Of a DNA stretch of 64,000 nucleotides, positions 1 through 64,000 are shown one piece after another. Below the pieces are notes generated by a model. That model made no database searches. It was not told the origin of the DNA and saw nothing but the letters and a program-made list of their open reading frames with translations. The translations under genes and the position numbers were made by a program. Origin of the DNA: an uncultured Gammaproteobacteria bacterium (GTDB lineage Bacteria > Patescibacteriota > Patescibacteriia > Magasanikbacterales > GWA2-37-8); the NCBI GenBank assembly GCA_964511375.1, contig CAZEEW010000006.1, positions 279 through 64,278 on the forward strand, written 5' to 3'. Every line of letters starts with the position of its first letter. Within the stretch, counting starts at the first letter, position 1.

Positions 1-56
1 TGTTGGCTGTGCCCAGATCGATGCCAATCTCTTTTTTAAACTTGTCCCAAAAGCTG

Positions 57-449
57 TTAAACATAACGATTGTTTTTTCTACTACTGAAAATAATTCCTT
101 CGGTTACAACGACGAGGAAAACTAAGATTGCCAAATTCCACCAATTAAACCATTGTTTTTGTAACAGTAACAGCACGGCAATAAAAAACAAGGAAAAAAT
201 GATGCTTTGTCGGAAGGTACGACGAACATGTCGAAAGACGGCCATATCGTCTGAGACCAATTTGCGGTGTAAGAGGAAACCAACAACAGAGAAAGCACCG
301 AGTAAAGTTAAAAACAGACTTACATAAAAAAAGGTAAGACCGATTATGCCAGCCTGGGTTGGGTCAATGGTGAATATGATAAAAAGCCAAGCAATTGCGC
401 AGGCCACTGTACCTAAACTCATGAGTAGTAAATATTGACGTAAAGTCAT
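57..449 (-). CDS. hypothetical integral membrane protein (3-4 predicted TM helices)
   Basis: ORF track; strongly hydrophobic segments; host-like AT-rich codon usage. Confidence 0.4.
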   Translation of the reverse strand: MTLRQYLLLMSLGTVACAIAWLFIIFTIDPTQAGIIGLTFFYVSLFLTLLGAFSVVGFLLHRKLVSDDMAVFRHVRRTFRQSIIFSLFFIAVLLLLQKQWFNWWNLAILVFLVVVTEGIIFSSRKNNRYV

Positions 450-492
450 ATAAGTACACCTATTTTAGCCTAAATTATGGAGTGTGTCAAAA

Positions 493-777
493 TCAAAGTA
501 GGAACTTAATGGTGGTGATTTTTTGTTCAGGTGTGAGCTTATTTAATTCCCTTAAAAGGTGCATTTCGCGAAGCTTTAATTCTTGAGCGACAACTGAACT
601 AAGACAGGCAACGGCGAGAATATGGCCTTTAATATATACTGCCTGGGCCATCTCCGGGTGGTGGTTTAAATACTCCTTTAACAAATCGTTAGCTTTTTCC
701 ACTAATAATGACGCTTGTACTTTTTTAAGTACAGGATTTTTTTTGTGTTGGTTAAAAATACTACCCAGTGATTGCAT
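493..777 (-). CDS. DUF721 (DciA/YaaB-like) small protein
   Basis: Segment YIKGHILAVACLSSVVAQELKL...L matches the conserved IKGG-L-V-V-SS-W-QEL core of DUF721 proteins; start codon is 4 nt downstream of the helicase gene stop (same strand, likely co-transcribed). Confidence 0.5.
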   Translation of the reverse strand: MQSLGSIFNQHKKNPVLKKVQASLLVEKANDLLKEYLNHHPEMAQAVYIKGHILAVACLSSVVAQELKLREMHLLRELNKLTPEQKITTIKFLL

Positions 778-780
778 AGT

Positions 781-3700
781 TTAAAGTCGAAAATCACAAA
801 TTTCTTTAAAATCACAGTAGGCACAGACTTCTTTACTTGGTTTTGGTTCAAAATTATTAGTTCGTATGCTTTCGATCGTTTCCGATATTTTAGTTTTGAC
901 CTTATCTAAATCTTCTGGTTTACCAAGGAAACTTTGTACAGAATTGTCATCGAGATAATAGTAACGCAACTCCCCTACCTCACCCTCGTTTCGAAGTTCT
1001 AGTACACTCTCAGATGCAATTTGGTAGATTAAAAGCTGCTCTTTATCTTCAAAGGTTAATTTTTCTTTTGGTTTGCCGGTTTTGTAGTCAGTTAAAATTA
1101 ACTTACCATCAATTCCGCGATCCAGACGATCGATCTGACCTTTGATTATAGCGCCTCCTAGTTTGAACCGAAAACCAGATTCCAATCCTATGGGTACAGT
1201 CCAGCCGCTTGTTTCACCCAGCCGATAAAACTCTCTTAATATCTCCTCACCTTTTTCATAATACTCTTTCTTCTGTTTAGCCGAATGATACCAATCATCT
1301 TGCCAAGAGGCATAGTAAATATTTAGCAGTTCATCTAGAGCCGGTTTTTTTACCGTGTTTGACGTTATTTCGTTAATTTTTGGCTCGGCAAATAGCGAAT
1401 TTTGTTTCGTACTATTTAATTCTACGATCCGTTCATAAAACTTCTGCAAGGTTAGGTGCATTGTTCTGCCAAAGCTAAACACTCCTTTGCCAAAGGTGGG
1501 TATCTGTAGAACGAACTGAAAACGGTATTGGTAAGGGCATTTGTTATACACTTGCAATTGAGAAAAAGAAAAGCTGTCAGGAACTGGGTAAAAGCCTTGA
1601 TTTTTTGGTTTTTCTGTATCTTGAAATTTTTCTAATAAGTTAGTATAAGCTTTTGGTTCGTCGTGTAATAGCAAACCCGATGTTTCATTTAGTTCTTTAA
1701 GAAAACGAGAAATCTTCTTTTCACGAACACCACCATAGTTTTTAGCGGCAGTTAGGTATAATCCTTTTTTAGCGCGAGTTATGGCTACGTAAAATAGTCG
1801 GCGTTCCTCTTGTAAATGATGATCGCCTGTTGGCAAGGCACTTTCTCGTACTAACTCAACTGGCAATTCTATTGGTTCACCACGGTGGTTGGTAGGAAAT
1901 CTCTGGTCAACTAAGTTAGGTACGAAAACATAAGGGAACTCCAAGCCCTTCGCACCATGGATGGTCATCAGTTTCACGGCGTCTTCACCAGTATTAAGAT
2001 CATCGGTCACCTCGTTGTCTTCACCATATTCCAGAATAAATTCATAATAGTTTAGCCAGGCGTGAACTGTTGACTCAATATTTTCTTCGCTAAACTTTTC
2101 TAAGCGAGAAAATAGCGATTGAAGATGCAAGATATCTCGGTAATGTTCTTCGGCCTGGTTAGATAATAGCTGCAGGTAACCTGATCCGTTCCAAAAGGTG
2201 TACAAGACTTTTGCTGCGGATTCGGTTTTAGATAGTTTTGCACACTTGTCCATTGTTTCCAAGAGTTTGGTCAGTACTTCTCTACCCTCGCTGCTTATGT
2301 CAACATTGCCTTTTTCAGCATCACGAACTATTTCGTACAAGGATGCGGCGCGCTTTCGAGCTTCTTGTAATAGCTTAGACCAGTCTTCGTGGTTAACCTT
2401 GTAAACCGGAGAGTTTAAAACACGGAATAAAGCACTAGATTCGTGGTAGTTGTCGATTAGGCGTAAAAACGCCATGCTATCTAACACCACTTTTTGGCGA
2501 AATAGTCCAGCGGTTGAAAGGAATTCATAGGGAATGTGTTCTTCTAAGAAAACTGGTATAAACTGCTCGGCTTGTTTGTTTGCTCGGCAAAGTATGGCGA
2601 AGTCTTTCCAGTTAAGTTTAAATTCCGTTTTTAATTCCTTAATTTTTTCTATTACTAACCGGGCTTCATCCCCGGCGTTTTGACCATACAGAAATTCCAC
2701 TTCCCCACTCCAAGGCTGCTTGGCTTCCAGCCGTTTATTTATATTTAATTTCGTCTCTAAACGATCTGGATTATTAAGTTGGATAAAATTATGAGCGAAA
2801 TCCAAAATCTTTTGTCCAGAGCGATAGTTCTCGCTCAAAACAATTTCTTTTGCTTTTGGAAAATCATCTTTAAATTGTAAAATATTGGACACTGAAGCAC
2901 CGCGGAATTTATAAATACTTTGATCGTCGTCACCAACTACAGTTAAGAAAGGCTTAGTAATATTTTTTACCAGCAACTTAACCAAAGCATATTGTGCCCA
3001 GTTTGTATCTTGGAACTCATCGACTAGAATGAATTTAAATTTCTCCTGGTATTCTTTTAAAATTTTAGGACGGTCGGAAAAAAGTTTAACGGTATATTGG
3101 ATTAAATCTGCAAAATCTAGTGCACCGTGATCTAACAACAATTGGTTGTATACATGGTAAGCGTTGGCAATTTCTTCAATGCGCTTTGGTTCCAATACCA
3201 AATCCTCTTCTCCACTTTCTTCTACTTTTTTTGTTTTCTTGGCTTTAGTCTTCTTTTCCGTGTAAGTAAGATTATCTGTATTTAATTTTACGCTTTCGGC
3301 GTATTTCAGATAATCTTCTGGGGAAATTAATTCATCCTTGCAACGAGAAAAATGTTTAAGTAAAGCATGAATAAACTTGGTTGGATTACCAAGTGGGCGG
3401 TAATAATCTAAATTGAATTTATCTAAATTTTGACGGACTAAAAGCCAGGTTTCGACTTCGTTTAAAACCTTAAAGTTGTTCGGTAAACCCATGTCTAAAC
3501 CACAGGCTTCAAGAATAGTCTGAGCTAAAGCGTGGAAAGTAGAAACCGTAAGGTCATAGGTGCCAAATTGAACAAGGTTACCTATTCTTTCCTCCATTTC
3601 AGCAGTGGCTTTTTCAGTGAAAGTTACAGCTAATATTTCCTCAGGTTTCGCAATCTTTTCTCGGATTAGATATGCGATCTTTTCACTTAAAACTGTCGTT

Positions 3701-3816
3701 TTACCTGTACCCGCGCCTGCCACAATCAAAAGCGGTCCGTCGTTGTATTTGACAGCTTTCTCCTGGGCTTGGTTTAAACCCTTAGCTTCGAGTTTTAACT
3801 TAGTGAGTTCGGGCAT
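781..3816 (-). CDS. UvrD/PcrA-type superfamily 1 helicase fused to a C-terminal PD-(D/E)XK Cas4/AddB-type nuclease domain
   Basis: N-terminal Walker A AGAGTGKT (UvrD motif I), helicase motifs through mid-protein; C-terminus CAYCDFKEICDF is the Cys cluster typical of RecB-family/Cas4 iron-sulfur nucleases. Confidence 0.75.
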   Translation of the reverse strand: MPELTKLKLEAKGLNQAQEKAVKYNDGPLLIVAGAGTGKTTVLSEKIAYLIREKIAKPEEILAVTFTEKATAEMEERIGNLVQFGTYDLTVSTFHALAQTILEACGLDMGLPNNFKVLNEVETWLLVRQNLDKFNLDYYRPLGNPTKFIHALLKHFSRCKDELISPEDYLKYAESVKLNTDNLTYTEKKTKAKKTKKVEESGEEDLVLEPKRIEEIANAYHVYNQLLLDHGALDFADLIQYTVKLFSDRPKILKEYQEKFKFILVDEFQDTNWAQYALVKLLVKNITKPFLTVVGDDDQSIYKFRGASVSNILQFKDDFPKAKEIVLSENYRSGQKILDFAHNFIQLNNPDRLETKLNINKRLEAKQPWSGEVEFLYGQNAGDEARLVIEKIKELKTEFKLNWKDFAILCRANKQAEQFIPVFLEEHIPYEFLSTAGLFRQKVVLDSMAFLRLIDNYHESSALFRVLNSPVYKVNHEDWSKLLQEARKRAASLYEIVRDAEKGNVDISSEGREVLTKLLETMDKCAKLSKTESAAKVLYTFWNGSGYLQLLSNQAEEHYRDILHLQSLFSRLEKFSEENIESTVHAWLNYYEFILEYGEDNEVTDDLNTGEDAVKLMTIHGAKGLEFPYVFVPNLVDQRFPTNHRGEPIELPVELVRESALPTGDHHLQEERRLFYVAITRAKKGLYLTAAKNYGGVREKKISRFLKELNETSGLLLHDEPKAYTNLLEKFQDTEKPKNQGFYPVPDSFSFSQLQVYNKCPYQYRFQFVLQIPTFGKGVFSFGRTMHLTLQKFYERIVELNSTKQNSLFAEPKINEITSNTVKKPALDELLNIYYASWQDDWYHSAKQKKEYYEKGEEILREFYRLGETSGWTVPIGLESGFRFKLGGAIIKGQIDRLDRGIDGKLILTDYKTGKPKEKLTFEDKEQLLIYQIASESVLELRNEGEVGELRYYYLDDNSVQSFLGKPEDLDKVKTKISETIESIRTNNFEPKPSKEVCAYCDFKEICDFRL

Positions 3817-3834
3817 AGATTAGCTAAGCTTGTC

Positions 3835-4365
3835 TTATTCAATAGTTTTATACTTATTTAGCCAGTTTGATACTTCTGAAAAAATCTTATCATTAAATTC
3901 GGCTGGTTTGTATTTTATAATAGCATCGGCAATTCTCACACAATGTTCTAATCCTTCGGCATTGTTTTGACTCGAGTACCATTTGAAACTGTCTATAATA
4001 TCTGCTGCCTTTATTATTAAAGCCTCTACGCCGCCGTTTATACATCGTTGGACAAGGGCATTAGCTTTTTCATATTTATCTTTAATAGAATCATCTTTGG
4101 TAGTTGATAGAACTAAATTTAGTATAGTATCCCCAAACTCTTTTCCCAATAATTCCTCGTTTGCTTTTGACCATTCAATTGTATCGTGTAATAACCCTCC
4201 TAAAACAATGTCCTCAGAATATCCTTGCTCATATAAATAGACCCCAACTCGTATATCATGGAACAGGACCGGTTTTCGACTAAGTTCAGTGGATTCTGGA
4301 AAATATTTTACTAAAAAGCGTATTCCCTGCTCGAATTTTAGATTTATATTAAAGACTGAATTCAT
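3835..4365 (-). CDS. HD-domain phosphohydrolase
   Basis: H...HD...D motif set (FHDIRVGVY ... LLHDTIE). Confidence 0.55.
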   Translation of the reverse strand: MNSVFNINLKFEQGIRFLVKYFPESTELSRKPVLFHDIRVGVYLYEQGYSEDIVLGGLLHDTIEWSKANEELLGKEFGDTILNLVLSTTKDDSIKDKYEKANALVQRCINGGVEALIIKAADIIDSFKWYSSQNNAEGLEHCVRIADAIIKYKPAEFNDKIFSEVSNWLNKYKTIE

Positions 4366-4369
4366 ATTG

Positions 4370-5116
4370 TCATTCTTTCCTAGGAATAAGTATCTTATGC
4401 TTTTCTTGCCCAGATGCCACGATCAAAGCGTGAAATTCCTGGTAAAATGTAGTTAAATTAGGTGTTCTAATTATTTGTTTGTTTTTAGTAAAAAATTCTC
4501 TAGTTAAACGTTTTTCAAAATACTCTTTGTATTCATCATATTTCTTACACTCTATCCCGTATATTTTACACATTCGTCTGGTATATTCATCTATCATGAA
4601 AACTGGGAGGTTTAAGGCGTAGAGCATTATTGAATCGGCAGTTTCATGTCCTATTCCCCAAAGAGATAACAGTTCTTCGCGCAAATCGGGAATGGAATTA
4701 ACCTTTAGACTATTGACACTACCCTGGTAGTGATCTGTTAAATGTTTGGCTAATGTTTTGACTTTTCTGGCTTTTTGTCGAAAATATCCAGCTGGGTATA
4801 TCAGTTTCTCTAGCTCCTTATCCTCGAGCTTTAAAATTCTTTGCGGTGTTAAGGCCTTTGCCTGGTACAAGTTAATGATTGCTTTAGCGACATTAGTCCA
4901 GGCAGCGCTTTGTGCTAAGATGGCGCCAATTGCTATTTCAAAGTACGGATCGCGGTAATTACTTTTGTGTTTAGCTAGAGACTTGTAACTTCCGCCATAG
5001 GTTAAACCATGACGAAGTGATTTACTTTCTTTCTCTGTTTCTTTGATAAATATTGGCCACCAGCCTTGAGGAGCGTATTTATCGCGTAAAGTGGTGTAAA
5101 TTTTAAGTAGGTTCAT
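4370..5116 (-). CDS. HhH-GPD superfamily DNA glycosylase (endonuclease III-like)
   Basis: Helix-hairpin-helix motif LWGIGHETADSIMLYAL followed by the catalytic Asp region; size and layout of Nth/MagIII-like base-excision enzymes. Confidence 0.6.
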   Translation of the reverse strand: MNLLKIYTTLRDKYAPQGWWPIFIKETEKESKSLRHGLTYGGSYKSLAKHKSNYRDPYFEIAIGAILAQSAAWTNVAKAIINLYQAKALTPQRILKLEDKELEKLIYPAGYFRQKARKVKTLAKHLTDHYQGSVNSLKVNSIPDLREELLSLWGIGHETADSIMLYALNLPVFMIDEYTRRMCKIYGIECKKYDEYKEYFEKRLTREFFTKNKQIIRTPNLTTFYQEFHALIVASGQEKHKILIPRKE

Positions 5117-5173
5117 ATGAACGATAAAAATATACGCCCACTTCGTTCTAAAGGAGCTAAACTAACTATTTCT

Positions 5174-5302
5174 CCTATTTTTCATCACAACCACATCCGC
5201 AGCCAGAACCACAATCGCAGCAATGATAGCAAACGCTAGCATTGCAGGCGCAACTCTCTTCCTCCTTTTCCAAAGGCATTTGGCACTTTGTGCAGCTGTC
5301 CA
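5174..5302 (-). CDS. 42-aa cysteine-rich peptide MDSCTKCQMPLEKEEESCACNASVCYHCCDCGSGCGCGCDEK (metallothionein-like; 11 Cys)
   Basis: Hand translation of the minus strand; ATG to TAG uninterrupted; below the 60-aa cutoff of the ORF track; CxC/CC/CGC spacing as in metal-thiolate cluster peptides. Confidence 0.4.
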
Positions 5303-5390
5303 TAGAGACGGGTATTAACGAGGCTTATCGCCTTCTTACCGGTGTATTTTACCAGATCTGACCATATCACGGCAATGGGGAGAAGGCGGC

Positions 5391-5419
5391 TTGTTTTTAG
5401 CGGTAAGGAGGGGTATAAT
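5391..5419 (+). promoter_or_regulatory. putative sigma70 promoter TTGTTT-17-TATAAT upstream of the 5528 plus-strand gene; overlaps a 16-codon uORF (MVRKESGSLIILCLLS) with AAGGAGG RBS
   Basis: Perfect -10 hexamer with 17-nt spacer; the AAGGAGG/ATG arrangement could instead be a leader peptide. Confidence 0.3.
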
Positions 5420-5527
5420 GGTTAGAAAAGAGTCGGGCTCCTTGATTATTTTATGTTTGTTATCGTAAATTCATGTTCTCTGTTGTTTAAAGACCTACTC
5501 TTTCGTTATTAAGTTTATAAAAACTCT

Positions 5528-5968
5528 ATGTTTTTTGATATTATAACAACAGTAATATTTTACCTTATTTTAATGTTTCTAAGCGTAAATTTGTTAGGTT
5601 TATTTGTGAGAGGTTTTGTTGTTAATCCAGAATTAGAGAAATTGGAAAGCGAAACTAAATGTAACCCTCTTAAAAAAGAAATTAAGAAACTTAAACGTTC
5701 CGATCAGCTTATAAATTTCACCGCATTTTTAAGTATCTTTGGTTATCTATATAGCACATTCCACTTTTGGAATTTTGGCGTTACTGCCATTGCTATAATA
5801 TTAATGCTAATAAGACTTCCAGATTTACTTTGGGAGATAAAAACACGACAGGAATATAGTCGAATCACTTCGACCTTGTCTATACCAAGGAATCTATTAA
5901 GTTACATCACTTCTTTTTTTACCTTTTTATTAATCCCAGTATTATATTTTTTCTTGTATCGTTTCTAG
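5528..5968 (+). CDS. hypothetical membrane protein
   Basis: ORF track; 4 hydrophobic helices; no recognised motif. Confidence 0.4.
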   Translation: MFFDIITTVIFYLILMFLSVNLLGLFVRGFVVNPELEKLESETKCNPLKKEIKKLKRSDQLINFTAFLSIFGYLYSTFHFWNFGVTAIAIILMLIRLPDLLWEIKTRQEYSRITSTLSIPRNLLSYITSFFTFLLIPVLYFFLYRF

Positions 5969-6054
5969 TTCGTGAATCTAAGCTATCTGGGTAATTTAAT
6001 ACTTTGCCTGCCGAACAATTGTGATGATTCCTTGATTAAAATTATTGCCATTTT

Positions 6055-6483
6055 ATGACAACACAAATATTAAAGGAAGTAATAGATAAAGTTTTGTCCT
6101 CAAGACGTGTTATGCCTGCCCATTTCACTACTTTTAATAATCGCAAACAGACATTTTTAGTCGATTTTGAGCAAATGGATCCTGATGATGAGTATGAAAT
6201 GGCAAGTCAGGCTTGGAATAATTTGCCCGGAATATTTTCCGAAAGAGACTCTCATATTTGTCTAAAAATTGGCGAGGATATGATGTTGGCCTCTTTTATT
6301 GCCACCAAACTTGGTCATGTGGAACTAGTTGATGATTTGAAGAAACAGCTTACATTTATTAACATCGGTCGTTTATCCTTTTATTTACAGCCTGTGATAA
6401 AGAAAATTGTTAATAATAAAAAAATGATTGATTATTTTAATTACTGTCTACGTTTTGGAATTGAGAGAGCAAGTATAAAATAA
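6055..6483 (+). CDS. hypothetical protein
   Basis: ORF track; no recognised motif. Confidence 0.35.
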   Translation: MTTQILKEVIDKVLSSRRVMPAHFTTFNNRKQTFLVDFEQMDPDDEYEMASQAWNNLPGIFSERDSHICLKIGEDMMLASFIATKLGHVELVDDLKKQLTFINIGRLSFYLQPVIKKIVNNKKMIDYFNYCLRFGIERASIK

Positions 6484-6628
6484 GACTGTAAATTTTTAAT
6501 ATATATGGAAAAAATAGTTGAGGTAGGTACCGAAATTGTGTTGGCGTTATTTTTGCCAGGTCAAAGATGATTCAAAGCCAATATTTCAAAAATCCCGGCT
6601 CATCACCGGGATTTTGTTTTGTCTTGTT

Positions 6629-7066
6629 TTAAGTGGGATTTTGTTTTATATTCTTGTACTTCTTCCCTATCTTCAAACGGTTCATTTCACGGTCGATCTT
6701 GGCTTGCAATCTGGCGAAGTCGACATCTTGAACATTTTTAATATTCTTCATTTGTTCTTCGGCGGTTTTTCTAGCTTTTTCAGCACGTTCAAGGTCGATT
6801 TCCTCCACTCGTTCCGCATGGTCAGCTAAGACCACTAGTTCATTGTTGCCTCTTACTTCCAAGAAACCACCAGCAATGGCAATAACATGTTCGCCATTAG
6901 TATCTTTGATCTTTAATTCACCGGCTTGGATAATGGAAACCAAAGGAATGTGGTTTGGTAGAACCGTAATCTGACCGGTGGTAGTCGGAATAGTTACTTG
7001 GTCTATTTCATTGTTTTCGTATACAACTCGCTCCGGAGTGGCAATACGAAATTTTAATTTAGCCAT
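6629..7066 (-). CDS. atpC: F0F1 ATP synthase epsilon subunit
   Basis: N-terminal beta-sandwich signature MAKLKFRIATPERVVYE..., position directly downstream of atpD. Confidence 0.85.
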   Translation of the reverse strand: MAKLKFRIATPERVVYENNEIDQVTIPTTTGQITVLPNHIPLVSIIQAGELKIKDTNGEHVIAIAGGFLEVRGNNELVVLADHAERVEEIDLERAEKARKTAEEQMKNIKNVQDVDFARLQAKIDREMNRLKIGKKYKNIKQNPT

Positions 7067-7082
7067 AATATATCTTAAATAT

Positions 7083-8465
<1,383 letters not shown>

Positions 8466-8498
8466 TTAAGCAATTAATTTCGTTATTTTTAAATGTAA

Positions 8499-9449
8499 TT
8501 AGTTTAAGGCAGCAGCACCACTGGCAATCTCGGCAATCTCTTGCGTAATACCGGCTTGGCGTGCTTTGTTATAATTTAAATTAAGTTCAGTGATCATTTC
8601 CTCGGCTGAATCGCTGGCATTACGCATAGCCATCATTCGGGCGCTATGTTCGCTGGCGGTAGATTCTAGAATAGCTTGGTAAATTTGAGTTTCTACGAGG
8701 CGAGGTAAAATAATTTTGAGTACCTCTTCTTCACCTGGCTCAAACAAGTAATCTTCAAGATCAATTATTGTTTCTGGTTTGCCTTCGCTGTGATCGCCAA
8801 TGTCGGTAATCATTTTTTCTAAATCATGTTCAGAAATTGGTAAAACCTGACGCAACTTGGCAATTTGGGCAATAGCAGATTTGTAGTCAGTGTAAGCCAC
8901 TACTACTTTGTCATATTTTTTAGCTTCATATTCTTCTACCACCAACCTGCTAATCGGGGTAATGTCGTCTAGACCAGGTGTATCTGGAAAATCTGTAAAG
9001 GCGGCAATAAGATTATAGCCCATTTTTTTAGCAAATTCTGCGCCCTTTTTTCCTACACCAATTACATCTATAGCCACGTTTTCATTTGGTTCAACAATTT
9101 TATTTTTTACACGTTGTCGACTAATATTTTTAGGATCTTTTAATTGTTCAGCCGTGCGACGGATAATATTGGCATTAAAACTTCCGCACAAACCACGATT
9201 AGAAGTAACTAGAATTAAAAGTAGTTTATTTACTGGTCGAACTTCGAGTAGGGGCAATTTGCCTTTTTCGAGGTCGGATAAGTGCACCAAAAGATCCCAA
9301 GCCATGGTAGCGTAAGTTCGGGTATTCAAAGCCGCACCAACTGCTTTGCGCATTTTGGCAGCTGAGACCATTTCCATGGCTTTGGTAATTTTTTTAGTGT
9401 TGCCGACCGAACGGATGCGGCGTTTGATGGCTTTGGTATTTACGGCCAT
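8499..9449 (-). CDS. atpG: F0F1 ATP synthase gamma subunit
   Basis: Conserved N- and C-terminal coiled-coil helices (MAVNTKAIKRRIRSV ... ITQEIAEIASGAAAL). Confidence 0.85.
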   Translation of the reverse strand: MAVNTKAIKRRIRSVGNTKKITKAMEMVSAAKMRKAVGAALNTRTYATMAWDLLVHLSDLEKGKLPLLEVRPVNKLLLILVTSNRGLCGSFNANIIRRTAEQLKDPKNISRQRVKNKIVEPNENVAIDVIGVGKKGAEFAKKMGYNLIAAFTDFPDTPGLDDITPISRLVVEEYEAKKYDKVVVAYTDYKSAIAQIAKLRQVLPISEHDLEKMITDIGDHSEGKPETIIDLEDYLFEPGEEEVLKIILPRLVETQIYQAILESTASEHSARMMAMRNASDSAEEMITELNLNYNKARQAGITQEIAEIASGAAALN

Positions 9450-9456
9450 AAAATTA

Positions 9457-9744
9457 TTAATCTAAATAACCCCACGCAAAAGGATTTGTATCACTGATAC
9501 TTTTAATTTTACCACCTTTTATCAATGCCGGGATGACCTGACCATCACCGTATTTTCTACAAAGTTCTTCGACTGCATCTCCGATACTGTACAACACGTG
9601 TCCCCTCTCTCTGTTATCTGGATTAGGTATTCTTTTGTCAAGATTGCTTTGAACAAGTTTATCAAATTCATTCAAAAATTCACTTTCTGGCGGAAGCTCG
9701 TGAGTATAGTTAGGAATAGGTCTATCACCAGTTTTTATTGTCAT
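9457..9744 (-). CDS. hypothetical 95-aa protein inserted between atpA and atpG
   Basis: ORF track; tight spacing inside the atp operon on the same strand; no recognised motif. Confidence 0.45.
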   Translation of the reverse strand: MTIKTGDRPIPNYTHELPPESEFLNEFDKLVQSNLDKRIPNPDNRERGHVLYSIGDAVEELCRKYGDGQVIPALIKGGKIKSISDTNPFAWGYLD

Positions 9745-9764
9745 ACTTTATGTTTAAAAATATA

Positions 9765-11255
9765 TTATTGTTTCTTAAATTCCTCAATGGCACTACGTAA
9801 TTCCTTCTCAACATTCTCATCCCACTCGCCTTTTTCAAGTCTGCCTAATAAATCTTTTTTAGTAGTGTTAAAGAAAGCGTGTAGTTTCTCTTCCCATTCG
9901 CGAATCGCAGAAACTTGAATGTCATTGGCTAAACCATTAGTTACAGCATAGATAATGGCGATTTGGTTTCCCACTGGCATTGGTTCGAATTGTGGTTGCT
10001 TTAACACCTCAACTAATCTTTGGCCAAGATCGATTTGTCGTTTGGTGTCTGGGTCTAAGTCGCTCGCAAATTGAGCGAAAGCTTCTAACTCGCGGAACTG
10101 TGCCATGGAGAGTTTTAATTTACCAGCAACTTTTTTCATTGGCTTAATCTGGGCATCACCACCAACACGAGAAACCGAAATACCAATGTTTAAAGCCGGA
10201 CGAATACCGCGATAGAAAAGATCAGTTTCCAGGAAGATCTGACCGTCGGTAATGGAGATTACGTTAGTTGGAATGTAAGCAGTGACGTCACCAGCCTGGG
10301 TTTCAATTATAGGCAAAGCGGTAATTGATCCCCCACCAGCTTCCTTATTGCGGCGGCAAGCCCGCTCTAATAAACGTGAGTGTAAGTAGAAAACATCACC
10401 TGGGTAAGCCTCACGACCTGGTGGACGGCGGAGTAATAAGGAAATTTCGCGGTAAGCCCAAGCTTGTTTAGAAAGATCATCATAAACACAGAGTACATCT
10501 TTACCTTGGTCCATGAAGTATTCAGCCATCGCAACACCAGCATAAGGAGCGATATAGGACAATGAAGCTGGGTCAGAAGCACCAGCAACAACCACGATGG
10601 TATAGTCCATGGCGCCAGTTTCGCGCAACTTACTGACGATTCTCGCAATTTTAGATTCTTTTTGACCAATCGCTACATAGACACAGATCATGTCTTTGCC
10701 TTTTTGGTTAATAATGGTATCGATAGCGATAGCAGTCTTACCAGTCTGGCGGTCGCCAATGATAAGCTCTCTCTGACCACGACCAATTGGGATCATGGCA
10801 TCAATGGCTTTAATACCAGTCTGCACTGGCTGGTTAACACGTTCACGGGTCATAACACCTGGAGCAATCTTTTCAATAGGATAGAACTTTTTGGTTTTTA
10901 AATCTGCCCCGCCATCAACTGGTTGACCAAGTGGATTAACAACGCGACCGATTAATTCTTCACCAACTGGTACAGACAAAATGCGGCCGGTTCTTTTAAC
11001 AGTATCCCCTTCTTTGATGTGAGCATATTCACCAAGTAATACCGCACCAACAGTTTCTTCTTCGAGGTTTAAGGCTACGCCGTATACTCCGCCAGGAAAT
11101 TCCAACATTTCGCTGGCCTGACATTCAGATAGACCAGTCAAACGGGCAATACCATCGCCGACTTCAGCAACCTGACCAATCTCTTCAACTTCAACCTGCT
11201 TTTCAAAGGTGGAAATATTTTTTCTTAATTCTTCAACAATGCGATTAATAGACAT
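9765..11255 (-). CDS. atpA: F0F1 ATP synthase alpha subunit
   Basis: Walker A GDRQTGKT, full-length similarity to AtpA. Confidence 0.95.
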
Positions 11256-11265
11256 ACATTTAAGA

Positions 11266-11655
11266 TTATTTCTCTAAGGATTTTTTTAATGAATTAAGTT
11301 GTGTTTTCAAACTGGCGTCAAGTATTTTATCTTCTGTTTTAATTATTATTCCACCCAAAATGGATTTATCTACCACTTCAGTCATTTCGGCTTTATCTTT
11401 CCATAATGCGGAAATTTGTGCACTAACTTTTTTATTCAAAGGATGAACAGTGGTAACTTGCAGGCTTACAATACCGTCTTTTTTCTTAGCGTAAGCTTCA
11501 AATTCAGAAATGATTCGTTCAGCTTGATTTAAGCGACCTTCTTTGGTCAGGAGTTTTACGAATTCATTAAGTACAGCTTGGAGATTTTTACCTTCCATGT
11601 TTTCAGTTGCTTCGTAAAGCGCAATTGCAAGTTCTTTAACTCGGCTGCGTTTCAT
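11266..11655 (-). CDS. atpH: F0F1 ATP synthase delta subunit (short form)
   Basis: Position between atpF and atpA; OSCP-like C-terminal region. Confidence 0.65.
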
Positions 11656-11658
11656 AAA

Positions 11659-12282
11659 TTAACCGGTAATTTTGTTTAAACTTTCTTCGATTAGTTTAGC
11701 GTCCTTTTTCTCATCCATCTTATCTCCTAAAATTTTTTCTAAAGCTTCAGCTACAAGTTTTGCGGCTTCTTTTTTCACCTCTAACACCATTTCTTCTTTC
11801 TCAATCTTAATATTGCGCTTGGCTTGGTCCACTAAAGTATTGATTTCTTTTTTTGCTTTTTCTCGCATTTCATTAGTCACATTTTCTGCTTCAACATTGG
11901 CTTTTTCCAAGATTCGATTAGCGTCTACCTTAGCCATGTCAATTTTTTCCTGGTACTTTTGTTCACTGTGCGCTAAGTTGTTTTCAATTTTCTTTGCATT
12001 CTCGATGCTGTCGTCAATCATCTTGGCCCGCTCAGACATTTTTTTGGTAATTGGTTTTAAGATCAAAAACCATAAAATGGCGGCGACAATTGCAAAGTTG
12101 ATTAACTGAAAGGTAAATAAGGTTCCGTTAATACCTAAAGAACTGAGTACTCCGCCTTCAGTATTTGCAGCATGTCCAGTTTCTGTCGTAACTTCGGCGT
12201 TCTCTCCTTCCGGGGCGGTTGCTGCCAGTTCGTTTTCAGAAACAGGTGCTGGGCTAGCATTGACTACGTCAATAAATTTCAT
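11659..12282 (-). CDS. atpF: F0F1 ATP synthase B subunit
   Basis: Single N-terminal TM helix then long charged coiled coil (EKE-rich); operon position. Confidence 0.7.
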   Translation of the reverse strand: MKFIDVVNASPAPVSENELAATAPEGENAEVTTETGHAANTEGGVLSSLGINGTLFTFQLINFAIVAAILWFLILKPITKKMSERAKMIDDSIENAKKIENNLAHSEQKYQEKIDMAKVDANRILEKANVEAENVTNEMREKAKKEINTLVDQAKRNIKIEKEEMVLEVKKEAAKLVAEALEKILGDKMDEKKDAKLIEESLNKITG

Positions 12283-12347
12283 ATTTGTTTATTAATTTGA
12301 CATAAATTTAGTTAGTTAGGCCAGCAATCCTGACCTAACTTCAAAAT

Positions 12348-12569
12348 TTAGTTCAAGGTGAAAACTACAACCAAAGCATAGATGGCGATAGCTTCAGCGA
12401 ACGCAGCACCCAAAAGCATTGGGACAAACAATTTGTCAGCTGACTCTGGGTTGCGACCGATAGATTCCATGGCCTTAGCTACTAAGCGGCCAATGGCCAA
12501 AGCTGGAAAGATACCACCAATAGCCATGGTAGCACCTTTCATAATGGTAACGATGGATGCGTGATCCAT
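12348..12569 (-). CDS. atpE: F0F1 ATP synthase C subunit (proteolipid)
   Basis: Two-helix hairpin with conserved carboxylate helix (LGAAFAEAIAIYALVV). Confidence 0.85.
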   Translation of the reverse strand: MDHASIVTIMKGATMAIGGIFPALAIGRLVAKAMESIGRNPESADKLFVPMLLGAAFAEAIAIYALVVVFTLN

Positions 12570-12665
12570 ATGTTTAAACCTTTCTTAAAGCGACGGAGCC
12601 GACGAAGGACTTGTTTGTTATATATTTTTTTTGCCTCGTGGACGTTGCTAATTAATAAAAACAAA

Positions 12666-13457
12666 TTAATGGTGACTCTCTTCGTGGGCACCGTGTGGGG
12701 CGCTTGTCATTACGGTTAAATACACCAGAGTCAACATAGTAAATACGCTCGCCTGAATCAAGCCAACCAAGAGTTCGAGTAACATGAAAGGAGTCGGAAC
12801 CAGTAGCCCAACTAAAGTACCAATTACCGAAATTAAGACTTCACCAGCAAAAATGTTACCGAATAGACGAAGAGACAGTGAAAGAACTTTAGACAACTCA
12901 GAAACTATCTCGATTAAACCGACGGCGAATTCAATTACAGCTGTAAAGATACCGATAGGACCTTTTTTAATACTTTTTACTAAACTACCAATCTGAATGA
13001 ATTTGTTAATATGAGTAAAGACACCAACCGTAATTAAGCCAAAAACGTGAGAAGAGACAACAGCTACAAGTGCCATGGCCAAAGTTAGGTTCAGATCAGT
13101 ATTAGCAGGTCGGAGCAGCATGGTATGACCAACCGTGATGCTGCCGGTTCCTGGCAAAAGACCTAACCAGTTGGATAGTAAAATAAAAAAGAAGACCGAG
13201 CCAACGATAGGCAGAAATCTAATGGTCTTCTTACGTTCTCCGGTTACTTGATCAAAGTAACCAAGTAATATTTCTAAAAAGTATTCAATGAAATTTTGGG
13301 TACCGCGTGGCTTTAGGTGCGTGTTGCGGTAAATGATAATCCCGATAACAAGGAAGATGAGGGTGGCTAAAGAAGCGTTAACCATGGTGTTGGTTACTGG
13401 TAGTCCTCCGATATTGAATAGCACTTCAGGTGCTAAGGTCGGGATATGAAACTGCAT
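12666..13457 (-). CDS. atpB: F0F1 ATP synthase A subunit
   Basis: Conserved Arg-containing helix LSLSLRLFGNIFAGE. Confidence 0.85.
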   Translation of the reverse strand: MQFHIPTLAPEVLFNIGGLPVTNTMVNASLATLIFLVIGIIIYRNTHLKPRGTQNFIEYFLEILLGYFDQVTGERKKTIRFLPIVGSVFFFILLSNWLGLLPGTGSITVGHTMLLRPANTDLNLTLAMALVAVVSSHVFGLITVGVFTHINKFIQIGSLVKSIKKGPIGIFTAVIEFAVGLIEIVSELSKVLSLSLRLFGNIFAGEVLISVIGTLVGLLVPTPFMLLELLVGLIQASVFTMLTLVYLTVMTSAPHGAHEESHH

Positions 13458-13459
13458 AA

Positions 13460-13786
13460 TTAATCTTGTTTATGTGGTTTGTCCCATTTCGCATTTAATT
13501 TTTTGTATTCCTCGCCATATTCCGTGGCCTTGCGACGGATCATCCGGTAAGTAATTATAGCGGCGAAAACGAAACCAGTCATTAGGAGCCAAGGCGTGGT
13601 AGCGAATTTTGTGTCTAAATATTTACCTATCCAAGCGAAGAGCACAACGGGTACGGCAATAGTTGCGCCAAAGTCTCCGAATATTCGGAAAGCAAAGAGA
13701 TAATATTCTCGAGACTTGGTCTTTTCGCTTGGTTTATCCATATTTTTTGACGCCCATATTTTACAGTAAAATCCCTTGAACGTCAA
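13460..13786 (-). CDS. small membrane protein, AtpZ/AtpI-like (ATP synthase accessory)
   Basis: Two TM helices, located immediately upstream of atpB as atpI/atpZ usually is. Confidence 0.4.
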   Translation of the reverse strand: MTFKGFYCKIWASKNMDKPSEKTKSREYYLFAFRIFGDFGATIAVPVVLFAWIGKYLDTKFATTPWLLMTGFVFAAIITYRMIRRKATEYGEEYKKLNAKWDKPHKQD

Positions 13787-13806
13787 GGGATTTCAAATTT
13801 TAATGG

Positions 13807-15111
13807 TTATTTTCTCTGTTGGGTTCTTCCCTGTTTAAAAGTATGTTTGTTTAGGCTTCTTAGTTTTGTCTCTATTTCTTCTGTAGAGAGCGGAGAGGTT
13901 AAGAAATTACTTGCGTAATAGTCAGCTTTTTTTGTCATTCGTGGGTTATTTTGGTGGGCATGGGCTAACCCTTCAATACGTTCTTGTCGCTGTCTTAGGT
14001 ATTCAAAGTATTCAAATATAACACGTGGAAACTCTGTCAGCGGGACACCTATTAATAGATAAACTAAAGTTGCGCGGCAGTCTTCTTGCACAGAATATGT
14101 GGGCGCACTGTCTATTTCGCTACATGCTAATACTAAGGCTTGTTTGATTTTTTCTCTATCAATATCAGTTAAATTTACATATAAATGTTGATATGCGGGA
14201 TCAAAAAATACGGCTTCGTATATTTCAGCCCCACTTACACCGTCTCGTAAAAACGCCAAGAACTCATCTTTTATTCCTTGTGCTGCCAATTTTGCATTTA
14301 GTTGAGGTTCTCGGTTGCTTCTAAATTTTTTTTCTAGCGTATTGAAATTATCTCCGTGTCCTAAAGAATGTGCTCGAGCAATGGTATCATTAATAAAATG
14401 TTGGGACTCGTGCTGAACAACTGGTTTTATATTTTCGTATGTGCTATTAGAAGGCATACCTCTAATAAGAAGTATCGTCAGTAATTCCTCTGTCCCGTCA
14501 AATTTAACACCAAAAGATCTATGGTAACTCCCAACACTTGTATCATTTTCTTCATATTTAGCTCCACCGGCCCATATTAAATCTTCATAATCTCGATCGT
14601 TACAGCAATAGACAACAAAGAAAGCATCCTCATCAAAAACTTTAATTGTATCGATTGAAGGCCTTCCACCCATAACTTGCCTGTAAAGTATATCCCCCAT
14701 CAAGGTTTCTTTAGAGGTTTTTTCTTTCGGGTGTGCGGCTTTGGTTCTTTGAAATATTATTTCTAATTGATGTTTACCTTCTGCCTGTTCGCTGCAACGA
14801 GCGTAATAGTCGACTACAACGGCCTTAAAAACTTCAATTGTTTGAGAGTCTAATTCAACATTGTGTAACCCCTTAAGAAGAGTGAGGTGGCGTTTGAGTT
14901 GTTCATCGGCAATCAGATTAATATCACTAGGGCCCTCATAAATGCCGACCTGATCCTTGAAGGCAGGACTTCGGAGGAATCGTTCTAAAATCAGAGCGGC
15001 AGCAGCAATTTTGTGGAGCTTTTCATATTTTTCAAAAATACGCCTCTTTTCTTCGTTTTCCGAAGATTCTGGTTCCCAGGAGTACTCGTATTCTCTTAAA
15101 GCAGCAGACAT
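13807..15111 (-). CDS. hypothetical protein (434 aa)
   Basis: ORF track; no recognised motif. Confidence 0.4.
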   Translation of the reverse strand: MSAALREYEYSWEPESSENEEKRRIFEKYEKLHKIAAAALILERFLRSPAFKDQVGIYEGPSDINLIADEQLKRHLTLLKGLHNVELDSQTIEVFKAVVVDYYARCSEQAEGKHQLEIIFQRTKAAHPKEKTSKETLMGDILYRQVMGGRPSIDTIKVFDEDAFFVVYCCNDRDYEDLIWAGGAKYEENDTSVGSYHRSFGVKFDGTEELLTILLIRGMPSNSTYENIKPVVQHESQHFINDTIARAHSLGHGDNFNTLEKKFRSNREPQLNAKLAAQGIKDEFLAFLRDGVSGAEIYEAVFFDPAYQHLYVNLTDIDREKIKQALVLACSEIDSAPTYSVQEDCRATLVYLLIGVPLTEFPRVIFEYFEYLRQRQERIEGLAHAHQNNPRMTKKADYYASNFLTSPLSTEEIETKLRSLNKHTFKQGRTQQRK

Positions 15112-15114
15112 ATA

Positions 15115-15948
15115 CTAAAGATTAAACAGAGATTTAGCATTATTGTCAAAAACCTTTGAAATTTTATGCATCGTGCCTTTTTTAATTTCAGCGATTTTCT
15201 TAGGCACTTCCTCAACCATCCATGGTTCACAACGTTGCCCGCGATAAGCTTGGGGAGCGAGATAGGGGGCATCTGTTTCGACCAGCATGCGATCTAATGG
15301 ACACTTTTCTACTACTTCTAACAACGCTATTTGTGGTTTGGGATCAGCTTTCTTAGGAGGAAAAGTAACAATACCGGTAAATCCTAGGTATAGCCCGAGG
15401 TCAAGATACTTTTCTGCATTAGTCCAATTGCTGGTATAACAGTGCACTACACCATGATGCCTTGGTGCGAGGTCCCGAAGCAGGTCAATCATTTGTTCGT
15501 GCGCATCACGAACATGAATAACCAGCGGCAATTTGTGCTCTTTTGCAAAGTGGTATTGGGCGATAAAAATCTTAGTTTGTTTCCTTAATATTTCGTCGAG
15601 GCTTTTGTCTTCTGGAATGTGGTAGAGATCCAAACCACACTCGCCTACGCCAATTACTTTTTTAGATTTTGCTAGCTCGCCGTAAAATACTGGGTCAAAT
15701 TCTTCTTCCCGAGATTTGAAGGTAATTTCTTCTTCATCTACTTCGCAAGAAGAAACATGGATGGGGTGTAACCCGATTGTGGCGTAGATGTCTTCATATT
15801 TTTCTGCGAATTCAACCGCTAAACGACTAGTGTCTTTTTGCGTACCAACTGTATTCATTTGAATATTTTTTTTCCTACATCTTTGGATTACTGATTCGTA
15901 ATCTTCTTTGTATGCTTGGAATTGAATATGACAATGCGTATCTAACAT
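15115..15948 (-). CDS. tatD: TatD-family metal-dependent hydrolase/DNase
   Basis: N-terminal DTHCH metal-binding motif and TIM-barrel pattern. Confidence 0.8.
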   Translation of the reverse strand: MLDTHCHIQFQAYKEDYESVIQRCRKKNIQMNTVGTQKDTSRLAVEFAEKYEDIYATIGLHPIHVSSCEVDEEEITFKSREEEFDPVFYGELAKSKKVIGVGECGLDLYHIPEDKSLDEILRKQTKIFIAQYHFAKEHKLPLVIHVRDAHEQMIDLLRDLAPRHHGVVHCYTSNWTNAEKYLDLGLYLGFTGIVTFPPKKADPKPQIALLEVVEKCPLDRMLVETDAPYLAPQAYRGQRCEPWMVEEVPKKIAEIKKGTMHKISKVFDNNAKSLFNL

Positions 15949-15950
15949 AA

Positions 15951-16475
15951 TTACATTAAACCATTAACTGTGCTTTGTAGGGCACGGATCGCTTCAGGTA
16001 TTAGCGGCCAAAGAATCGAAGCAATATTTACTGTGTAAGGAGCAACTTCAGAATGAGCCAAGGCTTCCATGAATCGGTCGCTAACTGGGAAACGAGAGAT
16101 AAAGTAGAAAATTAAGCCTAATACTATGGCACCTTCTAAAATTCCGAAAACCATCCCGAGTAAGCGGTTGATAGAATTGATGAAGGGCAACCGCGTAATT
16201 AGACTTAAAACTTTGTCGATCAACCAAAATACTAATCCAACTATACGATTGATCAAAAAGAACGCGATAACAAATATTAAAACTTTGGAAAAGTTAGGTG
16301 ACCAATGTGTCACATTCATAAGCCAGTTAGCCACTGGTTCATAATACCGGAAGGCCAGATAGGCGCCGAGAACGGTGCCAACTAGTGAGCCTAAGGTATG
16401 CACCAAACCAAACCATAGCCCAAACAACCCAAACGATCCAATGATGATTAGTAAAACGATGTCAAAAAATGACAT
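15951..16475 (-). CDS. CvpA-family membrane protein
   Basis: Four TM helices, N-terminal FFDIVLLIII pattern typical of CvpA. Confidence 0.5.
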   Translation of the reverse strand: MSFFDIVLLIIIGSFGLFGLWFGLVHTLGSLVGTVLGAYLAFRYYEPVANWLMNVTHWSPNFSKVLIFVIAFFLINRIVGLVFWLIDKVLSLITRLPFINSINRLLGMVFGILEGAIVLGLIFYFISRFPVSDRFMEALAHSEVAPYTVNIASILWPLIPEAIRALQSTVNGLM

Positions 16476-16481
16476 AAGGTT

Positions 16482-18035
16482 CTAAGTTAAACGAGGGAAC
16501 AATGCCTCTCCTTTATTAATTTTGTTACCAACTACTAATTCCACCCATTGCTGTAGTTCAGACAAAGGTTTGCTCATTTCCTGGGCAACGTCTAATCCTA
16601 ACTGCGTCAAGATTTTTTCTGCTGTTTCCGGCATGATTGGCCAGATCATTATGGCCATATGTCGCAATGCTTCACTAAGGTGATACAGCAAATTATGTAC
16701 TTCCGTTAATTTACCGGCTTTAGCCTTGGCCCATGGTTCTTCGTCTGAGATTATCTGGTCACAATGAGAAATAAACTTGTTTACGGCATCGAGTGCTTGG
16801 TCAAAACGCCAGCGGTCCATGCTTTGAGCATAGGAAGGCCAGATTTCATTGGACAGAAAAACTACTAAATCCTGTCTAACTTCGGTAACGCCGGGTACTT
16901 GGGAGTCGCTATATTTTTCGATCATGGTCAAAACGCGACTAGTAAAATTGCCTATACCATTAGCTAAATCAGCGGTATATCTTTCTTTAAATTTTTCATG
17001 GGTAAAATCCCCGTCACTGTCAAAAGGAATTTCGCGCATCAGAAAATAGCGGACTGGTTCCAGAGGATAGGTTTGGATTAGTTCCAAGGGGTTAATAACA
17101 TTGCCAATAGATTTACTAATCTTCGTGCCATTTAAGGTTAACCATCCATGAACGCAAATTTGTTTTGGTAATTCTAATCCAGCTGACATGAGCATGGCTG
17201 GCCAAAGTAAAGAATGGAAACGGTTGATTTCTTTGCCAATAACATGGGCATTGGCTGGCCAGAATTTTTTGTAAAGTTCTGGGTTGTCACTTTCCCACCC
17301 CAAAGCCGTCACATAGTTTGTTAAGGCATCAAACCAGACATACATGACCTGTGAATCATCGCCTGGTACGGGGATACCCCAAGGTAGTTTTTCTTTTGCA
17401 CGAGAAATACTCACGTCTTCCAAGCCACCTTTTAAGATGTTTTTCATTTCGTTAAAGCGGATTTCCGGATAAACAAAACTTGGGTTTTGTTCAAATAAAA
17501 ATTCTAACGGTTCTTGATACTTAGATAACCGGAAGAAATAGTTTTCTTCGGTGATTAATTCTGGTTCACGGTTGTGGTCCGGACATTTACCGTCAACGAG
17601 ATCTTTTTCCGTTTTGAAAGCCTCACAGCCATAGCAATACAATCCGCTATACTGTTTTTTGTAAATATCTTCGCTCAATAGTGCGGCCTGCCAAAATTTT
17701 TGTGCTCGTGACATGTGGCGCTCCTCGGTGGTGCGGATAAAGTCATTGTTCGAGATATTCAAAAGATCAGCCAGGCGAGAAAACTCCGCGGACTTACTAG
17801 CAGCGTAATCTTCAACAGAAATACCTGCTTCTTTGGCAGTCTTAAACATTTTTTGACCATGCTCATCTGTACCGGTTAGAAAATACACTTCTTTTCCAAG
17901 AAGCCTTTGGTAACGAGCCATAACATCGGCATACAGGATTTCTAAAGCAAAACCAATGTGCGGATCGGCATTTGCATAAGGTATAGCCGTGGTTAAATAA
18001 TATTTTTCTTTTGACATATTAGATATTTTCAACAA
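16482..18035 (-). CDS. metG: methionyl-tRNA synthetase
   Basis: HIGH-like PHIGFALE and KMSKS-like KISKSIGN motifs, anticodon-binding C-terminus. Confidence 0.9.
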   Translation of the reverse strand: MLKISNMSKEKYYLTTAIPYANADPHIGFALEILYADVMARYQRLLGKEVYFLTGTDEHGQKMFKTAKEAGISVEDYAASKSAEFSRLADLLNISNNDFIRTTEERHMSRAQKFWQAALLSEDIYKKQYSGLYCYGCEAFKTEKDLVDGKCPDHNREPELITEENYFFRLSKYQEPLEFLFEQNPSFVYPEIRFNEMKNILKGGLEDVSISRAKEKLPWGIPVPGDDSQVMYVWFDALTNYVTALGWESDNPELYKKFWPANAHVIGKEINRFHSLLWPAMLMSAGLELPKQICVHGWLTLNGTKISKSIGNVINPLELIQTYPLEPVRYFLMREIPFDSDGDFTHEKFKERYTADLANGIGNFTSRVLTMIEKYSDSQVPGVTEVRQDLVVFLSNEIWPSYAQSMDRWRFDQALDAVNKFISHCDQIISDEEPWAKAKAGKLTEVHNLLYHLSEALRHMAIMIWPIMPETAEKILTQLGLDVAQEMSKPLSELQQWVELVVGNKINKGEALFPRLT

Positions 18036-18687
18036 CGATAACGAACTCTCCTTTAGTATTCATTGACTGTTTTTTTATTTCTTCAATATTTCCTCGGTAA
18101 ATTGTTTCAAACTTTTTAGTTAACTCGCGTCCGATAACAATTTCTCGCTTTGGATCTAATACTTTTTCCAAATCATTAAGACATTTCTCTATGCGGTGTC
18201 CAGATTCAAAGAATACTACTGTATATTCGCATTTCGAAACTTCTTCAAAGAATTTCTGGCGTTTGTTTTTATGGGGTGGAAACCCCATAAATAAAAATTT
18301 GTCGGTTGGAAAACCGGAGATAGATAAAATTGCGGTAAGAGCCGAGACACCCGGGACTGGTATTATATTTAAGCCTGATAAACTTTTAACTAAATCACTA
18401 ACTAGTTGGTTACCGGGATCAGAGATACCGGGCGTACCAGCATCTGTTACTAGAGCTAGGCTCTTGCCCTCTTCCAAAAGTGCCTTAATTTCGTTGGTTT
18501 TTCGAGTGTCGCTATGGTGGTGGTAGCTTACCAGTGGCTTTCTAATGCCGAAGTGATCCAGAAGCTTGGCTGTTACACGCGTATCCTCGCAAATGATAAC
18601 ATCCACAGACTTTAGTGTCGACAAAGCACGAAGAGTAATATCTTCGAGATTGCCGATTGGAGTTGCGGTGATGTATAGGTTACCCAT
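18019..18687 (-). CDS. rsmI: 16S rRNA (cytidine1402-2'-O)-methyltransferase
   Basis: Tetrapyrrole-methylase fold signature MGNLYITATPIGNLEDIT...ICEDTR. Confidence 0.85.
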   Translation of the reverse strand: MGNLYITATPIGNLEDITLRALSTLKSVDVIICEDTRVTAKLLDHFGIRKPLVSYHHHSDTRKTNEIKALLEEGKSLALVTDAGTPGISDPGNQLVSDLVKSLSGLNIIPVPGVSALTAILSISGFPTDKFLFMGFPPHKNKRQKFFEEVSKCEYTVVFFESGHRIEKCLNDLEKVLDPKREIVIGRELTKKFETIYRGNIEEIKKQSMNTKGEFVIVVENI

Positions 18688-18695
18688 AAAAAAAT

Positions 18696-19982
18696 CTAAC
18701 CTTTAACAAATTTCATGCCTGGGTGTCCGCTAGTTACACATACCGGAAGATCATTAAAAGTTGGAAAACCTAGATCGTCAATAGTTATCCCAGTATTTTT
18801 ATTAGCCTGCCAAATGTCTGCACGACAAAGTAGGGTTGGACTCTTAAATAAGGCAGCAACTAGCCTGAGCCCATGATAATCAGCAATTCTCGCGAGTTCT
18901 AAAATAAACCTCCGAGATCCCATTTCAGTATAGTTAATTTCAGACATTATTAAATGACCATCTGTGACTAGTACGCGCGACACTTCTTGAAAAAATCTGT
19001 CCACAAATTGATATCTTCCTGCTGTTCTAAAATCTTGATCACTAGGTTCTCGAAGGTGATGAAGTAAAGAATTGGTATATACTTGGTTCCATGAATTGTC
19101 TTTGTACGGCATTTCAAGAATATTTCCCGCTACCGCACTTCCAAGAGTACCCTGATTTTCCTTGTGAAACTTATGCACGGACTCTTTATCGAAATCTATA
19201 ACAGACGTTACACTATTTGAGTTTAATCTTTTAGCATAAACGTTGAATTCTTTTCCAGACCATTTGCCCATTGATCCCAATAATAATAGTTTTGGTTTAT
19301 GCATGGCCTTTAACTTAAGTATACCGTTTGGCCCCAGCAGATCTAAATAAGTAGGAGTATGTATTCCAAATGTTGCAGAAAGAGCAATAGTTTCACCATT
19401 TAGATCATCAGTAAATTGCGCTGGTGAAACATCCGACTCTTCTCCTGCCCTTGAATACCACTGGATAAATTCTGTTGGGTTATTGAATTGAGCTACTTCA
19501 GGACGATTTTTCTTCTTGAGATAAAAAAACATTTCTTCTGCTGTTTGCAAATCAGCATCAAAAGCTTCTCGGTATCTATTTTGCCGGTACATTCTAGAAA
19601 TCTCTGGGAAACTTGTAACGGACGAACTAAGTACAAAAAGTAACGATTCAGCAACGCGGGCAACTTCGTTCGAAGCATGAGATAATTTTTGTAAAGTCGG
19701 CATGTCAGGAGCACTGGTCTCACAAATTTCATCCAGTAAAATTATTTTTTCTTGTTCTGTTAATTGATCGTAATATTTTTTTAAAATATCCCCTAATTTA
19801 TCTGGACTAGTACCGGTCGTGATGACTTCCTTAATAGACGGTTTTGGTTCTTTCTCTTCAGTATTTTTTGGTCTTAATTGGTCGTCATCAAAAAATTTTG
19901 GACGTCTATCAATTACGCGATAATTCATATAAATAAAGATTAAGCTTATTGAAAGTATACTCCAGAATGCTAAAATAATCAA
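18696..19982 (-). CDS. membrane-anchored protein with C-terminal class I SAM-dependent methyltransferase-like domain
   Basis: N-terminal TM helix; C-terminal LLLLGSMGKWSG (motif I-like) and VIDFD (motif II-like). Confidence 0.4.
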   Translation of the reverse strand: MIILAFWSILSISLIFIYMNYRVIDRRPKFFDDDQLRPKNTEEKEPKPSIKEVITTGTSPDKLGDILKKYYDQLTEQEKIILLDEICETSAPDMPTLQKLSHASNEVARVAESLLFVLSSSVTSFPEISRMYRQNRYREAFDADLQTAEEMFFYLKKKNRPEVAQFNNPTEFIQWYSRAGEESDVSPAQFTDDLNGETIALSATFGIHTPTYLDLLGPNGILKLKAMHKPKLLLLGSMGKWSGKEFNVYAKRLNSNSVTSVIDFDKESVHKFHKENQGTLGSAVAGNILEMPYKDNSWNQVYTNSLLHHLREPSDQDFRTAGRYQFVDRFFQEVSRVLVTDGHLIMSEINYTEMGSRRFILELARIADYHGLRLVAALFKSPTLLCRADIWQANKNTGITIDDLGFPTFNDLPVCVTSGHPGMKFVKG

Positions 19983-20021
19983 TAAAACACCGTGTAAACG
20001 GTGTTTATGGACTTTATATTT

Positions 20022-20210
20022 CTACTCCATACTTATCGCCTGAGTCGGGCAGGCATCAGCCGCCATCTGGATTGAACCCTGGTCATCGCCGGTCGGATTA
20101 ATAACCTTTACCTTTCCATCATCGGTTAAAACGAAGGTATTGGGACACAGGGCTGAACAAGTTCCGCAGCCAATACATTTTTCTAAGTCTACTTTTGGTG
20201 TTTTAGCCAT
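20022..20210 (-). CDS. 4Fe-4S ferredoxin
   Basis: CIGCGTCSALCP ... ADACP cysteine pattern. Confidence 0.7.
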   Translation of the reverse strand: MAKTPKVDLEKCIGCGTCSALCPNTFVLTDDGKVKVINPTGDDQGSIQMAADACPTQAISME

Positions 20211-20904
20211 AATATTTCTCTTGGTAAAATCTTAGTAGCTCCTCAATAGAGGGAATAACTTCTTTGTTAAACACTCCAACCTTAAGTTTCTTTTGTAAAT
20301 CTTCTAAAGTTTGTGCGCCTTCTAATACTGCTTCTTCAATATCATGATCAGTAATATTTAAATCTGGATCAATGACTTTGGAACCAGCGGTTACCACTCG
20401 ACTATGTTGACCAGTCTGGCGAAAATAATCATTTATCGCTGCCTGGAGAGCCTTGTCACCCAATACTGAACAGTGTACTTTACGATCAGGTAATCCACCG
20501 AGGCGATCTAAAATATTCTGCGGCTTAATCTTTAAGGCCTCGTCAACTTTTATACCGCCGTTTTCAATAAGCATTTCGCTCAACACAGAGGTAGATGCAA
20601 TAGCACTACCACATCCAAACGTTCGCCAGCGGCAATCTTTAATTTTATCCGTTTTCGGGTCAATTTTCAGCCATATTACCATTTCATCTCCACAGGCCGG
20701 GGAGCCAACCCGTCCCATGGCATTATGTTTAAACTTATCTTCTTCACCATAACGCATGAAGTTGCGAGGATTAAAAAAATGATCACGCACTAAATCTGAA
20801 TACAACCATCCCCCACCTTCCCGGTCGCGGATATCTACGGTTTCTTTTAGATTGTTCTTTTTAACTACTTTTTTTGGCATATTTACTTTGTTTGTACTTA
20901 GCAT
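20203..20904 (-). CDS. NifU/IscU-type Fe-S cluster assembly scaffold
   Basis: Conserved GSPACGDEM and CGSAIASTS scaffold cysteines; probable true start at internal MPKK. Confidence 0.75.
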   Translation of the reverse strand: MLSTNKVNMPKKVVKKNNLKETVDIRDREGGGWLYSDLVRDHFFNPRNFMRYGEEDKFKHNAMGRVGSPACGDEMVIWLKIDPKTDKIKDCRWRTFGCGSAIASTSVLSEMLIENGGIKVDEALKIKPQNILDRLGGLPDRKVHCSVLGDKALQAAINDYFRQTGQHSRVVTAGSKVIDPDLNITDHDIEEAVLEGAQTLEDLQKKLKVGVFNKEVIPSIEELLRFYQEKYYG

Positions 20905-22120
20905 GCTGCTTTTCTAATAATCTTACCGGACTTATTTCACGTAACTGCTCAACAATCTTTGGTAGGTGTTTTATTACATAATCAACATCTTGCTTCGTAT
21001 TACAATGGCCAAAAGTAAATCTTAAACTGCCATGAGCGTACTCGTAGGGCAAACCAATAGAAGTCAAAACATGAGAGGGTTCCAGCGAAGTTGAAGTGCA
21101 AGCTGATCCGGTTGAACACATTATTTTGTGTTGATCCAAATACAAAAGCAACGCTTCGCCTTCGACATCCATGAATGTAACGTTTAAATTATTCGGTAAA
21201 CGTTTATCCTCGAGCGCTGGCCCATTTAAATGTAAATTAGGAATTTTTTCTTGTAATTTCTTCCATAAATAGTCTCGAAGTTTTGAGACACGTATAGACT
21301 CTTTACTTTTTTCTTTTTGAGCTAGTTCCAGCGCTTTGGCAAGGCCTACAATACCCGGCACGTTTTCTGTACCAGCTCGTAAACGCCGTTCTTGTGAACC
21401 GCCGACGATAATTGGTTTTAACTTTACACCTCGTCGAACATACAATACGCCAACGCCCTTTGGACCGTAAATCTTACTACCGTTTATAGTTAAAAGGTCA
21501 GCGTGCATTTTTTCCACGTCTAGTTCTAGGTACCCAGCGGCTTGGCAAGCATCAGTATGGAAATACGGATATGCGGTATTATGTTCTTTCCGGTAACGTA
21601 GCAACTCCCGACCAATTTCAGCAATTGGCTCAATTGTACCAATCTCGTTATTGGCAGACATGATGGAGATTAAAATTGTATCTGTCCGAATTGCTTTTAT
21701 AACTTCTTTCGGATCAACTAGTCCCTCTTTGTTAACCTTTAAAAAAGTAATTGTATAGCCCTCTTTTTCTAAATCTTCTAAGGCGTGGAGAACAGCATGG
21801 TGCTCGATTGGTGTAGAAATAATATGTTTACCCTGCTTAGCATGTGCTCGGGCAGTACCGTAAATGGCAAGGTTATCTGATTCGGTTCCCCCACTAGTAA
21901 AAATTATGTTCTCGGGCAAGGCGTGAAGGATTCCGGAAATTGTACGTCGAGCATCGTTGATTGTTCCATTAGCAATTCTTCCAGCTTCATATATCGCCGA
22001 TGGGTTGCCAAAAGTTTTACTAAAGTATGGCTGCATAGACCGCAAAACCTCCGGGCGCATGTAGGTGGTTGCAGCATGATCAAGATATACCGAATAAATT
22101 TTGGATTTAGTTTTCTTCAT
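20861..22120 (-). CDS. cysteine desulfurase (IscS/NifS family)
   Basis: PLP-dependent class V aminotransferase fold, SANNEIGTIEP motif, active-site Cys near C-terminus (GSAC). Confidence 0.85.
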   Translation of the reverse strand: MKKTKSKIYSVYLDHAATTYMRPEVLRSMQPYFSKTFGNPSAIYEAGRIANGTINDARRTISGILHALPENIIFTSGGTESDNLAIYGTARAHAKQGKHIISTPIEHHAVLHALEDLEKEGYTITFLKVNKEGLVDPKEVIKAIRTDTILISIMSANNEIGTIEPIAEIGRELLRYRKEHNTAYPYFHTDACQAAGYLELDVEKMHADLLTINGSKIYGPKGVGVLYVRRGVKLKPIIVGGSQERRLRAGTENVPGIVGLAKALELAQKEKSKESIRVSKLRDYLWKKLQEKIPNLHLNGPALEDKRLPNNLNVTFMDVEGEALLLYLDQHKIMCSTGSACTSTSLEPSHVLTSIGLPYEYAHGSLRFTFGHCNTKQDVDYVIKHLPKIVEQLREISPVRLLEKQHAKYKQSKYAKKSS

Positions 22121-22125
22121 GAATA

Positions 22126-22518
22126 CTACATCTTTTGTAGGTTAACTTTTTCCAGCAGCTTATTAATTTGATCAGTTAACTTGCTCATTGGTGCCGTAAT
22201 GCAATATTTATTGCAATACTGGCATTTATTTTTAGTACCAGCGCAAGGTGTTAACTGACAGTGATCGTCCATGACATCCATTATTTTTTTTAGATTTATT
22301 TTGTTCACTGGCATAGATAATTTATAACCGCCATTCATGCCGTGCGCAGATTCAATCAGTTTACCTAAACGCAACTTTCTTGCAACTTTTTGTAAAAAAA
22401 GAAAGGAAATTTTTGTTTCTTCGGCGATATCTTGTAAACTTATGTATTTGCCAGGGCTTTTTGCCAAGCGCTTTAACAACTGTACTGCCAAATCCGTCTC
22501 CTTGCGAAGGGCTAACAT
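22126..22518 (-). CDS. Rrf2-family transcriptional regulator (IscR-like)
   Basis: wHTH ISLQDIAEETKISFLFLQKVARKL plus three-Cys cluster-binding motif. Confidence 0.75.
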   Translation of the reverse strand: MLALRKETDLAVQLLKRLAKSPGKYISLQDIAEETKISFLFLQKVARKLRLGKLIESAHGMNGGYKLSMPVNKINLKKIMDVMDDHCQLTPCAGTKNKCQYCNKYCITAPMSKLTDQINKLLEKVNLQKM

Positions 22519-22530
22519 ATATATGGTTAA

Positions 22531-23121
22531 TTAAATTGGTAAAGTAAAATTAATATTGTTATTTTTTTCACCGTCTACCCTCGCTACAGGTTGAAAATTT
22601 ACAGCGAACGGTACAATCTCACCATTTAAGGTTTTGTAAAAAAGTTGGTTATTGGTCCGACCGAAATCATAGATTTCTTTAGTAATACGAACATCCTGTT
22701 CGCAATACTTTTTAATTTCATCTATTTTACCCTCTTTCCACCAGCGGATAGCCTGGAGACCATCTGCACTTTTTTGCACATCGTCTAAAGTAGCAATTGC
22801 CAAATCATTTAGTTTTAATCGAATTCCGATGCTGTCTTTTACGGCCGCCATGAGATCTAAATGTGGGAAGGTCAAAAGATCACCAGGGTAATAATTATTT
22901 AAAACCGGAAGATCGAAGTGGGCACTATTGTAACCAATAATACGGTCAGCCTTTTCAAAGATGGGCCAAAGCTGGCCTAATTCGGCTTCAGTAAAGCTCT
23001 GGTACTCGTTTGTATCTGTGCGATACAAAGAAACCACGGACACCCGCAGTTTCTTGAAGTCGTTGTCAACCTCAGCAAAAGTATTTTGTGTTTCGATGTC
23101 AAAAACTACTTCGTACGCCAT
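22531..23121 (-). CDS. DEDDy-type 3'-5' exonuclease
   Basis: Exo I VFDIETQ, Exo II YNSAHFDLPVL, Exo III YCEQDV motifs. Confidence 0.65.
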   Translation of the reverse strand: MAYEVVFDIETQNTFAEVDNDFKKLRVSVVSLYRTDTNEYQSFTEAELGQLWPIFEKADRIIGYNSAHFDLPVLNNYYPGDLLTFPHLDLMAAVKDSIGIRLKLNDLAIATLDDVQKSADGLQAIRWWKEGKIDEIKKYCEQDVRITKEIYDFGRTNNQLFYKTLNGEIVPFAVNFQPVARVDGEKNNNINFTLPI

Positions 23122-23149
23122 AATTTGTACCTATATGGTATGAGATAAT

Positions 23150-24394
23150 TTAAGCCTTGTCAAGTGAGGATAAAAAGTCCGAGATTTTAATAAGCTTAGC
23201 GCTTTCTCCGCTTCGTGCCTTGTATTCTAAGGATTCTTCGGCTAGTGTCTTTTTAGACACTACTAAACGATGAGGAATACCAATAAGATCAGCATCAGCA
23301 AACTTTTCTCCGGCCGTTGGTCCTTCCCGGTCATCATACAATACTTCTAGTCCCAAGTAACATAATTGAGTATATAATTCCTCAGCGCTCTTACGCACCA
23401 GCTCATCTCCACCTAAGACCACGAGGTGGTATTTAAAAGGCGCAACTGTTTCTGGCCAGATGATACCTTTGTTGTCATGGCTCACTTCTACCAAAGTACC
23501 CATAATGCGCGACGGACCCATTCCGTAACATCCCATCTCCACTAAATGTTCTTTCCCGTCTTTATCTGCATAATTAAAACCGAATGGCTCGCTAAAGCGA
23601 GTACGGAGTTTAAAAATATTACCTACCTCAATCCCCTTTTTTTCTTTTAAATCTACATTACCGCATTCGGGACAGGTCTTTTGTTCTTCAATTATTTCTT
23701 TGTTGATCGCAACTTTACATTTTTCACATAAATAAATTGTATCCTCACCACTTTCACACAGGGTCTGGAATTCATGTGAATATTTACTAAATACACCCCC
23801 AGAAGCAAAGGTCAAAACAGTTTTTTCTTCCAAGCCAAGCCGTTCATATGCTTTGAAATATGCTTGTTTGACTTTTTCGTAATATTTGTCTAAATCTGCT
23901 TCATCTACGTGAAAAGAATACAAGTCCTTCATGTTGAATTCCCGACCGCGTAAAATACCGGACTTTGCTCGTGGTTCGTTTCGAAATTTATTTTGAATTT
24001 GGTAAACAGCTTGTGGTAAATCTTGGTAAGAAAAAGTATATTTCTTTACCAAAGGCGTCACAATCTCTTCATGAGTAGGATTTAAAAAATATACAGCTTC
24101 ACTTGGTCCAGTGGTTCGGAAAAGTATATCCATACCATCACGGCCAGTTGTTTTGTAGTTTTCTTCTTGAGTTAAGGTGGGCATGAGAATTTCATTTGCC
24201 CCAACTGCATTCATTTCCTCACGAATAATATTTTGAATTTTATTTAAAACTCGAAGACCTAAGGGTAAATAGTTGTATACCCCAGCCATTTGCTTGGAGA
24301 TATACCCGGCTTGGATTAAAAACTTAGCATTAATACTATCTTCATCTGAAGATATGGTCTTACTGGTCTTTCCAAATATCTGTGAATAACGCAT
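23150..24394 (-). CDS. proS: prolyl-tRNA synthetase (short form lacking the INS editing domain)
   Basis: N-terminus MRYSQIFG...AKFLIQAGYI...GVYNYLPLGLRVLNKI aligns to ProRS; class II motif 2 FRNEPRAKSGILRGREF. Confidence 0.8.
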   Translation of the reverse strand: MRYSQIFGKTSKTISSDEDSINAKFLIQAGYISKQMAGVYNYLPLGLRVLNKIQNIIREEMNAVGANEILMPTLTQEENYKTTGRDGMDILFRTTGPSEAVYFLNPTHEEIVTPLVKKYTFSYQDLPQAVYQIQNKFRNEPRAKSGILRGREFNMKDLYSFHVDEADLDKYYEKVKQAYFKAYERLGLEEKTVLTFASGGVFSKYSHEFQTLCESGEDTIYLCEKCKVAINKEIIEEQKTCPECGNVDLKEKKGIEVGNIFKLRTRFSEPFGFNYADKDGKEHLVEMGCYGMGPSRIMGTLVEVSHDNKGIIWPETVAPFKYHLVVLGGDELVRKSAEELYTQLCYLGLEVLYDDREGPTAGEKFADADLIGIPHRLVVSKKTLAEESLEYKARSGESAKLIKISDFLSSLDKA

Positions 24395-24480
24395 ATATAG
24401 AGCTTAAAAACATGGCTAAATTATACCGAATAACACTGAATTAGTCAAAACTACGTAAAATAATTATACACAAAAAAATG

Positions 24481-24509
24481 TTGACGATTACCTACTTTTC
24501 CGGTATATT
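24481..24509 (+). promoter_or_regulatory. sigma70-like promoter TTGACG-17-TATATT driving the GC-rich cassette 1
   Basis: Near-consensus hexamers with 17-nt spacer, about 125 nt upstream of the ATG. Confidence 0.45.
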
Positions 24510-24534
24510 ATTCGACTGTTCTTTTACAAGCACA

Positions 24535-24586
24535 CCGAGGCGAGCTCTAAGTGGACATCTCTATGCCCCTTTAGAGCTCACCTCGG
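24535..24586 (+). promoter_or_regulatory. 5'UTR hairpin: 16-bp inverted repeat CCGAGGCGAGCTCTAA/TTAGAGCTCACCTCGG with 20-nt loop
   Basis: Read directly; sits between promoter and RBS AAAGGAG. Confidence 0.4.
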
Positions 24587-24634
24587 AACAGATTCAAGGT
24601 TGAGCGCAGAATACCGCAGCGGAAAGGAGAATAC

Positions 24635-25066
24635 ATGCACCGCTGCGACGCCGTTCTGATCTCGTGTTTCGACTGGCGCATCCGGCGTCGGGTAGACGCC
24701 TGGATGCAATCGCAGGGTTACTTCACTTACGATCCCCTGCCGTATCCGGGGATCGTTGGTGTGATCAACTCTCCAACCTGCCCTGAAGGTCGGGAATTCG
24801 TGTTCCAGGGCGTGGCGAAGTCCCTCCGGCTCCATGCGCCCCACGACATCGTCGTCGTCACCCACGACGACTGTGGGGCGTTCGAGAGGTTCTTCTCCTC
24901 GCCTGAGGAAGAACGCTCATTCCACCACGAGCAGCTGCGCCTCGCGGCTGCTCTCATTCGGGCGCGCTGGCCCGAAGGGCCGGCGATTCGCCTGCTGTAC
25001 CTGACCGGTACGGCGTCCGTCGTGGACGCCAACACCGGTCATATCACGGTCGAGGAGCTGTCCTAG
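24635..25066 (+). CDS. beta-carbonic-anhydrase-like small protein (143 aa), GC-rich foreign-looking gene
   Basis: CxDxR (SCFDWR) and HxxCG (HDDCGA) beta-CA zinc-ligand motifs; AAAGGAG RBS 5 nt upstream; GC3-biased codons unlike host. Confidence 0.55.
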   Translation: MHRCDAVLISCFDWRIRRRVDAWMQSQGYFTYDPLPYPGIVGVINSPTCPEGREFVFQGVAKSLRLHAPHDIVVVTHDDCGAFERFFSSPEEERSFHHEQLRLAAALIRARWPEGPAIRLLYLTGTASVVDANTGHITVEELS

Positions 25067-25206
25067 CCCTCGACCTCTCCTGCCTTGGCCCGCTCCGGGC
25101 CAGCTCCATTTGGGCCCGGCGTCGTTCTTCGGCTCCTGGTCTCAAGAGAATGTATTTTAAATGTATCTTCTTGAGAGCCGAAGAAAATGTGCTTTAAAGA
25201 TACAGT

Positions 25207-25237
25207 AAAACACTCCTTTTTTAGGGAGTGTTTTGTT
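25207..25237. terminator. rho-independent terminator hairpin AAAACACTCC-loop-GGAGTGTTTT + T-run, shared by cassette 1 (+) and uppP (-)
   Basis: Perfect 10-bp stem then TTGTT; lies between two convergent genes. Confidence 0.55.
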
Positions 25238-25251
25238 ATATTTTTAAAGTA

Positions 25252-26028
25252 TTAAATAAACAGGATAATTAACCAGATACTAGCCAGGATTATCCTATAC
25301 CACCCAAAGCCTTCAAAAGTATGGTTTTTAATAAAGCGAAGCAGAAACTTAATCGCAAAGAGAGCAACGATGAAAGAGGTAACAAAACCAAATGCTAAAG
25401 TCACCCACTCGCTTTGACTAAAGGCAAAGTTAGATTTTATAAGATCAAGGCCAGTGGCAGCCGCCATAGTTGGCACTGCTAAAAGAAAAGAAAATTCAAT
25501 AATCGTTTTTCTGTTTAGCCCTAAAAGCAAACCTCCAATAATTGTTGCCGCCGCCCGGGAAACACCAGGCACAATAGCTAATGACTGGAACAGACCAATA
25601 AGACCAGCCTGTTTGTATGATATATCTTCTAAGTTATTTTCTGGTAGTTGCGGCTTCTTTGAATACCATTTTTCAAATATGATCATAAGTATACCGCCGA
25701 CCAATAGGGCTACCAACACGACGATTGTGTTGCCAAGCAAAAATTTTTTAATCAGAGAATAAAAAATTAGACCAATAATTGCCGTTGGTACAAACGCGGT
25801 TGCTACTTTTAAAAATAACGTTCGGCTTGACCAAATTTTGTTCCAGTAAAGTACCACGACAGATAATATAGCCCCTAGTTGGATAGCAATTTCAAAACTT
25901 TTCCAAAATTCGGTATCGGGAAGATTCAATAAATTTGCCGTCAAAGTTAAATGGCCGGTAGAAGAAATAGGTAAGAATTCCGTAATCCCCTCAACTATCC
26001 CGAGAATAATCGCCTGGATGTGCATCAT
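25252..26028 (-). CDS. uppP: undecaprenyl-diphosphatase
   Basis: BacA signature GxxEGxTEFLPISSTGH. Confidence 0.85.
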   Translation of the reverse strand: MMHIQAIILGIVEGITEFLPISSTGHLTLTANLLNLPDTEFWKSFEIAIQLGAILSVVVLYWNKIWSSRTLFLKVATAFVPTAIIGLIFYSLIKKFLLGNTIVVLVALLVGGILMIIFEKWYSKKPQLPENNLEDISYKQAGLIGLFQSLAIVPGVSRAAATIIGGLLLGLNRKTIIEFSFLLAVPTMAAATGLDLIKSNFAFSQSEWVTLAFGFVTSFIVALFAIKFLLRFIKNHTFEGFGWYRIILASIWLIILFI

Positions 26029-26458
26029 AATGTTTTAAATCACGTAAATGATGTATTTGCTCTATGATTTGCCGTATTAGGTCACTAATAATTACTCTTA
26101 TTTGTACCACATTAATTCCCATGGTTTCAAAGCGCTTAGCGAATATTTTTTGCGTACCCTCGATCGCTACTCTGACTCTTTCTAATTTAGTTTTAACCAT
26201 TTCGAAAATATCTATCTCACTATATTCTAGATTAGCCTCCCGCCTCTGGCCATATTCCGTATCAATCATTCTTACCAAGTCAATAAACTTCAGATCTTTT
26301 AGCAAACCAACAGTACGAATGGTATCTGAAGAAAAAAGCGTCTCTAACTCTTGTTCAATAAAGTGACCGGCACGAGCAATTTCTGTTGGAGATTGCTCAC
26401 GCAGAGCGTCTAAGTGACTAGGTTTCTTCTCTGACATATTATAAATTGAATTTTTCAA
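25991..26458 (-). CDS. hypothetical protein
   Basis: ORF track only. Confidence 0.35.
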   Translation of the reverse strand: MKNSIYNMSEKKPSHLDALREQSPTEIARAGHFIEQELETLFSSDTIRTVGLLKDLKFIDLVRMIDTEYGQRREANLEYSEIDIFEMVKTKLERVRVAIEGTQKIFAKRFETMGINVVQIRVIISDLIRQIIEQIHHLRDLKHYDAHPGDYSRDS

Positions 26459-27758
26459 AGTGTAACTGGTTTTTATTTACACCAATAGCTAAAACTTCAG
26501 CCAAAAGTTTTTTGGTCATAGCTGCTGGTCCGCACAAATAAATATCTCGCTCTTTTAAATCCGGTACTAAACGAGAAATTTTTTCCCGGTCAATATTTCC
26601 CTTTTCACCAGGGTATTTTTCGTCGCCACTAATAACATACACCACCTTTAAACTTGGATACCTGACCTTTAATTCCTCTAATTCGTCTTTAAAGATTATT
26701 TCGTTCTCAGTGCGATTCCCGTACAAAAGAACAACATCTTGTTTCTTTTTGCCTAATACTTCGACAAGGGATCGGAGTGGTGTAATGCCAACTCCTCCAG
26801 CCGCGAATAGGAACTTACCACTTTGGCCAAAATTGGCTGTAAATACGCCGTGAGGGCCATCGACTATAACCTTCGTGCCAATTTTAATTTGTTCAACTTT
26901 ATTTGAAAAGTCCCCTAAACTTTTTATGGTAATCCGGATATATCCACCGTTAGGTGCAGCAGAATAGGAATACGGGTGTTTTTCGAACCAAAACCCTTTC
27001 TGGTAAAAACGGTAGAAAGCAAATTGACCGGCTTCAAACAAATATTCCCCCATTCGTTTCCCGGTTATATATATAGACACTGTGCTAGGTGTTTCACGAA
27101 CTATCTTTTGCACAGTAAAATCATGCTTCCAAAATAAATAGACCGGTCGTACAAAACGGTAGCCAACTAAATTACCAAACACAAAAGCATACAAAAAGTA
27201 CCAATAGCCCTGGAAAGCCTCATTTTGTAAACTGCTTCCTAATTCAATCTGGTGGCCAAAAGCTAAAAGAATCGCGAAGTAAGTAAAGAGGTGCGTGAAA
27301 TACCACCATTCATATTTTAATCTTTTACGAACAATGGCAATCGACAAAATGACAATACTAATTAAAAGTACTAGCGCCACAATAGCGCTCAAAGTGTCTT
27401 CAAAAACGAAAATGAACTGGTATAACTGTCGCCAAATTGACCAGCTACTTAAAAGTGAATATGCGAATAAAATAAGTAAACCATGAGCTACCACAAACAG
27501 CAACCCAAAGAAACCATTGTAGTGGTGTAGATTAGCTAACTTATCTAACCCAATGTATTTTTCCATCCATTTAACTCTGCCGATCAAAAGCAGTTGCCAA
27601 AGAATTAAGTATACCCCCAAGAGGCCAGATAATCTCCCAAATGCTATGAGGGTACTTTCAAGGTCCGTGCCAACCAAACTCCAAGAACTCTTCGACCAAA
27701 AGTAAAAGATGGGAAGAACTAAGATACTGGCTAAAAGATAAAACGGACTACGATGCAT
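26439..27758 (-). CDS. ferric-reductase-like transmembrane domain fused to FAD/NAD(P)-binding oxidoreductase domain
   Basis: N-terminal 6-TM His-containing domain, C-terminal FNR-like RxYS/GxGxxP pattern (RFYQKGFW..., FAAGGVGITP); start taken at internal MHRSPF to avoid overlap with MFS gene. Confidence 0.55.
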   Translation of the reverse strand: MHRSPFYLLASILVLPIFYFWSKSSWSLVGTDLESTLIAFGRLSGLLGVYLILWQLLLIGRVKWMEKYIGLDKLANLHHYNGFFGLLFVVAHGLLILFAYSLLSSWSIWRQLYQFIFVFEDTLSAIVALVLLISIVILSIAIVRKRLKYEWWYFTHLFTYFAILLAFGHQIELGSSLQNEAFQGYWYFLYAFVFGNLVGYRFVRPVYLFWKHDFTVQKIVRETPSTVSIYITGKRMGEYLFEAGQFAFYRFYQKGFWFEKHPYSYSAAPNGGYIRITIKSLGDFSNKVEQIKIGTKVIVDGPHGVFTANFGQSGKFLFAAGGVGITPLRSLVEVLGKKKQDVVLLYGNRTENEIIFKDELEELKVRYPSLKVVYVISGDEKYPGEKGNIDREKISRLVPDLKERDIYLCGPAAMTKKLLAEVLAIGVNKNQLHFEKFNL

Positions 27759-28962
27759 AGCTTTTATTACGTAAGAGGAACATGAATAAAATCGCTGCCA
27801 AGGCGGCAGTAAAGGCACCAAGATAAAAAGGTGTGGCTGGACTTACATATTTCCAAAGTAACCCCGCTAAAGTTGAGGCGACAAAAGTTAAAAGACCGGT
27901 CAAAGTCAGGTAGGCTCCGATCGCGGTGCCTATTCGCTCTTTTGGAACTAACTCAGAAATGTAGGCCTTGCTTATGCCGTCCGTTAAGCCCATGTAGATT
28001 CCGTACAGGGGGAATAAAAACCAGACCCAGAAAGTGGAGTTAATCAAACCAAAAAATAGATACACAAGAGCAAATAACCAAAATCCAGCCGTTAGCACCT
28101 TGCGTGGACCAATTTTATCACTTAACCAACCTGCGGGATACGAGGATAAGAAATAAGTTACATTGAAAGTAACATAGGCAGTGACCGTCCAAGTAACAGC
28201 TAAACCCAAGTTATTTGCACGCAAAATGAGAAAAGCATCTGAGCTATTGCCAATCGCAAACAGGGCGCTCACCAACAAAAACAGCTTTAAACGAGTATCC
28301 ATGGTTTTCCAATTAAACCTAAAGGGTTTTTCCTCTTTAGGTTTAGCAATCCCCAATTCTTCAGCGCTTTTACGTTTTTCTTTGACAAAAAGAACTAGTA
28401 GGGTTACCCCAATTAACGACGGTATGAAGGCAATAAAAAAAATTGTCCGGTAATTATTTGAATAAAGATGGATAAGTAAGAGCGCCAAAAGCGGCCCAAT
28501 CACTGCACCTAAGCTATCCATTGAGCGATGTAAGCCAAAGGCTCGGCCGCGATAAGCTGGGTCAACACTTTCTAGTATAAGAGCGTCACGCGCTGAGGTC
28601 CGTGTCCCCTTTCCAATCCGGTCAATAACACGAGCGAACAAAACAAAGCCCCAAGTACGCGCTAGACCGATTAATAGTTTAGACAAGGTCGAAAACGAAT
28701 AACCAGCGGTAACAAAAAGTTTACGCCGACGAATTTTGTCGGAGAACCAGCCGGAGACGACTTTTAAAATACTGGCCAAAGACTCAGCAATACCTTCAAT
28801 GATACCAATAATTGTAGCCGGTGCTCCCAAAACCAAATTTAAAAACAGTGGCATTATTGGTACGATCATTTCGGAGGCAATATCATTAAAAAGACTAACC
28901 AGACCCATTACTATGACGTTACGAGAGATTGGTTTTTGATGAGTACTTCCTTGCATAAGCAT
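27748..28962 (-). CDS. MFS transporter
   Basis: 12 TM helices, MFS loop motif GxxSDKIxRRK between TM2-3. Confidence 0.7.
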   Translation of the reverse strand: MLMQGSTHQKPISRNVIVMGLVSLFNDIASEMIVPIMPLFLNLVLGAPATIIGIIEGIAESLASILKVVSGWFSDKIRRRKLFVTAGYSFSTLSKLLIGLARTWGFVLFARVIDRIGKGTRTSARDALILESVDPAYRGRAFGLHRSMDSLGAVIGPLLALLLIHLYSNNYRTIFFIAFIPSLIGVTLLVLFVKEKRKSAEELGIAKPKEEKPFRFNWKTMDTRLKLFLLVSALFAIGNSSDAFLILRANNLGLAVTWTVTAYVTFNVTYFLSSYPAGWLSDKIGPRKVLTAGFWLFALVYLFFGLINSTFWVWFLFPLYGIYMGLTDGISKAYISELVPKERIGTAIGAYLTLTGLLTFVASTLAGLLWKYVSPATPFYLGAFTAALAAILFMFLLRNKSYAS

Positions 28963-29039
28963 TTACAATATGTGCTTATTTTATACTAAAAAAGACAGGA
29001 CTGCAACTATAGTCCTGTCTTTTGGTTTTGTATTTAGGT

Positions 29040-30350
29040 CTACTCTCGCGTACCTAATTTTAATTTAATTTTCTTTTCAGTACCTTTATGGAATATCTTT
29101 AGTTCAATTTCGTCACCTGGCTTGTGGTTAGCAACAATGTCCGCAAGGGTAAATCCTTCATTTAGTTGTTTGCCGTCAACCTCGAGAATGATATCGTTCT
29201 CTGTTAAACCAGCTTTTTCAGCTGGTGAACCAGGCATAACTGCGACATCACTTTGTTTTTCGCCGCGTGAAACTAGCATACCGTAATCATACGGCAAATT
29301 ATTTTCGTTTTTAATGCTACGGTTAATTGGGACGTAACGAACGCCGATGAACGGTACTTTATCCGCACTAATCTTGCCACTAGCCTTTACTTCATCAAAC
29401 GCCTCATGTACTTCATTGGCAGGAATAGTAAATCCAATACTTTGGGCATTAGCCATGGCTACATTCATTCCAATAACATTACCGCCAATGTCTAACAACG
29501 GTCCACCAGAATTCCCAGGATTAATCGCTGCATCAGTTTGGATTAAGCCCCTGAGTCTTTCCGGTCCACCAGCGGAGCCGCCAGCTATGATTGATCGAGA
29601 CAAACCGGAGACAACACCTTTACTAACTGTATTCGCAAATTCACCCAAAGAATAGCCAATAGCAATAGCGGTTTGGCCGACCTTAATCTTTCCGGAGTCA
29701 CCAAAAGTAAGGTAAGGTAGATTTTTCATGTCAATTTTCAAAACAGCGATGTCATTGTTTGGGTCACGAGCTAAAACTTTGGCACTTACTTTCTTACCTT
29801 GATTGTCTTTATCATTTAGTATTACGGTATATTCAGCATTCGTGTCCTCAACAACGTGCTTGTTGGTCATAATATAGCCGTCATCCGAAACCAGAAACCC
29901 TGTACCTGCCCCCACCTGTTTTAATTCTGTGCCACGTTCGCACAAAGTAGGCACATCAAACAAGCCCTCAAATCCAGGCGGAAGATTTTGAAAGCCCGGG
30001 CTTCTTTGGTAGCACTGCTCTAAGCGTGGTACTTCCGCAGAAGCCACGATACTCACAACAGCTGGTGAAGCTTTTTCAACCACACTGACTACTTGGTTAT
30101 CTTCATTAACCACGCGTACCGTAGTTCCGTCAGACTGAGTTACAGTCTCACCATCGTTATTGCCAATACCCAAGCTATTTTTAAGCCTGTCCCAGGGCGC
30201 GAAAGCAAAATCTCCTCTACCCGATTCCCTGTTTGGATTTGGTTTGCTATATGCTTGTAAGGTAAAAATTAGGACAATTACTAAAATGATAGCGCCAAAA
30301 ATCTTGATAATACTCCTTTGTGATGTATTGTTAGAATATATTTTGTCCAT
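29040..30350 (-). CDS. HtrA/DegP-family serine protease with PDZ domain
   Basis: Catalytic triad context incl. GNSGGPL, N-terminal TM anchor, C-terminal PDZ. Confidence 0.85.
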   Translation of the reverse strand: MDKIYSNNTSQRSIIKIFGAIILVIVLIFTLQAYSKPNPNRESGRGDFAFAPWDRLKNSLGIGNNDGETVTQSDGTTVRVVNEDNQVVSVVEKASPAVVSIVASAEVPRLEQCYQRSPGFQNLPPGFEGLFDVPTLCERGTELKQVGAGTGFLVSDDGYIMTNKHVVEDTNAEYTVILNDKDNQGKKVSAKVLARDPNNDIAVLKIDMKNLPYLTFGDSGKIKVGQTAIAIGYSLGEFANTVSKGVVSGLSRSIIAGGSAGGPERLRGLIQTDAAINPGNSGGPLLDIGGNVIGMNVAMANAQSIGFTIPANEVHEAFDEVKASGKISADKVPFIGVRYVPINRSIKNENNLPYDYGMLVSRGEKQSDVAVMPGSPAEKAGLTENDIILEVDGKQLNEGFTLADIVANHKPGDEIELKIFHKGTEKKIKLKLGTRE

Positions 30351-30430
30351 AGATTTTGGATTAGAAAAACCATTTGGTAATGGTTGTTAATATTCTCTTG
30401 TATATATTTTTACGCAGAATTTTTTAAGTG

Positions 30431-31000
30431 TCAACTACTGGTGGGCTTGACCTTTTTCCAGTAGTTCAAACGCTCGAGAGCCATGTAGACAGCCACAACG
30501 GATAAGCTATCCGCATGGTATTTATTATTAATTAGCGGCAACACCTTATCAAGCGGTAGCAAACTTACGGTAATATCTTCACTCGGCTCTAAGGTTTGCT
30601 GCCCCACCCATTCCGCATCTTTGGCCAGATAGATATGGGCGCTATTACTGCTCCATTTACCTAGGTGGACCCGACCTAGCTTTTCCCACTTTTTAGATGC
30701 GTAGCCAGTTTCCTCGCGCAGTTCACGTTTAGCAGCAGCGAGCAAGGATCCACCTTCCGAATAACCAGCAGGAAGATCGGCTACCTTCTTCCCTTCATAA
30801 ATATGGTGTTGGTAGATAATGACGACCTCCTCCTTTTTTGTTAAGGCGAATATTACGACAATCTCTGGGCCAACCGAGAAGTAGAATTCACTTTCGCAGC
30901 CATCAGGTCGACAAACTGTCCAGACGTCGATCTGGCGCCAAGGATTTTTAAAGGCGACACCTTTTTTTAACACCTTCCACTTATTATTACGTTTTACCAT
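30431..31000 (-). CDS. NUDIX hydrolase
   Basis: Nudix box GGSLLAAAKRELREETGY. Confidence 0.75.
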   Translation of the reverse strand: MVKRNNKWKVLKKGVAFKNPWRQIDVWTVCRPDGCESEFYFSVGPEIVVIFALTKKEEVVIIYQHHIYEGKKVADLPAGYSEGGSLLAAAKRELREETGYASKKWEKLGRVHLGKWSSNSAHIYLAKDAEWVGQQTLEPSEDITVSLLPLDKVLPLINNKYHADSLSVVAVYMALERLNYWKKVKPTSS

Positions 31001-31011
31001 AAGGGCTTATT

Positions 31012-32259
31012 TCACTCAAAGTATTGTACTAGATAGATAACACCAGCTTTATCATCAGAAATAAAGATTTTTTTGTCATCGCGAATAAGAATATCTACTG
31101 GCCGGCCAATTGAAGTTTCTTTATCTTTTCCTAACCAACCAATGATAAAGTCTTCTTCTGGTTCAATCGTATTATTATTGTCAGATGTTTTAAATTGAAC
31201 AATTTTGTAACCAATTGGTTCAGTCCTGTTCCAGGAACCATGATAAGCAACAAGTAAACTTCCCTTAAATTTATCTCCCCACGATTCTGGGAAAAAGGCT
31301 AAACCTAAGGGAGCAGCATGAGCAGGTAAATCAATTAACGAAGGGAGTTCAGTTGGTTCTTGGCAGGGATTGCGAATGTAGGTGTTTTTATCGAAGTCAG
31401 TGTCATGGATATTTTTACCGTAACAAATTGGCCAACCGTAATTACCGCCCTTTTTTACAATATTTATCTCATCAGGTGGCAAATCATCACCTAACAAATC
31501 ACGACCCATTTCTGTCACCCACACTTCCTTTGTGTTTGGGTTTTCTGCTAAAAAGACAGCGTTGCGTAGCCCTGTCGCATACGTAGTCGGGGTACGCTTT
31601 TCTGTTTCAAAAAATTGAATAGTTGCTCGGCGCTGATCTTTTTCGTTACAAACATTACAACTGGAACCGATAGACACTAAAAATCCATTGCGATATTTAA
31701 TAATCGATCGCGTTGTATGTCGCCCGCCAGTAGGTAAATCAATCATTTTTGTTTTGTTGGTGGCAGAGTAATCCCCAATATTATAATCAAATCTACTTAC
31801 CTGATTTTCCTCAGCAACATACAAATAACAATGGTTAACGTTGCAATCAAAAACTAATCCGTGTGGGTTGTTCAGATTTTTTACAATATCCACTATTTTA
31901 TCCGCCTTACTGCCACCGCTTTCTTCGGGTAGTGCAACTATTCGCCCTTGCTCCGGAATACTAACAATAACTGTACCCCGCGGATCTAGTTCAAGATCTC
32001 GAGGCGACTTTAAATTCTTAGCGAAAACACTTATCCTAAAGCCAGGCGGTGCGAGAAATGGATCGTTTTTAAATACCTGGTTATCTGCCGTGGCAGTTAA
32101 TGGATCACTATTTAAACTATCTAGTGCAGCCGTATCACCATCTCGAAAAACCGGCCCCACACCTCGTAGATTTGTATAATAAAACCAAGAGCCATAGATC
32201 ATTGCTGCTAAAAGAATAACCAGGCCGCTAATAATTATAAATCTTGTTTTAGAAATCAT
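31012..32259 (-). CDS. PQQ-dependent soluble sugar (glucose/sorbosone) dehydrogenase-like beta-propeller
   Basis: Motifs PHGLVFD and GGNYGWP typical of SGDH/YliI family; N-terminal TM anchor. Confidence 0.6.
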   Translation of the reverse strand: MISKTRFIIISGLVILLAAMIYGSWFYYTNLRGVGPVFRDGDTAALDSLNSDPLTATADNQVFKNDPFLAPPGFRISVFAKNLKSPRDLELDPRGTVIVSIPEQGRIVALPEESGGSKADKIVDIVKNLNNPHGLVFDCNVNHCYLYVAEENQVSRFDYNIGDYSATNKTKMIDLPTGGRHTTRSIIKYRNGFLVSIGSSCNVCNEKDQRRATIQFFETEKRTPTTYATGLRNAVFLAENPNTKEVWVTEMGRDLLGDDLPPDEINIVKKGGNYGWPICYGKNIHDTDFDKNTYIRNPCQEPTELPSLIDLPAHAAPLGLAFFPESWGDKFKGSLLVAYHGSWNRTEPIGYKIVQFKTSDNNNTIEPEEDFIIGWLGKDKETSIGRPVDILIRDDKKIFISDDKAGVIYLVQYFE

Positions 32260-32519
32260 AAGGCACCTTCCTCTTTAAGTAAAGTAAGCTTCTTTTCCTT
32301 TCCCCGGTTATACTCCCCGGTCTTTCCGCTCGACAAAATGACCCGGTGACAAGGTATGCTGGAATCGTAATTCTTTTTCAAAATATTACCAACTGCACGG
32401 CAAGCACGCGGGCTACCGGCTAAGTTAGCAACTTCAGCATAAGTTAAAACCTGGCCTTTTGGTATGTTGCGAATAATTTGCTTAACTCGCTCGGTAAAAT
32501 TCAACTTTACTTCTTGCAT
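32256..32519 (-). CDS. MGMT-family (O6-alkylguanine-DNA alkyltransferase C-terminal domain) small protein
   Basis: DNA-binding HTH and active-site PCHRV motif. Confidence 0.6.
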   Translation of the reverse strand: MQEVKLNFTERVKQIIRNIPKGQVLTYAEVANLAGSPRACRAVGNILKKNYDSSIPCHRVILSSGKTGEYNRGKEKKLTLLKEEGAL

Positions 32520-32825
32520 AGATTGGTATTATAACACAAAAACATCCCTAGCAAATCTAGAGATGTTTACGCACAAAGGTCTGCTACATGCCAGTTTGTT
32601 CTTCTGGTGGACTGCCACCAGGCCCTCCACTTTGTTCTTCCTCATTTTCATCATCAGAATCAGGCGGCATTGGGCGGTTATTATCATCGCCATCGGGGTA
32701 AAAGACCATATGATTATGGTTAAATTTATAAATGCTAGCTAGTGGTAGCTAGACATTCGTACCGTAACATGCGCTCAATCCCCTGTCAAATAATACTATA
32801 CTGTCCTAGTCTGATTAGTGTTCTA

Positions 32826-34589
32826 TTATGGACTAAATACGTCTACCGAGTTACTGCCAATTACTGCCCCACTCGAATCCTTTGCTATAAATGTCAGGCG
32901 GTATGGCCCTCGATCTTTCCAAGTCCAACCACTAACATCCACCCAGGCTTCTTTGTGTGGATAATCCTCATTACTGTTATACATCTGGTTTAATCGATCG
33001 CCATCGACTTGCCAATACATTTCATAATTGGAAATGCTGACACTCGGAATATCTGCTTTAAACGGTTGCGGACCTGATAAAGTTACATTCTTAGTTGGCC
33101 ACCAAATGTTGATTGACCCACTGGTTGGGGGCGGTGTCGTAGTTCCGCCTCCCCCACCTGAAGAAGCATTTTGAACGTTAATACTTTTAACGTTGTCCAT
33201 CCAAATATAGTTTACGGACCAATTATTGTTAAAGACGCCAGCCACAATCCGGTAGTCTCCGGGACTAGTGGGTGTCCAGGTGGGATTAAAAGTTTTACTT
33301 CCACCAACTGTAAACGACTGATTTTCGTAGAACTGCTGAAAAACCTTACCACCACTATTGTTATACACTTCGACGTCAACGATCGCCCCATTAACTGCCC
33401 CGGTATGATTGTTTTTAACTACGACATTCAATCCCACACCTTGGTCAACCGTCGCTGTAGTTGGTGCATTGCTAGTTATGTTAAAATTTGTCGCACTGGG
33501 ATTCCCTGTACCAGGGTCGCCCCCACTTCCACCCCCTCCTTGACCACTGCCACCAAACCATGTCCGCATTGTACCTTCGGCCGGTTTATTTTGTGGAGTA
33601 AAATCTGTATTACCATTACCCCCAGCATTAGGATCACTGATCCAGTCCCACAGATGCACTCCCTGCATGTATGATTGCCCGTCCCAATACGAAAACAGGG
33701 CTTCGTAAAGAGCAACTTGGTTATCTGGATCATAACCTCCGCCACCCCAGTAATTAAATGGCTCCCACTGCGCCCAGTCCATGCTGCGGTAACCAATTTC
33801 AGTAAAGAGTACTGGTTTGTTCCAGCGATTGTGAAGATTCTTTATGTCATTATTATTAATCTTGTCCCATTCGTTTTTGTACGCCTCAACGGACTTGTTT
33901 CCCGTTGGTAAGGGAAAATACGCGGAGATGCCAATGTAATCTAGACTTGGCCAAAATGTGATACGGTTTTTTTCATCAGTCCAACCCGGACCACCCCAGT
34001 TGGCACTATAAGTTAATTTGCCACCATATATTTGCCTGACCGAACTAATGAGGTTATTCCAGTTTTCGGTATTAGTCGAGTTTGCGTCATTCGCCGCCAT
34101 GTTAATTAGCTCAGCACCAATAGTAAATTCTTCCACTCCGTTATTTTTAGCAATTGCGGCGTAATGACGCACCTTGTCCCCGTACGACTTAAACCAAGCG
34201 TTACGATCCCCAGGGTTAATATTTGCACGCCATTGGCCATCATTGCTTTCCAAATGAAGCTTTAAATTTACTTGCATGCCTTGGTTGTGTATATATTGAA
34301 TCCCTGACGCCAATGAGGCATCAGTTGGTGTATTCCAATGATTGTAAACATTAGTAGCCCAAACATTGTCCTGAGCTAGAGGGATCACCATGGTGATGTA
34401 ATTGGCATTGGTGGCTTTAATTTTATCCACAACCTGCCTAAACCCATCACTATCATAGTCAGTGTTCCAACGTGGAACAACACTAACACCTTTTTGCCAG
34501 CTACCTATTGCAGCATTGGCTTGTTGGTGGACTGGTATGACCAAAACAGTTAGTGCCGCAGCTAGAATGAAGGATATAGCTTTTTTCAT
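32826..34589 (-). CDS. secreted modular glycoside hydrolase (GH5/GH26-like TIM-barrel) + Gly-rich linkers + two accessory beta-sandwich domains
   Basis: Signal peptide; catalytic-region pattern ...FTEIGYRS...; Gly/Ser/Thr/Pro linkers; C-terminal domain homologous to one in the adjacent GH6 protein. Confidence 0.6.
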   Translation of the reverse strand: MKKAISFILAAALTVLVIPVHQQANAAIGSWQKGVSVVPRWNTDYDSDGFRQVVDKIKATNANYITMVIPLAQDNVWATNVYNHWNTPTDASLASGIQYIHNQGMQVNLKLHLESNDGQWRANINPGDRNAWFKSYGDKVRHYAAIAKNNGVEEFTIGAELINMAANDANSTNTENWNNLISSVRQIYGGKLTYSANWGGPGWTDEKNRITFWPSLDYIGISAYFPLPTGNKSVEAYKNEWDKINNNDIKNLHNRWNKPVLFTEIGYRSMDWAQWEPFNYWGGGGYDPDNQVALYEALFSYWDGQSYMQGVHLWDWISDPNAGGNGNTDFTPQNKPAEGTMRTWFGGSGQGGGGSGGDPGTGNPSATNFNITSNAPTTATVDQGVGLNVVVKNNHTGAVNGAIVDVEVYNNSGGKVFQQFYENQSFTVGGSKTFNPTWTPTSPGDYRIVAGVFNNNWSVNYIWMDNVKSINVQNASSGGGGGTTTPPPTSGSINIWWPTKNVTLSGPQPFKADIPSVSISNYEMYWQVDGDRLNQMYNSNEDYPHKEAWVDVSGWTWKDRGPYRLTFIAKDSSGAVIGSNSVDVFSP

Positions 34590-34649
34590 ATAAATTAAGT
34601 TAGATATTTATTTATCTTGACACTCATGAAAATTCAATACAAGCACAAA

Positions 34650-34676
34650 GAACCCTACGCAGTAAAGTGTAGGGTT
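34650..34676 (-). terminator. hairpin AACCCTAC-loop-GTAGGGTT downstream of the GH6 gene
   Basis: 8-bp perfect stem; weak U-tract. Confidence 0.3.
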
Positions 34677-34790
34677 CGAGGTAAGCTATCTGCTATTTTA
34701 TTTTTACGTACACTGGAGCTAGTTTTTTCCGTGACTGGAATAGACCAACAAACCAATTAAATAGATATGACATATTAATATAGATTAGAA

Positions 34791-36479
34791 TTACCATGTT
34801 GCACGCTGGGCGAGCCCAAGAGCATAATCCGCCCACCATTCCCCAGCGTTCGGACCACCATTACAGTTACCATCGGATTCCCCAGGGGTCTTAATCCAGA
34901 GATACCCGTCGATAGCGCTGTTACCAGTACTTAAGCTTGGTTTATTACCCAAAGCGCGACCCGCTGGATTACACCACTCACCATTACCACCCAAACCATT
35001 TCGGGCAGTGTCAATCACGAAGTGTTTGTTGTTGATCAACCGAGACACTTCCTGACCGTAGGACGTATTTTGGCTGGTGGTATAAAAATTTGAAACATTC
35101 AAGGCAAAACCTTCAGCCCGGGCAATACCAGCTTGTGATAAGCGGTTAGCCATTTCACCAGAATTAATCCAACCTGGGTGACCAGCATCAATATATACCT
35201 TTACGCCTGGCTTTGCTTCTAGAGTTGAAACAGCGAAGTTTAAAAGCTCATAACGACGATCCTTATCTCCCTGAGATAAACAATCGGTAAGAGCAGTGGC
35301 ATCTGGTTCAAGAACAACGATCGCACTACGGCTACCAATGCCATTAGCCACACTGGTAATCCAAGATTTATACGCATCGCTACTGGTTGAACCACCAGCA
35401 GAGTAACCGCCACAGTCACGCTGTGGAATATTGTAAGCTACTAAGACTGGGGTTGCATTAGCGTTCGCAGCGGCATCCACGTAGTTTTTTACATCTTGGT
35501 AAATATTACTGTTCCAACCACCAAACCATCGGGCACTAGGTTGGTTACCGATCTTTAACATAAGCGCTGCATCAGCTGGACGACTGCTTTGCCAGTTTCT
35601 GGCTTGAGCTAAAGCTGGCGAATTGGGATTGACATACAGTCCTGATGTCGAAGGCTGAGCGGTGTCCGTAGTTTGCGTTTGAGCCGGCTGACTTGCAGTA
35701 GCAGCTGGCGCAGATTGTGTAGTGCTGCCAATGGTAACAGAAATACTTTTCTGTGATACTACTATCCCATTAACCTTAGCAACAAAATTAATCTTGTATG
35801 GGCCACTGCCTCGCCAATTCCACGAACCAACATTTACAGAAGTTTCTTTATGTGGTGAGTCATTGAAGTTATTTGGCATAACGTTTAATTGACCACCATC
35901 AACTTGCCAATACATTTCATAATTGGTAACACTTCTTCCATCTAGAACAGCTTTAAATGGTTGTGTACCACTTAAGACACTGTTATTGCTTGGCCACCAA
36001 ATACTAATATTGGCTGCAGTGGCTGTCGTAGTTTGGTTTGTACTTACTGTAGGAGCAGCTTGAACAGTTACTTCCTTCAAGTTTTCAAACCAGGCTAAAT
36101 TTGGATTCCAATATTCACCGAATATACCTAATTTAATTTTAAATTTACCAGTGTTAGTTGGTCGCCAGACAAAATCAAAGCTTTTTGTCTCGCCATTGGA
36201 AATATATTGGTTTTCTAAATATTTTTGCCAAACCCGTGTATTGTTTTCGTTATATATTTCCAGATCCACAACACCACGAGTTAAGGCGGAACCACTAACT
36301 GTCACACGAATAGTTGTGTCAGTATTAACAGTTAATGACGAAGGAATAGTTGTAGCGCTTGCAGTAAAGCCAGCGGCTTTTACCCGAGTAGCACTAGTGA
36401 ATAACGTTGTGAAAAGAACAGATATGACTAACAGTGCGTTAAAAACGCGTTTGGAGGACGATAGAGTTTTTGATTTCAT
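34791..36479 (-). CDS. secreted modular glycoside hydrolase family 6 (cellulase) with two N-terminal accessory domains
   Basis: GH6 signatures YNIPQRDCGG, VVLEPDA and WIKTPGESDG; signal peptide; N-terminal domains homologous to those of the 32826..34589 protein. Confidence 0.7.
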   Translation of the reverse strand: MKSKTLSSSKRVFNALLVISVLFTTLFTSATRVKAAGFTASATTIPSSLTVNTDTTIRVTVSGSALTRGVVDLEIYNENNTRVWQKYLENQYISNGETKSFDFVWRPTNTGKFKIKLGIFGEYWNPNLAWFENLKEVTVQAAPTVSTNQTTTATAANISIWWPSNNSVLSGTQPFKAVLDGRSVTNYEMYWQVDGGQLNVMPNNFNDSPHKETSVNVGSWNWRGSGPYKINFVAKVNGIVVSQKSISVTIGSTTQSAPAATASQPAQTQTTDTAQPSTSGLYVNPNSPALAQARNWQSSRPADAALMLKIGNQPSARWFGGWNSNIYQDVKNYVDAAANANATPVLVAYNIPQRDCGGYSAGGSTSSDAYKSWITSVANGIGSRSAIVVLEPDATALTDCLSQGDKDRRYELLNFAVSTLEAKPGVKVYIDAGHPGWINSGEMANRLSQAGIARAEGFALNVSNFYTTSQNTSYGQEVSRLINNKHFVIDTARNGLGGNGEWCNPAGRALGNKPSLSTGNSAIDGYLWIKTPGESDGNCNGGPNAGEWWADYALGLAQRATW

Positions 36480-36772
36480 GAAGAAATAATTTCTTTGCTC
36501 ATCTGAGAGGTCCGCGGATCACGCGCACGTCGAGCGAATTTCCCCGAGGGAGGGACGATTGTTTAATTTGCCCTGCCTTGTCTTTATCTCTCGTAAAGAC
36601 CAAATCGACGTTTTATAGTCCCCCGAGCTAATAGTTTTCTCCGGGTGGATATGCAAAACGTGTGCTCATTGTAGCAGAGAGGATTTTACCTACAAGCAAG
36701 GTGGAGAGGAAACAAGCTGTTTTTTACAGTTTATTTAGCCGAGAAATTATCCACAACCCTGGGATGAGATCA

Positions 36773-36826
36773 TTGACTTTAACCTTATAGTGTGGTACAA
36801 AGGACAGTTCAAAAACTGTTCTTTTT
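36773..36826 (+). promoter_or_regulatory. weak promoter-like TTGACT-17-TACAAA followed by small hairpin ACAGTT-CAAAA-AACTGT + T-run (possible attenuator/terminator) upstream of cassette 2
   Basis: Read directly; -10 is poor, function uncertain. Confidence 0.25.
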
Positions 36827-36841
36827 AAATTAATTTTGGCT

Positions 36842-36896
36842 AAGCTGACTTGCATAGTGGACATCTAACACAGGTGTTTAGTGTACCAGTCAGCTT
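36842..36896 (+). promoter_or_regulatory. 5'UTR inverted repeat AAGCTGACT ... AGTCAGCTT (9-bp stems, about 37-nt loop) upstream of cassette 2 ORF
   Basis: Read directly. Confidence 0.35.
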
Positions 36897-36954
36897 TGGA
36901 AAAACCACAGAACCAACCTGTGATGATTCAGGTTGAAGAAGCAGGGAGGCAACA

Positions 36955-37299
36955 ATGGGAGTGTTTCTCGTCCATCTGATCGTCCATCTCCTGGTCAGTG
37001 CTCTGATGGCGGGGGGAACCTACTTCTTCAGGGCACGACGGGCCCTGAAGAACGGGAAACACCTCAACGGGACGTTGACCGGAATGGTTAACGTCCTTAG
37101 CTGGACGCTGGCCCCAGTCTTCGCCAGCATAATTGTTCCGTATCCTGAAGAGCGGTCACTGAGACTGTGGTGGATCTCGGTGGCAGCCGCTTACCTGCTT
37201 AGTGCCGTTGCCATCTGGGTGAGTATTTTCCTCGCCCGGAGTTTGACTGGCTACGAACCACCGTATCCCACCGTGGAGGATGAATTGCCCACCGACTGA
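36955..37299 (+). CDS. small GC-rich membrane protein (114 aa, 3-4 TM), foreign-looking
   Basis: ORF track; RBS GGAGG 6-7 nt upstream; high GC3 codon usage unlike host; hydrophobic helices. Confidence 0.5.
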   Translation: MGVFLVHLIVHLLVSALMAGGTYFFRARRALKNGKHLNGTLTGMVNVLSWTLAPVFASIIVPYPEERSLRLWWISVAAAYLLSAVAIWVSIFLARSLTGYEPPYPTVEDELPTD

Positions 37300-37333
37300 G
37301 CAGACCGCACGTCTCATCCGAAGGGATCGCGCG

Positions 37334-37397
37334 CTCGTACATGGCTCGGTCTCTAGAGTAACTAAGTAATTAGTTCTTCTAGAGAGTTATGTACGAG
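37334..37397. repeat. 64-bp nested imperfect palindrome (CTCGTACAT...CTCTAGAG-T-AACTAA-GTAA-TTAGTT-CTTCTAGAGAG...ATGTACGAG) 3' of cassette 2 ORF
   Basis: Read directly; outer 9-bp arms perfect, inner arms perfect/near-perfect. Confidence 0.5.
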
Positions 37398-37404
37398 ATA
37401 AAAT

Positions 37405-37436
37405 AAAAATACCTACCTAAGTGGGGGGTATTTTTT
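37405..37436. terminator. intrinsic terminator AAAAATACC-13nt loop-GGTATTTTT + T-run, shared by cassette 2 (+) and tdk (-)
   Basis: 9-bp stem with flanking A/T runs on both strands between convergent genes. Confidence 0.45.
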
Positions 37437-37453
37437 AATAAATTTAAATACTG

Positions 37454-38047
37454 TTATTGTGTTGAAGTTGTCTCTACTGGTTGTGATCCGTAATGATCTT
37501 TTTTTACAAAACAATTCCTACACACTGCCATGTAAGTGTAAGTGCCATCATCTGGTAAAACTGAAGGGGCGTCAGTTAGAGGTGTGCCATTTGAAAGTAT
37601 TTGAGTGTGAGTGGCAGTGGGATTTTTGCACTGTTCACAGACGGCCCATTTGTATCTTACCTCCTTTGGTCCTAGTTCATATATCCTTTTTACCATCTCA
37701 AACATTAGGCCGCGCGAATCTAGATCTAACCCAGAAATAATTACCTTAACTCCCCTTTTTAACAGGTTATCTACTGCCGAGACCTCTTCGGGCGGAAACA
37801 TGTGCACCTCGTCAATTCCGATCACTTTGTAACTATCTAAAGGTATTTCCTTAAGACTTAAGATTTTTGTGGCTTCCAAACCACTACCATTCCGTGATAA
37901 CACCTTATCTTCACGCACATGTCGAGCACATTGGTATAACGCATGAGGGATATTCGTGTACTTCAAAGGTGCAAAGTGGCTAATTAGATCATATGACTTA
38001 CCACTTTTCATTGGACCTAAGATAAGAACAAGATCAATATTTTGCAT
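37454..38047 (-). CDS. tdk: thymidine kinase
   Basis: P-loop LGPMKSGKS and C-terminal Zn-ribbon CxxC...CxxC. Confidence 0.85.
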   Translation of the reverse strand: MQNIDLVLILGPMKSGKSYDLISHFAPLKYTNIPHALYQCARHVREDKVLSRNGSGLEATKILSLKEIPLDSYKVIGIDEVHMFPPEEVSAVDNLLKRGVKVIISGLDLDSRGLMFEMVKRIYELGPKEVRYKWAVCEQCKNPTATHTQILSNGTPLTDAPSVLPDDGTYTYMAVCRNCFVKKDHYGSQPVETTSTQ

Positions 38048-38059
38048 GGCTTTAATTAA

Positions 38060-38848
38060 TTAAAAACCAAATTCAATTCCCCCATAACGTTTAACAAGGT
38101 AGCTGCTGCGCTTATTATTCAAATAATCCATTTTTGGAACGCTTGGACCGACATATTCGTAAAGTGCTCGTGGCTCATTTAGATCTATGACCCAAAGAGT
38201 TGGTAAATAATTTGAGTCCAGTTCTGGTTTGTCGGTAGCGTTATATGCTATCTGGTAACCAAGAATTAATAACTTATTATTATCTATCCATACCACGTCG
38301 TCAAATCCACACGGAGTACCGCAAGTTAAAACTTGTTCGTAAGTATTACTGTCTAAATATGCAATAGAAACGCTAGAATCTACATCGAGTAGCGCCTTTA
38401 CTTTTCCACCACCTTTTACTAATTCCATACCAGCTAAGGCATCAGCCCAAAGTAAACCATTCGGTGATTTGGCGTACACACTTTTTTCACGTCGTACAGT
38501 ATCGTCTTCCACTGAAGCCGGGTAAGGAAATCTCTCATTCATCGTCATCTCGTTAACTTCTCGCAAAGTAAATTTGTCGAAAGTTAAGTAAGGAGTAATT
38601 TTATTCCACCAACCAAACCAATCTTGTTTTTCAGTCTTTAATTTTTCCTTTACCAACTTACTAATTTGATCGGCATTTTCAGTATTGTTCGCAGAAAGAG
38701 GTATACTATCCAGTAAATCGTTGAAGACACTATCATCTGTTTTCTTTGATGTATCTTTGAAGTAAAAATTGTATACCAGAAAACCAATTATAATAAACGC
38801 AATCAAATCAACCAGGATAAATAATCCCCATCTTAATTTTTTTTCCAT
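38060..38848 (-). CDS. hypothetical membrane-anchored protein
   Basis: N-terminal TM helix; no recognised motif. Confidence 0.4.
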   Translation of the reverse strand: MEKKLRWGLFILVDLIAFIIIGFLVYNFYFKDTSKKTDDSVFNDLLDSIPLSANNTENADQISKLVKEKLKTEKQDWFGWWNKITPYLTFDKFTLREVNEMTMNERFPYPASVEDDTVRREKSVYAKSPNGLLWADALAGMELVKGGGKVKALLDVDSSVSIAYLDSNTYEQVLTCGTPCGFDDVVWIDNNKLLILGYQIAYNATDKPELDSNYLPTLWVIDLNEPRALYEYVGPSVPKMDYLNNKRSSYLVKRYGGIEFGF

Positions 38849-38985
38849 ATAATTTTGTTAAAATTTTACAGCTATATGCTAACTCGACTCCGTCTATTCG
38901 TCAAGCGACGAAATACATAATTTTCCCTACAAGTAAAGAGGAAAACAAAAACACGAGCCGAAACTCATGTTTTAATATTTTATCT

Positions 38986-40302
38986 TTATCCAATCGCTCT
39001 TTCTGAGAGCAAGCCAACTGACATGCTAAGAATTGAAGCCGCACTCCAGGCTTGTTTTTTACATGCCAGCTGACCATTACGCGAACAATAATCAGCGTAA
39101 TTATCCCCATCAAAAACAAATAGTTCAATTGGTGTATCAAAATGCTGTATGGCACGAATGACCGCCTCTTTTACCCGCCTACCCTCTTGTACAAAACCTA
39201 AATCTTCTAGCCCGTCAGCGATTAAAGAATTATCGTGTGGCCAGATAGAACCATTATGATAACTATTTGGACTATAATTTTTTGACCGCTTACTAAGTGT
39301 CCGGATACCAGCCCGCGGTTCAAAAAGATCTGGTTGCATTAAACGATCCGCAATATTTTTAATATATTGGTTTTCAATAATACAATCCACTTCACTATCA
39401 CACTTAATATTTTTACTAGCCCAAAGACAATGACCCATCGAAGAACGAGGACTGATTAATGGTTTGCCCGTGCCGTCTATTGCATAGGCCAACTCGATAT
39501 TTTCCAACCCATCTTTTAAGACGAATTTTTCATTAAAGTTTTCTTTTAAATGATCAGCTCTAAGCTTCAAAAGATTCGCAAAATCTGGCCTCTCTTCTTT
39601 AAAGTAGTCGTCCCACAGCCGCAGCGCTAAGTAAGCATAAGCTTGGACTTCCACTGGGGCAATGGGATAAACTGGCACAGTGCCGTCTTCATGAAATATC
39701 GACTCTTCACTATCCATCCAGCTTTGGGTCTTGAGCCCGCCATGAGTGCGCTCGGGCGGAAACTTGTAATCAATAAACCCATCGTTATCACTGTCACCAA
39801 AGTTAAGCACCCAATTCAAAGCTGCTTCGATATTTGGCATAATTTGGAGAACGAACCCATCGTCTTTAGATGCTTGCAAATGCCGATAGATTGCAATCAG
39901 GAAAAGAGGTGTTGCATCAACTGTATCGTAATTTTTCATTGAACCATCGTCATAAACATACCATGGTCTCTCCAAATTTACTGTTAGTTGCTCATGGTTA
40001 TTAAGGCGGTATTCATGAATACATTTGCCCGGCTCCTCCCCACTCTCAATATTTACTACCTTCCCCTGCAGACTAGCTAAAGTAGTTAATACTTTTTTAG
40101 ATAGCACTAAGATATGTTCGGAATCACTGTTTGCATAAGGAACGGCCCGTAATAATTTGAGTATAGTAATAAGAGAATCCCGGCCAAAAATACACCCATA
40201 AATTTCTTCTTTGTGTGACGCTAAAATACCCTGCTCAGTCTCTAGTTCACGAATGGTTTTCCAGCCCAGGCCGACCAGATGGTCCAAATTAAACTCCTTC
40301 AT
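38986..40302 (-). CDS. six-hairpin (alpha/alpha)6 glycoside hydrolase, GDE_C/GH15-like
   Basis: Length and acidic-residue pattern (WMDSEE, DNDGFIDY) consistent with amylo-1,6-glucosidase/glucoamylase-like barrels; weak. Confidence 0.4.
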   Translation of the reverse strand: MKEFNLDHLVGLGWKTIRELETEQGILASHKEEIYGCIFGRDSLITILKLLRAVPYANSDSEHILVLSKKVLTTLASLQGKVVNIESGEEPGKCIHEYRLNNHEQLTVNLERPWYVYDDGSMKNYDTVDATPLFLIAIYRHLQASKDDGFVLQIMPNIEAALNWVLNFGDSDNDGFIDYKFPPERTHGGLKTQSWMDSEESIFHEDGTVPVYPIAPVEVQAYAYLALRLWDDYFKEERPDFANLLKLRADHLKENFNEKFVLKDGLENIELAYAIDGTGKPLISPRSSMGHCLWASKNIKCDSEVDCIIENQYIKNIADRLMQPDLFEPRAGIRTLSKRSKNYSPNSYHNGSIWPHDNSLIADGLEDLGFVQEGRRVKEAVIRAIQHFDTPIELFVFDGDNYADYCSRNGQLACKKQAWSAASILSMSVGLLSERAIG

Positions 40303-40314
40303 GTTAAACGAAAA

Positions 40315-41337
40315 CTATTGATTTAAAATTTTTTTGTAAAGCAGTTCATACTCATCAGTCATTTTATCGGCGCTAAATTCCTGAAGTGAGTAATCGCGAC
40401 AATATTTGCGACTTATTTTATCAATCTTTTTTATAGCGTCAAGCAGACTGGAGATGTTAGTAACTACATATCCAGTTGTACCATGCTTAACAATTTCTGG
40501 TACTGATCCCTTATCAAAGCCAACGACCGGACTGCCACAAGCCATAGCTTCGATCATGGTTAATCCAAATGGTTCGTTCCAAGTCACAGGATGTAAAAAA
40601 CACAGGGCGCGACTCATGAGACGGTTGCGGTCCACTTCATCTACTTCCCCGACCCATTGTATATTATCTCTTAAGTGAGGCTTGATATATTTTCTAAAAT
40701 ATTTAACATCTGGTTCATCCAGCTTCGCTGCTATAATTAATGGTAACCCAGATTTTTGCGCTGCTTCAATGGCAATATGGGTTCCCTTTTCAAGAGATAT
40801 TCGTCCGACAAATAATAAATACCCATCGTGATCAAGACTAAAGGGATAATGACTCATTGGTAACCCGTTATATATTACACTAAAATCTCGTATTTTTAGC
40901 TCTTCCGATTGACTTTTAGAAATACAAACTACTTGTGGACGTCTAATGGCGTCAAACATCGGTCGGACATCTTCATGAAAGTTACCGTGCATTGTAAGTA
41001 AAACCGGAGTACGAGCTAGATTGGCAATTGGTAAACCAATGTAGCCGGTATGGTCATGTATTAGGTCAAAATCTTCTTGGTGTGAGTAGGCCATAGCAAT
41101 GTGGTACATTGTCCAAGTATTTAAACCATAAATGTTATTAAATTTTTTCTCTCGCAAAGCCCCATCAATAACAGAGGATAATTTTGCAGAAGTCAAAGAA
41201 TCATTAGTGGCAAACAAAGTGACATCGTGCCCTCGCTTTACTAACCCCTCAGTAAGCGCGGAAACCACTCTCTCTGTACCGCCATACTTTTTCGGTGGAA
41301 CACGCTCCGTAATCGGCGCAATTTGTGCAATACGCAT
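40315..41337 (-). CDS. GT4-family glycosyltransferase
   Basis: C-terminal EPFGLTMIEAMACGSPVV motif. Confidence 0.75.
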   Translation of the reverse strand: MRIAQIAPITERVPPKKYGGTERVVSALTEGLVKRGHDVTLFATNDSLTSAKLSSVIDGALREKKFNNIYGLNTWTMYHIAMAYSHQEDFDLIHDHTGYIGLPIANLARTPVLLTMHGNFHEDVRPMFDAIRRPQVVCISKSQSEELKIRDFSVIYNGLPMSHYPFSLDHDGYLLFVGRISLEKGTHIAIEAAQKSGLPLIIAAKLDEPDVKYFRKYIKPHLRDNIQWVGEVDEVDRNRLMSRALCFLHPVTWNEPFGLTMIEAMACGSPVVGFDKGSVPEIVKHGTTGYVVTNISSLLDAIKKIDKISRKYCRDYSLQEFSADKMTDEYELLYKKILNQ

Positions 41338-41427
41338 ATATTATTCATTTTTTTGATTTAAAACACGCCATATGGTATTGAAAACTAAAAAGAACACCCT
41401 GACAAGAGCGTTCTATCAAAATACGAT

Positions 41428-42579
41428 CTATTTGTTCTGTCTACTTACAAGTGAAGCAGCAAGGAAAGTAGCAAGAGGTAACGACAAGGCGACACCAATG
41501 CTTCCCACTAGAGTTCGTACAATTTCCGTTGCAATTACCTCATTATTTATGGCTTGGGTAAACCCAACTGGAGGGTTTTGGTTAAGTTTAAATAACAGCA
41601 GTAACGGCAGTGATGCGCCGGTGTAAGTTAAAAATAACGTATTAACAATTGCCCCAAGGTGAGTGTTGCCAATGGTGTAAGCAGCACGGAAAGTTTGCCA
41701 TAGAGTATAGTTAGGATTAGCCTCGCGGATTTGTTTGACTGCTTCAATTTGACCGACTATTACATCGTCTAACACACCAACAGCGCCAATTAATATGCCG
41801 GCCAAGAGTAGGCCCTGAAAGTTTACCGGCGTATTGGTTGCTCCAATTAAGAATACCGCTTCTTCTTGTGCTAAGCCAGTTAGTCTTGTTAACTTGGTAA
41901 ATAACCAGGACAAGAAGAGAATGATGGACAAAGAAAGAAGAATACTGACAATTGCCAAATGAGCCTTTTTATTCAATCCCTCGGTAATGTAGATAATGAT
42001 TGTTAAAATCAGGAAAGAACCAGTTAAGCCAACTAACAATGGATTATGCCCGTTTAAGATCAGTGGTAAGATAAAATACATGATAACCACAAAGCTCAAT
42101 ACTAATCCGACAATTGATTTTAGACCTTTCCACCTACCAACTGCCAAAACTGTCAGGGCAAAAATTATCGCCAGGGCGTAAAGATAACCACGACGAACAA
42201 AATCTACAACATAATACTCATCTTCTCCTTGAATGCTTTTAACATAATTGACGACTACTCGATCCCCTATTTTATAGTTCTGGGAATTAGCGACATCTAC
42301 TTCAGAAATACCATTAAACGTCACGACTCTACCTTTAAACTCTCCAGTAAGCCCAAGCAAACGTAGATTTTGTTGTTTAGCTTTACTACCACCAGGCCGC
42401 ACTATCTCTCTTTCTTGGATTACTTCCGTTACCTTAGCTTCAAATAATACTTGCTGAACATTTTCTATGTTTTCGTCGGCTTTCGGTACTTGTGCGGCAG
42501 CAAAGGAAATATTAGAAAAAAGTCCAGCAATTAACAGGACTAAGAATAATATTAAGCTAGAAATTTTTTTAAATATCAT
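41428..42579 (-). CDS. polytopic membrane protein (YibE/F-like)
   Basis: Signal/TM then soluble domain then about 6 TM helices; weak family call. Confidence 0.35.
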   Translation of the reverse strand: MIFKKISSLILFLVLLIAGLFSNISFAAAQVPKADENIENVQQVLFEAKVTEVIQEREIVRPGGSKAKQQNLRLLGLTGEFKGRVVTFNGISEVDVANSQNYKIGDRVVVNYVKSIQGEDEYYVVDFVRRGYLYALAIIFALTVLAVGRWKGLKSIVGLVLSFVVIMYFILPLILNGHNPLLVGLTGSFLILTIIIYITEGLNKKAHLAIVSILLSLSIILFLSWLFTKLTRLTGLAQEEAVFLIGATNTPVNFQGLLLAGILIGAVGVLDDVIVGQIEAVKQIREANPNYTLWQTFRAAYTIGNTHLGAIVNTLFLTYTGASLPLLLLFKLNQNPPVGFTQAINNEVIATEIVRTLVGSIGVALSLPLATFLAASLVSRQNK

Positions 42580-44254
42580 GTATTGCTAAACTCATCTCTT
42601 TCTTTTGTTCACTGCGTAAGAGTTTAAAGGTTCGCGCTGTATGGCGTTTATCCTTTAAGAAACGCTCAATCCACTGACCACCTAGAAGATGCGGCAACAT
42701 TACGTAATCAGCGCCAGCATTGTACAAATCCTTAGCGTATTTGTAATGATAAAGATTGGCGATGATATATGCTTTTGAACCCTGGGCTCGAATGTGGTTT
42801 ATTAAAGTCTTCTGGTCATCTGGAGCAGGAATCGTTAAAACAATCATTTTGGCCTTGGCTAAAGGCAGGAGTTCCAAAAATTCCACATCCGCTGCATCGC
42901 CAAAAAATGTATTTATACCTTTGGATTTTAATTTGTTGACTACCTCGGGGTTAAAATCCACAACAGCAAAAGATATTTTTTTGTCCAGCAATGCCTCGCA
43001 AGCTTTCCAGCCTATGCGGTGATAACCAAAAAGCCAGACATCGTAGTTCTCCACCTTTTTGCCAACCTGACGGTGTTCATCTTTACCAAATAAACGGAAG
43101 AATGGTAAAAAGAAACGGTATAGCTGCTCGTTATAGGTTATGAGGTAGGAAGATGAAAAAATAGTTGCCAAAGCAACAATAGTAAAAATCGTAATTTCAT
43201 CTCCTCCCAGATGCCCTAGTTGCCGACCAGTAAACAATACGACAAATCCGAATTCGCTAACCTGTGAAGCGGTCAAACCAATTAAAAAGCTATTTCTTCT
43301 GGTAAAGCGCGAGGAACGAAAGAGAAAAAATAAAATTAATGGATTACCTATAATAATGAACAAGGCTAACGCGATTCCTGGCCAGACAATGTTTGAAACA
43401 TTAGACAGCCCGACTTCACTCCCGAGGATAATAAAGAACAAAACCAAGAAAAAGTCGCGTAAGGGTTTAATTCGGCTCGCTATTTCTGGTTGGTAAGGAG
43501 ACGAGCCAAGGGACAGTCCAGCGGCCATTGCCCCCATTTCAATCGAAAAACCAGCACCATAGACTAGACTCGCAACAGCAAAACACCAAGTAATTGTAAA
43601 TATAAACAAAAATTCACTTGATGAGGCAATACGGTTTAAAAGTCTCGGCAGCAAGTATTTGGCAACAAAGAAAATTGCTAGGAAAAGCAAAACGCCCTTG
43701 ATCAGTAACTCGACAATGTATTCGCTCGCGCCACCGCCTTGCTGCATAACTCCGAGCGCAACCAAAATTGCAATCGCAATCAGGTCTTGGACCAACATCA
43801 AGCCAATCGTGTAACGACCATAAACACTCTCCGTATCTTTTTTATCATTCAAAAGCTTTAGAATAACGATTGTGCTAGAAAAAGTAATTGTCACTCCTAA
43901 ATATATTGCAGAAACCCAGTTTAAACCAAGTGAATATACTATCAAGGCACCAAGAGCGGAAGTGATAAGGACTTGAATTATACCAACTGAAACCACTGTT
44001 TTACCTACCTTTTTAATGTAATTGAAATTGAGGTTCAACCCAACCACGAATAATAACAAAACAATGCCAAATTGGGAAAAGGCATTAAATAGATTTTCAT
44101 CGCCATGAAGAAGATTCAAAAACAGCGGACCGCAAACTACACCCGCTACAATATAGGCCACGATTAACGGTTGGCGCAGAAGACGAACAATAAAAGCGAC
44201 TGAGACAGTAACACTAAGTAGTATGCTGACTTGAAAGAAAATATTTTCTGTCAT
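42569..44254 (-). CDS. CPA2-family cation:proton antiporter with C-terminal TrkA/RCK domain
   Basis: About 12 TM Kef-like core then Rossmann GxGxxG (LFGYHRIGW) RCK domain. Confidence 0.7.
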   Translation of the reverse strand: MTENIFFQVSILLSVTVSVAFIVRLLRQPLIVAYIVAGVVCGPLFLNLLHGDENLFNAFSQFGIVLLLFVVGLNLNFNYIKKVGKTVVSVGIIQVLITSALGALIVYSLGLNWVSAIYLGVTITFSSTIVILKLLNDKKDTESVYGRYTIGLMLVQDLIAIAILVALGVMQQGGGASEYIVELLIKGVLLFLAIFFVAKYLLPRLLNRIASSSEFLFIFTITWCFAVASLVYGAGFSIEMGAMAAGLSLGSSPYQPEIASRIKPLRDFFLVLFFIILGSEVGLSNVSNIVWPGIALALFIIIGNPLILFFLFRSSRFTRRNSFLIGLTASQVSEFGFVVLFTGRQLGHLGGDEITIFTIVALATIFSSSYLITYNEQLYRFFLPFFRLFGKDEHRQVGKKVENYDVWLFGYHRIGWKACEALLDKKISFAVVDFNPEVVNKLKSKGINTFFGDAADVEFLELLPLAKAKMIVLTIPAPDDQKTLINHIRAQGSKAYIIANLYHYKYAKDLYNAGADYVMLPHLLGGQWIERFLKDKRHTARTFKLLRSEQKKEMSLAIHDI

Positions 44255-44314
44255 GAACGCACTTAGAAAAATACGTTGTTAGTATAACATATTTTCTTCT
44301 ATTCGTCATTAGTC

Positions 44315-45106
44315 TTACCTTATCCAACCTTTTGTGGTCCGATGAAAATAGTGTCGTTGAGCCACATAATTTTCATTGGCGGGGTTAAAGTAATATTGTT
44401 CAATGCCAAGAGTATCATTGTGTAAATTAATAAAGTTAAAACTAATCGGTTCACCACGTTGTCGGTCGGAAATTGTTCCCGCTTGTACGAATACCGAATG
44501 ATATATTTTCTCGCCGTGCCCAATTTCACGATGGATAACCGAGCTCACGTGATAATGGCCAGACAAATACAGATCAATTTTTGCCTCGCCAAGCTGACGT
44601 CTAGCCCAAAACGAGCCCCAAGCTAGTTGTCCCTTTCTGAAATGGGGTGGCACTGCTAAAGGATGATGGGTAACAATTATACGGTAATTATCGGTAGAAG
44701 AAAAAAAATCCTTTGCCCGTTTAACTTGTGTCGGGTAAATGCAACCTCTGACAAACAGCCAGGGTTTGGGGGTACAAAGTCCTTGTACCGCGAAATTATT
44801 TTGTCGGTAACTAGGCTCAACATTATCTCCAAAAAAATGCGAATAAACCCGTAACGGGTGTTCAATCCGATCTCGCAGACTATATAGCGGTAGATCATGA
44901 TTACCAGGTACCACTAAAGAATCTACCCCCACTTCGTGGATAAATTCTTTTCCTTGCTTAAAGGCCGAAGGTTTAGTCCTCTGGGTAATATCTCCAGATA
45001 TTACTAGAAGATCCGGTTCAAGTGATTTAATGGCGTCGGCCAGAAGCTTCAAGCGACCAATTTTAATCCGGGGAATTTGCAAATCCGAAACATGCACGAT
45101 TTTCAT
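44315..45106 (-). CDS. calcineurin-like metallophosphoesterase
   Basis: Motifs HVSDLQ, GDIT, GNHD. Confidence 0.7.
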   Translation of the reverse strand: MKIVHVSDLQIPRIKIGRLKLLADAIKSLEPDLLVISGDITQRTKPSAFKQGKEFIHEVGVDSLVVPGNHDLPLYSLRDRIEHPLRVYSHFFGDNVEPSYRQNNFAVQGLCTPKPWLFVRGCIYPTQVKRAKDFFSSTDNYRIIVTHHPLAVPPHFRKGQLAWGSFWARRQLGEAKIDLYLSGHYHVSSVIHREIGHGEKIYHSVFVQAGTISDRQRGEPISFNFINLHNDTLGIEQYYFNPANENYVAQRHYFHRTTKGWIR

Positions 45107-45109
45107 AAG

Positions 45110-45994
45110 TCACGGAACAATTATTTTTAAAGCCCGCGGTATCACTCGGTAGTGCAATGGCGTTTTAAACCACAACACTTCCCCATCGACACCAACTGGT
45201 AAAATACTTTTTCGGCTTCTTAACTCAAATTCATGCAAGCCAATTATACTTATTTTGTCATCATCTTTTAATTTTCCTGCGATTGCTTTGACACCCAGCC
45301 AAAGCAAACGGTAACGCGGTAGATTTTCAATCACGCCGATCTGTAAAATTTCAGCTTGGTCAGTCTGCTTATGTCGTAGAAAATCTATACCATAAAGTTC
45401 GTATTGATTATTTCCGACAAATAACCAGCTAATCCGACGATGAATATTCTTCTCGGGATGTACAATGCTTATTTCTAACTCTGGATAATTAAATAATACT
45501 TTTATGCCGGCTTTAAAAAAAGCCACAAATTTATGTTGTCCTTTTTTCCTTAAATTTTCCCTTTCTAAAACAATATCCGTGTACCAGCCAATTAAAGAAA
45601 AATTCAAAAAGTACCGACCATTTAGTTCAGCTACATCAATTTCCTTGGTGTTGCCTTGCAGAATTAGATCACATGCTGCCGTCAAATCCATTGGTATTGA
45701 ATAGTGTTTGGCAAAGTGATTAAACGTTCCGGTTGGGATAACACCAAAAATTTGGTCTTGATTAACTACATAGTTAGCAATAAAGCTAACCGTGCCGTCT
45801 CCACCCATGGCAATAACTGTTGTCGCTGTTAGGAGCAGGGCTTTGATCTTCTCTTCTGTATCCAATGTAGCAAGGCTACTAACAAAGACCTGATCGTATT
45901 TTGTTTTTAATCTTTCCGTTACCAGTTTTATTGCCCCAGGGAACCATTTTAATCCTGATTTAGGATTGTAGATCAAAATTGCAACTGTTGGCAT
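45110..45994 (-). CDS. DAGK_cat-family lipid kinase (YegS/BmrU-like)
   Basis: AMGGDGTV motif. Confidence 0.7.
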   Translation of the reverse strand: MPTVAILIYNPKSGLKWFPGAIKLVTERLKTKYDQVFVSSLATLDTEEKIKALLLTATTVIAMGGDGTVSFIANYVVNQDQIFGVIPTGTFNHFAKHYSIPMDLTAACDLILQGNTKEIDVAELNGRYFLNFSLIGWYTDIVLERENLRKKGQHKFVAFFKAGIKVLFNYPELEISIVHPEKNIHRRISWLFVGNNQYELYGIDFLRHKQTDQAEILQIGVIENLPRYRLLWLGVKAIAGKLKDDDKISIIGLHEFELRSRKSILPVGVDGEVLWFKTPLHYRVIPRALKIIVP

Positions 45995-46063
45995 AGTAAT
46001 TTTATGCTAACATTGCAAAATATCTATGGCAACCTGGCAGAGCATTATTAGATATACCGTAAC

Positions 46064-46092
46064 TGACAATACGGTCATTTGTGTGATATAAA
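46064..46092 (+). promoter_or_regulatory. sigma70-like promoter TGACAA-17-TATAAA for cassette 3
   Basis: Read directly; followed by hairpin GTCCGC-AAAGC-GCGGAC (46098-46114) and RBS GGAGGA 5 nt before ATG. Confidence 0.4.
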
Positions 46093-46139
46093 ATCAGGTC
46101 CGCAAAGCGCGGACTTCATCACCGTCACGGAGGAAACCG

Positions 46140-46658
46140 ATGTCCAAGCGCAACTGGGTGGCTATCAACGAGCTCGAGAACTACCATTTCCGCGTCCTGG
46201 TCGCGACGACCGACGACGCGGAGATCCTGGCCGGGCTCGAGCGGGGCTTCCCCGAGCTCTTCCTCGCGGGCGAGGAGGCACCCCTCTACCCGGTGCCCCT
46301 GTCGGTTGTCCAGAGCCGAGCCCGGGAATTCTCGATGCGCGAGTACCCCGATGAGAAGTGCTGGCAAGAGGACCAACACTTCATCCTGTGCTGGGGCACC
46401 TGCGACGACCTCGACATCCCGACCGCCTTCACCTGGGATGCCGACAACGAGGAGATCCCCCCGGAAATCCTCCAACAGTTCATGGGCCAGAGAGCCCAGG
46501 CCGGCATGACGGTCGTGATCGACGACCGTCGCTACCTGGTCTGGTTCATCGCGTTCAAGGTGGGCGAGGAGATCAAGCCCGGGGACACGTTCGAATCCCC
46601 ACCCAAGCTCGACAGGCTCGACCTCGTCGATGCCGACTTCGTCGACCTCGAGAGCTGA
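46140..46658 (+). CDS. acidic 172-aa hypothetical protein, GC-rich foreign-looking gene
   Basis: ORF track; strong RBS; about 65% GC with GC3 bias; no recognised motif. Confidence 0.5.
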   Translation: MSKRNWVAINELENYHFRVLVATTDDAEILAGLERGFPELFLAGEEAPLYPVPLSVVQSRAREFSMREYPDEKCWQEDQHFILCWGTCDDLDIPTAFTWDADNEEIPPEILQQFMGQRAQAGMTVVIDDRRYLVWFIAFKVGEEIKPGDTFESPPKLDRLDLVDADFVDLES

Positions 46659-46686
46659 TGGCGCTCGCGGCCCAAGGAGGGCCAGA

Positions 46687-46754
46687 CCGGGGCAGGAGAT
46701 ACGTCTCCTGCCCCGGTCAGCTACCTAAACATCTTTTGAGAAGATGTTTTTTTA
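46687..46754. terminator. tandem hairpins: perfect 13-bp stem CCGGGGCAGGAGA-TACG-TCTCCTGCCCCGG then terminator AACATCTT-TTGAG-AAGATGTT + T7; second hairpin also serves the convergent Y-family polymerase gene
   Basis: Read directly. Confidence 0.6.
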
Positions 46755-46758
46755 ATAC

Positions 46759-48069
46759 TTAAACCACTTCGCCTAAAAACGGTAAACCAATCCTCTGCCG
46801 AATGTTCTCCCCTTTTAGCAACTTACTCTTGCGTTCAGACAAAGTACCTCGGGTGTTATCATGTTGTTTTCTTCGCATAGCTAAAAAACTCGAACCTAAA
46901 AATAACGTATGTTTACCATAGCGTTCGGCTAGTTCATCAAAACTAGAAAAGACCCGTGCTAATTTTTCTGCTTTTATTACATTAGAAAATAAATCTAGTT
47001 GGTAATTTTTGTTTACAGTTAAATTCACTAATACTACCCCGGTAGCGCGATACAACGACCGAGGTCGAAACATCACATTAAAATTATCTTTAACTAAATT
47101 TATAATTTCAATCGGGATATTAGTGGCTCTGGCCAAAGTTAATTCTAAACTGTGAAAACGAAAATCTTGGGTTTTTAAAAACAAGAAGATCTTTTGACTG
47201 ACTAAATTATGTCGTCTAGCTTTAATACAAGCATTTTCAATGTTTTTAGACAATTCTGAAAAAACAATTTTTTCATCACTAGATGGTGGAGTAAAAGTAC
47301 GGGTTTTACTAATAGATTGGTAACTGGTCTTTTGGCCAATAGTTAAACCACAAACCGATTTACCATGGAGTTCTTGCCAGATCTCGTAATGGGGCTTAGT
47401 TAGATTGTGTAGAACCCAATCTTCATCTTTATCTGTAAATTCTAAAGCAGTACGTATACCTAATTTATTTAAATAGGCTGTGGTTTGCGGACCAATCCCC
47501 CAGACTTTACTAACGGATAGATCTTTAAGAAAATGGTGAATAGTTTTTCCTGGAATAAGTGTAAGACCTGAGGGTTTTTTCCACTTAGAGGCGACTTTCG
47601 CTAACACCTTGGTGGGTGCTAAACCAACCGAAAATGTCATACCTAATTCTTGATCTAATTCTTGTTTGATTTTTTCCGCAATTTTTTCATAATTCATGTT
47701 CAAAGGCCTTTGCAAACCTGTTAAATCTGCAAAACATTCATCAATACTATACTCTTCAACATCTGGTGTGTAACGGCGAACAATCTCGTACATTCTTAAG
47801 GAGTATAACGAATACGTCTCATAATCTGAGGGTAAAAAAATAGCGTCTGGGCAAACGCGTTTTACTTCACTAAAACTCATGGCCCGCTTTACACCACGAG
47901 CCTTGGCTTCGTAAGACAATGAAGAAACAATCCCCCGTTCCATACCAGTAATAACTGGCTTACCTTTTAAAGCGGGATTTTTCACCATCTCGCAGGAAGC
48001 AAAGAAGGCGTCGCCATCAATATGCAAAATTGCTTGCGGGTAGTCATAAATACTTAAGGCATGAGGCAT
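46759..48069 (-). CDS. Y-family DNA polymerase (UmuC/DinB-like)
   Basis: N-terminal LHIDGDAFFASCE catalytic motif; co-operonic with lexA. Confidence 0.85.
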   Translation of the reverse strand: MPHALSIYDYPQAILHIDGDAFFASCEMVKNPALKGKPVITGMERGIVSSLSYEAKARGVKRAMSFSEVKRVCPDAIFLPSDYETYSLYSLRMYEIVRRYTPDVEEYSIDECFADLTGLQRPLNMNYEKIAEKIKQELDQELGMTFSVGLAPTKVLAKVASKWKKPSGLTLIPGKTIHHFLKDLSVSKVWGIGPQTTAYLNKLGIRTALEFTDKDEDWVLHNLTKPHYEIWQELHGKSVCGLTIGQKTSYQSISKTRTFTPPSSDEKIVFSELSKNIENACIKARRHNLVSQKIFLFLKTQDFRFHSLELTLARATNIPIEIINLVKDNFNVMFRPRSLYRATGVVLVNLTVNKNYQLDLFSNVIKAEKLARVFSSFDELAERYGKHTLFLGSSFLAMRRKQHDNTRGTLSERKSKLLKGENIRQRIGLPFLGEVV

Positions 48070-48073
48070 ACCT

Positions 48074-48646
48074 TTAGTATTTACGGATAACGGCTTTAAC
48101 CACGGCTGCGATTTTTAATTCTTCCGCTGGTACAATATCTGGATATTTTTGGTTAGCGGCTTCCAAAAAAACATTACGACCAGATTTACGAAAATATTTC
48201 ATGGTCCAAGCACCATCTACTTCAGCAATAACAATATCTCCGGTTCTGGCATTAGCACTGCGATCAACTAAAACCATATCTCCCGGCATAATACCGGCAT
48301 CTTTCATTGAATCACCAGAGACTTTTAACATGTAGGTCGCTTCTTTGTTAGAGACCAAATATTCATCTAAAGTAAGGGTATCAGCTAACTCTTCTTCGGC
48401 GGCGGTTGGGAAACCAGCTTCGACCACTCCTAAAACGCGTAAAGACCGAAAGGTTCGGCCCGGAAGTAACCGGCCGGTTTTGTCTTTATCTAAGAAACCT
48501 TCTTCGATTAAAACTTCAGTGGTTTCATAAGCAGAACTTTTAGATTTAAACCCCAACAGCTCCCCGAGTTCTTTATAGCTTGGCATGCGATGCTGAGTTT
48601 GAAAAAACCTAACGATTTTTTGTTTATATTTATGTTTATTTTCCAT
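48074..48646 (-). CDS. lexA: LexA repressor (S24 peptidase)
   Basis: N-terminal wHTH, Ser-Lys dyad region SGDSMKDAGI ... K, Ala-Gly cleavage context. Confidence 0.85.
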   Translation of the reverse strand: MENKHKYKQKIVRFFQTQHRMPSYKELGELLGFKSKSSAYETTEVLIEEGFLDKDKTGRLLPGRTFRSLRVLGVVEAGFPTAAEEELADTLTLDEYLVSNKEATYMLKVSGDSMKDAGIMPGDMVLVDRSANARTGDIVIAEVDGAWTMKYFRKSGRNVFLEAANQKYPDIVPAEELKIAAVVKAVIRKY

Positions 48647-48661
48647 ATGCAGGTATTTTAA

Positions 48662-48675
48662 CGAACGTTCGTTCG
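48662..48675. promoter_or_regulatory. LexA operator, Cheo-box type CGAACGTTCGTTCG (CGAAC-N4-GTTCG)
   Basis: Exact match to Gram-positive-type SOS box consensus, 16 nt upstream of lexA start codon. Confidence 0.6.
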
Positions 48676-48762
48676 GTTGTCAACTATTAAATAAGTTAGT
48701 TATCCACTTAAATTCCTGCTAAAACAAAAAAGCCTATTATCAGGCTTTCCTTAAAAGTTACC

Positions 48763-49176
48763 TCAATCATTAACGGTACGACGCGCCGCTTTAACTTTTG
48801 AACGTATTTTCTTACTTGCTATGCGTCTAAGCTTAGACGCATAAGTTGGTTTAGTGGAATAACGTTTCTTCTTAACCTCAAGTGCCTTATTAACTAGAAC
48901 GTTTAAACGAGTAACAGCCAGATTACGATTACGTAACTGAGACCGCTCTGTTTCAGAAACAACCACAAGTTCTCCCCTATGCGTTAAACGATTACGCAAC
49001 TTGCTCTTAACCAATTCTTTTTCTAAGGCAGAAAGTAGATCGGAATTATCTACTCTCCAATATACCGAAACTTTGGTAGAGGTTTTATTAATATTCTGCC
49101 CGCCAGCGCCAGACGAACGAGCGAATACAAAACGTAATTCGTTTTCCGGGATATATTTTCTGCTAAAGAAGGGCAT
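48763..49176 (-). CDS. arfB: ArfB-family peptidyl-tRNA hydrolase (ribosome rescue factor)
   Basis: GGQ motif (SGAGGQNINKTSTKV) in a 137-aa protein with basic C-terminal tail. Confidence 0.7.
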   Translation of the reverse strand: MPFFSRKYIPENELRFVFARSSGAGGQNINKTSTKVSVYWRVDNSDLLSALEKELVKSKLRNRLTHRGELVVVSETERSQLRNRNLAVTRLNVLVNKALEVKKKRYSTKPTYASKLRRIASKKIRSKVKAARRTVND

Positions 49177-49178
49177 AG

Positions 49179-49940
49179 CTATTTAGCCAGGAAGATCGGG
49201 AATTTAAACCTAAGAATATAACCGTTCCTTGTAACTCTTGCGTAACGAGAATTTTTACCGATTGTCTCTTGGATTTTGAATATATCCTTAGAGCCTATGT
49301 TATACCGCTCGACATGCTCTTTTTCAGTAATAATAAGGTCCTTACTTGTACCAATTTTCTTAAAATAACTAAAACCCGCTGACTTGTGTATTTCTTTTAT
49401 ATCTTTCGACTGAAAATGACGATTACCAATATTTGGCGTTTGGTTATATACCTTATCCAATTTGTCCCGGTCAATTAAGTTAGTTATATAAGCTGGCTGA
49501 TTTACAAACAACCCTCCGGATTTTAGATGCTTTCTAATTATCTTTAAGACCCTAATCTGCAGTTCTGTAGTTGGAAAATAGTCTAAGGAGCTTCGCATTA
49601 TTACCACGTCAAACTGTTTTCGAAGATCAAGTTTTAAAAGATCAGCGCAAATCTTTTTCGTTTCTGGATTGGTATTCCCACGCAAATGTTTATTAGAAAT
49701 ATCTACTAAAGTCAGTCTCCCCTGCCCAAGTTTTTCTAACAATCGCTCGCCAAGTAGCCCAGAGGCCGAAGCGACGTATAAAATTTCCAATGGTCCTCTG
49801 GGTAAAAGTGGTTTAACAGCTTTAATAAACATGGTAATATTCTCTTCATTAGAGAAATAATTACCATAAGTCTTGAGCCATTCCTTACCCAGAACTTTCT
49901 TATCCCGCTTTAGGTTATAAGCAGCAGCACGTGAAAACAT
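49179..49940 (-). CDS. class I SAM-dependent methyltransferase-like protein
   Basis: Gly-rich motif I-like VASASGLLG and acidic motif II-like DVVIMRSSLDY. Confidence 0.4.
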   Translation of the reverse strand: MFSRAAAYNLKRDKKVLGKEWLKTYGNYFSNEENITMFIKAVKPLLPRGPLEILYVASASGLLGERLLEKLGQGRLTLVDISNKHLRGNTNPETKKICADLLKLDLRKQFDVVIMRSSLDYFPTTELQIRVLKIIRKHLKSGGLFVNQPAYITNLIDRDKLDKVYNQTPNIGNRHFQSKDIKEIHKSAGFSYFKKIGTSKDLIITEKEHVERYNIGSKDIFKIQETIGKNSRYARVTRNGYILRFKFPIFLAK

Positions 49941-49943
49941 AAT

Positions 49944-50516
49944 CTATTCAGTTGCCATAATTATCTTCCCACATTTTTCTTCTATATTACGGACAACTGT
50001 GAACACCTCATCAATGGTTGGTTCGAGGGCAATAAATTCATAACCGTTTTTTAACCGTGCGGTTACACGCCGATCATGGGTTTGCGTGATTTGCCTGACT
50101 TGACATTCTTCAATTAAACCAACCATGGTTTTCCAATTCTCCTCAATAGTAACTGAGGGGTTGGTAGAGGGCGCTAAACAAACAATCGCGCACTTGTTAT
50201 CACTTAAACAACGGGCGGCTTTTTGACAGCCAGAACGTTTACTATCATCTACTGGTAAAACACAATCATCGTCAACTACACAACTATAATCAGTTGATTG
50301 GAAAATTTCGTATGGACAAGGAGCAAAAGAGCAATCAGGACCAGTTCGACCGACCGCGGAACCATCAGCACAAATTTTTGCTTCAGTAGTACAAGCAGTT
50401 TCTTTTGGCTGGTTAAAAAATATTAACCATCCCAATACCAAACCGGTGGTTAATAATAACAAGACCAAAAACAAAAGTAATAAGGAAGATTTTTGCTTTT
50501 TAAAAACTTCTAACAT
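49944..50516 (-). CDS. membrane-anchored Cys-rich secreted protein
   Basis: N-terminal TM/signal, 14 Cys in mature part. Confidence 0.35.
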   Translation of the reverse strand: MLEVFKKQKSSLLLLFLVLLLLTTGLVLGWLIFFNQPKETACTTEAKICADGSAVGRTGPDCSFAPCPYEIFQSTDYSCVVDDDCVLPVDDSKRSGCQKAARCLSDNKCAIVCLAPSTNPSVTIEENWKTMVGLIEECQVRQITQTHDRRVTARLKNGYEFIALEPTIDEVFTVVRNIEEKCGKIIMATE

Positions 50517-50522
50517 ACAAAC

Positions 50523-50723
50523 TTACCATTTTAATTCAAACTCCAACTCCCCACCATTAACATCCTTTTCATGCTCAATTCGAAATTCTACCTCTTCCGG
50601 TACTTTGATTTTCTTTTTCTTAACTTGGATAACAAAACTCGTATCGCTTTCGAGATTTTCAATCAAACGTTTCAATTTATTAATGAAAGCTTGCTTAGAA
50701 ATATTTTTTTCAATTTCACGCAT
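50523..50723 (-). CDS. amphi-Trp domain protein
   Basis: 66 aa ending ...ELEFELKW, matching the characteristic C-terminal ELEIELKW of amphi-Trp domain proteins. Confidence 0.55.
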   Translation of the reverse strand: MREIEKNISKQAFINKLKRLIENLESDTSFVIQVKKKKIKVPEEVEFRIEHEKDVNGGELEFELKW

Positions 50724-50801
50724 ATATTTTATATTAGCATTTTAAGTATAACACCGGATAAATATCATTGTCCAGCATGATTGACAGTACTTTAAACAGT
50801 C

Positions 50802-53800
50802 GTGTGTAATAAAAGTACAGCCAATTTAAAACAAAATATCTTTATACTTTATTTTATTAATATGAAACAAGTCAAACATATTTTCTCGTCCATTACGTTT
50901 GTGACAATATTAAGTTTTGTACTGCTCCCTTTCCAAGGAGTGTTCGCTGCCGCGTACTTAACACTGGAAAGCTTTAGTGGGCCACCGACAACTGTCGTAG
51001 CTAAGGGTGGTGGCTACACGCCCGGCGAAACCATATCGCTCTACGTTGGGTCAGTCGGCAATACGCCGGCAGGAACAGCGACAGCGGGTGAAGATAGTTT
51101 CTGGGGCCCGGTTAATTTAAATCTCCCACCCAACACTCCACAAGGGTCAGTCACTATTACAGCCGTAGGGACGATTAATACTGATCCTCAAACTAATAGC
51201 TACTATGTTGTGCCGTTTAATCCGAGCATTACCATGACCGGTAACGATACCCCTGGTAGTATTTTAACAATTACTGGGCAAGGATATGCACCAGATGAAT
51301 CTGTGCGTTTTGAAATAAACGGACAAGAAGTTGGTACGGTTAATACCGACGCCACAGGTAGTTTTAATGACGGTAATGCAACAATACCTAGTTTAGTGGT
51401 TGGAAATTATGAATTACATGCGGTCGGTCAGTCATCAGGAGCCAAAGCGATTGGTTATCTATATGTTGGCACATTTTACCCAAGCGTAACCCCGTCAACA
51501 TATTATCTGCTACCAACCCAAGTTCTAAACTTCTCAGGCTCTGGTTTCGCAGCCAATGAAACAATCCGCGTATTCGAAGGACAAAACCAGACAGCGCTGG
51601 CATCTTTTTCCGCTGAAGCCGATGGTAGTTTTACAAGCCAAGGAAATCTAACTATGCCTTTAAGCTTTGCAGGTACTAAAGTATTTAAGCTTGTTGGTTT
51701 AACTAGTGGTGGTACAGCACAGATAGAAGTAACCGTTGGGAACTTTAATCCATATGTTTCGCCTTCATCCTACTACCTCTTACCAGGTGAAGTCTTAACT
51801 TTTTCCGGTGGTGGCTTTGCAACGAATGAAACCGTAGAGATTTTTGCTGGAAAAACTAAGGTTTCCCAATTCACAACTGACGAAAAAGGAAATTTTTCGG
51901 CAGCCGGAAGTTATGTTATCCCCTTTGACTGGTTAAACTCCAGTCGAACATTCCGCTTGGTTGGACAGACTGGCGGCGGAAGCGCTGATGTGACTCTAAC
52001 AGTTGGACAATTTAATTCCTTAGTAAGTCCTTCTGCTTATTTCCTCATGGCCGGTGACGATATTAGTTTTTCTGGTAATGGATTTTCAAGTGGCGAAACA
52101 ATCGTCATACATGAGGGTAGTAATCCAGAGCTTCTTTCGACAATTACTACTGATCAGAATGGCAACTTTACTAATTCTGGTACCATAACTATTCCTTTTA
52201 ACTGGGCAAACAGTAGTCGAACTTTTTATTTCACGGCGGAAAATAGTCGAACCGAAGCGCAAGTAATTATTACTGTTTCGGAATTTTCACCTCAAGTATC
52301 CCCTTCCAGCTACTATGTTCTCCCCGGAGATACAATTACCTTTAATGGCTCGGGATTTGGTAAGGGGGAAAAAATAAACGTGACAGAAGGCAATAACAAT
52401 ACTGTCTTATCCACCATAACAGCAGATGATACCGGAGCATTTACCGAGAACGGAGCTTTTTACATTCCTTATGATTGGAGCAATAAAAGAACTTTACATT
52501 TGCGCGGTTTAAGTAGCAACGCTTTAAGCCATGTGGACATAACCATTGCCTCCTTCAATCCAAGTTTAGTTCCCTCCACCTATTATGTTCTACCCGGTCG
52601 GACAGTAACCATATCTGGAAACGGCTTCGCCGCTAACGAAGAAGTGGAAGTTAAAATGAACGGTGGTTCGCCAATTGCAATTATGACTACTTCAACTGGC
52701 GGGTTTCAAGACGCTGGACCATTTACTGCACCATTTAGTGGAAACAGCATCCTCTTCGAAGTCCGCGGCAAAACCAGCGGCGTGAATAGCAGCTTGAATA
52801 TTACTCTCGGCACCTTATCCCCGGTGGTTGAGTTAGATAATTATTACGCTCAACCAGGAACAACGATTAATGTATTAGCTACTGGGTTTGGGTCAAACGA
52901 AACCCTAACAATTAAATTAGGTTCCGCGACCACTCAAGCTACGACCAATAGCGAAGGCACCGCAAGCTCAACACCGATCACTATCCCGTTAGACGTAAAC
53001 GGACCAATGGTCAATGTTACGATTAGCGGTAACACTAGTGGTGTAAGCGGGTCTACTTCGCTTACACTCGCACCATTTGCTCCACAACTTGAACCAAGCA
53101 CCTGGTACACGACTCCTGGTACAACCGTAACTTTCACAGGATCTGGATTTAGCGGTAATGAAACGGTTAATATCCAGCTGAACAATGCCAATGTCGGGAC
53201 AGCCACAACAAATGCGAACGGTGGATTTACAAGTGAAGCCATAACTATTCCCTATAATGCCTCGAGCGCACACTTCACCTTTAACGGACAGTCGTCACAT
53301 GCCAATGCTTCCATCGACATTTCTCTTGCCGGCTTTATCCACCAAGTCGAGCCAAGCACTTGGTATACACCAGCAGGATCAAATGTTACCTTTACAGGTA
53401 GTGGCTTTGCGAACGGAGAAACTATTACGATAACGTTAAACAACAACGAGGTTGGAACAGTAACCGTAAACGGTGAAGGTGGGTTTACTACCAACGCGAT
53501 TATCATTCCTTACGGCACTAATGCCGCCAACTTTAAGTTTGTCGGCAGTAGTAGCGGAGCCAATGTTTCAATACCGATTACTATCGCGGAATTAAGTGCG
53601 GCGGTGGTGCTTTCAACATACTATGCTAATGGAGGATCACCATTAACAGTGACAGGTATGGGATTTGGCAGCAATGAAAATGTGGCAATTACTTTTGGTG
53701 GTCAAAATTTAGGGACCGCAACAGCTAACGGAAACGGTGACTTTACCCTGGAAACAACTGTGCCATATCTAACCGCCGGAGACAAGTCTGTGCAGGCCAA

Positions 53801-54128
53801 AGGAGAAAACAGTAACGCAATCGCCACCACCAACTTTACTATGCCGACTGTATATGTCAGCCTGGAACTAGGTTCCTATGCCGGAGCGTCAGGCAGTAAT
53901 GTTAACTTCATAGGAAGTGGCTACTTGCCAAGTGAGCCAATCCAGGTAATGACGGATCGTACTGGGGAAAATGTAGTACACAATTTCTCTAGCGATGCCT
54001 CGGGTAATTTCAATAACTCTGGTTATACCGTGCCAACTGATTTCGTAGAGGGGCCGTTGAATATAACTGTCAAAGGCGAACACGGTCTGACGCCAATTAA
54101 TATTACCTATTATGTAACCGGTGGCTAG
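50802..54128 (+). CDS. large secreted/anchored protein built of about 13 tandem 87-92-aa Ig-like (IPT/TIG-like) repeats
   Basis: N-terminal TM/signal; recurring unit ...P(S)TYY(L)LPG-TVTF-G-GF--NETV-I--G...; Thr/Ser/Asn/Gly-rich. Confidence 0.7.
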   Translation: MCNKSTANLKQNIFILYFINMKQVKHIFSSITFVTILSFVLLPFQGVFAAAYLTLESFSGPPTTVVAKGGGYTPGETISLYVGSVGNTPAGTATAGEDSFWGPVNLNLPPNTPQGSVTITAVGTINTDPQTNSYYVVPFNPSITMTGNDTPGSILTITGQGYAPDESVRFEINGQEVGTVNTDATGSFNDGNATIPSLVVGNYELHAVGQSSGAKAIGYLYVGTFYPSVTPSTYYLLPTQVLNFSGSGFAANETIRVFEGQNQTALASFSAEADGSFTSQGNLTMPLSFAGTKVFKLVGLTSGGTAQIEVTVGNFNPYVSPSSYYLLPGEVLTFSGGGFATNETVEIFAGKTKVSQFTTDEKGNFSAAGSYVIPFDWLNSSRTFRLVGQTGGGSADVTLTVGQFNSLVSPSAYFLMAGDDISFSGNGFSSGETIVIHEGSNPELLSTITTDQNGNFTNSGTITIPFNWANSSRTFYFTAENSRTEAQVIITVSEFSPQVSPSSYYVLPGDTITFNGSGFGKGEKINVTEGNNNTVLSTITADDTGAFTENGAFYIPYDWSNKRTLHLRGLSSNALSHVDITIASFNPSLVPSTYYVLPGRTVTISGNGFAANEEVEVKMNGGSPIAIMTTSTGGFQDAGPFTAPFSGNSILFEVRGKTSGVNSSLNITLGTLSPVVELDNYYAQPGTTINVLATGFGSNETLTIKLGSATTQATTNSEGTASSTPITIPLDVNGPMVNVTISGNTSGVSGSTSLTLAPFAPQLEPSTWYTTPGTTVTFTGSGFSGNETVNIQLNNANVGTATTNANGGFTSEAITIPYNASSAHFTFNGQSSHANASIDISLAGFIHQVEPSTWYTPAGSNVTFTGSGFANGETITITLNNNEVGTVTVNGEGGFTTNAIIIPYGTNAANFKFVGSSSGANVSIPITIAELSAAVVLSTYYANGGSPLTVTGMGFGSNENVAITFGGQNLGTATANGNGDFTLETTVPYLTAGDKSVQAKGENSNAIATTNFTMPTVYVSLELGSYAGASGSNVNFIGSGYLPSEPIQVMTDRTGENVVHNFSSDASGNFNNSGYTVPTDFVEGPLNITVKGEHGLTPINITYYVTGG
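51472..54060 (+). repeat. diverged tandem coding repeats (period about 265-285 nt) inside the 1108-aa gene
   Basis: Protein-level periodicity; DNA copies are diverged, not identical. Confidence 0.6.
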
Positions 54129-54142
54129 AAAAGGACAAAAAA

Positions 54143-54190
54143 ACGAGCCGAAAGCAAAATACATTATTGCCCCGTCGGCTCGTTTTGTTA
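54143..54190 (+). terminator. terminator hairpin ACGAGCCGA-23nt loop-TCGGCTCGT + TTTGTT after the repeat-protein gene
   Basis: 9-bp perfect stem and U-tract 15 nt after stop codon. Confidence 0.45.
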
Positions 54191-54563
54191 TTAATAATAT
54201 GTTACTTAGCGGCTCAAAAAAGCTAAAAGCTCATACACCACAAAAACCGGCCAAACTAATGCTTTTAACAAACCGACCACACCCATCCAGAATCCTGTGG
54301 CGTTACTTATGTAATAAATAGCGGCTCCGATTATGCCCAACCCGTACACAGCATCACCGCCATGACCATTTTTATTCCCGCACATATATATTGAATTAGT
54401 GAATTTAAATCCTCCTAAATTTTAGCACAAAGCGGGCTGAATAACAATTTTAGAGTTCGGTTTTGTCAGCTTGACCTTTATAACCATTTTCACTACGTTA
54501 AATATATAGTGACAATTAACTCCTAATGGAGTTTAAACGTTAATTTTTAATGTTTATCTACAT

Positions 54564-54947
54564 ATGCCAAACACATCTATTATGGGCAACCGCATAGCTA
54601 CAGTCAGGACTTTGGGGGGTATAGATATTGTTCTTGGACTGTGGTTAATTGTCAGCCCATTCCTCCTTGGTTATGCTAATCTAACTACTCCACTTTGGAA
54701 TAGTATTATAATTGGTGTTGCCGTAGCCGCACTTGCCGCTACCCAAACCAGTCGCGAGGGTTATCGCCGGGGCTGGACAGGCTGGGTCAATGTTGTTCTT
54801 GGTATTTGGTTGATCTTTTCTCCTTTTATACTGGGCTTTGCAGACGTGACATCAGCATTATGGAATAACATTATCCTGGGTATTGCTATTACAGTGCTCG
54901 CCGCCTGGAGCGCGCTCTATTCCGCTCCGAATAATACTCAAGTGTAA
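54564..54947 (+). CDS. SPW-repeat membrane protein
   Basis: Two copies of W-x-x-SPF-LG (WLIVSPFLLGY, WLIFSPFILGF) each followed by LWN, four TM helices. Confidence 0.6.
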   Translation: MPNTSIMGNRIATVRTLGGIDIVLGLWLIVSPFLLGYANLTTPLWNSIIIGVAVAALAATQTSREGYRRGWTGWVNVVLGIWLIFSPFILGFADVTSALWNNIILGIAITVLAAWSALYSAPNNTQV

Positions 54948-55000
54948 CCACAAATAAAGTAAAACCAGCCTTTTAGGCTGGTTTTATATTAAAGTCGTAT

Positions 55001-55498
55001 TTACTTTTTGGCTTTAACTTTTTTTGCCGGAGTTTTAACTTTTTTTGCACCCAGCTTTTTAGCTTTAACTTCTTTCTCTACAGATTTTGGTTCAGCCTTT
55101 AAATTTTGACTAGGGCTGGAGAGAGCAAATAACATCGTCATAATTTTCTCGAGCTTCAGATTTAAAGCCTCAAAATCTGCCTTTGTTACACCATTAGATA
55201 CTGGCGTGCTTCTCCGGTCAAAGCCGCTCGATCCAGTACTCTCCCGACGGAAACTACCGCCAAAACTTTTTTGGGCAAAACGAGGACTCGGACCACCGTC
55301 TTTTTTAAAGCAGTTATTACAAAGCACTGGTCGATCACCAGTTGGACGAAACGGAACCTGACAATCGTCTCCACATTCGGTACAAGTAGCTGAAAACATC
55401 TGTTTTGGTCCACCGCCATGCCCGCCAAAACGTCGTGGTCCACCACCAAAACCACCACGACCACTACGTCCTTTATCAAACCGGTTAAAATTTCCCAT
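55001..55498 (-). CDS. CxxC-x17-CxxC zinc-ribbon protein with N-terminal RGG/Gly-Arg-rich region and C-terminal Lys-rich (histone H1-like) tail
   Basis: CTEC-17 residues-CNNC exactly fits the CxxC-x17-CxxC domain spacing; RGG repeats; KKxxAKKVK tail. Confidence 0.55.
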   Translation of the reverse strand: MGNFNRFDKGRSGRGGFGGGPRRFGGHGGGPKQMFSATCTECGDDCQVPFRPTGDRPVLCNNCFKKDGGPSPRFAQKSFGGSFRRESTGSSGFDRRSTPVSNGVTKADFEALNLKLEKIMTMLFALSSPSQNLKAEPKSVEKEVKAKKLGAKKVKTPAKKVKAKK

Positions 55499-55589
55499 AG
55501 AATGAAATAGTTAATAAACGTGCAACAGCCGACAGTGTAGCACAATATCCATAATAATACAAATCATTAACAGAAGCTCGAGCCAGTTT

Positions 55590-56054
55590 TTAACGCACTG
55601 CTACTCGTCCACCAATCTCGATCAAAAGATCAGTTAGTGATACTAGTTCTTTGCTACGCTTGGCAGAGATAAAATCTTCGGCAAGTACTTCTAAACGCTC
55701 TAAAGCCTCTTTTAATTTTTCTCTCCCCGCTGCTGTCGAACTGACAAAACGTACCCGGGCGTCTTCTTCCGCTGGACCACTTTCTACATAATGTACTTTT
55801 TCCATAGGAAGCAACAGACGTGTAACGCCCGAAGGGGTCATGCCAACTTTGTCTGCAAGATCAACACGACGTAACTTCTGATCTTCAGCTTGGTCCAGGT
55901 AATACAAAATTAAGAATTCGTTAAAACCAAGACCGCCTAAACCACGGTCAAAACGGTTGTTCAGGATAGATTGGGTTTTGCCTATGGTGATAAAAAATTT
56001 AATCGCCGGATTATTATTGACCATAATATATTTGCTATATAATTGATTAATCAA
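55590..56054 (-). CDS. MarR-family transcriptional regulator
   Basis: wHTH LRRVDLADKVGMTPSGVTRLL. Confidence 0.75.
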   Translation of the reverse strand: MINQLYSKYIMVNNNPAIKFFITIGKTQSILNNRFDRGLGGLGFNEFLILYYLDQAEDQKLRRVDLADKVGMTPSGVTRLLLPMEKVHYVESGPAEEDARVRFVSSTAAGREKLKEALERLEVLAEDFISAKRSKELVSLTDLLIEIGGRVAVR

Positions 56055-56153
56055 GTATATAACAAGTAAACAAACCTGTCAAATTGTATGCCTGTTACAA
56101 CTGAAGAAAGATGGGGTATAATTAATGTGCTAATTAATTACTAAGCTATTAAT

Positions 56154-56681
56154 ATGACAAAACAACCAATTTCTCGCAGAACTAAATTTATCGTAGCGCT
56201 CGCAATTATCGGTGCTATCATCTTCGGTAGTTATGCAATATATTTAATATATTCCTTAGCAACCTATAAAGGAGACTTCTACCCACCGCGGGGAGAAAAT
56301 GTAGAAAAAGAAACAATAGTTTTAAACACTAACTACATTAATACTGTGGAATGGCCGCCCGTGACAACGATTCAAACTGGCGTCAGCAGCGTTGACTGTA
56401 AGGAAACGAGAGCGGAAAGCAGTTTGCCAGATCGAGTCAGACGCCAGACAATTAACGGGAGAGACTATTGTATTAGTACTAGAAGTGAAGGTGCAGCGGG
56501 CAAGACATATACCATGTACACATATACAACGATTAAAAATAACAACTTAGTTAAAGTTGACTTTACTTTGAAGTATCCCCAATGCCTTAATTATGATGAG
56601 CCAGAAAAAACGGCATGCACTGAAGAAAGAGAAAACTTCAATTTAGACGAACTAATCGATCGATTGGTTAGAGCAATATAA
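56154..56681 (+). CDS. hypothetical membrane-anchored protein
   Basis: ORF track; N-terminal TM. Confidence 0.4.
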   Translation: MTKQPISRRTKFIVALAIIGAIIFGSYAIYLIYSLATYKGDFYPPRGENVEKETIVLNTNYINTVEWPPVTTIQTGVSSVDCKETRAESSLPDRVRRQTINGRDYCISTRSEGAAGKTYTMYTYTTIKNNNLVKVDFTLKYPQCLNYDEPEKTACTEERENFNLDELIDRLVRAI

Positions 56682-56724
56682 CTACTTCCCTATTAAACTA
56701 CTCGGCATTTCCATTTTTGTTTGC

Positions 56725-57426
56725 CTATTGAATACCCAAAGAATTTATATCTTCATGTGATATAACATTCAGGTTAACGAGACGATTGAGTAAAGTTTCC
56801 ATGTCTGTGTACAAAATTGGCAAATACCCAACTGTGTTTGCTGTTTCCAGACTTTTGACGGAGTCATCAATAAAAATTAAATCTTTTGTTTCTACGCCCA
56901 GACGTCCAGCAAAGATTCTAAATATTTCCGGATCCGGTTTCATTACCTGCTCTTCCACTGAAAAGACAACGACATCAAAAAGGTCCTCGACGCCATGTTT
57001 TCGGATTTCTCCTGCGCCAGCAGACGACATATTGCTTAGCAATCCCACTTTATATCCGCGCTGTTTCAGGAGTTTAACCAGAGAAAACATTGGTTGGTTA
57101 ATAGCACCACCGGACAAGTCTTCGATATATACGAGGAAACGATCTAATTCTTCAGCTCGACCGAGTTCAGTGAAAATTATCTTCCAAAAATCCTGATACT
57201 TGCACTCCCGAATATTTAATAAATGATTATGACGAAAATACACCTCGCGTGCTTCCTCAACGGGAATATGCAAAAAATCTGCTACCGTATGGTACAACTT
57301 AAAAGCGTAAACAAATAATACCCCACCCCAGTCAAAACCGATGGCTTTTCTACCCATAAATATTAGTAGTCTAATTCTTGAAAAGATTTGGATTATTTTT
57401 AATAAATAATCCAAGAAGACGCGCAA
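56725..57426 (-). CDS. HAD-superfamily hydrolase
   Basis: Motif I GFDWGGVL, motif IV-like FIDDS; likely shorter true start. Confidence 0.55.
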   Translation of the reverse strand: MRVFLDYLLKIIQIFSRIRLLIFMGRKAIGFDWGGVLFVYAFKLYHTVADFLHIPVEEAREVYFRHNHLLNIRECKYQDFWKIIFTELGRAEELDRFLVYIEDLSGGAINQPMFSLVKLLKQRGYKVGLLSNMSSAGAGEIRKHGVEDLFDVVVFSVEEQVMKPDPEIFRIFAGRLGVETKDLIFIDDSVKSLETANTVGYLPILYTDMETLLNRLVNLNVISHEDINSLGIQ

Positions 57427-57994
57427 AATAACCTTTAGTTAAGCCTTTTAAATAAAGGTATCCGGCAGCTGAAGCGAAAAATGCGCCCAAACTATCGCTA
57501 ATTAAATCCCACATGGTATCTACTAACCCGGTAGTTTGCATTTTTGTACCAAATATTTGATCAATAGTAAACTCATATATTTCCCACAACGCACCCAAAG
57601 CCAAAGAAAAAGCGAAAGAAAAAACCGCTAACCAAACAGGACGAACGCTTAGATTGTTAGTTTGGAAGAGCACCAGTAGGATCACAAAACCAGCCAGAGC
57701 GAAAGCCATAGCGGAGCTGGTATGCAAAAGTATGTCCCACCACCAAAAATAATCATAAAATTTAGTAACTGAACCTAGAAAAAGGCTAGCGTAAACAAAC
57801 AAGATAATTATAATTTCAAATCCAATTGGTATGTCTATCCTGTATTTTTTCTCAAACCAGGAAGGCAAAAAGGTTAAAACAATGGTAAAAGTCGAGGTAA
57901 ACAAATTTAACCAACTTGAATAATAGAAAGAAGTGACTACAGCAGCCAATAAAGTGAGCCTTAGAATGTTAACAAATATTTTCATAATAGCCAC
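57371..57994 (-). CDS. hypothetical polytopic membrane protein
   Basis: ORF track; 5-6 TM helices. Confidence 0.4.
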   Translation of the reverse strand: MAIMKIFVNILRLTLLAAVVTSFYYSSWLNLFTSTFTIVLTFLPSWFEKKYRIDIPIGFEIIIILFVYASLFLGSVTKFYDYFWWWDILLHTSSAMAFALAGFVILLVLFQTNNLSVRPVWLAVFSFAFSLALGALWEIYEFTIDQIFGTKMQTTGLVDTMWDLISDSLGAFFASAAGYLYLKGLTKGYFARLLGLFIKNNPNLFKN

Positions 57995-58558
57995 TCTAGG
58001 ATAGTACAGATCTTATTTTTAGACAAGCGTTAAAAATAGTTCCAAGTATTGATGGCTCGGTCATAAAATTTGCTCCAAAATAGTCTGAACTCTTTTCTCT
58101 TTTGGGGCAAAGGGTAAAATCATAAGGTCATAACCTAAATCCTGGTAAACCTTTTTAATAATTTCTCCCTCTCTTTCATAATGAGTAATATCGTAAGGTC
58201 GGTGCGAAGCCAATTCATAAGTATCCTTGTTTCCTTCAAAAATACTACCAAATCATAGGTGCAAGATTTGGAACTTCAAGCATTTTTGACCCTAATTCAA
58301 AATTGTCAAAAATAGCAAAACCAATCTGATCAGGAATCTTCGATCAAAAAAGTTAACTGCTTGGGCGGCATTCTGTTCGCCGGCAAGTAAGGCCGCTTAG
58401 TTTAAGCAGATCCGTAAGATTTTCAGTTGTGGCTAATGTTATATTCATAAAGCTTAATAGTTAAAATATAGTTTGGATTTTAACTCCCGTCAACAAAAAA
58501 TAACGGTCTTGATAAACCACTATTTTATTCGCGGGTATACGGGGCAACTTTTCAACCA

Positions 58559-59902
58559 TCAGCTTCTCTGAGTTATGATTCTACAATTTAGCGATCCACC
58601 ATACACAGTATTCTCAAATCCACTCCTAACTTGTTTCACATTTACGCCAGAATTAGTTATAGCAGCAAAAGATGCATTATCTAACTGTGTCATTGGTCCG
58701 TTTCCATCTGAGCTATACCGGGGCATATACATTCGATAAGCACCACCGGGTTCCTGTTCTACTAAACCATTATTATATGTTACTAACACATCATTAGATG
58801 AGCCTGGAACCAAAGGAATACGCACTACCTCATACCCACCCTCCCTCATTTGAACTGCAATGGCATCTAAATAGGCTTGCTTTTCTGCAATTTCTGACGC
58901 AAGATAATCTTCGTCAAACAATGCGTCAATCATATCCGAATGCATCCTAATTTTACTAGCCAAACCTCGAAACTCATTGTCAACACCAAGAGACTGCCGC
59001 ATGTGAGTCAAGGTCCCCTGCAGTTCCTTTTCAAATTCTTTTTTGAAAGAATCTCTATACTTAGCAAGAGCGTTTACTGCTAATTTGACATCGCCAACCG
59101 CAACTTTTTTTCTTCCGAGCGGTGTAACACAAAGATCGAGGTGGAGAATTGGTTGATAGTAAAATCGAGGCGCATCTTTTTGTAACGGTCCTAACATTTC
59201 CACTGGTTGAGAAAACCAATCCGACATACGCTTCAGCATCTCTGCGATGTTTTGTTCAGTGGGTTTTTTACCAGCTTGTTCGAGGTTAAAATGAATGATT
59301 TTTGGCCCGACAAACAGCGTACCATCAACAGACTTCACATTGCCTCCATCCATAAAAAACGGAGATGATTCTGTGGTCCTGAATCTTCCGTCAGATTTAC
59401 ATAGAACTTTAGCAAACCTTTCAACATCTTGAACTTTCCCCAAAACCCTCTCCATACCAGCAGGGATGATAAGATGGGTACTCTGTCCTGCAACTAACAA
59501 ATAGTCTCTAATCCATCTTTTTTGAACCGATTGAAAGTTATTTGGGACAAAATTAAAAAGACCACTTCCTTCTAGACTTTCGCTTAGATCCTTTTCTATC
59601 GAACTCTTGTCAGAAATTACGACTTCAACAGGAGTGCTGCCGTCGATCTGCTCACGAATTTGTCGTAAAAAAAATAGTTCTAGCAAAGCAGACTCTGACA
59701 TTTCAGTACCACGGCCTGAAAAAGAAAAATCACTATCTCCGCTGAAAAGACCTATTGGAGTACTAACGATTGCCTTTGTTATTCTTCCTTCTGTATCTGA
59801 TACCACTTCTCTTGGTCTGGGGGCCATTTCTGCTCTTTCTATAACAGATTCTCTGGGCTGTTGTTGGAGCAATGGGTAACTTTGAGGAGATTTCTCAGAC
59901 AT
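58559..59902 (-). CDS. guanidino-group-modifying enzyme, agmatine deiminase/PAD_porph-like, with about 100-aa N-terminal extension
   Basis: C-terminal YGGSLNCRIITQ resembles the catalytic-Cys motif GGGNIHCITQQ of agmatine deiminases. Confidence 0.45.
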   Translation of the reverse strand: MSEKSPQSYPLLQQQPRESVIERAEMAPRPREVVSDTEGRITKAIVSTPIGLFSGDSDFSFSGRGTEMSESALLELFFLRQIREQIDGSTPVEVVISDKSSIEKDLSESLEGSGLFNFVPNNFQSVQKRWIRDYLLVAGQSTHLIIPAGMERVLGKVQDVERFAKVLCKSDGRFRTTESSPFFMDGGNVKSVDGTLFVGPKIIHFNLEQAGKKPTEQNIAEMLKRMSDWFSQPVEMLGPLQKDAPRFYYQPILHLDLCVTPLGRKKVAVGDVKLAVNALAKYRDSFKKEFEKELQGTLTHMRQSLGVDNEFRGLASKIRMHSDMIDALFDEDYLASEIAEKQAYLDAIAVQMREGGYEVVRIPLVPGSSNDVLVTYNNGLVEQEPGGAYRMYMPRYSSDGNGPMTQLDNASFAAITNSGVNVKQVRSGFENTVYGGSLNCRIITQRS

Positions 59903-60110
59903 AATAACGGGTGTATAAAAGTTAATATTTATTAGAATATCACGAAGTTAAAATCCGGTCTAGGTTATATAATAAAGAGCGGGCTTTACGAAAAAACAGG
60001 CTTTTTTAAACCTGCTTTTCCACAACTGCTCGCCCTTTTGGGAAAAATACGAACGGATTTGGCCGAAATTTAAGATTGGCGGGTAGTAGAAAAATTCCCC
60101 ACATACCACA

Positions 60111-60407
60111 TGGCTCCGGGGGCGGGATTCGAACCCGCGACCAATTGATTACACTTACCTACTTGTTTCCAAATAGTGTGGACTATATCATCACCCCGAC
60201 GATGTCGGGGGCAAGGCGCTTCGACCAATTACCTGGTCTACTCCTTTCGGATAGTCTCTGAACCTTCCTGCTTTCGCAGGCTTGGCTGCTGATTACCATT
60301 GCCTTTCGACTTTAGGCTTCCAGCAATTCACCTTGTTTTCTGCCTTAATTACTTAAGGTAGCTGCGTTAAACCACAGTCAACTGCGCTACCGCTGCGCTA
60401 CCCCGGA
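60111..60407 (-). tRNA. tRNA-Asn(GUU) gene interrupted by a group I intron in the anticodon loop (exons 60374..60407 and 60111..60151)
   Basis: Perfect 7-bp acceptor stem (UCCGGGG/CCCCGGA) pairs across 297 nt; D-arm GCGC-AGCGGUA-GCGC; T-arm GCGGG-UUCGAAU-CCCGC; spliced loop CUGUUAA gives anticodon GUU with U1-A72 and G73 as in E. coli tRNA-Asn; CCA encoded. Confidence 0.65.
60152..60373 (-). ncRNA. group I self-splicing intron (222 nt) inserted between nucleotides 35 and 36 of tRNA-Asn
   Basis: Core elements AAUGGUAAUCAGCAGCCAAGCC and GGUUCAGAGACUA match conserved P3/P4/P6 and P7/J8-7 sequences of group I introns (Tetrahymena GUUCACAGACUA; Azoarcus AGAGACUA, GCCAAGC); 5' exon ends in U with GCAG internal guide pairing; intron ends in G. 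Confidence 0.65.
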
Positions 60408-60535
60408 ATAAATTGTAACGAGAAAATTATACAATATTGTTTTAAATTCGTCAATGGGGATTTTTGCCGATGGCTATCGCTGTTTATTGTGGTATGCATT
60501 TGCTTTGAATGCTAGGGGGCAAGGGCGAATCGGTC

Positions 60536-60582
60536 GCCGTAAGTAATTCAAACACCCCGTTTACTTACGGGGTGTTTTAATT
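60536..60582. terminator. overlapping alternative hairpins (CCGTAAGTAA/TTACTTACGG vs AACACCCCG/CGGGGTGTT) downstream of typA
   Basis: Two mutually exclusive 9-10-bp stems; T-run only on plus-strand side. Confidence 0.3.
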
Positions 60583-60586
60583 TTGT

Positions 60587-62392
60587 TTAGATATTTGCTT
60601 CAGCTGTACTTTTTCTCGCCGCGCGGACACGATCGTTTTCTGTTAAATACTGCTTACGAAGACGAACGCTCTTGGGTGTCACTTCAAGATATTCATCTTC
60701 AGCCATTATTTCGAGCCCCCTTTCTAGGGTTAATTCTAAGGGAGCCGTAAGTTGGAGAGCAAAGTCGGCATTTGAAGATCGCATGTTGGTTAGATGTTTA
60801 CCTTTGATTGGATTAACTGTCATGTCTTGGCCTTTAGTGGTCATGCCAATAACTTGGCCTTCATATACATCGACATTCGGCTCAACATACAAAATACCAC
60901 GCTCTTGGAGATTAGATAATGAATAGGCCAAGACTTTACCAGTTTCACCTGATATCATGGAACCATAATCTCGATGCTCAATTTCTCCAGCGTATGGCTT
61001 AAAGCCAATTACTTCTGTACAAAGTATACCTTCCCCTTTAGTATCAACAACAAACTCATTACGGTAACCTAAAAGACCACGGGTTGGAATGTTATAAATT
61101 AAGCGAGTGTGGTTTTCTTCCGGAGTCATGGCGACCATGGTGCCTTTACGTTTGGAAAGTTTTTCAATAATTGTGCCACAGAACTCGGCTGGGACATCGA
61201 TCGTTGCTTCTTCAAAAGGTTCCAATTTAATACCGTTTTCTTCTTTAATAATTACTTTCGGCATCGAAACTTGCAATTCAAAACCTTCACGACGCATGTT
61301 TTCCATGAGAATAGCAATATGCAACTCACCACGTCCATCTACTTTGTAGTAATCGGCAGAAGAAAAGTCAATGCGCAAACCAACGTTCACCTCAAGCTCC
61401 TTCTCTAAACGTTCCTTCAACTGACTATTAGTTACATATCTCCCCTCTTTACCGGCAAAAGGAGAATTGTTAACTAAGAAACTTAAAGAAATTGTTGGTT
61501 CATCGATTTTAATAGCTGGTAATAACTCTCGGTTTTGTTCAGTTGTAACAGTGTCACCAATATATATATGTGGTAAACCAGCGATCATAACAATATCTCC
61601 GGCAATGGCTTCAGACACCTCTTTACGATTCAAACCTTCAAATGTAAATAGTTTGGTAATAGTTCCGGTAAAAACTTCGCCCGTAGATTTTTTGTCATAT
61701 ACCTTATCTCCAGTTTTAATTTTTCCATCATAAACCCGGCCAATACCCATACGGCCGAGATAGTTGTCATAAGCCAAGTTAAAAGGCTGGAAGGCAAAGG
61801 ATGCTTCAATATCTACTTTAGCCGGAGTAACCTTTTCTAAAATAGTATCAAGAAGCGGAGTAAGATCTTTAGATTCATCGGACAATGACATCTTGGCTAC
61901 ACCTTCCTTGGCAATAGCATACACAGTCGTAAAATCTAATTGTTCATCGTTTGCACCCAGATCCATGAATAGCTCTAAAACGCGTTCTACGGCCCATTCT
62001 GGGCGTGCTGCTGACTTATCTATCTTATTCATCACCACAATTGGCTTAAGCCCCAATTCCAAGGATTTCTTCAAGACGAATTTGGTTTGTGGCATCGGAC
62101 CTTCTTGAGCATCAACTACCAAAAGAACGGAATCAATGGAACGCAAGACGCGTTCAACCTCCGAACCAAAGTCCGCATGTCCAGGAGTGTCTACAATGTT
62201 TATTTTTGTACCTTTATAAAAGACACTGGTGTTTTTAGAATAAATCGTAATACCGCGCTCTTTTTCTAGAGCGTTAGAATCCATACTGGTAGTCGCATCC
62301 GTAACCATTCCAGTCTGGTGCATCAAAGCATCGGTCAGACGAGTCTTTCCGTGGTCAACGTGGGCAATAATCGCGATATTTCGTATTTCCAT
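60587..62392 (-). CDS. typA: translational GTPase TypA/BipA
   Basis: AHVDHGKT G1 motif and full-length EF-G-like architecture of about 600 aa. Confidence 0.9.
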
Positions 62393-62523
62393 AAGTAATA
62401 TGTGGCCCTATTTTTTGGGCCGACAGCGCATTATAACTCAAAACATTCACTTTGTCAATATCTTTAGCGGAAAAATCTGTATTAAAAAACCCTCTAGTTA
62501 AAGAGGGTTTTGAAATTGAGCTC

Positions 62524-62724
62524 TTAAACGCGAGTAACGTTTACAGCGCGTGGACCCTTTTCAGAGTCCTCGACATCAAAGGACACAGTATCACCAACCT
62601 TAAGATCAGAAAACTGTACGCCATTTAATGCTGTTTCGTGGAAGAAGATATCTTTTTGTTCACCTTCTACAGCGATAAAACCAAAGTGCTTATCGCTTAC
62701 CACATTTTTAATAGTACCTTGCAT
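62524..62724 (-). CDS. cspA: cold-shock protein (CspA family)
   Basis: RNP1/RNP2 motifs KGFGFI / VFFHE in a 66-aa protein. Confidence 0.85.
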   Translation of the reverse strand: MQGTIKNVVSDKHFGFIAVEGEQKDIFFHETALNGVQFSDLKVGDTVSFDVEDSEKGPRAVNVTRV

Positions 62725-62851
62725 ACTAGACTAAAAACTGACTGAGTAAAAAATAATTTAGCTGAAATTCGACGAACTTTTCTAAATAAATTATCTGAGT
62801 ATACTATAACACATGTTATCTAAATAGTCAAACTTTCTCGGTATGAATTTC

Positions 62852-63943
62852 TTAAATCAACTGGTAATCTCTCGAAGTTTTGCGGGCACCACGGAATATT
62901 ACGTCCATCATATTTTCCACTCCGAACTGTCGGCCATCTAAGAAACCACCCATAGCTGCTTCTGCCAGCCATCCACTATTTACCCAGTCAAATAACCATT
63001 CATTTGCGTAACGTGGATCTTCTTGCGAGATACCCGCGCCCACTGTCTTTAGCCAGGTCTTATTGAAAACTTCCTGGCTGCCCAATGGTGGAGCGATGAT
63101 AATCGGGATGCCTAGGGCACTATAAAATACCAGTTCACTTGGTTTCGTCCACAACACGTCGGTTGTGCGCAAGGACTTATTAAAATCAGCAAAATACTCT
63201 TCTTTATTTAAAGCAAAAATGATTTTTATATTTTTGCCTACTAATTTAGTTAAGTGAGATTCTGATAACAATTTTTGGAAGTACAAGTAAACATCATTAC
63301 GCGTGCCAGCTACTAAGTTAAGATTTATCTTTTGATCTAACAACGCCCCATGCAAGCTGCGCAACAAATCTTTAGCAATCGTTCGCTGCGCACCAGCACC
63401 ACCAACTGCAAAAGACAGAGTTAATGGATGATGATGTACTTCGTTTAATTTCGAGTCTTTAAAAAATTGCTTAAACGTACCACTATATTTCTCGCGGTAC
63501 TTTTTCTCTGGGTCTAAATTTACAATTCTTTCCGACAGATCGGCCTTAAGAACTCCCAACTTGCTTGTCCCTAAATTTTCTTCCGGTAAAGGAAAGCCGG
63601 TTAAAAAAATGTTTTCATTTTTTACACCATATAATCCCAAACGAGCCGTCGCTCTTCGACAGGGGGTCAGATACTTTATTCTACTTTTCCTCGGATTTAA
63701 CGGCGCCCAAGCCCGAGCAATGTCGCTGTCACAAATGACACAATAAATATCTTCTTTAAAACCATGCTCTTCCGCCATAAAGGCGACGGCGGGAAAAGTT
63801 GTAATGAGTGGTGTGTTTTTTTGATTAAGTAGCCTCACCAATTGTTCTCCCCAACCCCCTCTAACTGTGCGGTAAGTAGTAATAAGCTGGAAGTTGGGAC
63901 GAGTCAAGTCACGTGCTGGGTAGAAAGGCTGGATTCGCTGCAT
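62852..63943 (-). CDS. hypothetical protein (possibly glycosyltransferase-like); gene may extend past the window edge
   Basis: ORF track only; no confident motif. Confidence 0.3.
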   Translation of the reverse strand: MQRIQPFYPARDLTRPNFQLITTYRTVRGGWGEQLVRLLNQKNTPLITTFPAVAFMAEEHGFKEDIYCVICDSDIARAWAPLNPRKSRIKYLTPCRRATARLGLYGVKNENIFLTGFPLPEENLGTSKLGVLKADLSERIVNLDPEKKYREKYSGTFKQFFKDSKLNEVHHHPLTLSFAVGGAGAQRTIAKDLLRSLHGALLDQKINLNLVAGTRNDVYLYFQKLLSESHLTKLVGKNIKIIFALNKEEYFADFNKSLRTTDVLWTKPSELVFYSALGIPIIIAPPLGSQEVFNKTWLKTVGAGISQEDPRYANEWLFDWVNSGWLAEAAMGGFLDGRQFGVENMMDVIFRGARKTSRDYQLI

Positions 63944-64000
63944 CCGATCAATTAAAAGATCAAATAGAAAATCACCTACAATTGGTAGGTTTTTAGAACG

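Follow-up and report, generated by a model that had tools for sequence, protein, structure and literature searches.

The minus strand of the DNA analysed here, a stretch of 64,000 nucleotides that we call the window, carries at 5175..5303 a gene for a Cys-rich mini-protein, MDSCTKCQMPLEKEEESCACNASVCYHCCDCGSGCGCGCDEK, of which 11 of the 42 residues are Cys (26%, the proportion that an earlier note on this DNA had given). The gene is conserved as an ordinary protein-coding gene in a family of small proteins that were found, among the members with a named source, only in Patescibacteria. From its size and cysteine arrangement, and from the genes next to some of its relatives, we read the product as a metallothionein-like metal-buffering protein, with a probability of roughly 0.55.

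The gene was delimited from the ORF list and the sequence, together with its homologues, the codon pattern and an AlphaFold model. The frame opens with the ATG at 5303-5301 and closes with the TAG at 5177-5175, the stop codon being counted within 5175..5303. The earlier note had translated this ORF exactly, but its coordinates (5174-5302) were one base too low, and a translation of exactly those positions runs in a wrong frame. Upstream of the ATG, the open frame holds no further in-frame start, and the preceding segment reads ASLIPVS. The neighbours are those already described: a HhH-GPD DNA-glycosylase gene on the minus strand (4370..5116; Pfam PF00730, E 3.3e-14), which starts 58 nt beyond the stop codon of the mini-protein gene, and two hypothetical genes on the plus strand (5528..5968, for a predicted membrane protein, and 6055..6483), neither with a Pfam or NCBIfam match. 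It had also been said that the ORF is unannotated and easily missed. Indeed, gene callers missed the gene: the identical public contig, Logan SRR5011273_36990, has no call at its position, and no record of the exact peptide was found. The lack of a Shine-Dalgarno (SD) sequence was likewise rightly described as common in the host, since an SD-like motif lies 5-22 nt before the start in only 4 of the 52 genes of the whole window, where leaders are A/T-rich. The missing SD is no argument against translation of the mini-protein, because the host almost never uses one.

Comparison with relatives, which the earlier note had proposed as a check on the frame, showed that the frame and its cysteines are kept and that synonymous changes are in excess. 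In the DNA of ten independent family loci, differences are most frequent at the third codon position (0.59, against 0.33 at the first and 0.27 at the second), pS is 0.89 and pN 0.29, and TGC and TGT swap freely at the invariant Cys positions. The mini-protein of the window shares 45-62% identity with the copies in four syntenic genomes, where AtpC shares 43-63% and AtpD 84-88%; for the HhH-GPD protein the single pair compared (window and L151) gave 54%. Because pS is far above pN, Cys codons alternate between TGC and TGT, and the identity is similar to that of AtpC and HhH-GPD, the gene is an ordinary protein-coding one, with purifying selection that centres on the cysteines. A chance ORF, or a non-coding element such as a structured RNA in a GC-rich intergenic stretch, would have had in its favour the inverted repeats upstream of the ORF and the composition of the region, since 5175-5450 has 44-50% GC against 21-30% in the neighbouring intergenic DNA. 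However, it does not explain a frame and cysteines conserved with a synonymous-substitution pattern over about 50 clusters, and the upstream DNA is unconserved in other loci. Moreover, Rfam gave nothing at this locus at either gathering or permissive thresholds, and folding of the window at 5160-5480 (the ORF and its upstream DNA) gave z = -0.19, that is, no significant fold. This explanation is refuted by the conservation data, and we leave it practically no weight.

The family was not easy to find. A word-indexed homologue search with the single peptide gave no match, and an exhaustive phmmer scan was needed, which retrieved 12 full-length matches (42-65 aa, E 4e-9 to 8e-4) from 1.84 billion representative proteins. 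Two profile searches then gave 36 and 52 clusters, with family lengths of 42-113 aa, about 50 clusters in all. Wherever a source is named, the cluster comes from Patescibacteria (Paceibacterota, Parcubacteria, Buchananbacteria, Daviesbacteria and Berkelbacteria); the titles all read "hypothetical protein", and Pfam domains are absent throughout. When genome contigs were scanned with a degenerate DNA pattern of Cys codons, the pattern proved too loose: it hit mostly TGC/TGT repeats, and only L012, L076 and L126 were true members. No relatives were found in the viral contigs scanned, and literature searches returned no account of such a family in Patescibacteria. To judge from these searches, the family appears to be undescribed and, among members with a named source, seen so far only in Patescibacteria.

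The members share the pattern C-x(1-2)-C-x-M-P, followed by 6-10 mostly acidic residues and C-x-C-(N/E)-x3-C-x-(H)-C-C-x-C-x3-C-x-C-x-C. In an alignment of 38 sequences, nine cysteines never vary (C7, C18, C20, C28, C29, C31, C35, C37 and C39), and C4, P10 and C25 are conserved in at least 90%. Apart from cysteines, M9, P10, Y26/H27 and G38 are conserved positions. In the window protein there is a single Tyr (Y26) and a single His (H27); the family commonly has Y or F at 26 and H at 27, where Y, F, R, N, Q or C may stand instead. Metallothioneins, for comparison, contain aromatic residues and His rarely or not at all. Some homologues have an N-terminal CxC in place of CxxC. Some members (P0056, P0059, P0061 and P0006) carry a second Cys-rich C-terminal module, e.g. 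GGCCSCGSCDKGCG, after a poly-acidic linker, and P0057 is an example of a long poly-Asp/Glu tail.

We inspected about 33 distinct loci of the family. In five genomes (the window, L010/L011, L012, L151 and L152) the mini-protein gene lies shortly downstream of atpC, the gene for ATP synthase epsilon, which is the last gene of the atp operon and serves as the upstream syntenic anchor (6629..7066, minus strand, from the Pfam annotation of the identical contig). The downstream anchor is a gene for a UvrD / PD-(D/E)XK helicase-nuclease (781..3816, minus strand, from Pfam), and in L010, L151 and L152 a homologue of it follows the mini-protein gene at a distance of a few kb. The order in L151 is as in the window, with atpC, the mini-protein gene, the HhH-GPD gene and, farther on, the helicase gene. 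In the window, the plus-strand pair at 5528-6483 separates atpC from the mini-protein gene; it is absent from this place in L010, L151 and L152, and the two opposite-strand genes appear to have been inserted there in the window genome. Other loci have heterogeneous housekeeping neighbours (Mur ligase, GAPDH, MnmA, ComEC, BipA, GNAT, NUDIX and RNase J). When the neighbour proteins of the roughly 33 loci were clustered, nothing recurred except the atp/helicase synteny and generic families, and the HhH-GPD protein as a query on genome contigs retrieved no related loci. As a separate observation, L012 (CAZUFD010000003.1) is labelled 'uncultured Gammaproteobacteria bacterium', while its AtpD is 86% identical to that of the window and it has the same atp-to-mini-protein synteny; this bin label is probably wrong. 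Another locus, L150, has two paralogous mini-protein genes (536-715 and 2841-3014) on a single metagenome contig, about 2.3 kb apart, on either side of a BipA/TypA GTPase gene.

With regard to expression, a promoter-like site (TTGCCG-18 nt-TAAAAT with a TG extension, TGGTAAAAT), which is a consensus scan match, lies on the minus strand at 5346..5375, about 43 nt upstream of the ATG. TGGTAAAAT or TGGTATAAT also occurs upstream in the syntenic L010 and L151. Of 32 distinct family loci, 14 have an extended -10 (TGnTAnnAT) in the 80 nt before the gene, whereas random 80-nt stretches drawn from these loci contain one in 4.3% of cases. L151 has a terminator after atpC and then the extended -10 TGGTATAAT, with none between the mini-protein and glycosylase genes. 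A terminator-like site was not found in the window at 4900-5800, and there the mini-protein and HhH-GPD genes are probably co-transcribed. Heterogeneous neighbours, the enriched extended -10 and a terminator downstream of the mini-protein gene in L133 together suggest that across loci the gene is usually a free-standing, self-promoted unit. In one subfamily (L137, L140, L142, L143 and L133) the motif (A)AAGGTC recurs between the putative -10 and the ATG, close after the former and about 25-30 nt before the latter; it may be a half-site for a regulator, or it may reflect no more than common ancestry. The host genome is low in GC (40%), and the DNA at 5304-5450 has about 47% GC. Inverted repeats are seen in this upstream DNA, in which 5329-5341 could pair with 5381-5388 or alternatively with 5401-5411. 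The roughly 150 nt upstream of the gene yielded neither homologues nor an ORF.

The earlier note had proposed a metallothionein-like peptide, and this proposal stands in part. Its size, cysteine content and motifs hold, since the protein falls within the usual limits for metallothioneins (below 10 kDa, about 15-30% Cys, with CxC, CC and CxxC) with 42 aa, 26% Cys and CxxC, CxC, CC-x-C and CxCxC, and CsoR-family genes accompany the gene in two of the roughly 33 loci. On the other side, it matches no known metallothionein family, and neither a metal regulator nor a metal transporter lies near the window gene. With eleven thiolates in 36 residues and the motifs CxxC, CxC, CC-x-C and CxCxC, we infer that metal coordination is the sole economical explanation of the pattern of Cys conservation. 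Metallothioneins typically grow in a modular way by extra Cys-rich tails, and we count the tails of some members and the CxC/CxxC variation towards the metallothionein-like reading. Profile searches placed the protein in no family: at E up to 1 the window protein hit nothing in Pfam, and across the 38 members only the sub-threshold Metallothio_5 (PF02067, E ~0.1) appeared, in 5 of them; NCBIfam gave no family for the 13 members scanned; PHROGs and PADLOC gave no match; and the PDB chain sequences gave nothing except a LIM protein at E 0.72. Since every profile membership test failed, the protein belongs to no known metallothionein sequence family.

In the metallothionein-like reading, the ORF would be translated into a cytoplasmic protein of about 4.4 kDa, whose conserved thiolates (CxxC, CxC, C-x2-CC-x-C and CxCxC) would wrap a small polynuclear metal-thiolate centre. 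By analogy, this centre may hold about 3-4 Zn(II) or several Cu(I), and the protein would buffer or sequester thiophilic metal ions in the cytoplasm in the fashion of metallothioneins. In the window its own sigma-70-like promoter would drive the gene, probably with the downstream HhH-GPD gene, and in some lineages the gene is placed beside, and may be under, a Cu(I)-type CsoR repressor.

The strongest hint as to function is the genomic link to metals, which comes mainly from L126 and L004, the two loci with an adjacent CsoR-family gene. The csoR of L126 (PF02583, E 5e-26; in NCBIfam it matches the copper sensor RicR best) shares its strand with the mini-protein gene and stops 42 nt short of the ATG of the latter; this csoR is preceded by a TTGACA-17-TATAAT promoter and an inverted repeat, CACCCCCCATAGGGGGGTA, of the C-tract/G-tract form that we take to be usual for CsoR operators. 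The mini-protein gene is followed by one for a glutaredoxin-like CPHC membrane protein and one for a CPIC membrane protein, without any terminator between. The region 6320-7836 of L126 thus runs from the promoter and the CsoR-type box through csoR and the mini-protein gene to the genes for the membrane-anchored CPHC protein and the CPIC protein, the last of no known family; it is apparently a copper-stress operon in a Paceibacterota-like genome. In L004, the CsoR gene is divergently oriented and is found upstream of the mini-protein gene at a distance of about 720 nt. Both CsoR proteins have the C...H-x3-C ligand set, and in characterised CsoR members the Cys...His-x3-Cys set marks Cu(I) sensors. 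If a genome of about 1 Mb is estimated to have one csoR, about 0.07 such adjacencies would be expected by chance in 33 loci, and two were observed. As weaker hints, the mini-protein gene lies directly downstream of an ABC-3 (Zn/Mn-type) permease gene in L009, and in L006 a rubrerythrin gene follows it directly and a Zip transporter is 4.7 kb away. In the other 31 of the roughly 33 loci, the window included, the neighbourhood is free of metal regulators, and regulators of the SmtB/ArsR type were seen beside none of the family loci. Within the window, tblastn detected no CsoR homologue, an ACCCC-N(1-9)-GGGGT box does not occur in the whole 64 kb, and neither an HMA-domain protein nor a P-type ATPase was found.

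The predicted fold brings in the most serious competitor of metal buffering. AlphaFold2, with a 37-sequence alignment, gave a confident model (pLDDT 88.6, pTM 0.60) that is compact and nearly devoid of regular secondary structure, which is how a metal-organised mini-protein should look. Foldseek against the PDB returned only insignificant matches (E 1-9, TM 0.27-0.47) and retrieved no metallothionein structure; the top matches were all two-zinc fingers, namely the Slp4 N-terminal finger, FYVE, LIM, RING and PHD. The fixed Cys positions and the confidently predicted fold would suit a structural zinc module no less than a metal buffer. It is therefore possible, though somewhat unlikely, that the protein is a structural multi-zinc mini-domain, a cross-brace-like finger with extra cysteines that serves as a protein- or nucleic-acid-binding module. 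The conservation of M9, P10, Y26/H27 and G38 besides the cysteines, the housekeeping contexts and the stable place after the atp operon would suit such a module, and the spacing C-x2-C-x(9-13)-C-x-C-x4-C-x2-C presumably resembles the first six consensus ligands of RING/PHD, which is a lead. However, the fold matches that suggest it are themselves insignificant and no zinc-finger Pfam family matches. Two Zn sites need only eight ligands where the protein has 11 Cys, H27 is replaceable, and some members have additional Cys-rich tails; the CsoR linkage, moreover, points to a role in metal stress. A bolder idea, which we regard as less probable still, is a new structural class, in which a protein of about 40 residues in Patescibacteria would hold at least three metals on 11 Cys in a cross-brace-like scaffold and would be no bulk buffer; it might act as a Cu(I)/Zn(II) chaperone or sensor that replaces CopZ-type proteins where the genome is so reduced, or as a metal-dependent partner of the HhH-GPD glycosylase.

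Some neighbours would also suit a redox-active thiol protein or a small Fe-S cluster protein in oxidative-stress defence, such as the rubrerythrin gene directly after the mini-protein gene in L006, the glutaredoxin-like CPHC membrane protein in the L126 operon and a CDGSH Fe-S protein nearby in L142. Each of these is found in one locus only, however, and the family has neither a ferredoxin-type CxxCxxCxxxCP motif nor a match to an Fe-S Pfam family. We also count its CC and CxCxC motifs against this reading, since such motifs typically mark metal-thiolate clusters and not Fe-S sites, and the reading seems to us quite improbable. The earlier note had offered as its own alternative a RiPP precursor (ranthipeptide or SCIFF-like), in which a radical-SAM enzyme would cross-link the cysteines. 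A small Cys-rich peptide with an acidic N-terminal half has indeed such a look, and in one locus (L141) a radical-SAM/SPASM protein is encoded 1.2 kb downstream. But no SCIFF precursor model or other NCBIfam model matches, and the two halves of the peptide both keep their cysteines, so that it is not divided into a conserved leader and a variable core. In line with the note, the Pfam annotation of the identical contig shows no radical-SAM gene within some 5 kb of the ORF in the window, and the radical-SAM gene adjoining the L152 copy encodes RlmN, a housekeeping enzyme (TIGR00048, E 9e-83). Because no maturase recurs next to the mini-protein gene in the roughly 33 loci, nor any protease or exporter, this alternative is unsupported and we hold it to be very improbable.

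Among known systems, a metallothionein-like protein of this kind would by analogy have its closest functional precedent in MymT. The Cu metallothionein gene mymT of Mycobacterium tuberculosis belongs to the regulon of RicR, a CsoR paralogue (PMC3944814). Similarly, the mini-protein gene of L126 follows a csoR whose best NCBIfam match is RicR, behind a CsoR-type box. Both are small (about 50 aa), Cys-rich bacterial proteins of the cytoplasm with a narrow lineage. On the other hand, no sequence relationship was detected and the mini-protein has no NCBIfam match, its Cys pattern is different with more cysteines (11), and most of its loci, including the window, have no CsoR linkage. SmtA/BmtA (PF02069) builds a Zn4Cys9His2 cluster around a zinc-finger-like fold, the knuckle being part of a larger metal-thiolate cluster. 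The mini-protein likewise starts with a CxxCG knuckle and has a confident predicted fold with a weak resemblance to zinc fingers; but it matches neither PF02069 nor any PDB chain sequence, its family has no conserved His ligands, and its loci are not adjoined by an SmtB/ArsR-type regulator. Taken together, it may be most like a bacterial metallothionein, resembling MymT in regulation and SmtA in its finger-like knuckle and cluster.

Eukaryotic metallothioneins (the mammalian alpha-domain and Drosophila Mtn, PF02067) also have CxC, CC and CxxC, about 26% Cys and about 40 aa. The four-metal cluster of the mammalian alpha-domain, M4Cys11, has eleven Cys ligands, the same count as in the mini-protein. 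However, no homology to the mini-protein was detected and the taxonomic range is another one. PF02067 is the sole metallothionein model that gave any signal for the family, and this signal probably reflects composition. RING, PHD, FYVE and LIM fingers, which are eukaryotic domain families, are the best structural matches of the model, though insignificant (E at least 1, TM at most 0.47) and without a Pfam match for the mini-protein; unlike them, it has CxC rather than CxxC as its last pair and three surplus cysteines. SCIFF/ranthipeptide precursors (TIGR03973; maturase TIGR03974) are alike in having about 45 aa with many cysteines in the C-terminal half, but their model does not match, and a cognate maturase was found neither in the window nor recurrently at the homologous loci.

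To our knowledge, experimentally established bacterial metallothioneins are few, namely the SmtA/BmtA family and MymT, and metal homeostasis in bacteria of the candidate phyla radiation is essentially unstudied, because these organisms are uncultured and their genomes tiny. A new metallothionein-like family, if true, would overturn nothing. Nevertheless, a conserved mini-protein with 11 Cys and without homology to known families is a candidate for a new metal-binding fold, and its 42 residues are within reach of synthesis. If the CsoR link is true, it would open a first way into the study of copper handling in the candidate phyla radiation. The case is also a concrete example of gene callers dropping conserved small genes.

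Finally, two other features of the window may be mentioned. Within the ATP synthase operon, between atpA and atpG, at 9457-9744 on the minus strand, there is an ORF of 95 aa with no Pfam match, which is called on the identical public contig. A tRNA gene at 60118-60417 on the minus strand is interrupted by a group I intron (Rfam RF00028, 82.8 bits, 60159-60383). ARAGORN found no tRNA in the intact window but called one after in-silico removal of about 225 nt, and the anticodon of this split tRNA depends on the exact splice sites.

Follow-up and report, generated by a model that had tools for sequence, protein, structure and literature searches.

A long-resident, GC-rich gene cassette with extensive predicted mRNA structure between proS and uppP of a Candidatus Magasanikbacteria lineage

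The locus between proS and uppP in the window (the whole stretch of 64,000 nucleotides analysed here) raises the question of whether an island of strongly deviating composition in an AT-rich genome is foreign to it, and if not, what keeps it different. The host of the unit is a Candidatus Magasanikbacteria lineage (Patescibacteria/CPR) with a genome of about 38% GC. In 200-nt windows the GC content is 54-68% across 24,500-25,199 and 30-42% in the flanks; the island itself, from about 24,520 to 25,190, has 57-68% GC. The coding sequence has 63.2% GC and a GC3 of 0.785, vs. 0.30-0.40 in the neighbouring genes (n = 11); its third-position bias (C3 > G3 >> T3 > A3) is the generic pattern of a high-GC gene, and the GC-rich codon usage extends to all three codon positions. 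An earlier, sequence-only reading of this DNA had described a GC-rich segment in an AT-rich, minus-strand context, and the recomputed sliding-window GC and GC3 agree with it; the codon usage, which that reading had likened to actinobacteria, is the one shared by high-GC genes in general.

Layout of the unit

Both neighbouring genes, for ProRS (proS, 23150-24394) and BacA/UppP (uppP, 25252-26028), are on the minus strand; the cassette is monocistronic, lies on the opposite strand to both, and is convergent with uppP. It has the atypical composition by which horizontally acquired islands are recognized; we saw no mobility gene, no tRNA and no direct repeats flanking it, and no repeats of the region were found elsewhere.

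Read from 5' to 3' on the plus strand, the unit begins with a promoter, TTGACG-17-TATATT (24481-24509, 10/12 match). By itself this match is at chance level (4 promoter-like sites were found vs. 2.2 expected), but the relatives carry TTGACA-17-TACACT at the equivalent position, and the site is homologous to the promoter (36773-36801) of a second framed unit discussed below. A divergent promoter-like site for proS (TTGACT-17-TATAAT, 24420-24448, minus strand, 11/12 match) lies within an intergenic block common to the cassette-bearing copies in the window (W), L001, L005 and L006, while no minus-strand promoter-like site is predicted within the cassette unit. About 6 nt past the -10 box, where the transcript is inferred to start, begins the 5' arm of a closing helix (ACTGTTCTTTTACAAGCACA, 24515-24534). 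It is followed by a 5'UTR hairpin of 19-24 bp (24535-24586; 24-nt arms, 83% complementary), which is conserved with compensatory changes, and whose apical 11-mer AGTGGACATCT is also present in the second unit at 36856. An 8-bp stem (CGCAGCGG/CCGCTGCG, 24615-24647), recovered in both the MFE and centroid folds and identical in L001, holds in its loop the RBS AAAGGAG (24623-24629) and the ATG (24635) of a hairpin-dense coding sequence of 143 codons (24635-25066) that belongs to Pfam Pro_CA_2.

Downstream of the coding sequence there is a 3'UTR hairpin, CCGGGCC...GGCCCGG (25095-25119), kept in W, L001 and L005 and present as a variant in L090, and then a long 3' hairpin or palindrome (GTTCTTCGGCTC...GAGCCGAAGAA, 25124-25186). 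The latter has an invariant 12-bp basal stem (GTTCTTCGGCTC/GAGCCGAAGAAC), a 4-nt bulge in the 5' arm and a distal stem that covaries; it contains GGTCTCAAGAG, which is common to the second unit at 37348. The 3' arm of the closing helix (TGTGCTTTAAAGATACAGT, 25188-25206) precedes an intrinsic terminator hairpin with T-run (25204-25247, hairpin to 25237). With sites on both strands, this terminator looks bidirectional; it has one compensatory pair and lies between the convergent cassette and uppP. Each element named by the sequence-only reading (promoter, 5'UTR repeat, RBS, ORF, palindrome and terminator) was recovered where that reading had placed it, and its picture of a self-contained expression unit of anomalous composition, with its own promoter, RBS, ORF and terminator on the opposite strand, holds.

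The 3' hairpin motif is single-copy per locus: a covariance model searched against 1.1 Mb retrieved nothing beyond the five training copies, and viral contigs scanned for the motif gave no match. The leader motif TGYTCTTTWAMAA was discarded as a general marker, its matches in L019, in L073 and at 49632 of the window being ordinary sequence. A scan of the window at Rfam gathering level gave no match within the island, a permissive Rfam 15 scan of the island gave only chance-level matches (E at least 0.014, on the terminator), and a scan of GC-elevated regions beside proS at eight other loci gave no family.

The encoded protein

The protein exceeds the Pfam cutoff for Pro_CA_2 (PF20393; 42 bits where 30 are required, E = 1.3e-10, match over residues 3-114), and the L005 allele scores 34.5 bits. 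Pfam describes this family as a 'putative carbonic anhydrase', a distant relative of the beta-class carbonic anhydrases (beta-CAs, PF00484). The threshold for the canonical Pro_CA family (PF00484) is not reached (16.3 bits vs. 25.7, a local match over residues 70-105 only). The CxDxR and HxxCG motifs reported from the sequence are present as C11-x-D13-x-R15 and H77-x-D79-C80-G. When 40 members of the family are aligned, C11, D13 and R15 are invariant and H77, D79 and C80 at least 90% conserved, and the catalytic residues are retained in all four alleles. HxDCG aligns with HHTDCG of solved beta-CAs (3las, Rv1284), and the N-terminal CxDxR is matched at the family level only. The AF2 model has a pLDDT of 95.6, and the top 28 Foldseek matches in the PDB are all beta-CAs (E from 3.5e-5; query-normalised TM 0.43-0.58). 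The sequence-only reading had proposed a short beta-CA-like protein; by family, albeit not the canonical one, and by fold this is what we find. The protein is predicted to be a minimal beta-carbonic-anhydrase-like fold in which the putative zinc ligands Cys/His/Cys and an Asp-Arg pair are kept, and as an enzyme it would act on CO2, or on some related small molecule, by hydration; among its weak PDB sequence matches are fold relatives that also hydrolyse COS or CS2.

Between W and L001 the protein is 80% identical with dN/dS = 0.15, from which we judge it to be under clear purifying selection. The Pro_CA_2 family is frequent in Patescibacteria, where the NCBI name is carbonic anhydrase, and the cassette protein resembles its members in having a single domain of about 140 aa with CxDxR and HxDCG and a beta-CA-like fold. 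It differs from them in that it is without the AYGG segment and has CGAFE with a deletion instead, and in that its identity to any other cluster is at most 38%. Ordinary Pro_CA_2 genes also have the GC content of their genome and no excess RNA structure; the cassette differs in both respects.

Residency and exchange of alleles

The slot adjacent to proS holds the cassette in W, in L001/L002/L003, in L005 and in L090/L006, with promoter, UTR hairpins and terminator shared; these relatives were drawn from independent JGI, ENA, NCBI and Logan assemblies. In L004, an independent Logan assembly, the locus is identical to that of the window. As the same unit appears in independent assemblies, a chimeric assembly is excluded. 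Between W and L001 the neighbouring proteins are 74-86% identical and synonymous sites are saturated, while the cassette is less diverged at synonymous sites than its neighbours, which rules out uniform local hypermutation. A remote GC-elevated homologue adjoins proS in L031, L057, L059 and L066 (hhalign probability 83%, E = 9e-6), and in L066, where the locus is long enough, uppP is on its far side. In a search of representatives that stand for about 15 billion proteins, the best relative beyond the 80% orthologue (P0002) has 38% identity, and no homologue above this level was found outside the clade. A metagenome scan for more alleles returned L001 again and nothing further; ProRS-guided look-ups added L090 and one short contig without the cassette.

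The cassette is, we conclude, a long-resident gene, and we reject an assembly error, an engineered construct and a recent insertion alike. The earlier proposal of a recently acquired or engineered unit is not supported, given the occurrence of the same unit in the same slot of at least four lineages, in independent assemblies, with no donor above 38% identity among the protein representatives searched. Comparison with empty sites, which that reading had recommended, gives a divided answer: close relatives carry the unit, whereas in some more distant Magasanikbacteria uppP and proS meet at an empty junction of 23-73 bp, so that an old insertion in a sub-clade may have taken place.

The alleles themselves have diverged far more than their surroundings. 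L005 and L090 have 90.8% nucleotide identity in proS and 93-100% in the 5' flanks, but only 56% identity between the cassette proteins. Their nucleotide identity drops to 40-70% directly past GAGGTGTGAG and is regained at GGCCCGGCGTCGG; these breakpoints are the inner edges of the conserved UTR frame. The 3' flank of L090 is 97% identical to that of L001, despite a different proS and coding sequence. Across the diverged alleles protein identity is 32-56%, the allele genealogy disagrees with that of the host genes, and alleles of type A and type B each have the other as best non-self match. This mosaic of identities shows a conserved UTR frame within which recombination among lineages has replaced the coding part. 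A diversity-generating retroelement was considered and rejected, as the differences between alleles include indels and involve all four bases, with no adenine-specific pattern; third positions are poor in A and T alike, and the region is not repeated elsewhere.

Exchange of alleles within conserved flanks is a property of hypervariable specificity loci of the agr and pherotype type. The cassette is like them in its diverged alleles, near-identical flanks and sharp breakpoints; unlike them, it has no evident partner gene or specificity function, and all its alleles keep the catalytic residues. The contigs of five further assemblies (L091-L095) and the genome record L006 end within the cassette CDS, i.e. 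inside a GC-rich, palindrome-rich segment, and units of this kind are probably under-represented in CPR MAGs.

Predicted folding and its interpretation

Transcription of the cassette would run from a sigma-70-type promoter to the intrinsic terminator, antisense to the neighbours. The resulting transcript of about 730 nt has a predicted folding energy of -361 kcal/mol, vs. -260 ± 5 kcal/mol for shuffles (z = -19), and the CDS alone has z = -7.7. Against synonymous-codon shuffles z is -5.6 for W, -7.9 for L001, -4.1 for L090 and -2.8 for L005. Native Pro_CA_2 genes of 72% and 33% GC genomes have z = +0.5 and +1.0, and the native high-GC homologue has z = +0.2 against synonymous-codon shuffles. 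When the 64 kb are scanned on the plus strand in 159 windows of 400 nt, the cassette is the strongest outlier (z = -14.8); the one starting at 60001, whose minus strand holds an Rfam-confirmed group I intron, is outside the 14 strongest.

The closing helix (24515-24534/25188-25206) joins the first transcribed bases, as placed by the inferred start, to the stretch that immediately precedes the terminator. It has 18 pairs, 97% paired across 4 lineages (26-46% in slid controls), and is recovered unaided by the MFE fold, with duplex energies of -17.7 to -20.9 kcal/mol; its covariation (2 compensatory pairs) is statistically weak with four sequences, as 58 of 500 shuffles reach the same level. The coding region is predicted to fold into a series of 8-12-bp stems. 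Of the 243 pairs predicted for W, 195 survive in L001 (174 ± 7 expected, P = 0.0004), with borderline retention when the CDS alone is considered (P = 0.06). The UTR helices have compensatory pairs and are mildly more stable on the sense strand. In the CDS the excess pairing is Watson-Crick and the antisense strand is about equally structured; palindromes at the DNA level would thus give the same signal. On these predictions the cassette transcript is almost entirely base-paired, end to end.

The explanation that we favour, with about an even chance of being right, is that the cassette is a resident, hyper-structured mRNA unit with paired ends, whose coding part is exchanged by recombination. 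The excess pairing goes together with the GC island and may be the cause of its GC-richness, and the structure of the RNA would have a function. By analogy to the closed full-length hok mRNA, the end-to-end fold would make the message long-lived and possibly gate its translation. The tac/fbi 5'-3' fold-back of hok-type type I toxin mRNAs (PMC9841398) has in common with the cassette a stable, compact, monocistronic transcript (predicted here) whose 5' end is paired to the 3' UTR before the terminator, and a translation start region in local structure, as predicted for the cassette. There are also differences: hok encodes a small membrane toxin and the cassette a 143-aa soluble enzyme-like protein, hok has a cis-antisense RNA and the cassette no predicted internal antisense promoter, and the SD of the cassette is in a loop rather than sequestered.

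Unlikely, yet still a credible alternative, is that the gene passed horizontally, long ago, from a high-GC donor (e.g. an actinobacterium) into one Magasanikbacteria sub-clade, with incomplete amelioration and an RNA structure that is incidental or came later. High-GC codon usage at all three positions would be expected of it; Pro_CA_2 is also represented in a 72% GC genome (L086), many of the top phmmer matches have an amino-acid composition of the high-GC type, and the junction is empty in the more distant lineages. Moreover, several other GC3-rich ORFs in Magasanikbacteria loci fold no better than expected (z from -1.5 to +1.1) and resemble plain imports. The general rule that a GC island equals structure fails in L012, L026, L029, L032, L041 and L062, so that GC-richness in the lineage also has another cause. 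Against such a transfer, no donor is in sight beyond the 38% identity given above, and alleles A and B find their best non-self match in each other. The GC-rich state has outlasted the saturation of synonymous sites in the host and extends to the remote homologues of the slot, GC-rich UTRs are conserved together with the gene, and the native high-GC homologue is free of excess structure.

Rather unlikely, in our estimate, is that the cassette acts as DNA, with its terminal inverted repeat and hairpins serving as single-strand or cruciform recombination sites, or being the products of template-switch repair; the density of palindromes would then drive breakage, recombination, allele replacement and perhaps GC-biased conversion. 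The near equality of the excess Watson-Crick pairing on the two strands fits this, as do the sharp breakpoints at the inner edges of the frame, the mosaic flanks, and the contigs that terminate inside the CDS. It also draws on the second unit (36,773-37,440 of the same window), so that one genome has two loci with paralogous 5' and 3' frames around unrelated genes, and on an unrelated cassette in L079/L080, which has a perfect 12-nt terminal inverted repeat and no detectable similarity between the cores of its copies, in flanks that are 90-91% identical. However, there was no sign of a recombinase or transposase, of a target-site duplication or of spread to multiple copies, the inverted repeat runs from the inferred transcript start to the terminator as would suit a role in RNA, the UTR helices favour the sense strand, and the cargo at the proS-uppP locus is in every case from a single protein family. 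A known parallel is provided by integron cassettes, which resemble the unit in having a short single gene followed by an imperfect hairpin with bulged bases, and strain-variable cargo in a conserved frame, with other cargo in the second unit. They differ from the unit, which has its own promoter and terminator, forms no array, and has one-family cargo at its locus. The core sites of integron attC are RYYYAAC...GTTRRRY; the ends of the cassette hairpin, GTTCTTC...GAAGAAC, do not fit them, and with its own promoter and as a single unit the cassette was rejected as an attC element. The genes called around the unit, to a distance of about 3 kb beyond proS-side edge and 1.2 kb beyond the edge facing uppP, include no integrase.

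We consider it very unlikely that the folded RNA is the main product of a dual-function RNA (e.g. RNase III-processed or protein-bound) and coding a secondary one. The z of the transcript is beyond that of any other plus-strand segment in the window, and the hairpin 11-mers common to the two units suggest a shared binding factor. Structured RNAs are known to show up in AT-rich genomes as long GC-rich regions, on which the GC-IGR discovery approach for GC-rich intergenic RNAs of AT-rich bacteria is based (PMC6429828, PMC11109978, PMC8723152); such RNAs share with the cassette a GC-rich island that coincides with strong predicted secondary structure. The cassette differs from them in being protein-coding, under purifying selection, and without a match to an Rfam family; its low dN/dS, the intact catalytic residues of every allele and the confident protein model all speak against a secondary coding role. 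Finally, an assembly chimera or engineered construct, for which nothing but the sharp compositional step could be adduced, is refuted by the independent assemblies, namely the identical locus in L004 and the homologous loci in JGI, ENA and NCBI assemblies of other samples; the covariation in the UTRs also speaks against it, and its probability is practically nil.

If the reading of a resident, structured mRNA unit holds, compositional islands in the AT-rich genomes of CPR bacteria should not be taken as foreign by default. The cassette would be a natural case of structural design of a whole mRNA, in which a predicted end closure is combined with a hairpin-dense coding region that is kept through compensatory and amino-acid-changing substitutions. 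The hosts are hard to culture; the RNA is accessible in vitro or in E. coli. Allele replacement and a second unit with the same frame point to a recombination-based exchange of cassettes in reduced genomes. A wider proposition, which we hold to be distinctly doubtful, is that framed cassettes form a whole family in Magasanikbacteria, which may extend to further CPR bacteria. Each would be monocistronic, with a conserved frame of promoter, leader, 5' hairpin, 3' hairpin and terminator around a GC-rich, hairpin-dense cargo; the cargo would be swapped at the inner frame edges between lineages, and possibly from locus to locus, and the transcripts would be closed at the ends. Were it true, these organisms would have a new exchange system that operates on folded RNA or single-stranded DNA without a known integrase, and unusually persistent mRNAs that might serve dormancy or an episymbiotic lifestyle.

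Residency and coding content of cassette 1

Cassette 1, the GC-rich plus-strand unit between proS and uppP, stands out on recomputation: in 200-nt windows the region 24,500-25,199 is 54-68% GC, compared with 30-38% before it and a renewed drop after it, and its ORF (24635-25066; 143 aa, GC 0.632) has a GC3 of 0.785, while the eleven genes around it have values of 0.30-0.40. The promoter TTGACG-17-TATATT (24481-24509), the 5'UTR inverted repeat (24535-24586), the RBS (24623-24629), the 3' palindrome (25124-25186) and the terminator (25204-25237) were each found where the sequence-only reading had placed them; the neighbours, a 414-aa ProRS and BacA/UppP, are both encoded on the minus strand. 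The observation of the cassette as such is confirmed.

The same reading had called the protein beta-carbonic-anhydrase-like and noted its CxDxR and HxxCG motifs. The protein scores above the Pfam Pro_CA_2 (PF20393) threshold (42 bits, cutoff 30), but does not reach canonical Pro_CA (16.3 bits vs 25.7). When 1.84 billion cluster representatives were scanned in full with HMMER, 519 relatives came back, the only one above 38% identity being P0002, an 80% orthologue. Across 40 aligned family members C11, D13 and R15 do not vary, and H77, D79 and C80 hardly do. The AlphaFold2 model (pLDDT 95.6) finds beta-carbonic anhydrases as its top 28 Foldseek matches in the PDB (E from 3.5e-5, with modest TM scores of 0.43-0.58), and HxDCG aligns with HHTDCG in the solved enzymes. 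Given the Pro_CA_2 score, the conserved motifs and the fold matches, the protein, judged from sequence and model, genuinely belongs to a beta-CA-like family that is known but uncharacterised, is ordinary within it, and has putative activity; Pro_CA_2 is frequent in Patescibacteria, where its NCBI name is carbonic anhydrase.

Loci retrieved via the neighbouring RNase H-like gene belong to Candidatus Magasanikbacteria, and the cassette adjoins proS at the same place in four lineages: that of the window, L001/L002/L003 (JGI and ENA assemblies), L005, and L090 (an 83-kb ENA contig, with partial copies of its lineage in L006 and L091-L095). All four have the divergent promoter block in common, as well as the 5' and 3' hairpins and the terminator, and the window locus recurs identically in the independent Logan assembly L004. 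Occupation of one site in four lineages, seen in independent Logan, JGI and ENA assemblies, excludes a chimeric assembly or an engineered construct. Nor is the proposed recent acquisition supported: between the window and L001, identity is 74-86% for the neighbouring proteins, whose genes are saturated at synonymous sites (pS 0.73-0.83), and 80% for the cassette protein (pS 0.52, dN/dS 0.15). In L031, L057, L059 and L066, whose ProRS is ~70% identical to that of the window, proS adjoins a GC-elevated protein of 224-240 aa that carries CxD and HxxCG motifs and is remotely homologous to Pro_CA_2, both by profile comparison (83% probability, E 9e-6) and by HMM; L031 has the leader motif of cassette 1 at the transcript start. 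An empty site does exist, as a uppP-proS gap of only 23-73 bp in four other lineages (ProRS 51-67% identical to the window's). An old insertion in a sub-clade is possible, and the "recent or engineered" reading is largely refuted.

Cargo exchange within a conserved frame

The conserved promoter, leader, hairpins and terminator form a frame, and the coding part its cargo. Between L005 and L090 proS has 90.8% nucleotide identity and the 5' intergenic region and UTR 93-100%; identity falls to 40-70% right behind GAGGTGTGAG, immediately 5' of the RBS, and recovers at GGCCCGGCGTCGG, inside the 3'UTR. The proteins of this pair (allele type B) are 56% identical, with dS ~1.0, and only 32-39% identical to type A (the window and L001). 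Between L090 and L001 the long hairpin and the downstream trmB flank are 97% identical, whereas the cassette CDSs differ and the ProRSs are of different types (414 vs 566 aa). The AYGG segment of the family is kept in type B and missing in type A, so B does not derive from A. By these sequence comparisons the cargo differences are recombinational replacements inside a conserved frame. Uniform hypermutation does not fit this pattern.

A rival explanation of the unit is an old import from a high-GC source. Pro_CA_2 genes elsewhere match the GC of their genome (74% where the genome has 72%, 31% in a Paceibacterota of 33%, 48% in a genome of 48%). No high-GC donor is visible in the HMMER scan of cluster representatives, and types A and B are reciprocal best non-self matches among family representatives, by a narrow margin (76-80 vs 66-76 bits); on these comparisons cassette 1 appears not to be simply foreign.

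The whole uppP-proS slot is, from its sequence, a recombination mosaic. The ProRS beside the L001 cassette has 566 aa with an editing domain (2081-3781), vs 414 aa in the window (23150-24394), and nucleotide similarity between the two loci picks up again exactly at the proS start codon; in L001 and L090 the space from cassette to uppP holds trmB and a gene for a binding protein or a nucleotidyltransferase.

Some database records bear on these loci. Contigs of five assemblies (L091-L095) and the genome record L006 have an identical ProRS, and in the first 373-441 bases of these records lies a cassette part that terminates within the GC-rich CDS, at the palindrome GGAACCCGCTCGGCGGGTTCC or a short way to either side of it; CPR MAGs may systematically miss framed units or hold them as fragments. 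The L090 cassette gene is called in the wrong frame (182 aa, GC3 0.44). The title "uncultured Gammaproteobacteria bacterium" looks mislabelled in many TPA MAG records (L005, L009, L010, L016 and others): their gene content and synteny are Magasanikbacteria-like, and include an RNase H-like protein with 60-84% identity to that of the window.

Predicted folding of the transcript

The inferred transcript (24515-25245) has a predicted folding energy of -361 kcal/mol vs -260 +/- 5.3 in dinucleotide shuffles (z = -19), and the CDS by itself has z = -7.7. Against synonymous-codon shuffles, which hold protein and codon usage constant, the CDS scores -5.6 in the window, -7.9 in L001, -4.1 in L090 and -2.8 in L005; the controls gave +0.2 (a native high-GC Pro_CA_2) and -2.4 (the first 432 nt of proS). 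In a plus-strand scan of 159 windows of 400 nt (mean z -0.72, sd 2.0) cassette 1 is an extreme outlier at -14.8. Three AT-rich windows (49601-50000, 16001-16400 and 28801-29200) came out at roughly z -5 to -6 when scanned coarsely with 12 shuffles, values that may be noise; that at 49601 is the interior of an ordinary methyltransferase-like gene.

In the MFE fold the first bases past the -10 box, ACTGTTCTTTTACAAGCACA (24515-24534), pair with TGTGCTTTAAAGATACAGT (25188-25206), which follows the long 3' hairpin and precedes the terminator. This 18-bp closing helix is 97% paired over the four lineages (slid controls, 26-46%); besides two G-U intermediates it shows two changes on both sides. With four sequences, shuffling makes a weak control here, 58 of 500 shuffles reaching the observed values. 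Compensatory pairs number two in the 5' hairpin, four in the 3'UTR hairpins together and one in the terminator. The RBS and AUG lie in the loop of a predicted 8-bp stem, identical in the window and L001. Of the 243 pairs predicted from the window alone, L001 keeps 195, where the observed substitutions would be expected to leave 174 +/- 7 (P = 0.0004), and it has 12 compensatory changes where 5.5 would be expected (P = 0.009); for the CDS by itself the excess is borderline (112/141 vs 103.5, P = 0.06). Divergence is 0.19 at paired and 0.27 at unpaired positions, and constrained pairing accounts for the lower synonymous divergence of the cassette, between the window and L001, relative to its neighbours.

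The antisense strand of the coding region has about equal predicted structure, so the signal consists of Watson-Crick palindromes that could act in DNA; a palindromic recombination cassette at the DNA level is a rival reading. The UTR helices are predicted to be modestly more stable on the sense strand, and the position of the terminal helix matches the inferred ends of the transcript, which favours, without proving, a role in RNA.

Other framed units and interpretation

Cassette 1 appears to belong to a family of units. A paralogous frame is present, by sequence, at a second locus (36773-37440, plus strand), antisense to its neighbours. Its promoter TTGACT-17-TACAAA and leader CTGTTCTTTTTAAA precede a long 5' hairpin holding the 11-mer AGTGGACATCT of cassette 1, and its long 3' hairpin, followed by a terminator, holds GGTCTCWAGAG, likewise shared with cassette 1; the copies in these two units are the only ones of either motif in the 64 kb (exact copies in the case of AGTGGACATCT). 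The ORF with RBS (36955-37299; 114 aa, GC3 0.68) is unrelated to Pro_CA_2 and looks, from its sequence, like a membrane protein; the transcript has a predicted z of -8.5. A third GC-rich plus-strand unit (46063-46758), between a diacylglycerol-kinase-like gene and dinB/lexA, encodes 172 aa (46140-46658, GC3 0.90) without a Pfam match, and has a hairpin at the 5' terminus, a 3' hairpin with a perfect 15-bp stem (46685-46718), a terminator and predicted z of -4.4 (CDS) and -6.0 (transcript).

An unrelated cassette with the same type of architecture lies on the minus strand of L079 (15100-15720) and L080 (15110-15750): promoter, 5' hairpin, GC-rich 100-aa ORF, long 3' hairpin and terminator. Its leader TTGTTCTTTAAC and a 12-mer lying 487 nt downstream match as perfect complements and form the terminal inverted repeat TTGTTCTTTAAC/GTTAAAGAACAA of 12 nt. 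Between the two genomes the flanks share 90-91% identity, vs a 365-bp GC-rich core without blastn similarity; the ORFs are acidic and have only ETTVVDV in common.

Other AT-rich Magasanikbacteria loci have GC3-rich ORFs (0.82-0.96) without excess structure (z -1.5 to +1.1): L012 2438-3091, L026 107-349, L041 312-671, L062 117-440 and L032 1335-2948. Structure is therefore not the sole source of GC-richness in the lineage; these ORFs seem to make up a separate class of GC island and are possibly mere imports. Right upstream of proS in L016 (4440-4760, minus strand) is a GC-elevated segment of ~300 nt, similar in L008, L038 and L059, without a convincing ORF or Rfam match, possibly the decayed remains of a cassette or else an RNA not yet described. 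The window also holds a group I intron (60159-60383, minus strand; Rfam RF00028, 82.8 bits, E 1.5e-19).

For non-coding RNAs there is an established link between GC-rich islands in AT-rich genomes and structured RNA (PMC6429828, PMC11109978, PMC8723152). A rival explanation of cassette 1 is that the product is the folded RNA itself; catalytic residues are retained in every allele. The closest known analogue of the transcript is the full-length hok mRNA, closed by its tac/fbi 5'-3' stem (PMC9841398). Literature searches on Magasanikbacteria GC content, GC-rich structured mRNA in Patescibacteria and PF20393 found nothing relevant among the papers covered, and the transcript architecture and cargo exchange are unusual and, apparently, undescribed. 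Confidence in a mechanism at the RNA level is moderate, because the structural statements all rest on prediction and on only four lineages. Cassette 1 is a resident, self-contained Pro_CA_2 gene with extreme predicted base pairing and end-to-end complementarity, whose fold would act in the mRNA on stability and perhaps on the gating of translation.

Follow-up and report, generated by a model that had tools for sequence, protein, structure and literature searches.

Three GC-rich single-gene islands in a CPR chromosome

We analysed a 64-kb stretch of DNA (the window), in which GC content reaches the median plus 0.15 over 250 nt or more in only three places (24521-25200, 36921-37380 and 46061-46800). 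Each of these islands holds one plus-strand ORF, named here C1 (24635-25066), C2 (36955-37299) and C3 (46140-46658). The minus strand carries 55 of the 60 host ORFs, the cumulative GC skew of the plus strand falls steadily along the window, and all three units lie on the lagging strand. GC3 is 0.78 in C1, 0.68 in C2 and 0.90 in C3, compared with 0.35 +/- 0.04 in 40 host ORFs (z = 9-15). Codon usage is mutually correlated among the three (r = 0.33-0.65) and anticorrelated with the host. C1, C2 and C3 are compositionally foreign-looking. A preliminary description of three GC-rich, plus-strand, single-gene islands among host genes that are more than 90% minus-strand agrees with these profiles, and codon usage, which it proposed to compare, sets the three ORFs apart from the host. 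Judged from related loci, the AT-rich host chromosome is natural and belongs to an uncultured, ultra-small, Magasanikbacteria-like member of the Patescibacteria (CPR).

The three units have strong Shine-Dalgarno (SD) sequences: AAGGAGA at 24624-24630 in C1, GGGAGG at 36944-36949 in C2 and GGAGGA at 46129-46134 in C3, with duplex energies of -9.0, -10.9 and -9.5 kcal/mol, respectively. Upstream of host genes there is no SD enrichment (1.7% vs 1.5% in random windows at <= -8 kcal/mol). The duplex energies thus match the earlier claim that strong SDs mark all three units and are mostly lacking in host genes.

C1, a conserved beta-carbonic-anhydrase-like gene

The C1 unit contains the following features.

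24481-24509, plus strand: promoter-like site of sigma-70 type, TTGACG-17-TATATT (scanner, 10/12 matches; position kept in the L025 ortholog)
24535-24586, plus strand: leader hairpin CCGAGG-GAGCTCTAAG...CTTTAGAGCTC-CCTCGG (fold z = -4.5)
24614-24647, plus strand: stem CCGCAGCGG/CCGCTGCG with the SD and ATG in the loop (sequence reading and fold)
24635-25066, plus strand: ORF of 143 aa, Pro_CA_2 (beta-carbonic-anhydrase-like, Pfam PF20393)
25125-25185, plus strand: 3' palindrome with outer stem TTCTTCGGCTC/GAGCCGAAGAA and inner stem TCTCAAGAG/TTCTTGAGA (fold z = -7.1)
25192-25249, both strands score: intrinsic terminator within a longer AT-rich palindrome

The C1 protein matches PF20393 with 42 bits (cutoff 30) and has the motifs C11-x-D13-x-R15 and H77-x-x-C80. 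Besides the window genome, at least two lineages carry C1 at the same syntenic site with 80% amino acid identity (ortholog P0002) and with the leader, SD and palindrome conserved. The host genes flanking the site are 77-86% identical to their relatives, with 4-fold sites near saturation. In the L025 ortholog, 33 of 35 nt of the SD region are identical. One compensatory C-G to U-A change and one change compatible with G-U pairing preserve the leader stem there, and the hairpin loop has diverged. The inner stem of the 3' palindrome is paired in 45 of 45 cells, with one compensatory pair.

C2, a small membrane protein gene within the same frame

The features of the C2 unit are listed below.

36773-36801, plus strand: promoter-like site TTGACT-17-TACAAA with a weak -10 element (read by eye; aligns with C1 promoters; scanner silent)
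36796-36827, plus strand: small hairpin at the leader start, containing ACTGTTCTTTT
36842-36896, plus strand: leader hairpin AAGCTGACT...AGTCAGCTT with AGTGGACATCT in its apical part (sequence and fold)
36955-37299, plus strand: ORF of 114 aa, small hydrophobic protein
37323-37397, plus strand: 3' palindrome block with outer stem CTCGTACAT.../...ATGTACGAG and inner stem TCTCTAGAG/TTCTAGAGA (fold z = -6.5)
37405-37440, plus strand: intrinsic terminator AAAAATACC...GGTATTTTTT (hairpin search, fold)

The C2 protein has approximately three hydrophobic segments and a pI of 8.1. Its ortholog in L036 is 40% identical at the C terminus and sits in a different neighbourhood, with polA downstream and co-directional, which could reflect mobility. 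The 3' palindrome block is the best-conserved part of the unit: 69 of 75 nt (92%) are identical to L036, compared with 57% nucleotide and 40% amino acid identity in the CDS, and its outer stem contains compensatory changes. Searches found no relatives of C1 or C2 outside CPR-type contigs.

The leaders of C1 and C2 have two exact, colinear 11-mers in common. In both units ACTGTTCTTTT lies equally far from the -35 element, and AGTGGACATCT is found in the apical part of the C1 leader hairpin as it does in C2. Their 3' regions (pairwise similarity up to z = 4.1) have a common palindrome core, GGCTC(N0-2)GGTCTCWAGAG...TTCTWGAGAG. The C3 leader lacks sequence similarity to the other two, and its 3' region resembles theirs weakly (z = 1.8-3.1). 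On these comparisons the C1 and C2 flanks are homologous, and the sequence-level architecture is common to C1 and C2 only, C3 having the general layout alone. The proposal of one architecture for all three units therefore stands for their general build and fails for the sequence-level frame.

RNA folding bears out the described leader hairpins, long 3' hairpins and terminators (z = -4.5 in the leader of C1; between -6.5 and -7.1 in all three 3' regions). The claim that each unit has its own promoter is best supported for C1, where the scanner called a good sigma-70-type site; the C2 and C3 sites are weaker. The terminators were also said to serve the convergent host gene; that of C1 scores on both strands, and that of C3 points unmistakably along the plus strand alone. 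We consider the untranslated-region elements themselves to be under selection, as judged from the fold z-scores, the compensatory changes and the excess conservation of the C2 palindrome over its CDS.

C3, a member of a separate, scattered family

C3 is preceded and followed by smaller elements of its own.

46063-46092, plus strand: promoter-like site CTGACA-18-TATAAA with an upstream TG (read by eye; scanner silent)
46098-46114, plus strand: leader hairpin GTCCGC-aaagc-GCGGAC (hairpin search, fold)
46140-46658, plus strand: ORF of 172 aa, acidic, pI 4.2
46685-46718, plus strand: perfect 15-bp GC-rich 3' hairpin GACCGGGGCAGGAGA/TCTCCTGCCCCGGTC (fold z = -6.8)
46727-46756, plus strand: intrinsic terminator AAACATCTT-ttgag-AAGATGTTTTTTT (hairpin search, fold)

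The leader hairpin is terminator-like when read on the minus strand. C3 belongs to an unnamed family of approximately 170 aa with 103 relatives, the nearest of which is 49% identical. The products are as first described (a beta-carbonic-anhydrase-like C1, a small membrane C2 and an acidic C3), except that C3 is not an orphan. Its predicted structure (pLDDT 94.5) has no fold match in the PDB. The family is widely scattered and separate from C1 and C2. In six of seven contexts (35-49% amino acid identity) the gene is a lone, SD-bearing gene that is GC-richer than its low-GC genome, and one member has native composition in a 59% GC genome. In six other contexts, C3-family genes are antiparallel to their neighbours. 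Members in L040, L041, L043 and L045 have analogous small hairpins 5' of the SD, and the 41%-identical member in L041 has a similar hairpin, GACCGGGACAG...CTGTCCCGGTC, 3' of the gene. In the window, C3 lies within a block absent from the relatives L004 and L005.

Age and origin of the units

The window sequence, island junctions included, is the same in Logan assemblies built from two independent read sets and in one NCBI record, and diverged orthologs with the same junction architecture come from environmental metagenomes of JGI and ENA. Because the islands recur across independent assemblies, they are neither chimeras nor engineered, which excludes the engineered or synthetic insertion once considered for them. 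Nor do the genes look newly acquired: relatives keep C1 at the shared syntenic site, which by the preliminary description's own test speaks against its proposal, and C2 is present in a related lineage. By this comparative evidence at least two of the three (C1 and C2) are old conserved residents whose insertion was not recent. Searches found no donor for C1, C2 or C3. Horizontal transfer of single genes is on record for Patescibacteria, as is its repetition between CPR genomes (PMC12455944).

For C1 and C2, GC4 is near 0.75 in two lineages, and the 4-fold sites (63 and 14 counted) have diverged by 0.64-0.70, roughly half the 1.3-1.9 of host genes. Neutral amelioration does not fit these values, nor the GC richness of the C3 family; this, the missing donor and the different neighbourhood of the C2 ortholog weigh against the reading that follows.

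We interpret the islands, with a probability of about 0.55, as separate, natural, monocistronic, moron-like transcription units that were acquired and are now conserved residents with functional untranslated-region elements. The coding parts would have come from high-GC sources by horizontal transfer and later become stable, functional residents of the Magasanikbacteria-like chromosome. Each unit runs from a predicted, host-style AT-rich promoter through a structured 5' leader, a strong SD, the GC-rich ORF and a long 3' hairpin to a U-tract terminator, which also sets it apart from the host gene converging on it. The most likely role of the untranslated-region elements is at the level of the mRNA: control of translation, and protection or processing of the 3' end or binding of a factor there. 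The C1/C2 frame may be one frame duplicated or may reflect shared regulation, and the two are probably a co-regulated pair. C3 would be an independent acquisition from another gene family; the small leader hairpin, the SD and the GC-rich, terminator-like hairpin that it carries are its own. For C1, C2 and C3, neither a three-gene system nor dedicated insertion machinery is demonstrated.

Alternative explanations

A possible, though rather unlikely, alternative is that selection actively keeps the GC-rich coding sequence and SD, so that the units would be native genes forming an expression class of their own, and not foreign DNA whose signature is fading. In an organism whose other genes initiate without SD pairing, translation of these mRNAs might be confined to some of the ribosomes or to a particular ribosomal state, or their stability might depend on GC-rich structure. 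The reduced 4-fold divergence and persistent GC4 of C1 and C2, the GC richness of the C3 family despite deep divergence, the strong SDs kept by all of these genes against no SD enrichment in host genes, and the near-identical C1 SD region in L025 all point this way. Part of the Parcubacteria lacks the anti-SD, and its loss is frequent in the host's clade (PMC9297842). However, the numbers of four-fold sites are small, amelioration from a GC4 of ~0.97 could reach 0.75 if arrival roughly coincided with the lineage split, and repeated transfer among CPR genomes is known (PMC12455944).

More doubtful is the view that the units are cargo cassettes moved by a mechanism recognising hairpins in single-stranded DNA, of non-autonomous IS200/IS605 type or integron-like, with the leader hairpin and the 3' palindrome as ends or recombination site. 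This would also account for all three units lying on the lagging strand and for the missing target-site duplications, whose absence is expected for IS200/IS605-type elements; no direct repeats or duplications were found bracketing the islands. The same frame surrounds two unrelated cargos, conservation of the palindrome, in stems and loop alike, far exceeds that of the cargo, the C2 ortholog has a different neighbourhood in L036, and the antiparallel placement of C3-family genes is also in keeping. Against this, Pfam searches detected no transposase or integrase anywhere in the 64-kb window, the C1/C2 palindrome as read lacks the attC R''/R' consensus, and the 5' and 3' hairpins within one unit are dissimilar. 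C1 is fixed at one syntenic site across three lineages, and the promoters lie outside the hairpins. Nor did searches point to a multi-copy family: across 241 million metagenome records, matching by exact pattern turned up copies linked to C1 and C2 and otherwise only chance-like hits, and nhmmer found no copies in ~400 kb of related loci. The reported lack of visible transposase, integrase and direct repeats was thus correct, and the suggested common insertion mechanism gains no positive evidence from a recombinase, a target-site duplication or an attC consensus.

Very improbable is joint action of the three products in a coordinated module, of sensor/effector or transport-associated kind, with its genes dispersed, as the preliminary description envisaged. 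The common leader motifs and 3' element of C1 and C2 would fit co-regulation, and units of both types occur together in the window genome and, because L036 and L037 come from sister samples, probably also in the L036/L037 organism. But the C3 flanks differ, C3 lies in the block missing from L004 and L005, and its family occurs in six other contexts with neither C1 nor C2 nearby. The products received no defence, phage or NCBIfam assignments, and no functional link among the three was found. Assembly chimerism, contamination or engineering, at which the sharp GC boundaries, one Logan contig ending within C1 and the GGTCTC and CGTCTC sites read in the 3' elements might hint, is effectively refuted by the identical junctions and the diverged environmental orthologs.

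Comparison with known systems

Read as acquired, now resident transcription units, the islands resemble phage morons, which are single ORFs of deviant base composition, each with a promoter and a terminator, that are inserted between neighbouring genes (PMC4378225). C1, C2 and C3 likewise have one ORF, a promoter-like site and a terminator of their own, and are compositionally deviant and intergenic without gene disruption. Unlike morons, they are part of a cellular CPR chromosome, have no phage genes near them and gave no PHROG matches, and C1 and C2, at a minimum, are long-standing conserved genes and not recent arrivals. They also carry conserved structured 5' and 3' elements, one frame being found on two unrelated cargos.

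As in integron cassettes, an imperfect palindrome containing bulged bases lies downstream of each of several unrelated single ORFs, and its structure is kept across cargos. However, the units have no R''/R' (RYYYAAC/GTTRRRY) consensus, IntI, array or attI; they are dispersed, have their own promoters, and their palindrome is conserved in sequence and not in structure alone. Like IS200/IS605 PATEs and REP/RAYT elements, they have hairpins near both ends, no target duplication and a strand preference relative to replication, which is established for IS608. They differ in that the window has no TnpA or RAYT, the hairpins at the two ends do not resemble each other, copies are few and C1 is syntenic in three lineages.

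Stem-loops that stabilise mRNA include the ompA 5' hairpin, the STAB-SD and 3' retroregulator of Bacillus thuringiensis cry, and REP as a 3' stabiliser. A leader hairpin combined with a long 3' hairpin is the layout expected for two-end protection of a monocistronic mRNA, and the units have, as read from their sequence, a stable leader hairpin and a long hairpin between stop codon and terminator. Conservation of the C2 palindrome down to the loop exceeds what a passive barrier hairpin would need. Strong-SD genes are also known in SD-avoiding organisms, for example in rpsU autoregulation in Bacteroidota. The window resembles that case in having a handful of strong-SD genes in a genome without general SD use, and differs in that these are GC-rich accessory genes rather than ribosomal protein genes.

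Three GC-rich islands on a natural CPR chromosome

Across the whole window, only three stretches of at least 250 nt reach the median GC content plus 0.15, and each holds one plus-strand unit:
24635-25066, plus strand: C1, ORF for a Pro_CA_2 protein
36955-37299, plus strand: C2, ORF for a small (114-aa) hydrophobic membrane protein
46140-46658, plus strand: C3, ORF for an acidic 172-aa protein of its own family

The GC content at third codon positions is 0.78 in C1, 0.68 in C2 and 0.90 in C3, against 0.35 ± 0.04 in 40 host ORFs, and codon usage is correlated among the three genes (r = 0.33-0.65) and anticorrelated with that of the host. The preliminary description of three GC-rich, plus-strand, single-gene islands thus holds far beyond chance. 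Its reading of them as foreign cassettes stands in part: the genes look foreign in composition and the frames of C1 and C2 are truly related, but neither a recent common insertion nor a three-gene system is supported. Two further plus-strand genes (54564-54947 and 56154-56681) were considered for the same class and rejected, having no SD site and no hairpin frame. GC-rich islands also exist in two Magasanikbacteria loci of about 40% GC (L010 11976-12686; L012 6258-7436 and 7625-9709; GC3 0.55-0.76), but these genes lie on the host strand without a hairpin frame, and their layout differs from that of the window units.

The window has a GC content of about 40% and is a segment of a bacterial chromosome with housekeeping genes, identified with Pfam, that include the ATP synthase operon, aminoacyl-tRNA synthetases, IscS/NifU, BacA, DinB and BipA. 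Fifty-five of the 60 ORFs are on the minus strand, and the plus-strand GC skew declines steadily. Among species-representative genomes, relatives of the Na+/H+ exchanger come solely from Patescibacteria/CPR (best 86% amino acid identity), many of them named Magasanikbacteria. Logan contigs from two read sets (SRR5011273 and SRR6488411) are 100% identical to the window, and the proteins are also present in an NCBI record. The sequence is therefore natural, environmental DNA. The suggestion of an engineered insertion or an assembly chimera is excluded by these identical independent assemblies and by the existence of environmental orthologs. A phage origin was likewise rejected, as megablast and blastn against 50,697 phage records gave no match.

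Several side observations concern the same chromosome segment. The SRR6488411 contig (L003) starts with 39 nt that match window 23524-23563 at 95% instead of the adjoining sequence at 27719, probably owing to an artefact of the assembly graph where the contig ends; this contig also terminates within the GC-rich C1 ORF. The nearest relatives lack window blocks 44300-48800, 38920-41454 and 50802-54128. Both L004 and L005, the loci of these closest relatives, lack the block of metallophosphoesterase, DAGK, C3, DinB and LexA-like S24 peptidase genes (about 44.3-48.8 kb); L004 additionally lacks the GDE_C-like hydrolase and GT1 pair, and L005 the TIG-domain protein of 1108 aa. Gene content thus varies in this part of the chromosome. 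A tRNA gene (60111-60407, minus strand) is split by a group I intron (60159-60383; Rfam RF00028, 82.8 bits). The acceptor/D arm formed by its exons is normal, and their T arm ends in CCA. ARAGORN finds the gene solely with the intron allowed or removed, and the anticodon identity is uncertain. A short patch of about 0.5 GC (36500-36560) lies directly upstream of the start of the minus-strand GH6 cellulase gene. The GH6 and GH113 genes have high GC2 with host-like GC3 and may be older, ameliorated acquisitions.

Translation signals and structured untranslated regions

All three units carry strong, correctly spaced SD sequences, with duplex energies of -9.0 (C1), -10.9 (C2) and -9.5 kcal/mol (C3). 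Host starts in the window show no SD enrichment: 1.7% of upstream regions reach -8 kcal/mol or lower, against 1.5% of random windows. This absence persists when alternative starts are permitted, and the median duplex energy of host genes is 0.0 kcal/mol, a value that refers to starts in the window, the 16S rRNA gene lying outside it. Some Parcubacteria are reported to have lost their anti-SD motif (PMC9297842), in line with the missing enrichment.

Compared with shuffled sequences, the C1 leader folds with a z-score of -4.5, and the three regions of 3' hairpin and terminator with z-scores of -6.5 to -7.1. SD energies and fold z-scores together bear out the earlier account of SDs unlike those of the host, leader hairpins and 3' hairpins with terminators. 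The C1 promoter is a good sigma-70 match, and by eye the promoter-like sites of C2 and C3 are weaker. In the 5' and 3' elements, no Rfam family reached the gathering threshold; the group I intron alone does so in the window. Scanning the units at permissive thresholds returned only hairpin- or terminator-like matches below gathering (best 29.6 versus 47 bits), which speaks against a riboswitch or other RNA known to Rfam in these elements.

C1 is a conserved resident

The C1 product matches Pro_CA_2 (PF20393; 42 bits versus a cutoff of 30, E = 1.3e-10, residues 3-114), membership being defined by a family HMM score above the curated gathering score. An ortholog with 80% identity bears the same precomputed domain. 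The translation contains the zinc-ligand pattern C-x-D-x-R ... H-x-x-C (C11-F-D13-W-R15, H77-D-D-C80). Classical Pro_CA (PF00484) scores 16.3 bits, under its cutoff of 25.7, so C1 is not a canonical beta-CA. We regard it as a putative beta-class carbonic-anhydrase-like protein.

The 80% identical ortholog is the sole relative in an index of 5.8 billion proteins and was located in JGI and ENA metagenome contigs (locus L025). Its neighbourhood is that of the window (Rrf2, RNase-H-like gene, class II aaRS, the unit and, further on, BacA), and it is a GC-rich island there too. The entire unit can be aligned across the two lineages, from the promoter region and leader hairpin through the SD-in-loop stem (33 of 35 nt identical) to the 3' palindrome and terminator. 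The leader stem is kept through one compensatory and one G-U-compatible change, whereas its loop has diverged. A third lineage (L037) has the same 3' end. With this synteny, the aligned unit and flanking host proteins 77-86% identical to their relatives, C1 is a conserved resident. C1 was present at the same site in every relative recovered. Conservation in close relatives had been named in the preliminary description as refuting, and for C1 this outcome runs against a recent insertion.

C1 and C2 share a frame

No relatives of C2 were found in the protein index. A metagenome scan with the 3' palindrome pattern recovered the end of a C2 ortholog (L036). Over its C-terminal 68 residues, identity is only 40% in amino acids and 57% in nucleotides. 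In contrast, 69 of the 75 nt of the palindrome block are identical, loop included, and the outer stem carries compensatory changes. In L036, polA follows the unit in the same direction, whereas C2 in the window adjoins the thymidine kinase gene.

The palindromes of C1 and C2 have a common core, GGCTC(N0-2)GGTCTCWAGAG...TTCTWGAGAG. The inner stem is fully paired in five of five C1/C2-type sequences, with one compensatory pair, and the two terminators are alike. The 3' similarity is significant (z = 4.1, 2/500 shuffles). The leaders share two exact colinear 11-mers: ACTGTTCTTTT sits at the same offset from the -35 element in both units, and AGTGGACATCT lies within the apical part of both leader hairpins. 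The Smith-Waterman score of the 5' regions is only modest (z = 2.5), so the case for their homology depends mostly on the two 11-mers and their positions.

Nhmmer found no further copies in about 400 kb of related loci. An exact-pattern scan of 241 million metagenome records gave nine stretches, with L033, L036 and L037 as the only true family members; L031 is doubtful and the remainder look like chance. The frame thus occurs in few copies and goes with C1 and C2. In L031 the palindrome (1570-1614) fits the core pattern, but its surroundings are AT-rich, with GGTCTTG motifs in repeated form and no upstream GC-rich gene; the element may have a distant relative here, or the repeat may be unrelated. 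The contig with the C2 ortholog holds a second GC-rich island (L036 1-500), so such units recur in this lineage. There, a GC-rich ORF end, glycine- and aromatic-rich and resembling a beta-barrel C terminus, is followed by the palindrome CTTGTTGGATCCAAGAAG and a U-tract terminator.

C3 belongs to a separate family

The C3 leader shows no similarity to the C1 and C2 leaders, and its 3' hairpin is different. Pairwise comparison of the flanks thus rejects C3 as a bearer of the C1/C2 frame. C3 is not an orphan, as 103 relatives of about 170 aa (30-49% identity) came up in an exhaustive HMMER search. For the family, no match was obtained in Pfam, PDB sequences, PHROG, PADLOC or NCBIfam. Given the family alignment, AlphaFold reached a pLDDT of 94.5 (34 with the single sequence), and the predicted fold has no match in the PDB.

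We examined seven genomic contexts of the family. One is a genome of 59% GC in which the composition of the gene is native. The other six are low-GC genomes (0.38-0.47) in which the gene has a GC content of 0.51-0.64 and a GC3 of 0.53-0.90. In these six, it has a strong SD, stands alone and is antiparallel to its upstream neighbour and, except in L042, to its downstream neighbour. In three of the seven, the gene upstream of it, in divergent orientation, encodes a TrmB-family regulator:
L041 5086-5820: TrmB-family regulator beside a C3-family gene
L042 2637-3431: TrmB-family regulator beside a C3-family gene
L045 4059-4841: TrmB-family regulator beside a C3-family gene

The arrangement points to a regulator-target pair; in the window, C3 has a DAGK-type lipid kinase as its neighbour instead. 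The L041 member, about 41% identical to C3, keeps a similar 3' hairpin (GACCGGGACAG...CTGTCCCGGTC). The family alignment is too variable for a pattern scan of viral contigs.

Origin and persistence of the units

The three islands are autonomous single-gene units with structured untranslated regions, and parts of these regions are, by sequence comparison, under stronger constraint than the coding sequence. They are most likely moron-like acquired single genes with conserved untranslated-region elements in a CPR chromosome. Their coding parts would derive from high-GC sources and would have been given, or landed beside, host-type promoters and U-tract terminators. The hairpins would act on the mRNA, the C1 stem presenting SD and AUG within its loop, and the 3' palindromes are positioned as a 3'-end protector, processing site or protein-binding site would be. 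The terminators would shield convergent host genes, and the shared frame probably places C1 and C2 under common regulation.

The persistence of their GC richness is not covered by this reading. At 4-fold sites, C1 (63 sites) and C2 (14 sites) diverge by 0.64-0.70, compared with 1.3-1.9 in host genes, and GC4 is about 0.75 in both lineages. Neutral evolution at the host rate since the lineage split would give a GC4 of about 0.6 or lower, even from a start of about 0.98 (F81-type relaxation). In the C3 family, GC richness has likewise lasted, over a much deeper divergence. Either the genes undergo repeated exchange, or selection acts on their composition and SD sites. The conservation of the C2 palindrome, which extends to its loop, also exceeds the needs of a passive hairpin.

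Movement of the units as cassettes by a hairpin-directed mobile mechanism is an unlikely alternative. The frame shared by C1 and C2, the different C2 neighbourhood in L036, the uniform strand and the absence of target duplications are consistent with it. However, the attC consensus is missing, the 5' and 3' hairpins are dissimilar, the frame is low-copy, C1 is syntenic in relatives and the window has no recombinase. The preliminary description saw no transposase, integrase or direct repeats near the islands; in line with it, the 64-kb window has no transposase, integrase or recombinase (Pfam) and no direct repeats bracketing the islands; the proposed search for target-site duplications also returned none. 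Empty sites were not recovered for any unit. L004 and L005 do not extend to the C1 or C2 sites and lack the 44.3-48.8 kb block with C3, and the look-up gave no cassette-free variant at the DAGK neighbour of C3.

A broader proposal, which we consider quite improbable, is an undescribed class of hairpin-framed, SD-dependent CPR accessory genes. GC-rich coding sequence, SD and the sequence-conserved 3' palindrome would be kept against host AT bias and SD-free translation, through hairpin-directed exchange among CPR lineages or a separate translational regime, and the C1/C2 palindrome would be the recognition site of a dedicated protein. The separate regime might consist in a special state of the ribosome or, as the most speculative option, in expression within a high-GC partner organism or in a form suited to one.

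That the three products form one functional module, as the preliminary description proposed, is very unlikely, the C1/C2 similarity being all that speaks for it.

Ordinary horizontal transfer with conserved untranslated regions would be the modest outcome, giving tidy moron-like islets in a cellular genome. Three loose ends merit following: SD sites within an SD-free host, GC richness that has lasted, and a palindrome that is shared and highly conserved. CPR bacteria, most of them uncultured, are ultra-small and believed to rely on other cells. The units are a conserved example of foreign-looking single genes that keep an SD in a genome otherwise not using it, and such defined SD-bearing genes make the question of anti-SD loss in Parcubacteria directly testable. 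The 75-nt 3' element, common to unrelated genes and conserved far beyond their proteins, is a candidate for a new element of cis-regulation or recombination. Lasting GC richness over deep divergence puts the standard model of amelioration after horizontal transfer to the test. With the C3 family comes a confidently predicted fold unmatched in the PDB.

Comparison with known systems

None of the three proteins matched PADLOC at E <= 0.1 or received a defence, phage (PHROG) or NCBIfam assignment; tblastn found no plasmid or phage relatives, and no relatives were found in viral contigs.

Integron gene cassettes were rejected as an identity. The attC sites expected of them (R'' RYYYAAC at the 5' side, R' GTTRRRY at the 3' side) are absent from the three units. 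The outer palindrome boxes of C1 (GTTCTTC...GAAGAAC) and C2 (CTCGTAC...GTACGAG) have the opposite polarity, and the C3 3' element is a perfect GC hairpin without attC-type boxes. An integron has IntI, attI and an array of co-oriented, mostly promoterless cassettes, whereas the window has no integrase and its units lie 9-12 kb apart, each with a promoter-like site.

PATE/REP elements of the IS200/IS605 type have similar left and right hairpins, but the leader hairpin and 3' palindrome of one and the same unit show no convincing similarity. Such elements would also come with a cognate Y1/HUH transposase and many copies per genome; the 64-kb window has no Y1/HUH transposase, and frame copies in the metagenome scan and related loci are only C1- or C2-linked.

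Single-gene transfer is documented in Patescibacteria (PMC12455944). Like phage morons (PMC4378225), each unit has a single ORF, its own promoter and terminator and a base composition unlike that of its neighbours. Unlike morons, the units have no phage or prophage location (no phage or PHROG match), and no site empty of a unit between the same two genes was recovered in relatives. By analogy, the phage moron would be the closest known counterpart, here in a cellular genome and long conserved.

What the first reader, a model, noticed from the sequence alone, without database searches (positions are those of the whole stretch)
32826..36479. Tandem pair of modular secreted glycoside hydrolases (GH5/26-like and GH6 cellulase) sharing two non-catalytic domains in shuffled order
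Both proteins have signal peptides and Gly/Ser/Thr/Pro linkers. Both contain two homologous beta-sandwich-like modules: a VD-E-YN...VWQ-Y-ENQ module and an I-IWWP...NYEMYWQVDG...PHKE module. The modules are arranged differently around different catalytic domains. One catalytic domain is a TIM-barrel ...FTEIGYRS...; the other has clear GH6 motifs IPQRDCGG, VVLEPDA and WIKTPGESDG. GH6 cellulases are characteristic of actinobacteria and fungi, so an extracellular beta-glucan/cellulose-degrading pair is unexpected in a compact AT-rich genome. This suggests domain shuffling or HGT and a polysaccharide-scavenging lifestyle. The shared modules may be novel CBM-like domains.
Basis: partly seen in the sequence, partly recalled or inferred. 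Interest (0 to 1): 0.6.

Follow-up and report, generated by a model that had tools for sequence, protein, structure and literature searches.

The report
Secreted cellulase–mannanase pair sharing unnamed modules
Two neighbouring genes in a tiny-genome (Patescibacteria/CPR) bacterium encode secreted enzymes of known families (a GH6 cellulase and a GH113 mannanase-type enzyme) that both carry the same pair of add-on domains, one of which is a sharply conserved domain family with no name that is attached mostly to cell-wall-polysaccharide-cutting enzymes in this group of bacteria.

Summary
ORFs 34791-36479(-) and 32826-34589(-) encode signal-peptide proteins with low-complexity linkers. One catalytic domain is GH6 (Pfam 223 bits; all four conserved Asp of T. 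fusca Cel6A present). The other is GH113, not GH5/26 (Pfam 172 bits; both catalytic Glu present).

They share a two-domain cassette (41% identity over 209 aa, E=1e-45). Its internal order, A then B, is the same in both proteins. Only its position differs: SP-A-B-GH6 versus SP-GH113-A-B.

Module A is a divergent CARDB/BsuPI-like Ig fold. Module B is a confident Ig-like sandwich (pLDDT 96) with no Pfam, NCBIfam or PDB relative. It forms a family of about 500 clusters, found mainly on β-1,4-glycanases (GH113, GH6, GH8, GH5, GH12, GH44, GH26). It is also found on some peptidoglycan hydrolases and on a membrane regulator encoded next to a cellulase gene.

The pair is syntenic in related Patescibacteria MAGs, and B-GH6 is a common design there. 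Composition and tree give no sign of recent transfer.

Most likely the two genes encode extracellular endo-β-glucanase and mannanase-type enzymes targeted by a CBM-like cassette. Binding is inferred, not shown. Interest is modest: known enzymes plus a candidate new accessory-module family.

The parts
34791..36479 (-). Gene for the 562-aa secreted modular GH6 protein (SP - module A - linker - module B - linker - GH6)
   Evidence: ORF; Pfam GH6; the exact protein also lies on Logan contig SRR6488411_82.
36375..36479 (-). Signal peptide or signal anchor of the GH6 protein (aa 1-35, ...ATRVKA|AGF)
   Evidence: Read by eye from the translation (basic n-region, hydrophobic h-region, A-x-A-like site). 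No predictor was available.
36060..36356 (-). Module A of the GH6 protein (aa 42-140), a CARDB/BsuPI-like Ig fold
   Evidence: Local HMM. Weak Pfam hits to BatD, Big_7 and CARDB. AF2 strands at residues 2-99 of the cassette, pLDDT >90.
35724..36014 (-). Module B of the GH6 protein (aa 156-252), member of an unnamed Ig-like family (IWWP...QPFKA...YxMYWQVDG...PHKE...GWxW)
   Evidence: AF2 pLDDT 96.4. No Pfam hit at E<=10. 509 cluster representatives in the exhaustive search.
34794..35651 (-). GH6 catalytic domain (aa 277-562), short endoglucanase-type
   Evidence: PF01341 at 223 bits. PDB 1uoz/1up0 (M. tuberculosis CelA1) at E=4e-76. D79, D117, D156 and D265 of T. fusca Cel6A conserved.
34641..34677 (-). 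Terminator-like hairpin (GAACCCUAC...GUAGGGUUC followed by UUUGUGCUU) between the two genes
   Evidence: Sequence. The 9-bp stem appears in the MFE fold of the intergenic region. The simple scan did not report it, possibly because its loop is about 10 nt and the scan allows 3-8. Function inferred.
32826..34589 (-). Gene for the 587-aa secreted modular GH113 protein (SP - GH113 - linker - module A - linker - module B)
   Evidence: ORF; Pfam GH113.
34512..34589 (-). Signal peptide of the GH113 protein (aa 1-26, ...QQANA|AIG)
   Evidence: Read by eye from the translation.
33540..34511 (-). GH113 catalytic (beta/alpha)8 domain (aa 27-350)
   Evidence: PF22612 at 172 bits. PDB GH113 mannanases 7dv7, 4cd6, 3civ and 5ylh at E~1e-24. 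The acid/base Glu (GAEL) aligns with the Glu that is Ala in the variant chain 7dvz, and the nucleophile Glu (FTEIGY) is conserved.
33171..33476 (-). Module A of the GH113 protein (aa 372-473)
   Evidence: Local HMM. Pfam BsuPI at 29 bits, partial, plus weak Wzt_C and BatD. The profile hits CARDB-domain structures 2kl6 and 3idu at E~2e-4.
32829..33119 (-). Module B of the GH113 protein (aa 491-587), at the extreme C-terminus
   Evidence: 52% identical to module B of the GH6 protein.
36480..36680 (-). Conserved leader upstream of the GH6 gene (putative 5' UTR, with a -10-like TACAAT at about 36668-36673)
   Evidence: 84% identity to L002, against 54-66% for other intergenic regions and 66-74% for CDSs. 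Present in L002, L003, L014, L015 and L016 only. No Rfam hit. MFE z-score -0.47. Role unknown.

Best explanation
The locus encodes two separately transcribed, Sec-exported modular glycoside hydrolases on the core chromosome of a Patescibacteria (CPR) bacterium.

- **Enzyme 1** is SP-A-B-GH6. It is an inverting endo-β-1,4-glucanase of the short, open-cleft type exemplified by M. tuberculosis CelA1 and T. fusca Cel6A.
- **Enzyme 2** is SP-GH113-A-B. It is a retaining clan GH-A enzyme, most likely an extracellular endo-β-1,4-mannanase or glucomannanase.
- **The shared cassette** is tethered to both by flexible linkers. It consists of a CARDB-like Ig module (A) and a strongly conserved, unnamed Ig-like module (B).

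The most likely role of the cassette, and above all of module B, is targeting: it holds the catalytic domain on an insoluble β-1,4-linked glycan surface, as a CBM would. This would let an ultra-small cell depolymerise cellulose or glucomannan-type material outside the cell.

**Shown here:** family membership, the catalytic residues, the shared modules and their folds, the distribution of the modules and their partner enzymes, and synteny.

**Inferred:** secretion, substrates, endo mode of action, and any binding by A or B.
For: **Catalytic domains**
- Pfam scores lie far above the cut-offs.
- The closest solved relatives are a characterised endoglucanase (1uoz, E=4e-76; activity on CMC and β-glucan in PMC10816823) and characterised GH113 mannanases.
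- All catalytic Asp and Glu residues are conserved.
- The GH6 domain is about 285 aa, like the endo-acting Cel6A/CelA1 chains of 286-294 aa. The cellobiohydrolase chains listed are 360-420 aa.
- In GH113, the signal-peptide-rich clades 2-4 were found to be endo-mannanases (PMC9032380).

**Cassette**
- 41% identity between the two proteins, E=1e-45.
- Two confident β-sandwiches with a floppy linker.
- Modules A and B are unrelated to each other (hhalign probability 0.4%).

**Targeting role of module B**
- 61% mean column identity across proteins with unrelated catalytic domains. Conserved positions include aromatic and polar residues W6, W7, Q18, K21, Y32, Y35, W36, D39, N44, H55, K56, E57, W65 and W67. 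This is more than a passive spacer would need.
- Of 89 family members scanned, Pfam hits were GH113 27, GH6 24, GH8 4, GH5 3, GH12 3, GH44 1 and GH26 1, against M23 6, CHAP 2 and S8 1. The cargo is strongly biased to β-1,4-glycan hydrolases.
- Module B is always terminal and occurs in 1-5 tandem copies.
- A wHTH-TM-B one-component regulator exposes B outside the membrane. In three contigs it is encoded about 150 bp from a divergently transcribed GH5+PA14+CBM11 cellulase gene, as expected for a domain that senses a glycan.
- A lipobox-bearing B-GH6 (P0014) shows that B is present even when the protein has another anchor.

**Conservation**
- The pair is kept in L002, L003+L009, L014, L015 and L016, and in divergent orientation in L005.
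Against: - No binding has been demonstrated, and no known CBM resembles either module by sequence or by fold.
- Module B also occurs on M23 and CHAP peptidoglycan hydrolases, an S8 protease and a caspase-like protein. It also follows a bona fide cellulose-binding CBM2 in GH5-CBM2-B. A strictly cellulose-specific role is therefore unlikely.
- The GH113 domain is only distantly related to characterised enzymes (E~1e-24). One whole GH113 clade showed no activity on any substrate tested.
- No uptake or downstream catabolic genes for cello- or manno-oligosaccharides were seen next to the pair.
- Signal peptides were judged by eye only.
Confidence: 0.55

Rival explanations
1. Modules A and B are cell-surface retention or assembly modules. 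They would bind a component of the producer's own envelope, or a partner protein in the manner of a dockerin, rather than the substrate. All sorts of secreted lytic enzymes would then stay attached to the tiny cell.
For: - The same cassette is found on enzymes with different substrates: glycanases, M23 and CHAP peptidoglycan hydrolases, an S8 protease and an FG-GAP protein.
- It is always terminal.
- It co-occurs with a true CBM2.
- Every module-B-bearing protein or locus that has an organism name is from a Patescibacteria-lineage MAG, apart from one MAG labelled Gammaproteobacteria that I suspect is mis-binned.
- The profile weakly resembles the immunoglobulin constant domain. The idea that the face involved is a protein-protein interface comes from my own knowledge of antibody structure and is inference.
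Against: - About 85% of the catalytic domains Pfam identified among the 89 scanned members are β-1,4-glycanases (63 of 74 hits). That is a narrow range for a general anchor.
- B sits on proteins that are already membrane- or lipid-anchored: the wHTH-TM-B regulator and the lipobox B-GH6 P0014.
- No candidate receptor or scaffold was seen.
Confidence: 0.2
2. Modules A and B are inert Ig-like spacer or stability domains, like many FN3 and Big domains in glycoside hydrolases, with no specific ligand.
For: - Both are generic E-set/Ig-like sandwiches. Their best structural matches are antibodies, filamin and transglutaminase β-barrels.
- Module A is borderline CARDB/BsuPI.
- Such domains are common as linkers in modular enzymes (general knowledge).
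Against: - Module B is unusually conserved. It has 12 invariant and 16 near-invariant columns out of about 97, including many polar and aromatic residues, across unrelated enzymes.
- It is used as the only extracellular domain of a transcriptional regulator.
- It is repeated up to five times at protein termini.
Confidence: 0.15
3. One reading: the GH6/TIM-barrel pair is a recent horizontal acquisition from Actinobacteria or fungi into an otherwise non-cellulolytic compact genome.
For: - The closest solved GH6 structure is mycobacterial CelA1.
- GH6 is classically described from actinobacteria and fungi (general knowledge).
- Published glycoside-hydrolase inventories for Patescibacteria list GH3, GH5, GH13, GH18 and others, but not GH6 or GH113.
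Against: - CelA1 is only 45.8% identical and T. fusca Cel6A 40.7%. Both fall outside a large radiation of GH6 proteins 57-85% identical to the window's, many of them named Patescibacteria.
- The window's protein is nested among B-GH6 proteins.
- The pair is syntenic over more than 12 kb with a Patescibacteria MAG at about 72% DNA identity.
- GC is 0.44 and GC3 is 0.33-0.41, within the range of neighbouring housekeeping genes.
- No mobile-element genes flank the pair.
Confidence: 0.07

Closest known systems
M. tuberculosis CelA1 / Rv0062 (GH6 endoglucanase; PDB 1UOZ, 1UP0)
   Same: - Best solved relative: E=4e-76 and 45.8% identity over the catalytic domain.
- Same short catalytic domain of about 285 aa.
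- All catalytic and conserved Asp motifs present.
- Experimentally an endo-β-1,4-glucanase on CMC and β-glucan that hydrolyses biofilm cellulose (PMC10816823).
   Different: - No A or B modules aligned to it; only the catalytic domain matched.
- Different phylum.
- It lies outside the Patescibacteria GH6 radiation in the tree.
Thermobifida fusca Cel6A (E2) and other actinobacterial GH6-CBM2 cellulases
   Same: - Same design logic: catalytic GH6, flexible linker, then a small β-sandwich accessory module.
- D79, D117, D156 and D265 are conserved.
   Different: - 40.7% identity.
- From my own knowledge, its accessory module is a CBM2 with demonstrated cellulose binding. Here there is an N-terminal A-B cassette of unknown ligand that gives no CBM_2 Pfam hit.
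Characterised GH113 β-mannanases (AaManA 3CIV/4CD6, AxMan113A 5YLH, Bacillus sp. N16-5 Man113A 7DV7)
   Same: - Same Pfam family (PF22612).
- Both catalytic Glu residues conserved.
   Different: - Only distantly related (E~1e-24).
- Those enzymes are single-domain clade-1 proteins, a clade that mostly lacks signal peptides.
- CAZy curators found GH113 almost never modular and could not relate the C-terminal extensions to any known module (PMC9032380).
- Here the enzyme has a signal peptide and a C-terminal A-B cassette.
CARDB (PF07705) and BsuPI (PF12690) Ig-like domains
   Same: - Module A gives borderline Pfam hits to both.
- Its profile hits structures 2kl6 and 3idu at E~2e-4. These are deposited as uncharacterised proteins; I recall them as CARDB domains.
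- Some family members pass the CARDB cut-off.
   Different: - The hits cover only half of the models or fall below the gathering scores.
- Module A has its own conserved signature (VDxExY...Q...ENQ...W.P..G.Y...G.F...W....W).
Extracytoplasmic CBM-type sensor domains of cellulase regulators (e.g. RsgI anti-sigma factors of Clostridium thermocellum; from my own knowledge)
   Same: The wHTH-TM-module B protein sits next to a GH5 cellulase gene. This has the same logic: a carbohydrate-recognising module outside the membrane, a DNA-binding output inside, and an adjacent glycanase gene.
   Different: - A different regulator type: a ToxR/CadC-like one-component wHTH rather than an anti-sigma factor.
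- Neither ligand binding nor regulation has been tested.

Membership tests
Glycoside hydrolase family 6 (GH6) | Sequence membership (Pfam PF01341 above the gathering score) | tested here: met
   223.3 bits against a cut-off of 27, aa 297-542. PDB GH6 chains down to E=4e-76.
Glycoside hydrolase family 6 (GH6) | Catalytic acid Asp (T. fusca Cel6A D117, 'EPD') and the conserved Asp residues D79 ('RDCG'), D156 ('DAGH') and D265 ('GE.DG') | tested here: met
   All four align to Asp in the alignment to 1tml. Residue numbers were counted from the chain numbering in that output. The functional roles of the residues are from my own knowledge.
Glycoside hydrolase family 6 (GH6) | Inverting hydrolysis of β-1,4-glucan; endo versus exo mode | not testable with these tools
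   Only indirect evidence: the domain is about 285 aa, like the endoglucanase chains (286-294 aa) and unlike the cellobiohydrolase chains (360-420 aa) listed.
Glycoside hydrolase family 113 (GH113) | Sequence membership (Pfam PF22612 above the gathering score) | tested here: met
   172.1 bits against a cut-off of 27, aa 44-331, covering model positions 11-285 of 289.
Glycoside hydrolase family 113 (GH113) | Two catalytic Glu residues (acid/base and nucleophile) of the retaining clan GH-A mechanism | tested here: met
   In the alignment to 7dv7, query GAEL aligns with GCEM. That Glu is Ala in the variant chain 7dvz. Query FTEIGY aligns with FMEAGC.
Glycoside hydrolase family 113 (GH113) | β-1,4-mannan specificity | not testable with these tools
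   Four of the five GH113 clades are mannan-specific, and clade 5 had no detectable activity (PMC9032380). The clade of this protein was not determined.
   Neither family appears at E<=1 for the 587-aa protein; GH113 is the only catalytic-domain hit.
Known carbohydrate-binding modules (families covered by Pfam or by solved structures) | Sequence or fold similarity of module A or module B to a described CBM | tested here: not met
   - Module B: no Pfam hit at E<=10, no NCBIfam hit, PDB profile hits only to Ig constant domains at E>=2.6e-4, Foldseek only to generic Ig folds.
- Cassette: Foldseek hits to transglutaminase β-barrels and antibodies.
- Module A: only CARDB/BsuPI/Wzt_C-like borderline hits.
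Known carbohydrate-binding modules (functional definition) | Demonstrated binding to a carbohydrate | not testable with these tools
   Only contextual evidence: the bias in partner enzymes and the regulator encoded next to a cellulase gene.
CARDB (PF07705) / BsuPI (PF12690), for module A | Pfam match above the gathering score over most of the model | tested here: inconclusive
   - Window module A (GH113 protein): BsuPI 29.3 bits (cut-off 22.9), but only model positions 48-96 of 101.
- Window module A (GH6 protein): CARDB 17.4 bits, below the cut-off of 22.7.
- Some family members reach CARDB at 30-35 bits.
Sec-dependent secreted protein | Cleavable N-terminal signal peptide | tested here: inconclusive
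   n-, h- and c-regions and A-x-A-type sites are visible in both translations. No signal-peptide predictor was available, and the GH6 N-terminus could be an uncleaved anchor.

The most novel reading that the evidence does not exclude
Module B, usually together with module A, is a new ligand-binding module family that marks the secreted lytic arsenal of Patescibacteria. That arsenal comprises β-1,4-glycanases, M23 and CHAP peptidoglycan hydrolases and proteases. The module would direct these enzymes to the cell wall or biofilm matrix of host or prey organisms rather than to plant litter. The GH6/GH113 pair would then be part of an episymbiont attack or attachment toolkit, and module B would be a sequence handle for finding such effectors in CPR genomes.
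Probability: 0.2. Interest if true: 0.65.

Novelty: new variant of a known kind. Interest (0 to 1): 0.4.

Why it matters
The catalytic domains are ordinary members of GH6 and GH113. What is new is the accessory part.

- Module B is a sharply conserved, structurally confident domain of about 97 aa with no Pfam or NCBIfam entry and no solved relative.
- Its family has about 500 clusters at 50% identity.
- It is attached almost only to enzymes that cut β-1,4-linked wall polymers.
- GH113 was described by CAZy curators as essentially non-modular, with unexplained C-terminal extensions (PMC9032380). This work gives those extensions a defined two-domain anatomy and a wider family context.

If binding is shown, A and B would be candidate new CBM families. 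They would also help explain how ultra-small bacteria with minimal metabolism get at polymeric carbon, or at the surfaces of their hosts.

The finding also corrects the impression that GH6 is foreign to this phylum.

Tried and rejected
- **Module A search.** A word-indexed search with the module A profile gave only 2 hits. Module A copies were instead taken from the module B family set.
- **Taxonomy.** Cluster look-up of ten family members gave no organism names.
- **P0003.** It looked like a stand-alone membrane-anchored B-B protein, which would have argued against self-anchoring. Its contig shows it is the N-terminal piece of a frameshifted B-B-GH6, so I dropped that argument.
- **L011.** I first took it (the locus with the wHTH-TM-B regulator) to be non-CPR because of its 58% GC. 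CPR loci in my set reach 59-64% GC, so I withdrew that; its taxonomy is unknown.
- **Leader upstream of GH6.**
  - No Rfam family at E<=1.
  - No ORF.
  - No homolog beyond the closest clade.
  - Pattern scan of metagenomes gave 0 hits.
  - Only one compensatory pair among four near-identical sequences.
  - MFE z-score -0.47.
  - A structured-RNA reading is therefore unsupported, although the conservation is real.
- **Ig constant domain resemblance.** The marginal sequence match of module B to immunoglobulin kappa constant domains was treated as a fold-level resemblance, not homology.
- **A versus B.** Profile-profile comparison showed no relationship between the two modules.

Full report
**1. 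The observation**

Both begin with a basic, then hydrophobic, then A-x-A-type N-terminus. Both contain G/S/T/P/Q-rich linkers.

Pfam assigns aa 297-542 of the first protein to GH6 (PF01341, 223 bits, E=8.5e-66). It assigns aa 44-331 of the second to GH113 (PF22612, 172 bits, E=2.2e-50). No GH5 or GH26 model matched, and NCBIfam has no model for either protein.

BLASTP of one protein against the other gives a single collinear match. GH113 protein aa 376-584 aligns with GH6 protein aa 46-248 at 41% identity, E=1e-45. The shared region is therefore real, and it has the same internal order in both proteins.

**2. The catalytic domains**

*GH6.* The best solved relative is M. tuberculosis CelA1/Rv0062 (1uoz/1up0, E=4e-76), followed by a GH6 chain deposited as 6fao and by T. 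fusca Cel6A.
- The alignment to 1tml shows that D79 (RDCG), D117 (EPD, the catalytic acid), D156 (DAGH) and D265 (GE.DG) are all conserved.
- The domain is about 285 aa. That matches the endoglucanase chains and is shorter than the 360-420-aa cellobiohydrolase chains in the same list.
- Rv0062 has been shown to be an endo-β-1,4-glucanase acting on CMC, β-glucan and biofilm cellulose (PMC10816823).

*GH113.* The solved GH113 β-mannanases match at E~1e-24.
- The acid/base Glu (query GAEL) aligns with the Glu that is replaced by Ala in the variant chain 7dvz.
- The nucleophile Glu (query FTEIGY) is also conserved.
- A family-wide study found mannan specificity in four of the five GH113 clades, with endo-mannanases in the signal-peptide-rich clades 2-4 and no detectable activity in clade 5 (PMC9032380).
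- The mannanase assignment is therefore likely but not certain.

**3. The organism and the HGT question**

A scan of one genome per species found nine relatives. All are in Patescibacteria-lineage MAGs (Patescibacteria group, Parcubacteria, Adlerbacteria, Minisyncoccia, Peribacteria) except one MAG labelled Gammaproteobacteria, whose two contigs carry the same pair.

L002 (Patescibacteria SMAG_U8153) aligns with the window over about 12 kb at roughly 67-72% DNA identity, in the same gene order. The window itself is core chromosome, with ATP synthase α and β, MetRS, AddA-type helicase, BipA and DinB.

The GH6 catalytic domain has more than 6,000 database matches at E<=1e-30.
- The top 120 are 57-85% identical and include NCBI names such as Patescibacteria group, Paceibacterota, Saccharimonadales and Kaiserbacteria.
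- 62 of the 119 newly retrieved proteins carry module B.
- In a distance tree, CelA1 (45.8% identity), 6fao (42%) and Cel6A (40.7%) are outgroups. The window's protein nests among B-GH6 proteins.

GC (0.44) and GC3 (0.33 and 0.41) of the two genes lie within the range of neighbouring housekeeping genes. Nothing points to a recent transfer. An ancient one cannot be judged without taxon-labelled trees.

Published glycoside-hydrolase inventories for CPR bacteria do not mention GH6 or GH113. The presence of these families is therefore under-reported rather than new.

**4. The shared modules**

*Module B* (about 97 aa) has a striking signature: IWWP..G..vSG.QPFKA......Y.MYWQVDGG.LN.M......PHKE..V..sGW.W.g.GPY...F.AKD.
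- Across 22 copies there are 12 invariant and 16 near-invariant columns.
- It has no Pfam hit even at E<=10.
- A profile search of PDB sequences returns only marginal matches to immunoglobulin constant domains.
- AlphaFold gives an eight-strand sandwich at pLDDT 96.4.
- Foldseek against PDB finds only generic Ig-like folds: TM at most 0.67, about 12% identity, and no CBM among the 50 matches listed.

*Module A* (about 100 aa; VD.E.Y...Q...ENQ...W.P..G.Y...G.F...W....W) gives borderline hits to BsuPI, CARDB, BatD and Wzt_C. Its profile hits structures 2kl6 and 3idu at E~2e-4.

The whole cassette folds as two sandwiches separated by a disordered linker (pLDDT 93.9). It resembles tandem Ig or β-barrel pairs structurally. 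A and B are not detectably related to each other.

**5. The module B family**

An exhaustive profile search of 1.84 billion representatives finds 509 proteins at E<=1e-3 and 357 at E<=1e-10.

Pfam scans of 89 members give these counts:

| Partner domain | Members |
|---|---|
| GH113 | 27 |
| GH6 | 24 |
| M23 | 6 |
| GH8 | 4 |
| GH5 | 3 |
| GH12 | 3 |
| PA14 | 3 |
| FN3 | 3 |
| CHAP | 2 |
| wHTH (Trans_reg_C) | 2 |
| GH44, GH26, CBM2, S8, caspase | 1 each |

Parsed architectures in 161 proteins:

| Architecture | Proteins |
|---|---|
| GH113-A-B | 33 |
| GH113-B | 8 |
| GH113-A-A-B | 6 |
| B-B-GH6 | 17 |
| B-GH6 | 11 |
| A-B-GH6 | 2 |
| GH6-A-B | 1 |

Individual cases include GH5-Bx5, GH12-Bx3, A-B-GH44, GH8-B, B-B-GH8, M23-...-A-B, CHAP-...-A-B, S8-B-B and GH5-CBM2-B. 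The window's GH113-A-B is therefore the standard form. Its A-B-GH6 is a rare variant of the usual B-GH6.

Module B sequences have a nearest neighbour with the same catalytic partner in 81% of cases, against 57% expected by chance. Architectures are thus mostly inherited, with occasional exchange.

The GH6-GH113 adjacency is kept in the window's close relatives (L002, L003+L009, L014-L016). It also occurs in divergent orientation in a Minisyncoccia MAG, where GH6 carries B-B.

**6. What the cassette does**

Three readings were weighed.

*(a) Substrate or target binding (CBM-like).* Supporting points:
- The strong bias of the cargo towards β-1,4-glycan hydrolases.
- The conservation of many polar and aromatic residues.
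- The terminal, often repeated position.
- A wHTH-TM-B regulator whose only extracellular domain is module B. In three contigs it is encoded about 150 bp from a divergently transcribed GH5+PA14+CBM11 cellulase gene.

*(b) Self-anchoring or assembly.* Supporting points are the occurrence on peptidoglycan hydrolases and proteases, and downstream of a true CBM2. This is weakened by B's presence on proteins that are already membrane- or lipid-anchored.

*(c) Inert spacer.* This fits the generic fold but not the conservation.

I favour (a), perhaps with a broad preference for β-1,4-linked polymers that would also cover peptidoglycan. It remains inference. The CAZy curators' remark that C-terminal extensions on some GH113 proteins could not be related to any known CBM or module is consistent with these modules being undescribed.

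**7. Transcription**

A 9-bp GC-rich hairpin followed by UUUGUGCUU lies between the genes. The GH113 gene has its own AT-rich upstream region. The two genes are therefore probably separate transcription units.

**8. Things noticed along the way**

*Conserved leader.* The roughly 200 nt upstream of the GH6 start codon are the most conserved stretch of the syntenic region. They are 84% identical to L002, against 54-66% for other spacers and 66-74% for CDSs.
- A TACAAT box sits at its 5' edge.
- There is no Rfam match.
- There is no excess folding energy (z = -0.47).
- Sequence diversity is too low for a covariation test.

*Intron-containing tRNA.* Rfam finds a group I intron at 60159-60383. Its flanks are the two halves of a tRNA gene. 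Removing 60154-60375 yields a 75-nt tRNA-Thr(UGU). This explains why ARAGORN reported no tRNA in the window.

**9. Verdict**

This is a real, conserved pair of secreted modular glycoside hydrolases of known families in a Patescibacteria genome.

The part worth following up is the A-B cassette, and module B especially. It is an unnamed, well-defined accessory-domain family with a strong association with β-1,4-glycanases.

Novelty: new variant of a known kind. Interest: 0.4.

Noticed in passing
window 60111-60407 (-), intron about 60154-60375: A group I intron (Rfam RF00028, 82.8 bits) interrupts the anticodon loop of a tRNA gene that ARAGORN missed in default mode. Splicing it out in silico gives a 75-nt tRNA-Thr(UGU). 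The exact splice site is inferred, and a 1-nt shift would give Thr(GGU).
   Followed up: yes
window 36480-36680 (-), upstream of the GH6 start codon: This roughly 200-nt leader is the most conserved stretch of the syntenic region. It is 84% identical to L002, against 54-66% for other intergenic regions. It is present only in the closest clade. It has no Rfam hit, no ORF and an MFE z-score of -0.47. Only one compensatory pair was seen. It may be a regulatory element of unknown type.
   Followed up: partly
window 36755-37491, including ORF 36955-37299 (+): About 700 nt between the thymidine kinase gene and the GH6 leader have no counterpart in the otherwise syntenic L002, where the gap is about 110 nt. 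The stretch contains a 114-aa hydrophobic ORF on the opposite strand. This looks like a small lineage-specific insertion.
   Followed up: no
L011 7697-10921 (also L012 and L013): A wHTH (Trans_reg_C)-TM-module B one-component regulator is transcribed divergently, about 150 bp away, from a GH5+PA14+CBM11 cellulase gene in three independent contigs. CBASS genes lie nearby. The contig has 58% GC, and its taxonomy is unknown.
   Followed up: partly
L023 8001-9976 and 12664-15538: P0003 is the N-terminal fragment of a frameshifted (pseudogenised or mis-assembled) B-B-GH6 gene. The same contig carries a GH8 gene, a GT2 with a Cellulose_synt-like Pfam hit, a PMT_2 gene and an ECF sigma factor. This hints that some of these glucanases could relate to the organism's own β-glucan or envelope glycans.
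   Followed up: no
L003 and L009 (MAG SRP062349_co1_291): Two contigs of a MAG labelled 'uncultured Gammaproteobacteria bacterium' carry the same A-B-GH6 / GH113-A-B pair at 74-87% identity, as Patescibacteria MAGs do. The contigs are probably mis-binned, or the MAG label is wrong.
   Followed up: no
module B, window 35724-36014 and 32829-33119: The module B profile gives marginal sequence matches (E from 2.6e-4 to about 0.05) to immunoglobulin kappa constant domains over strands A to D (IWWP/IFPP, MYWQVDG/VKWKIDG). I treated this as a fold-level resemblance.
   Followed up: partly
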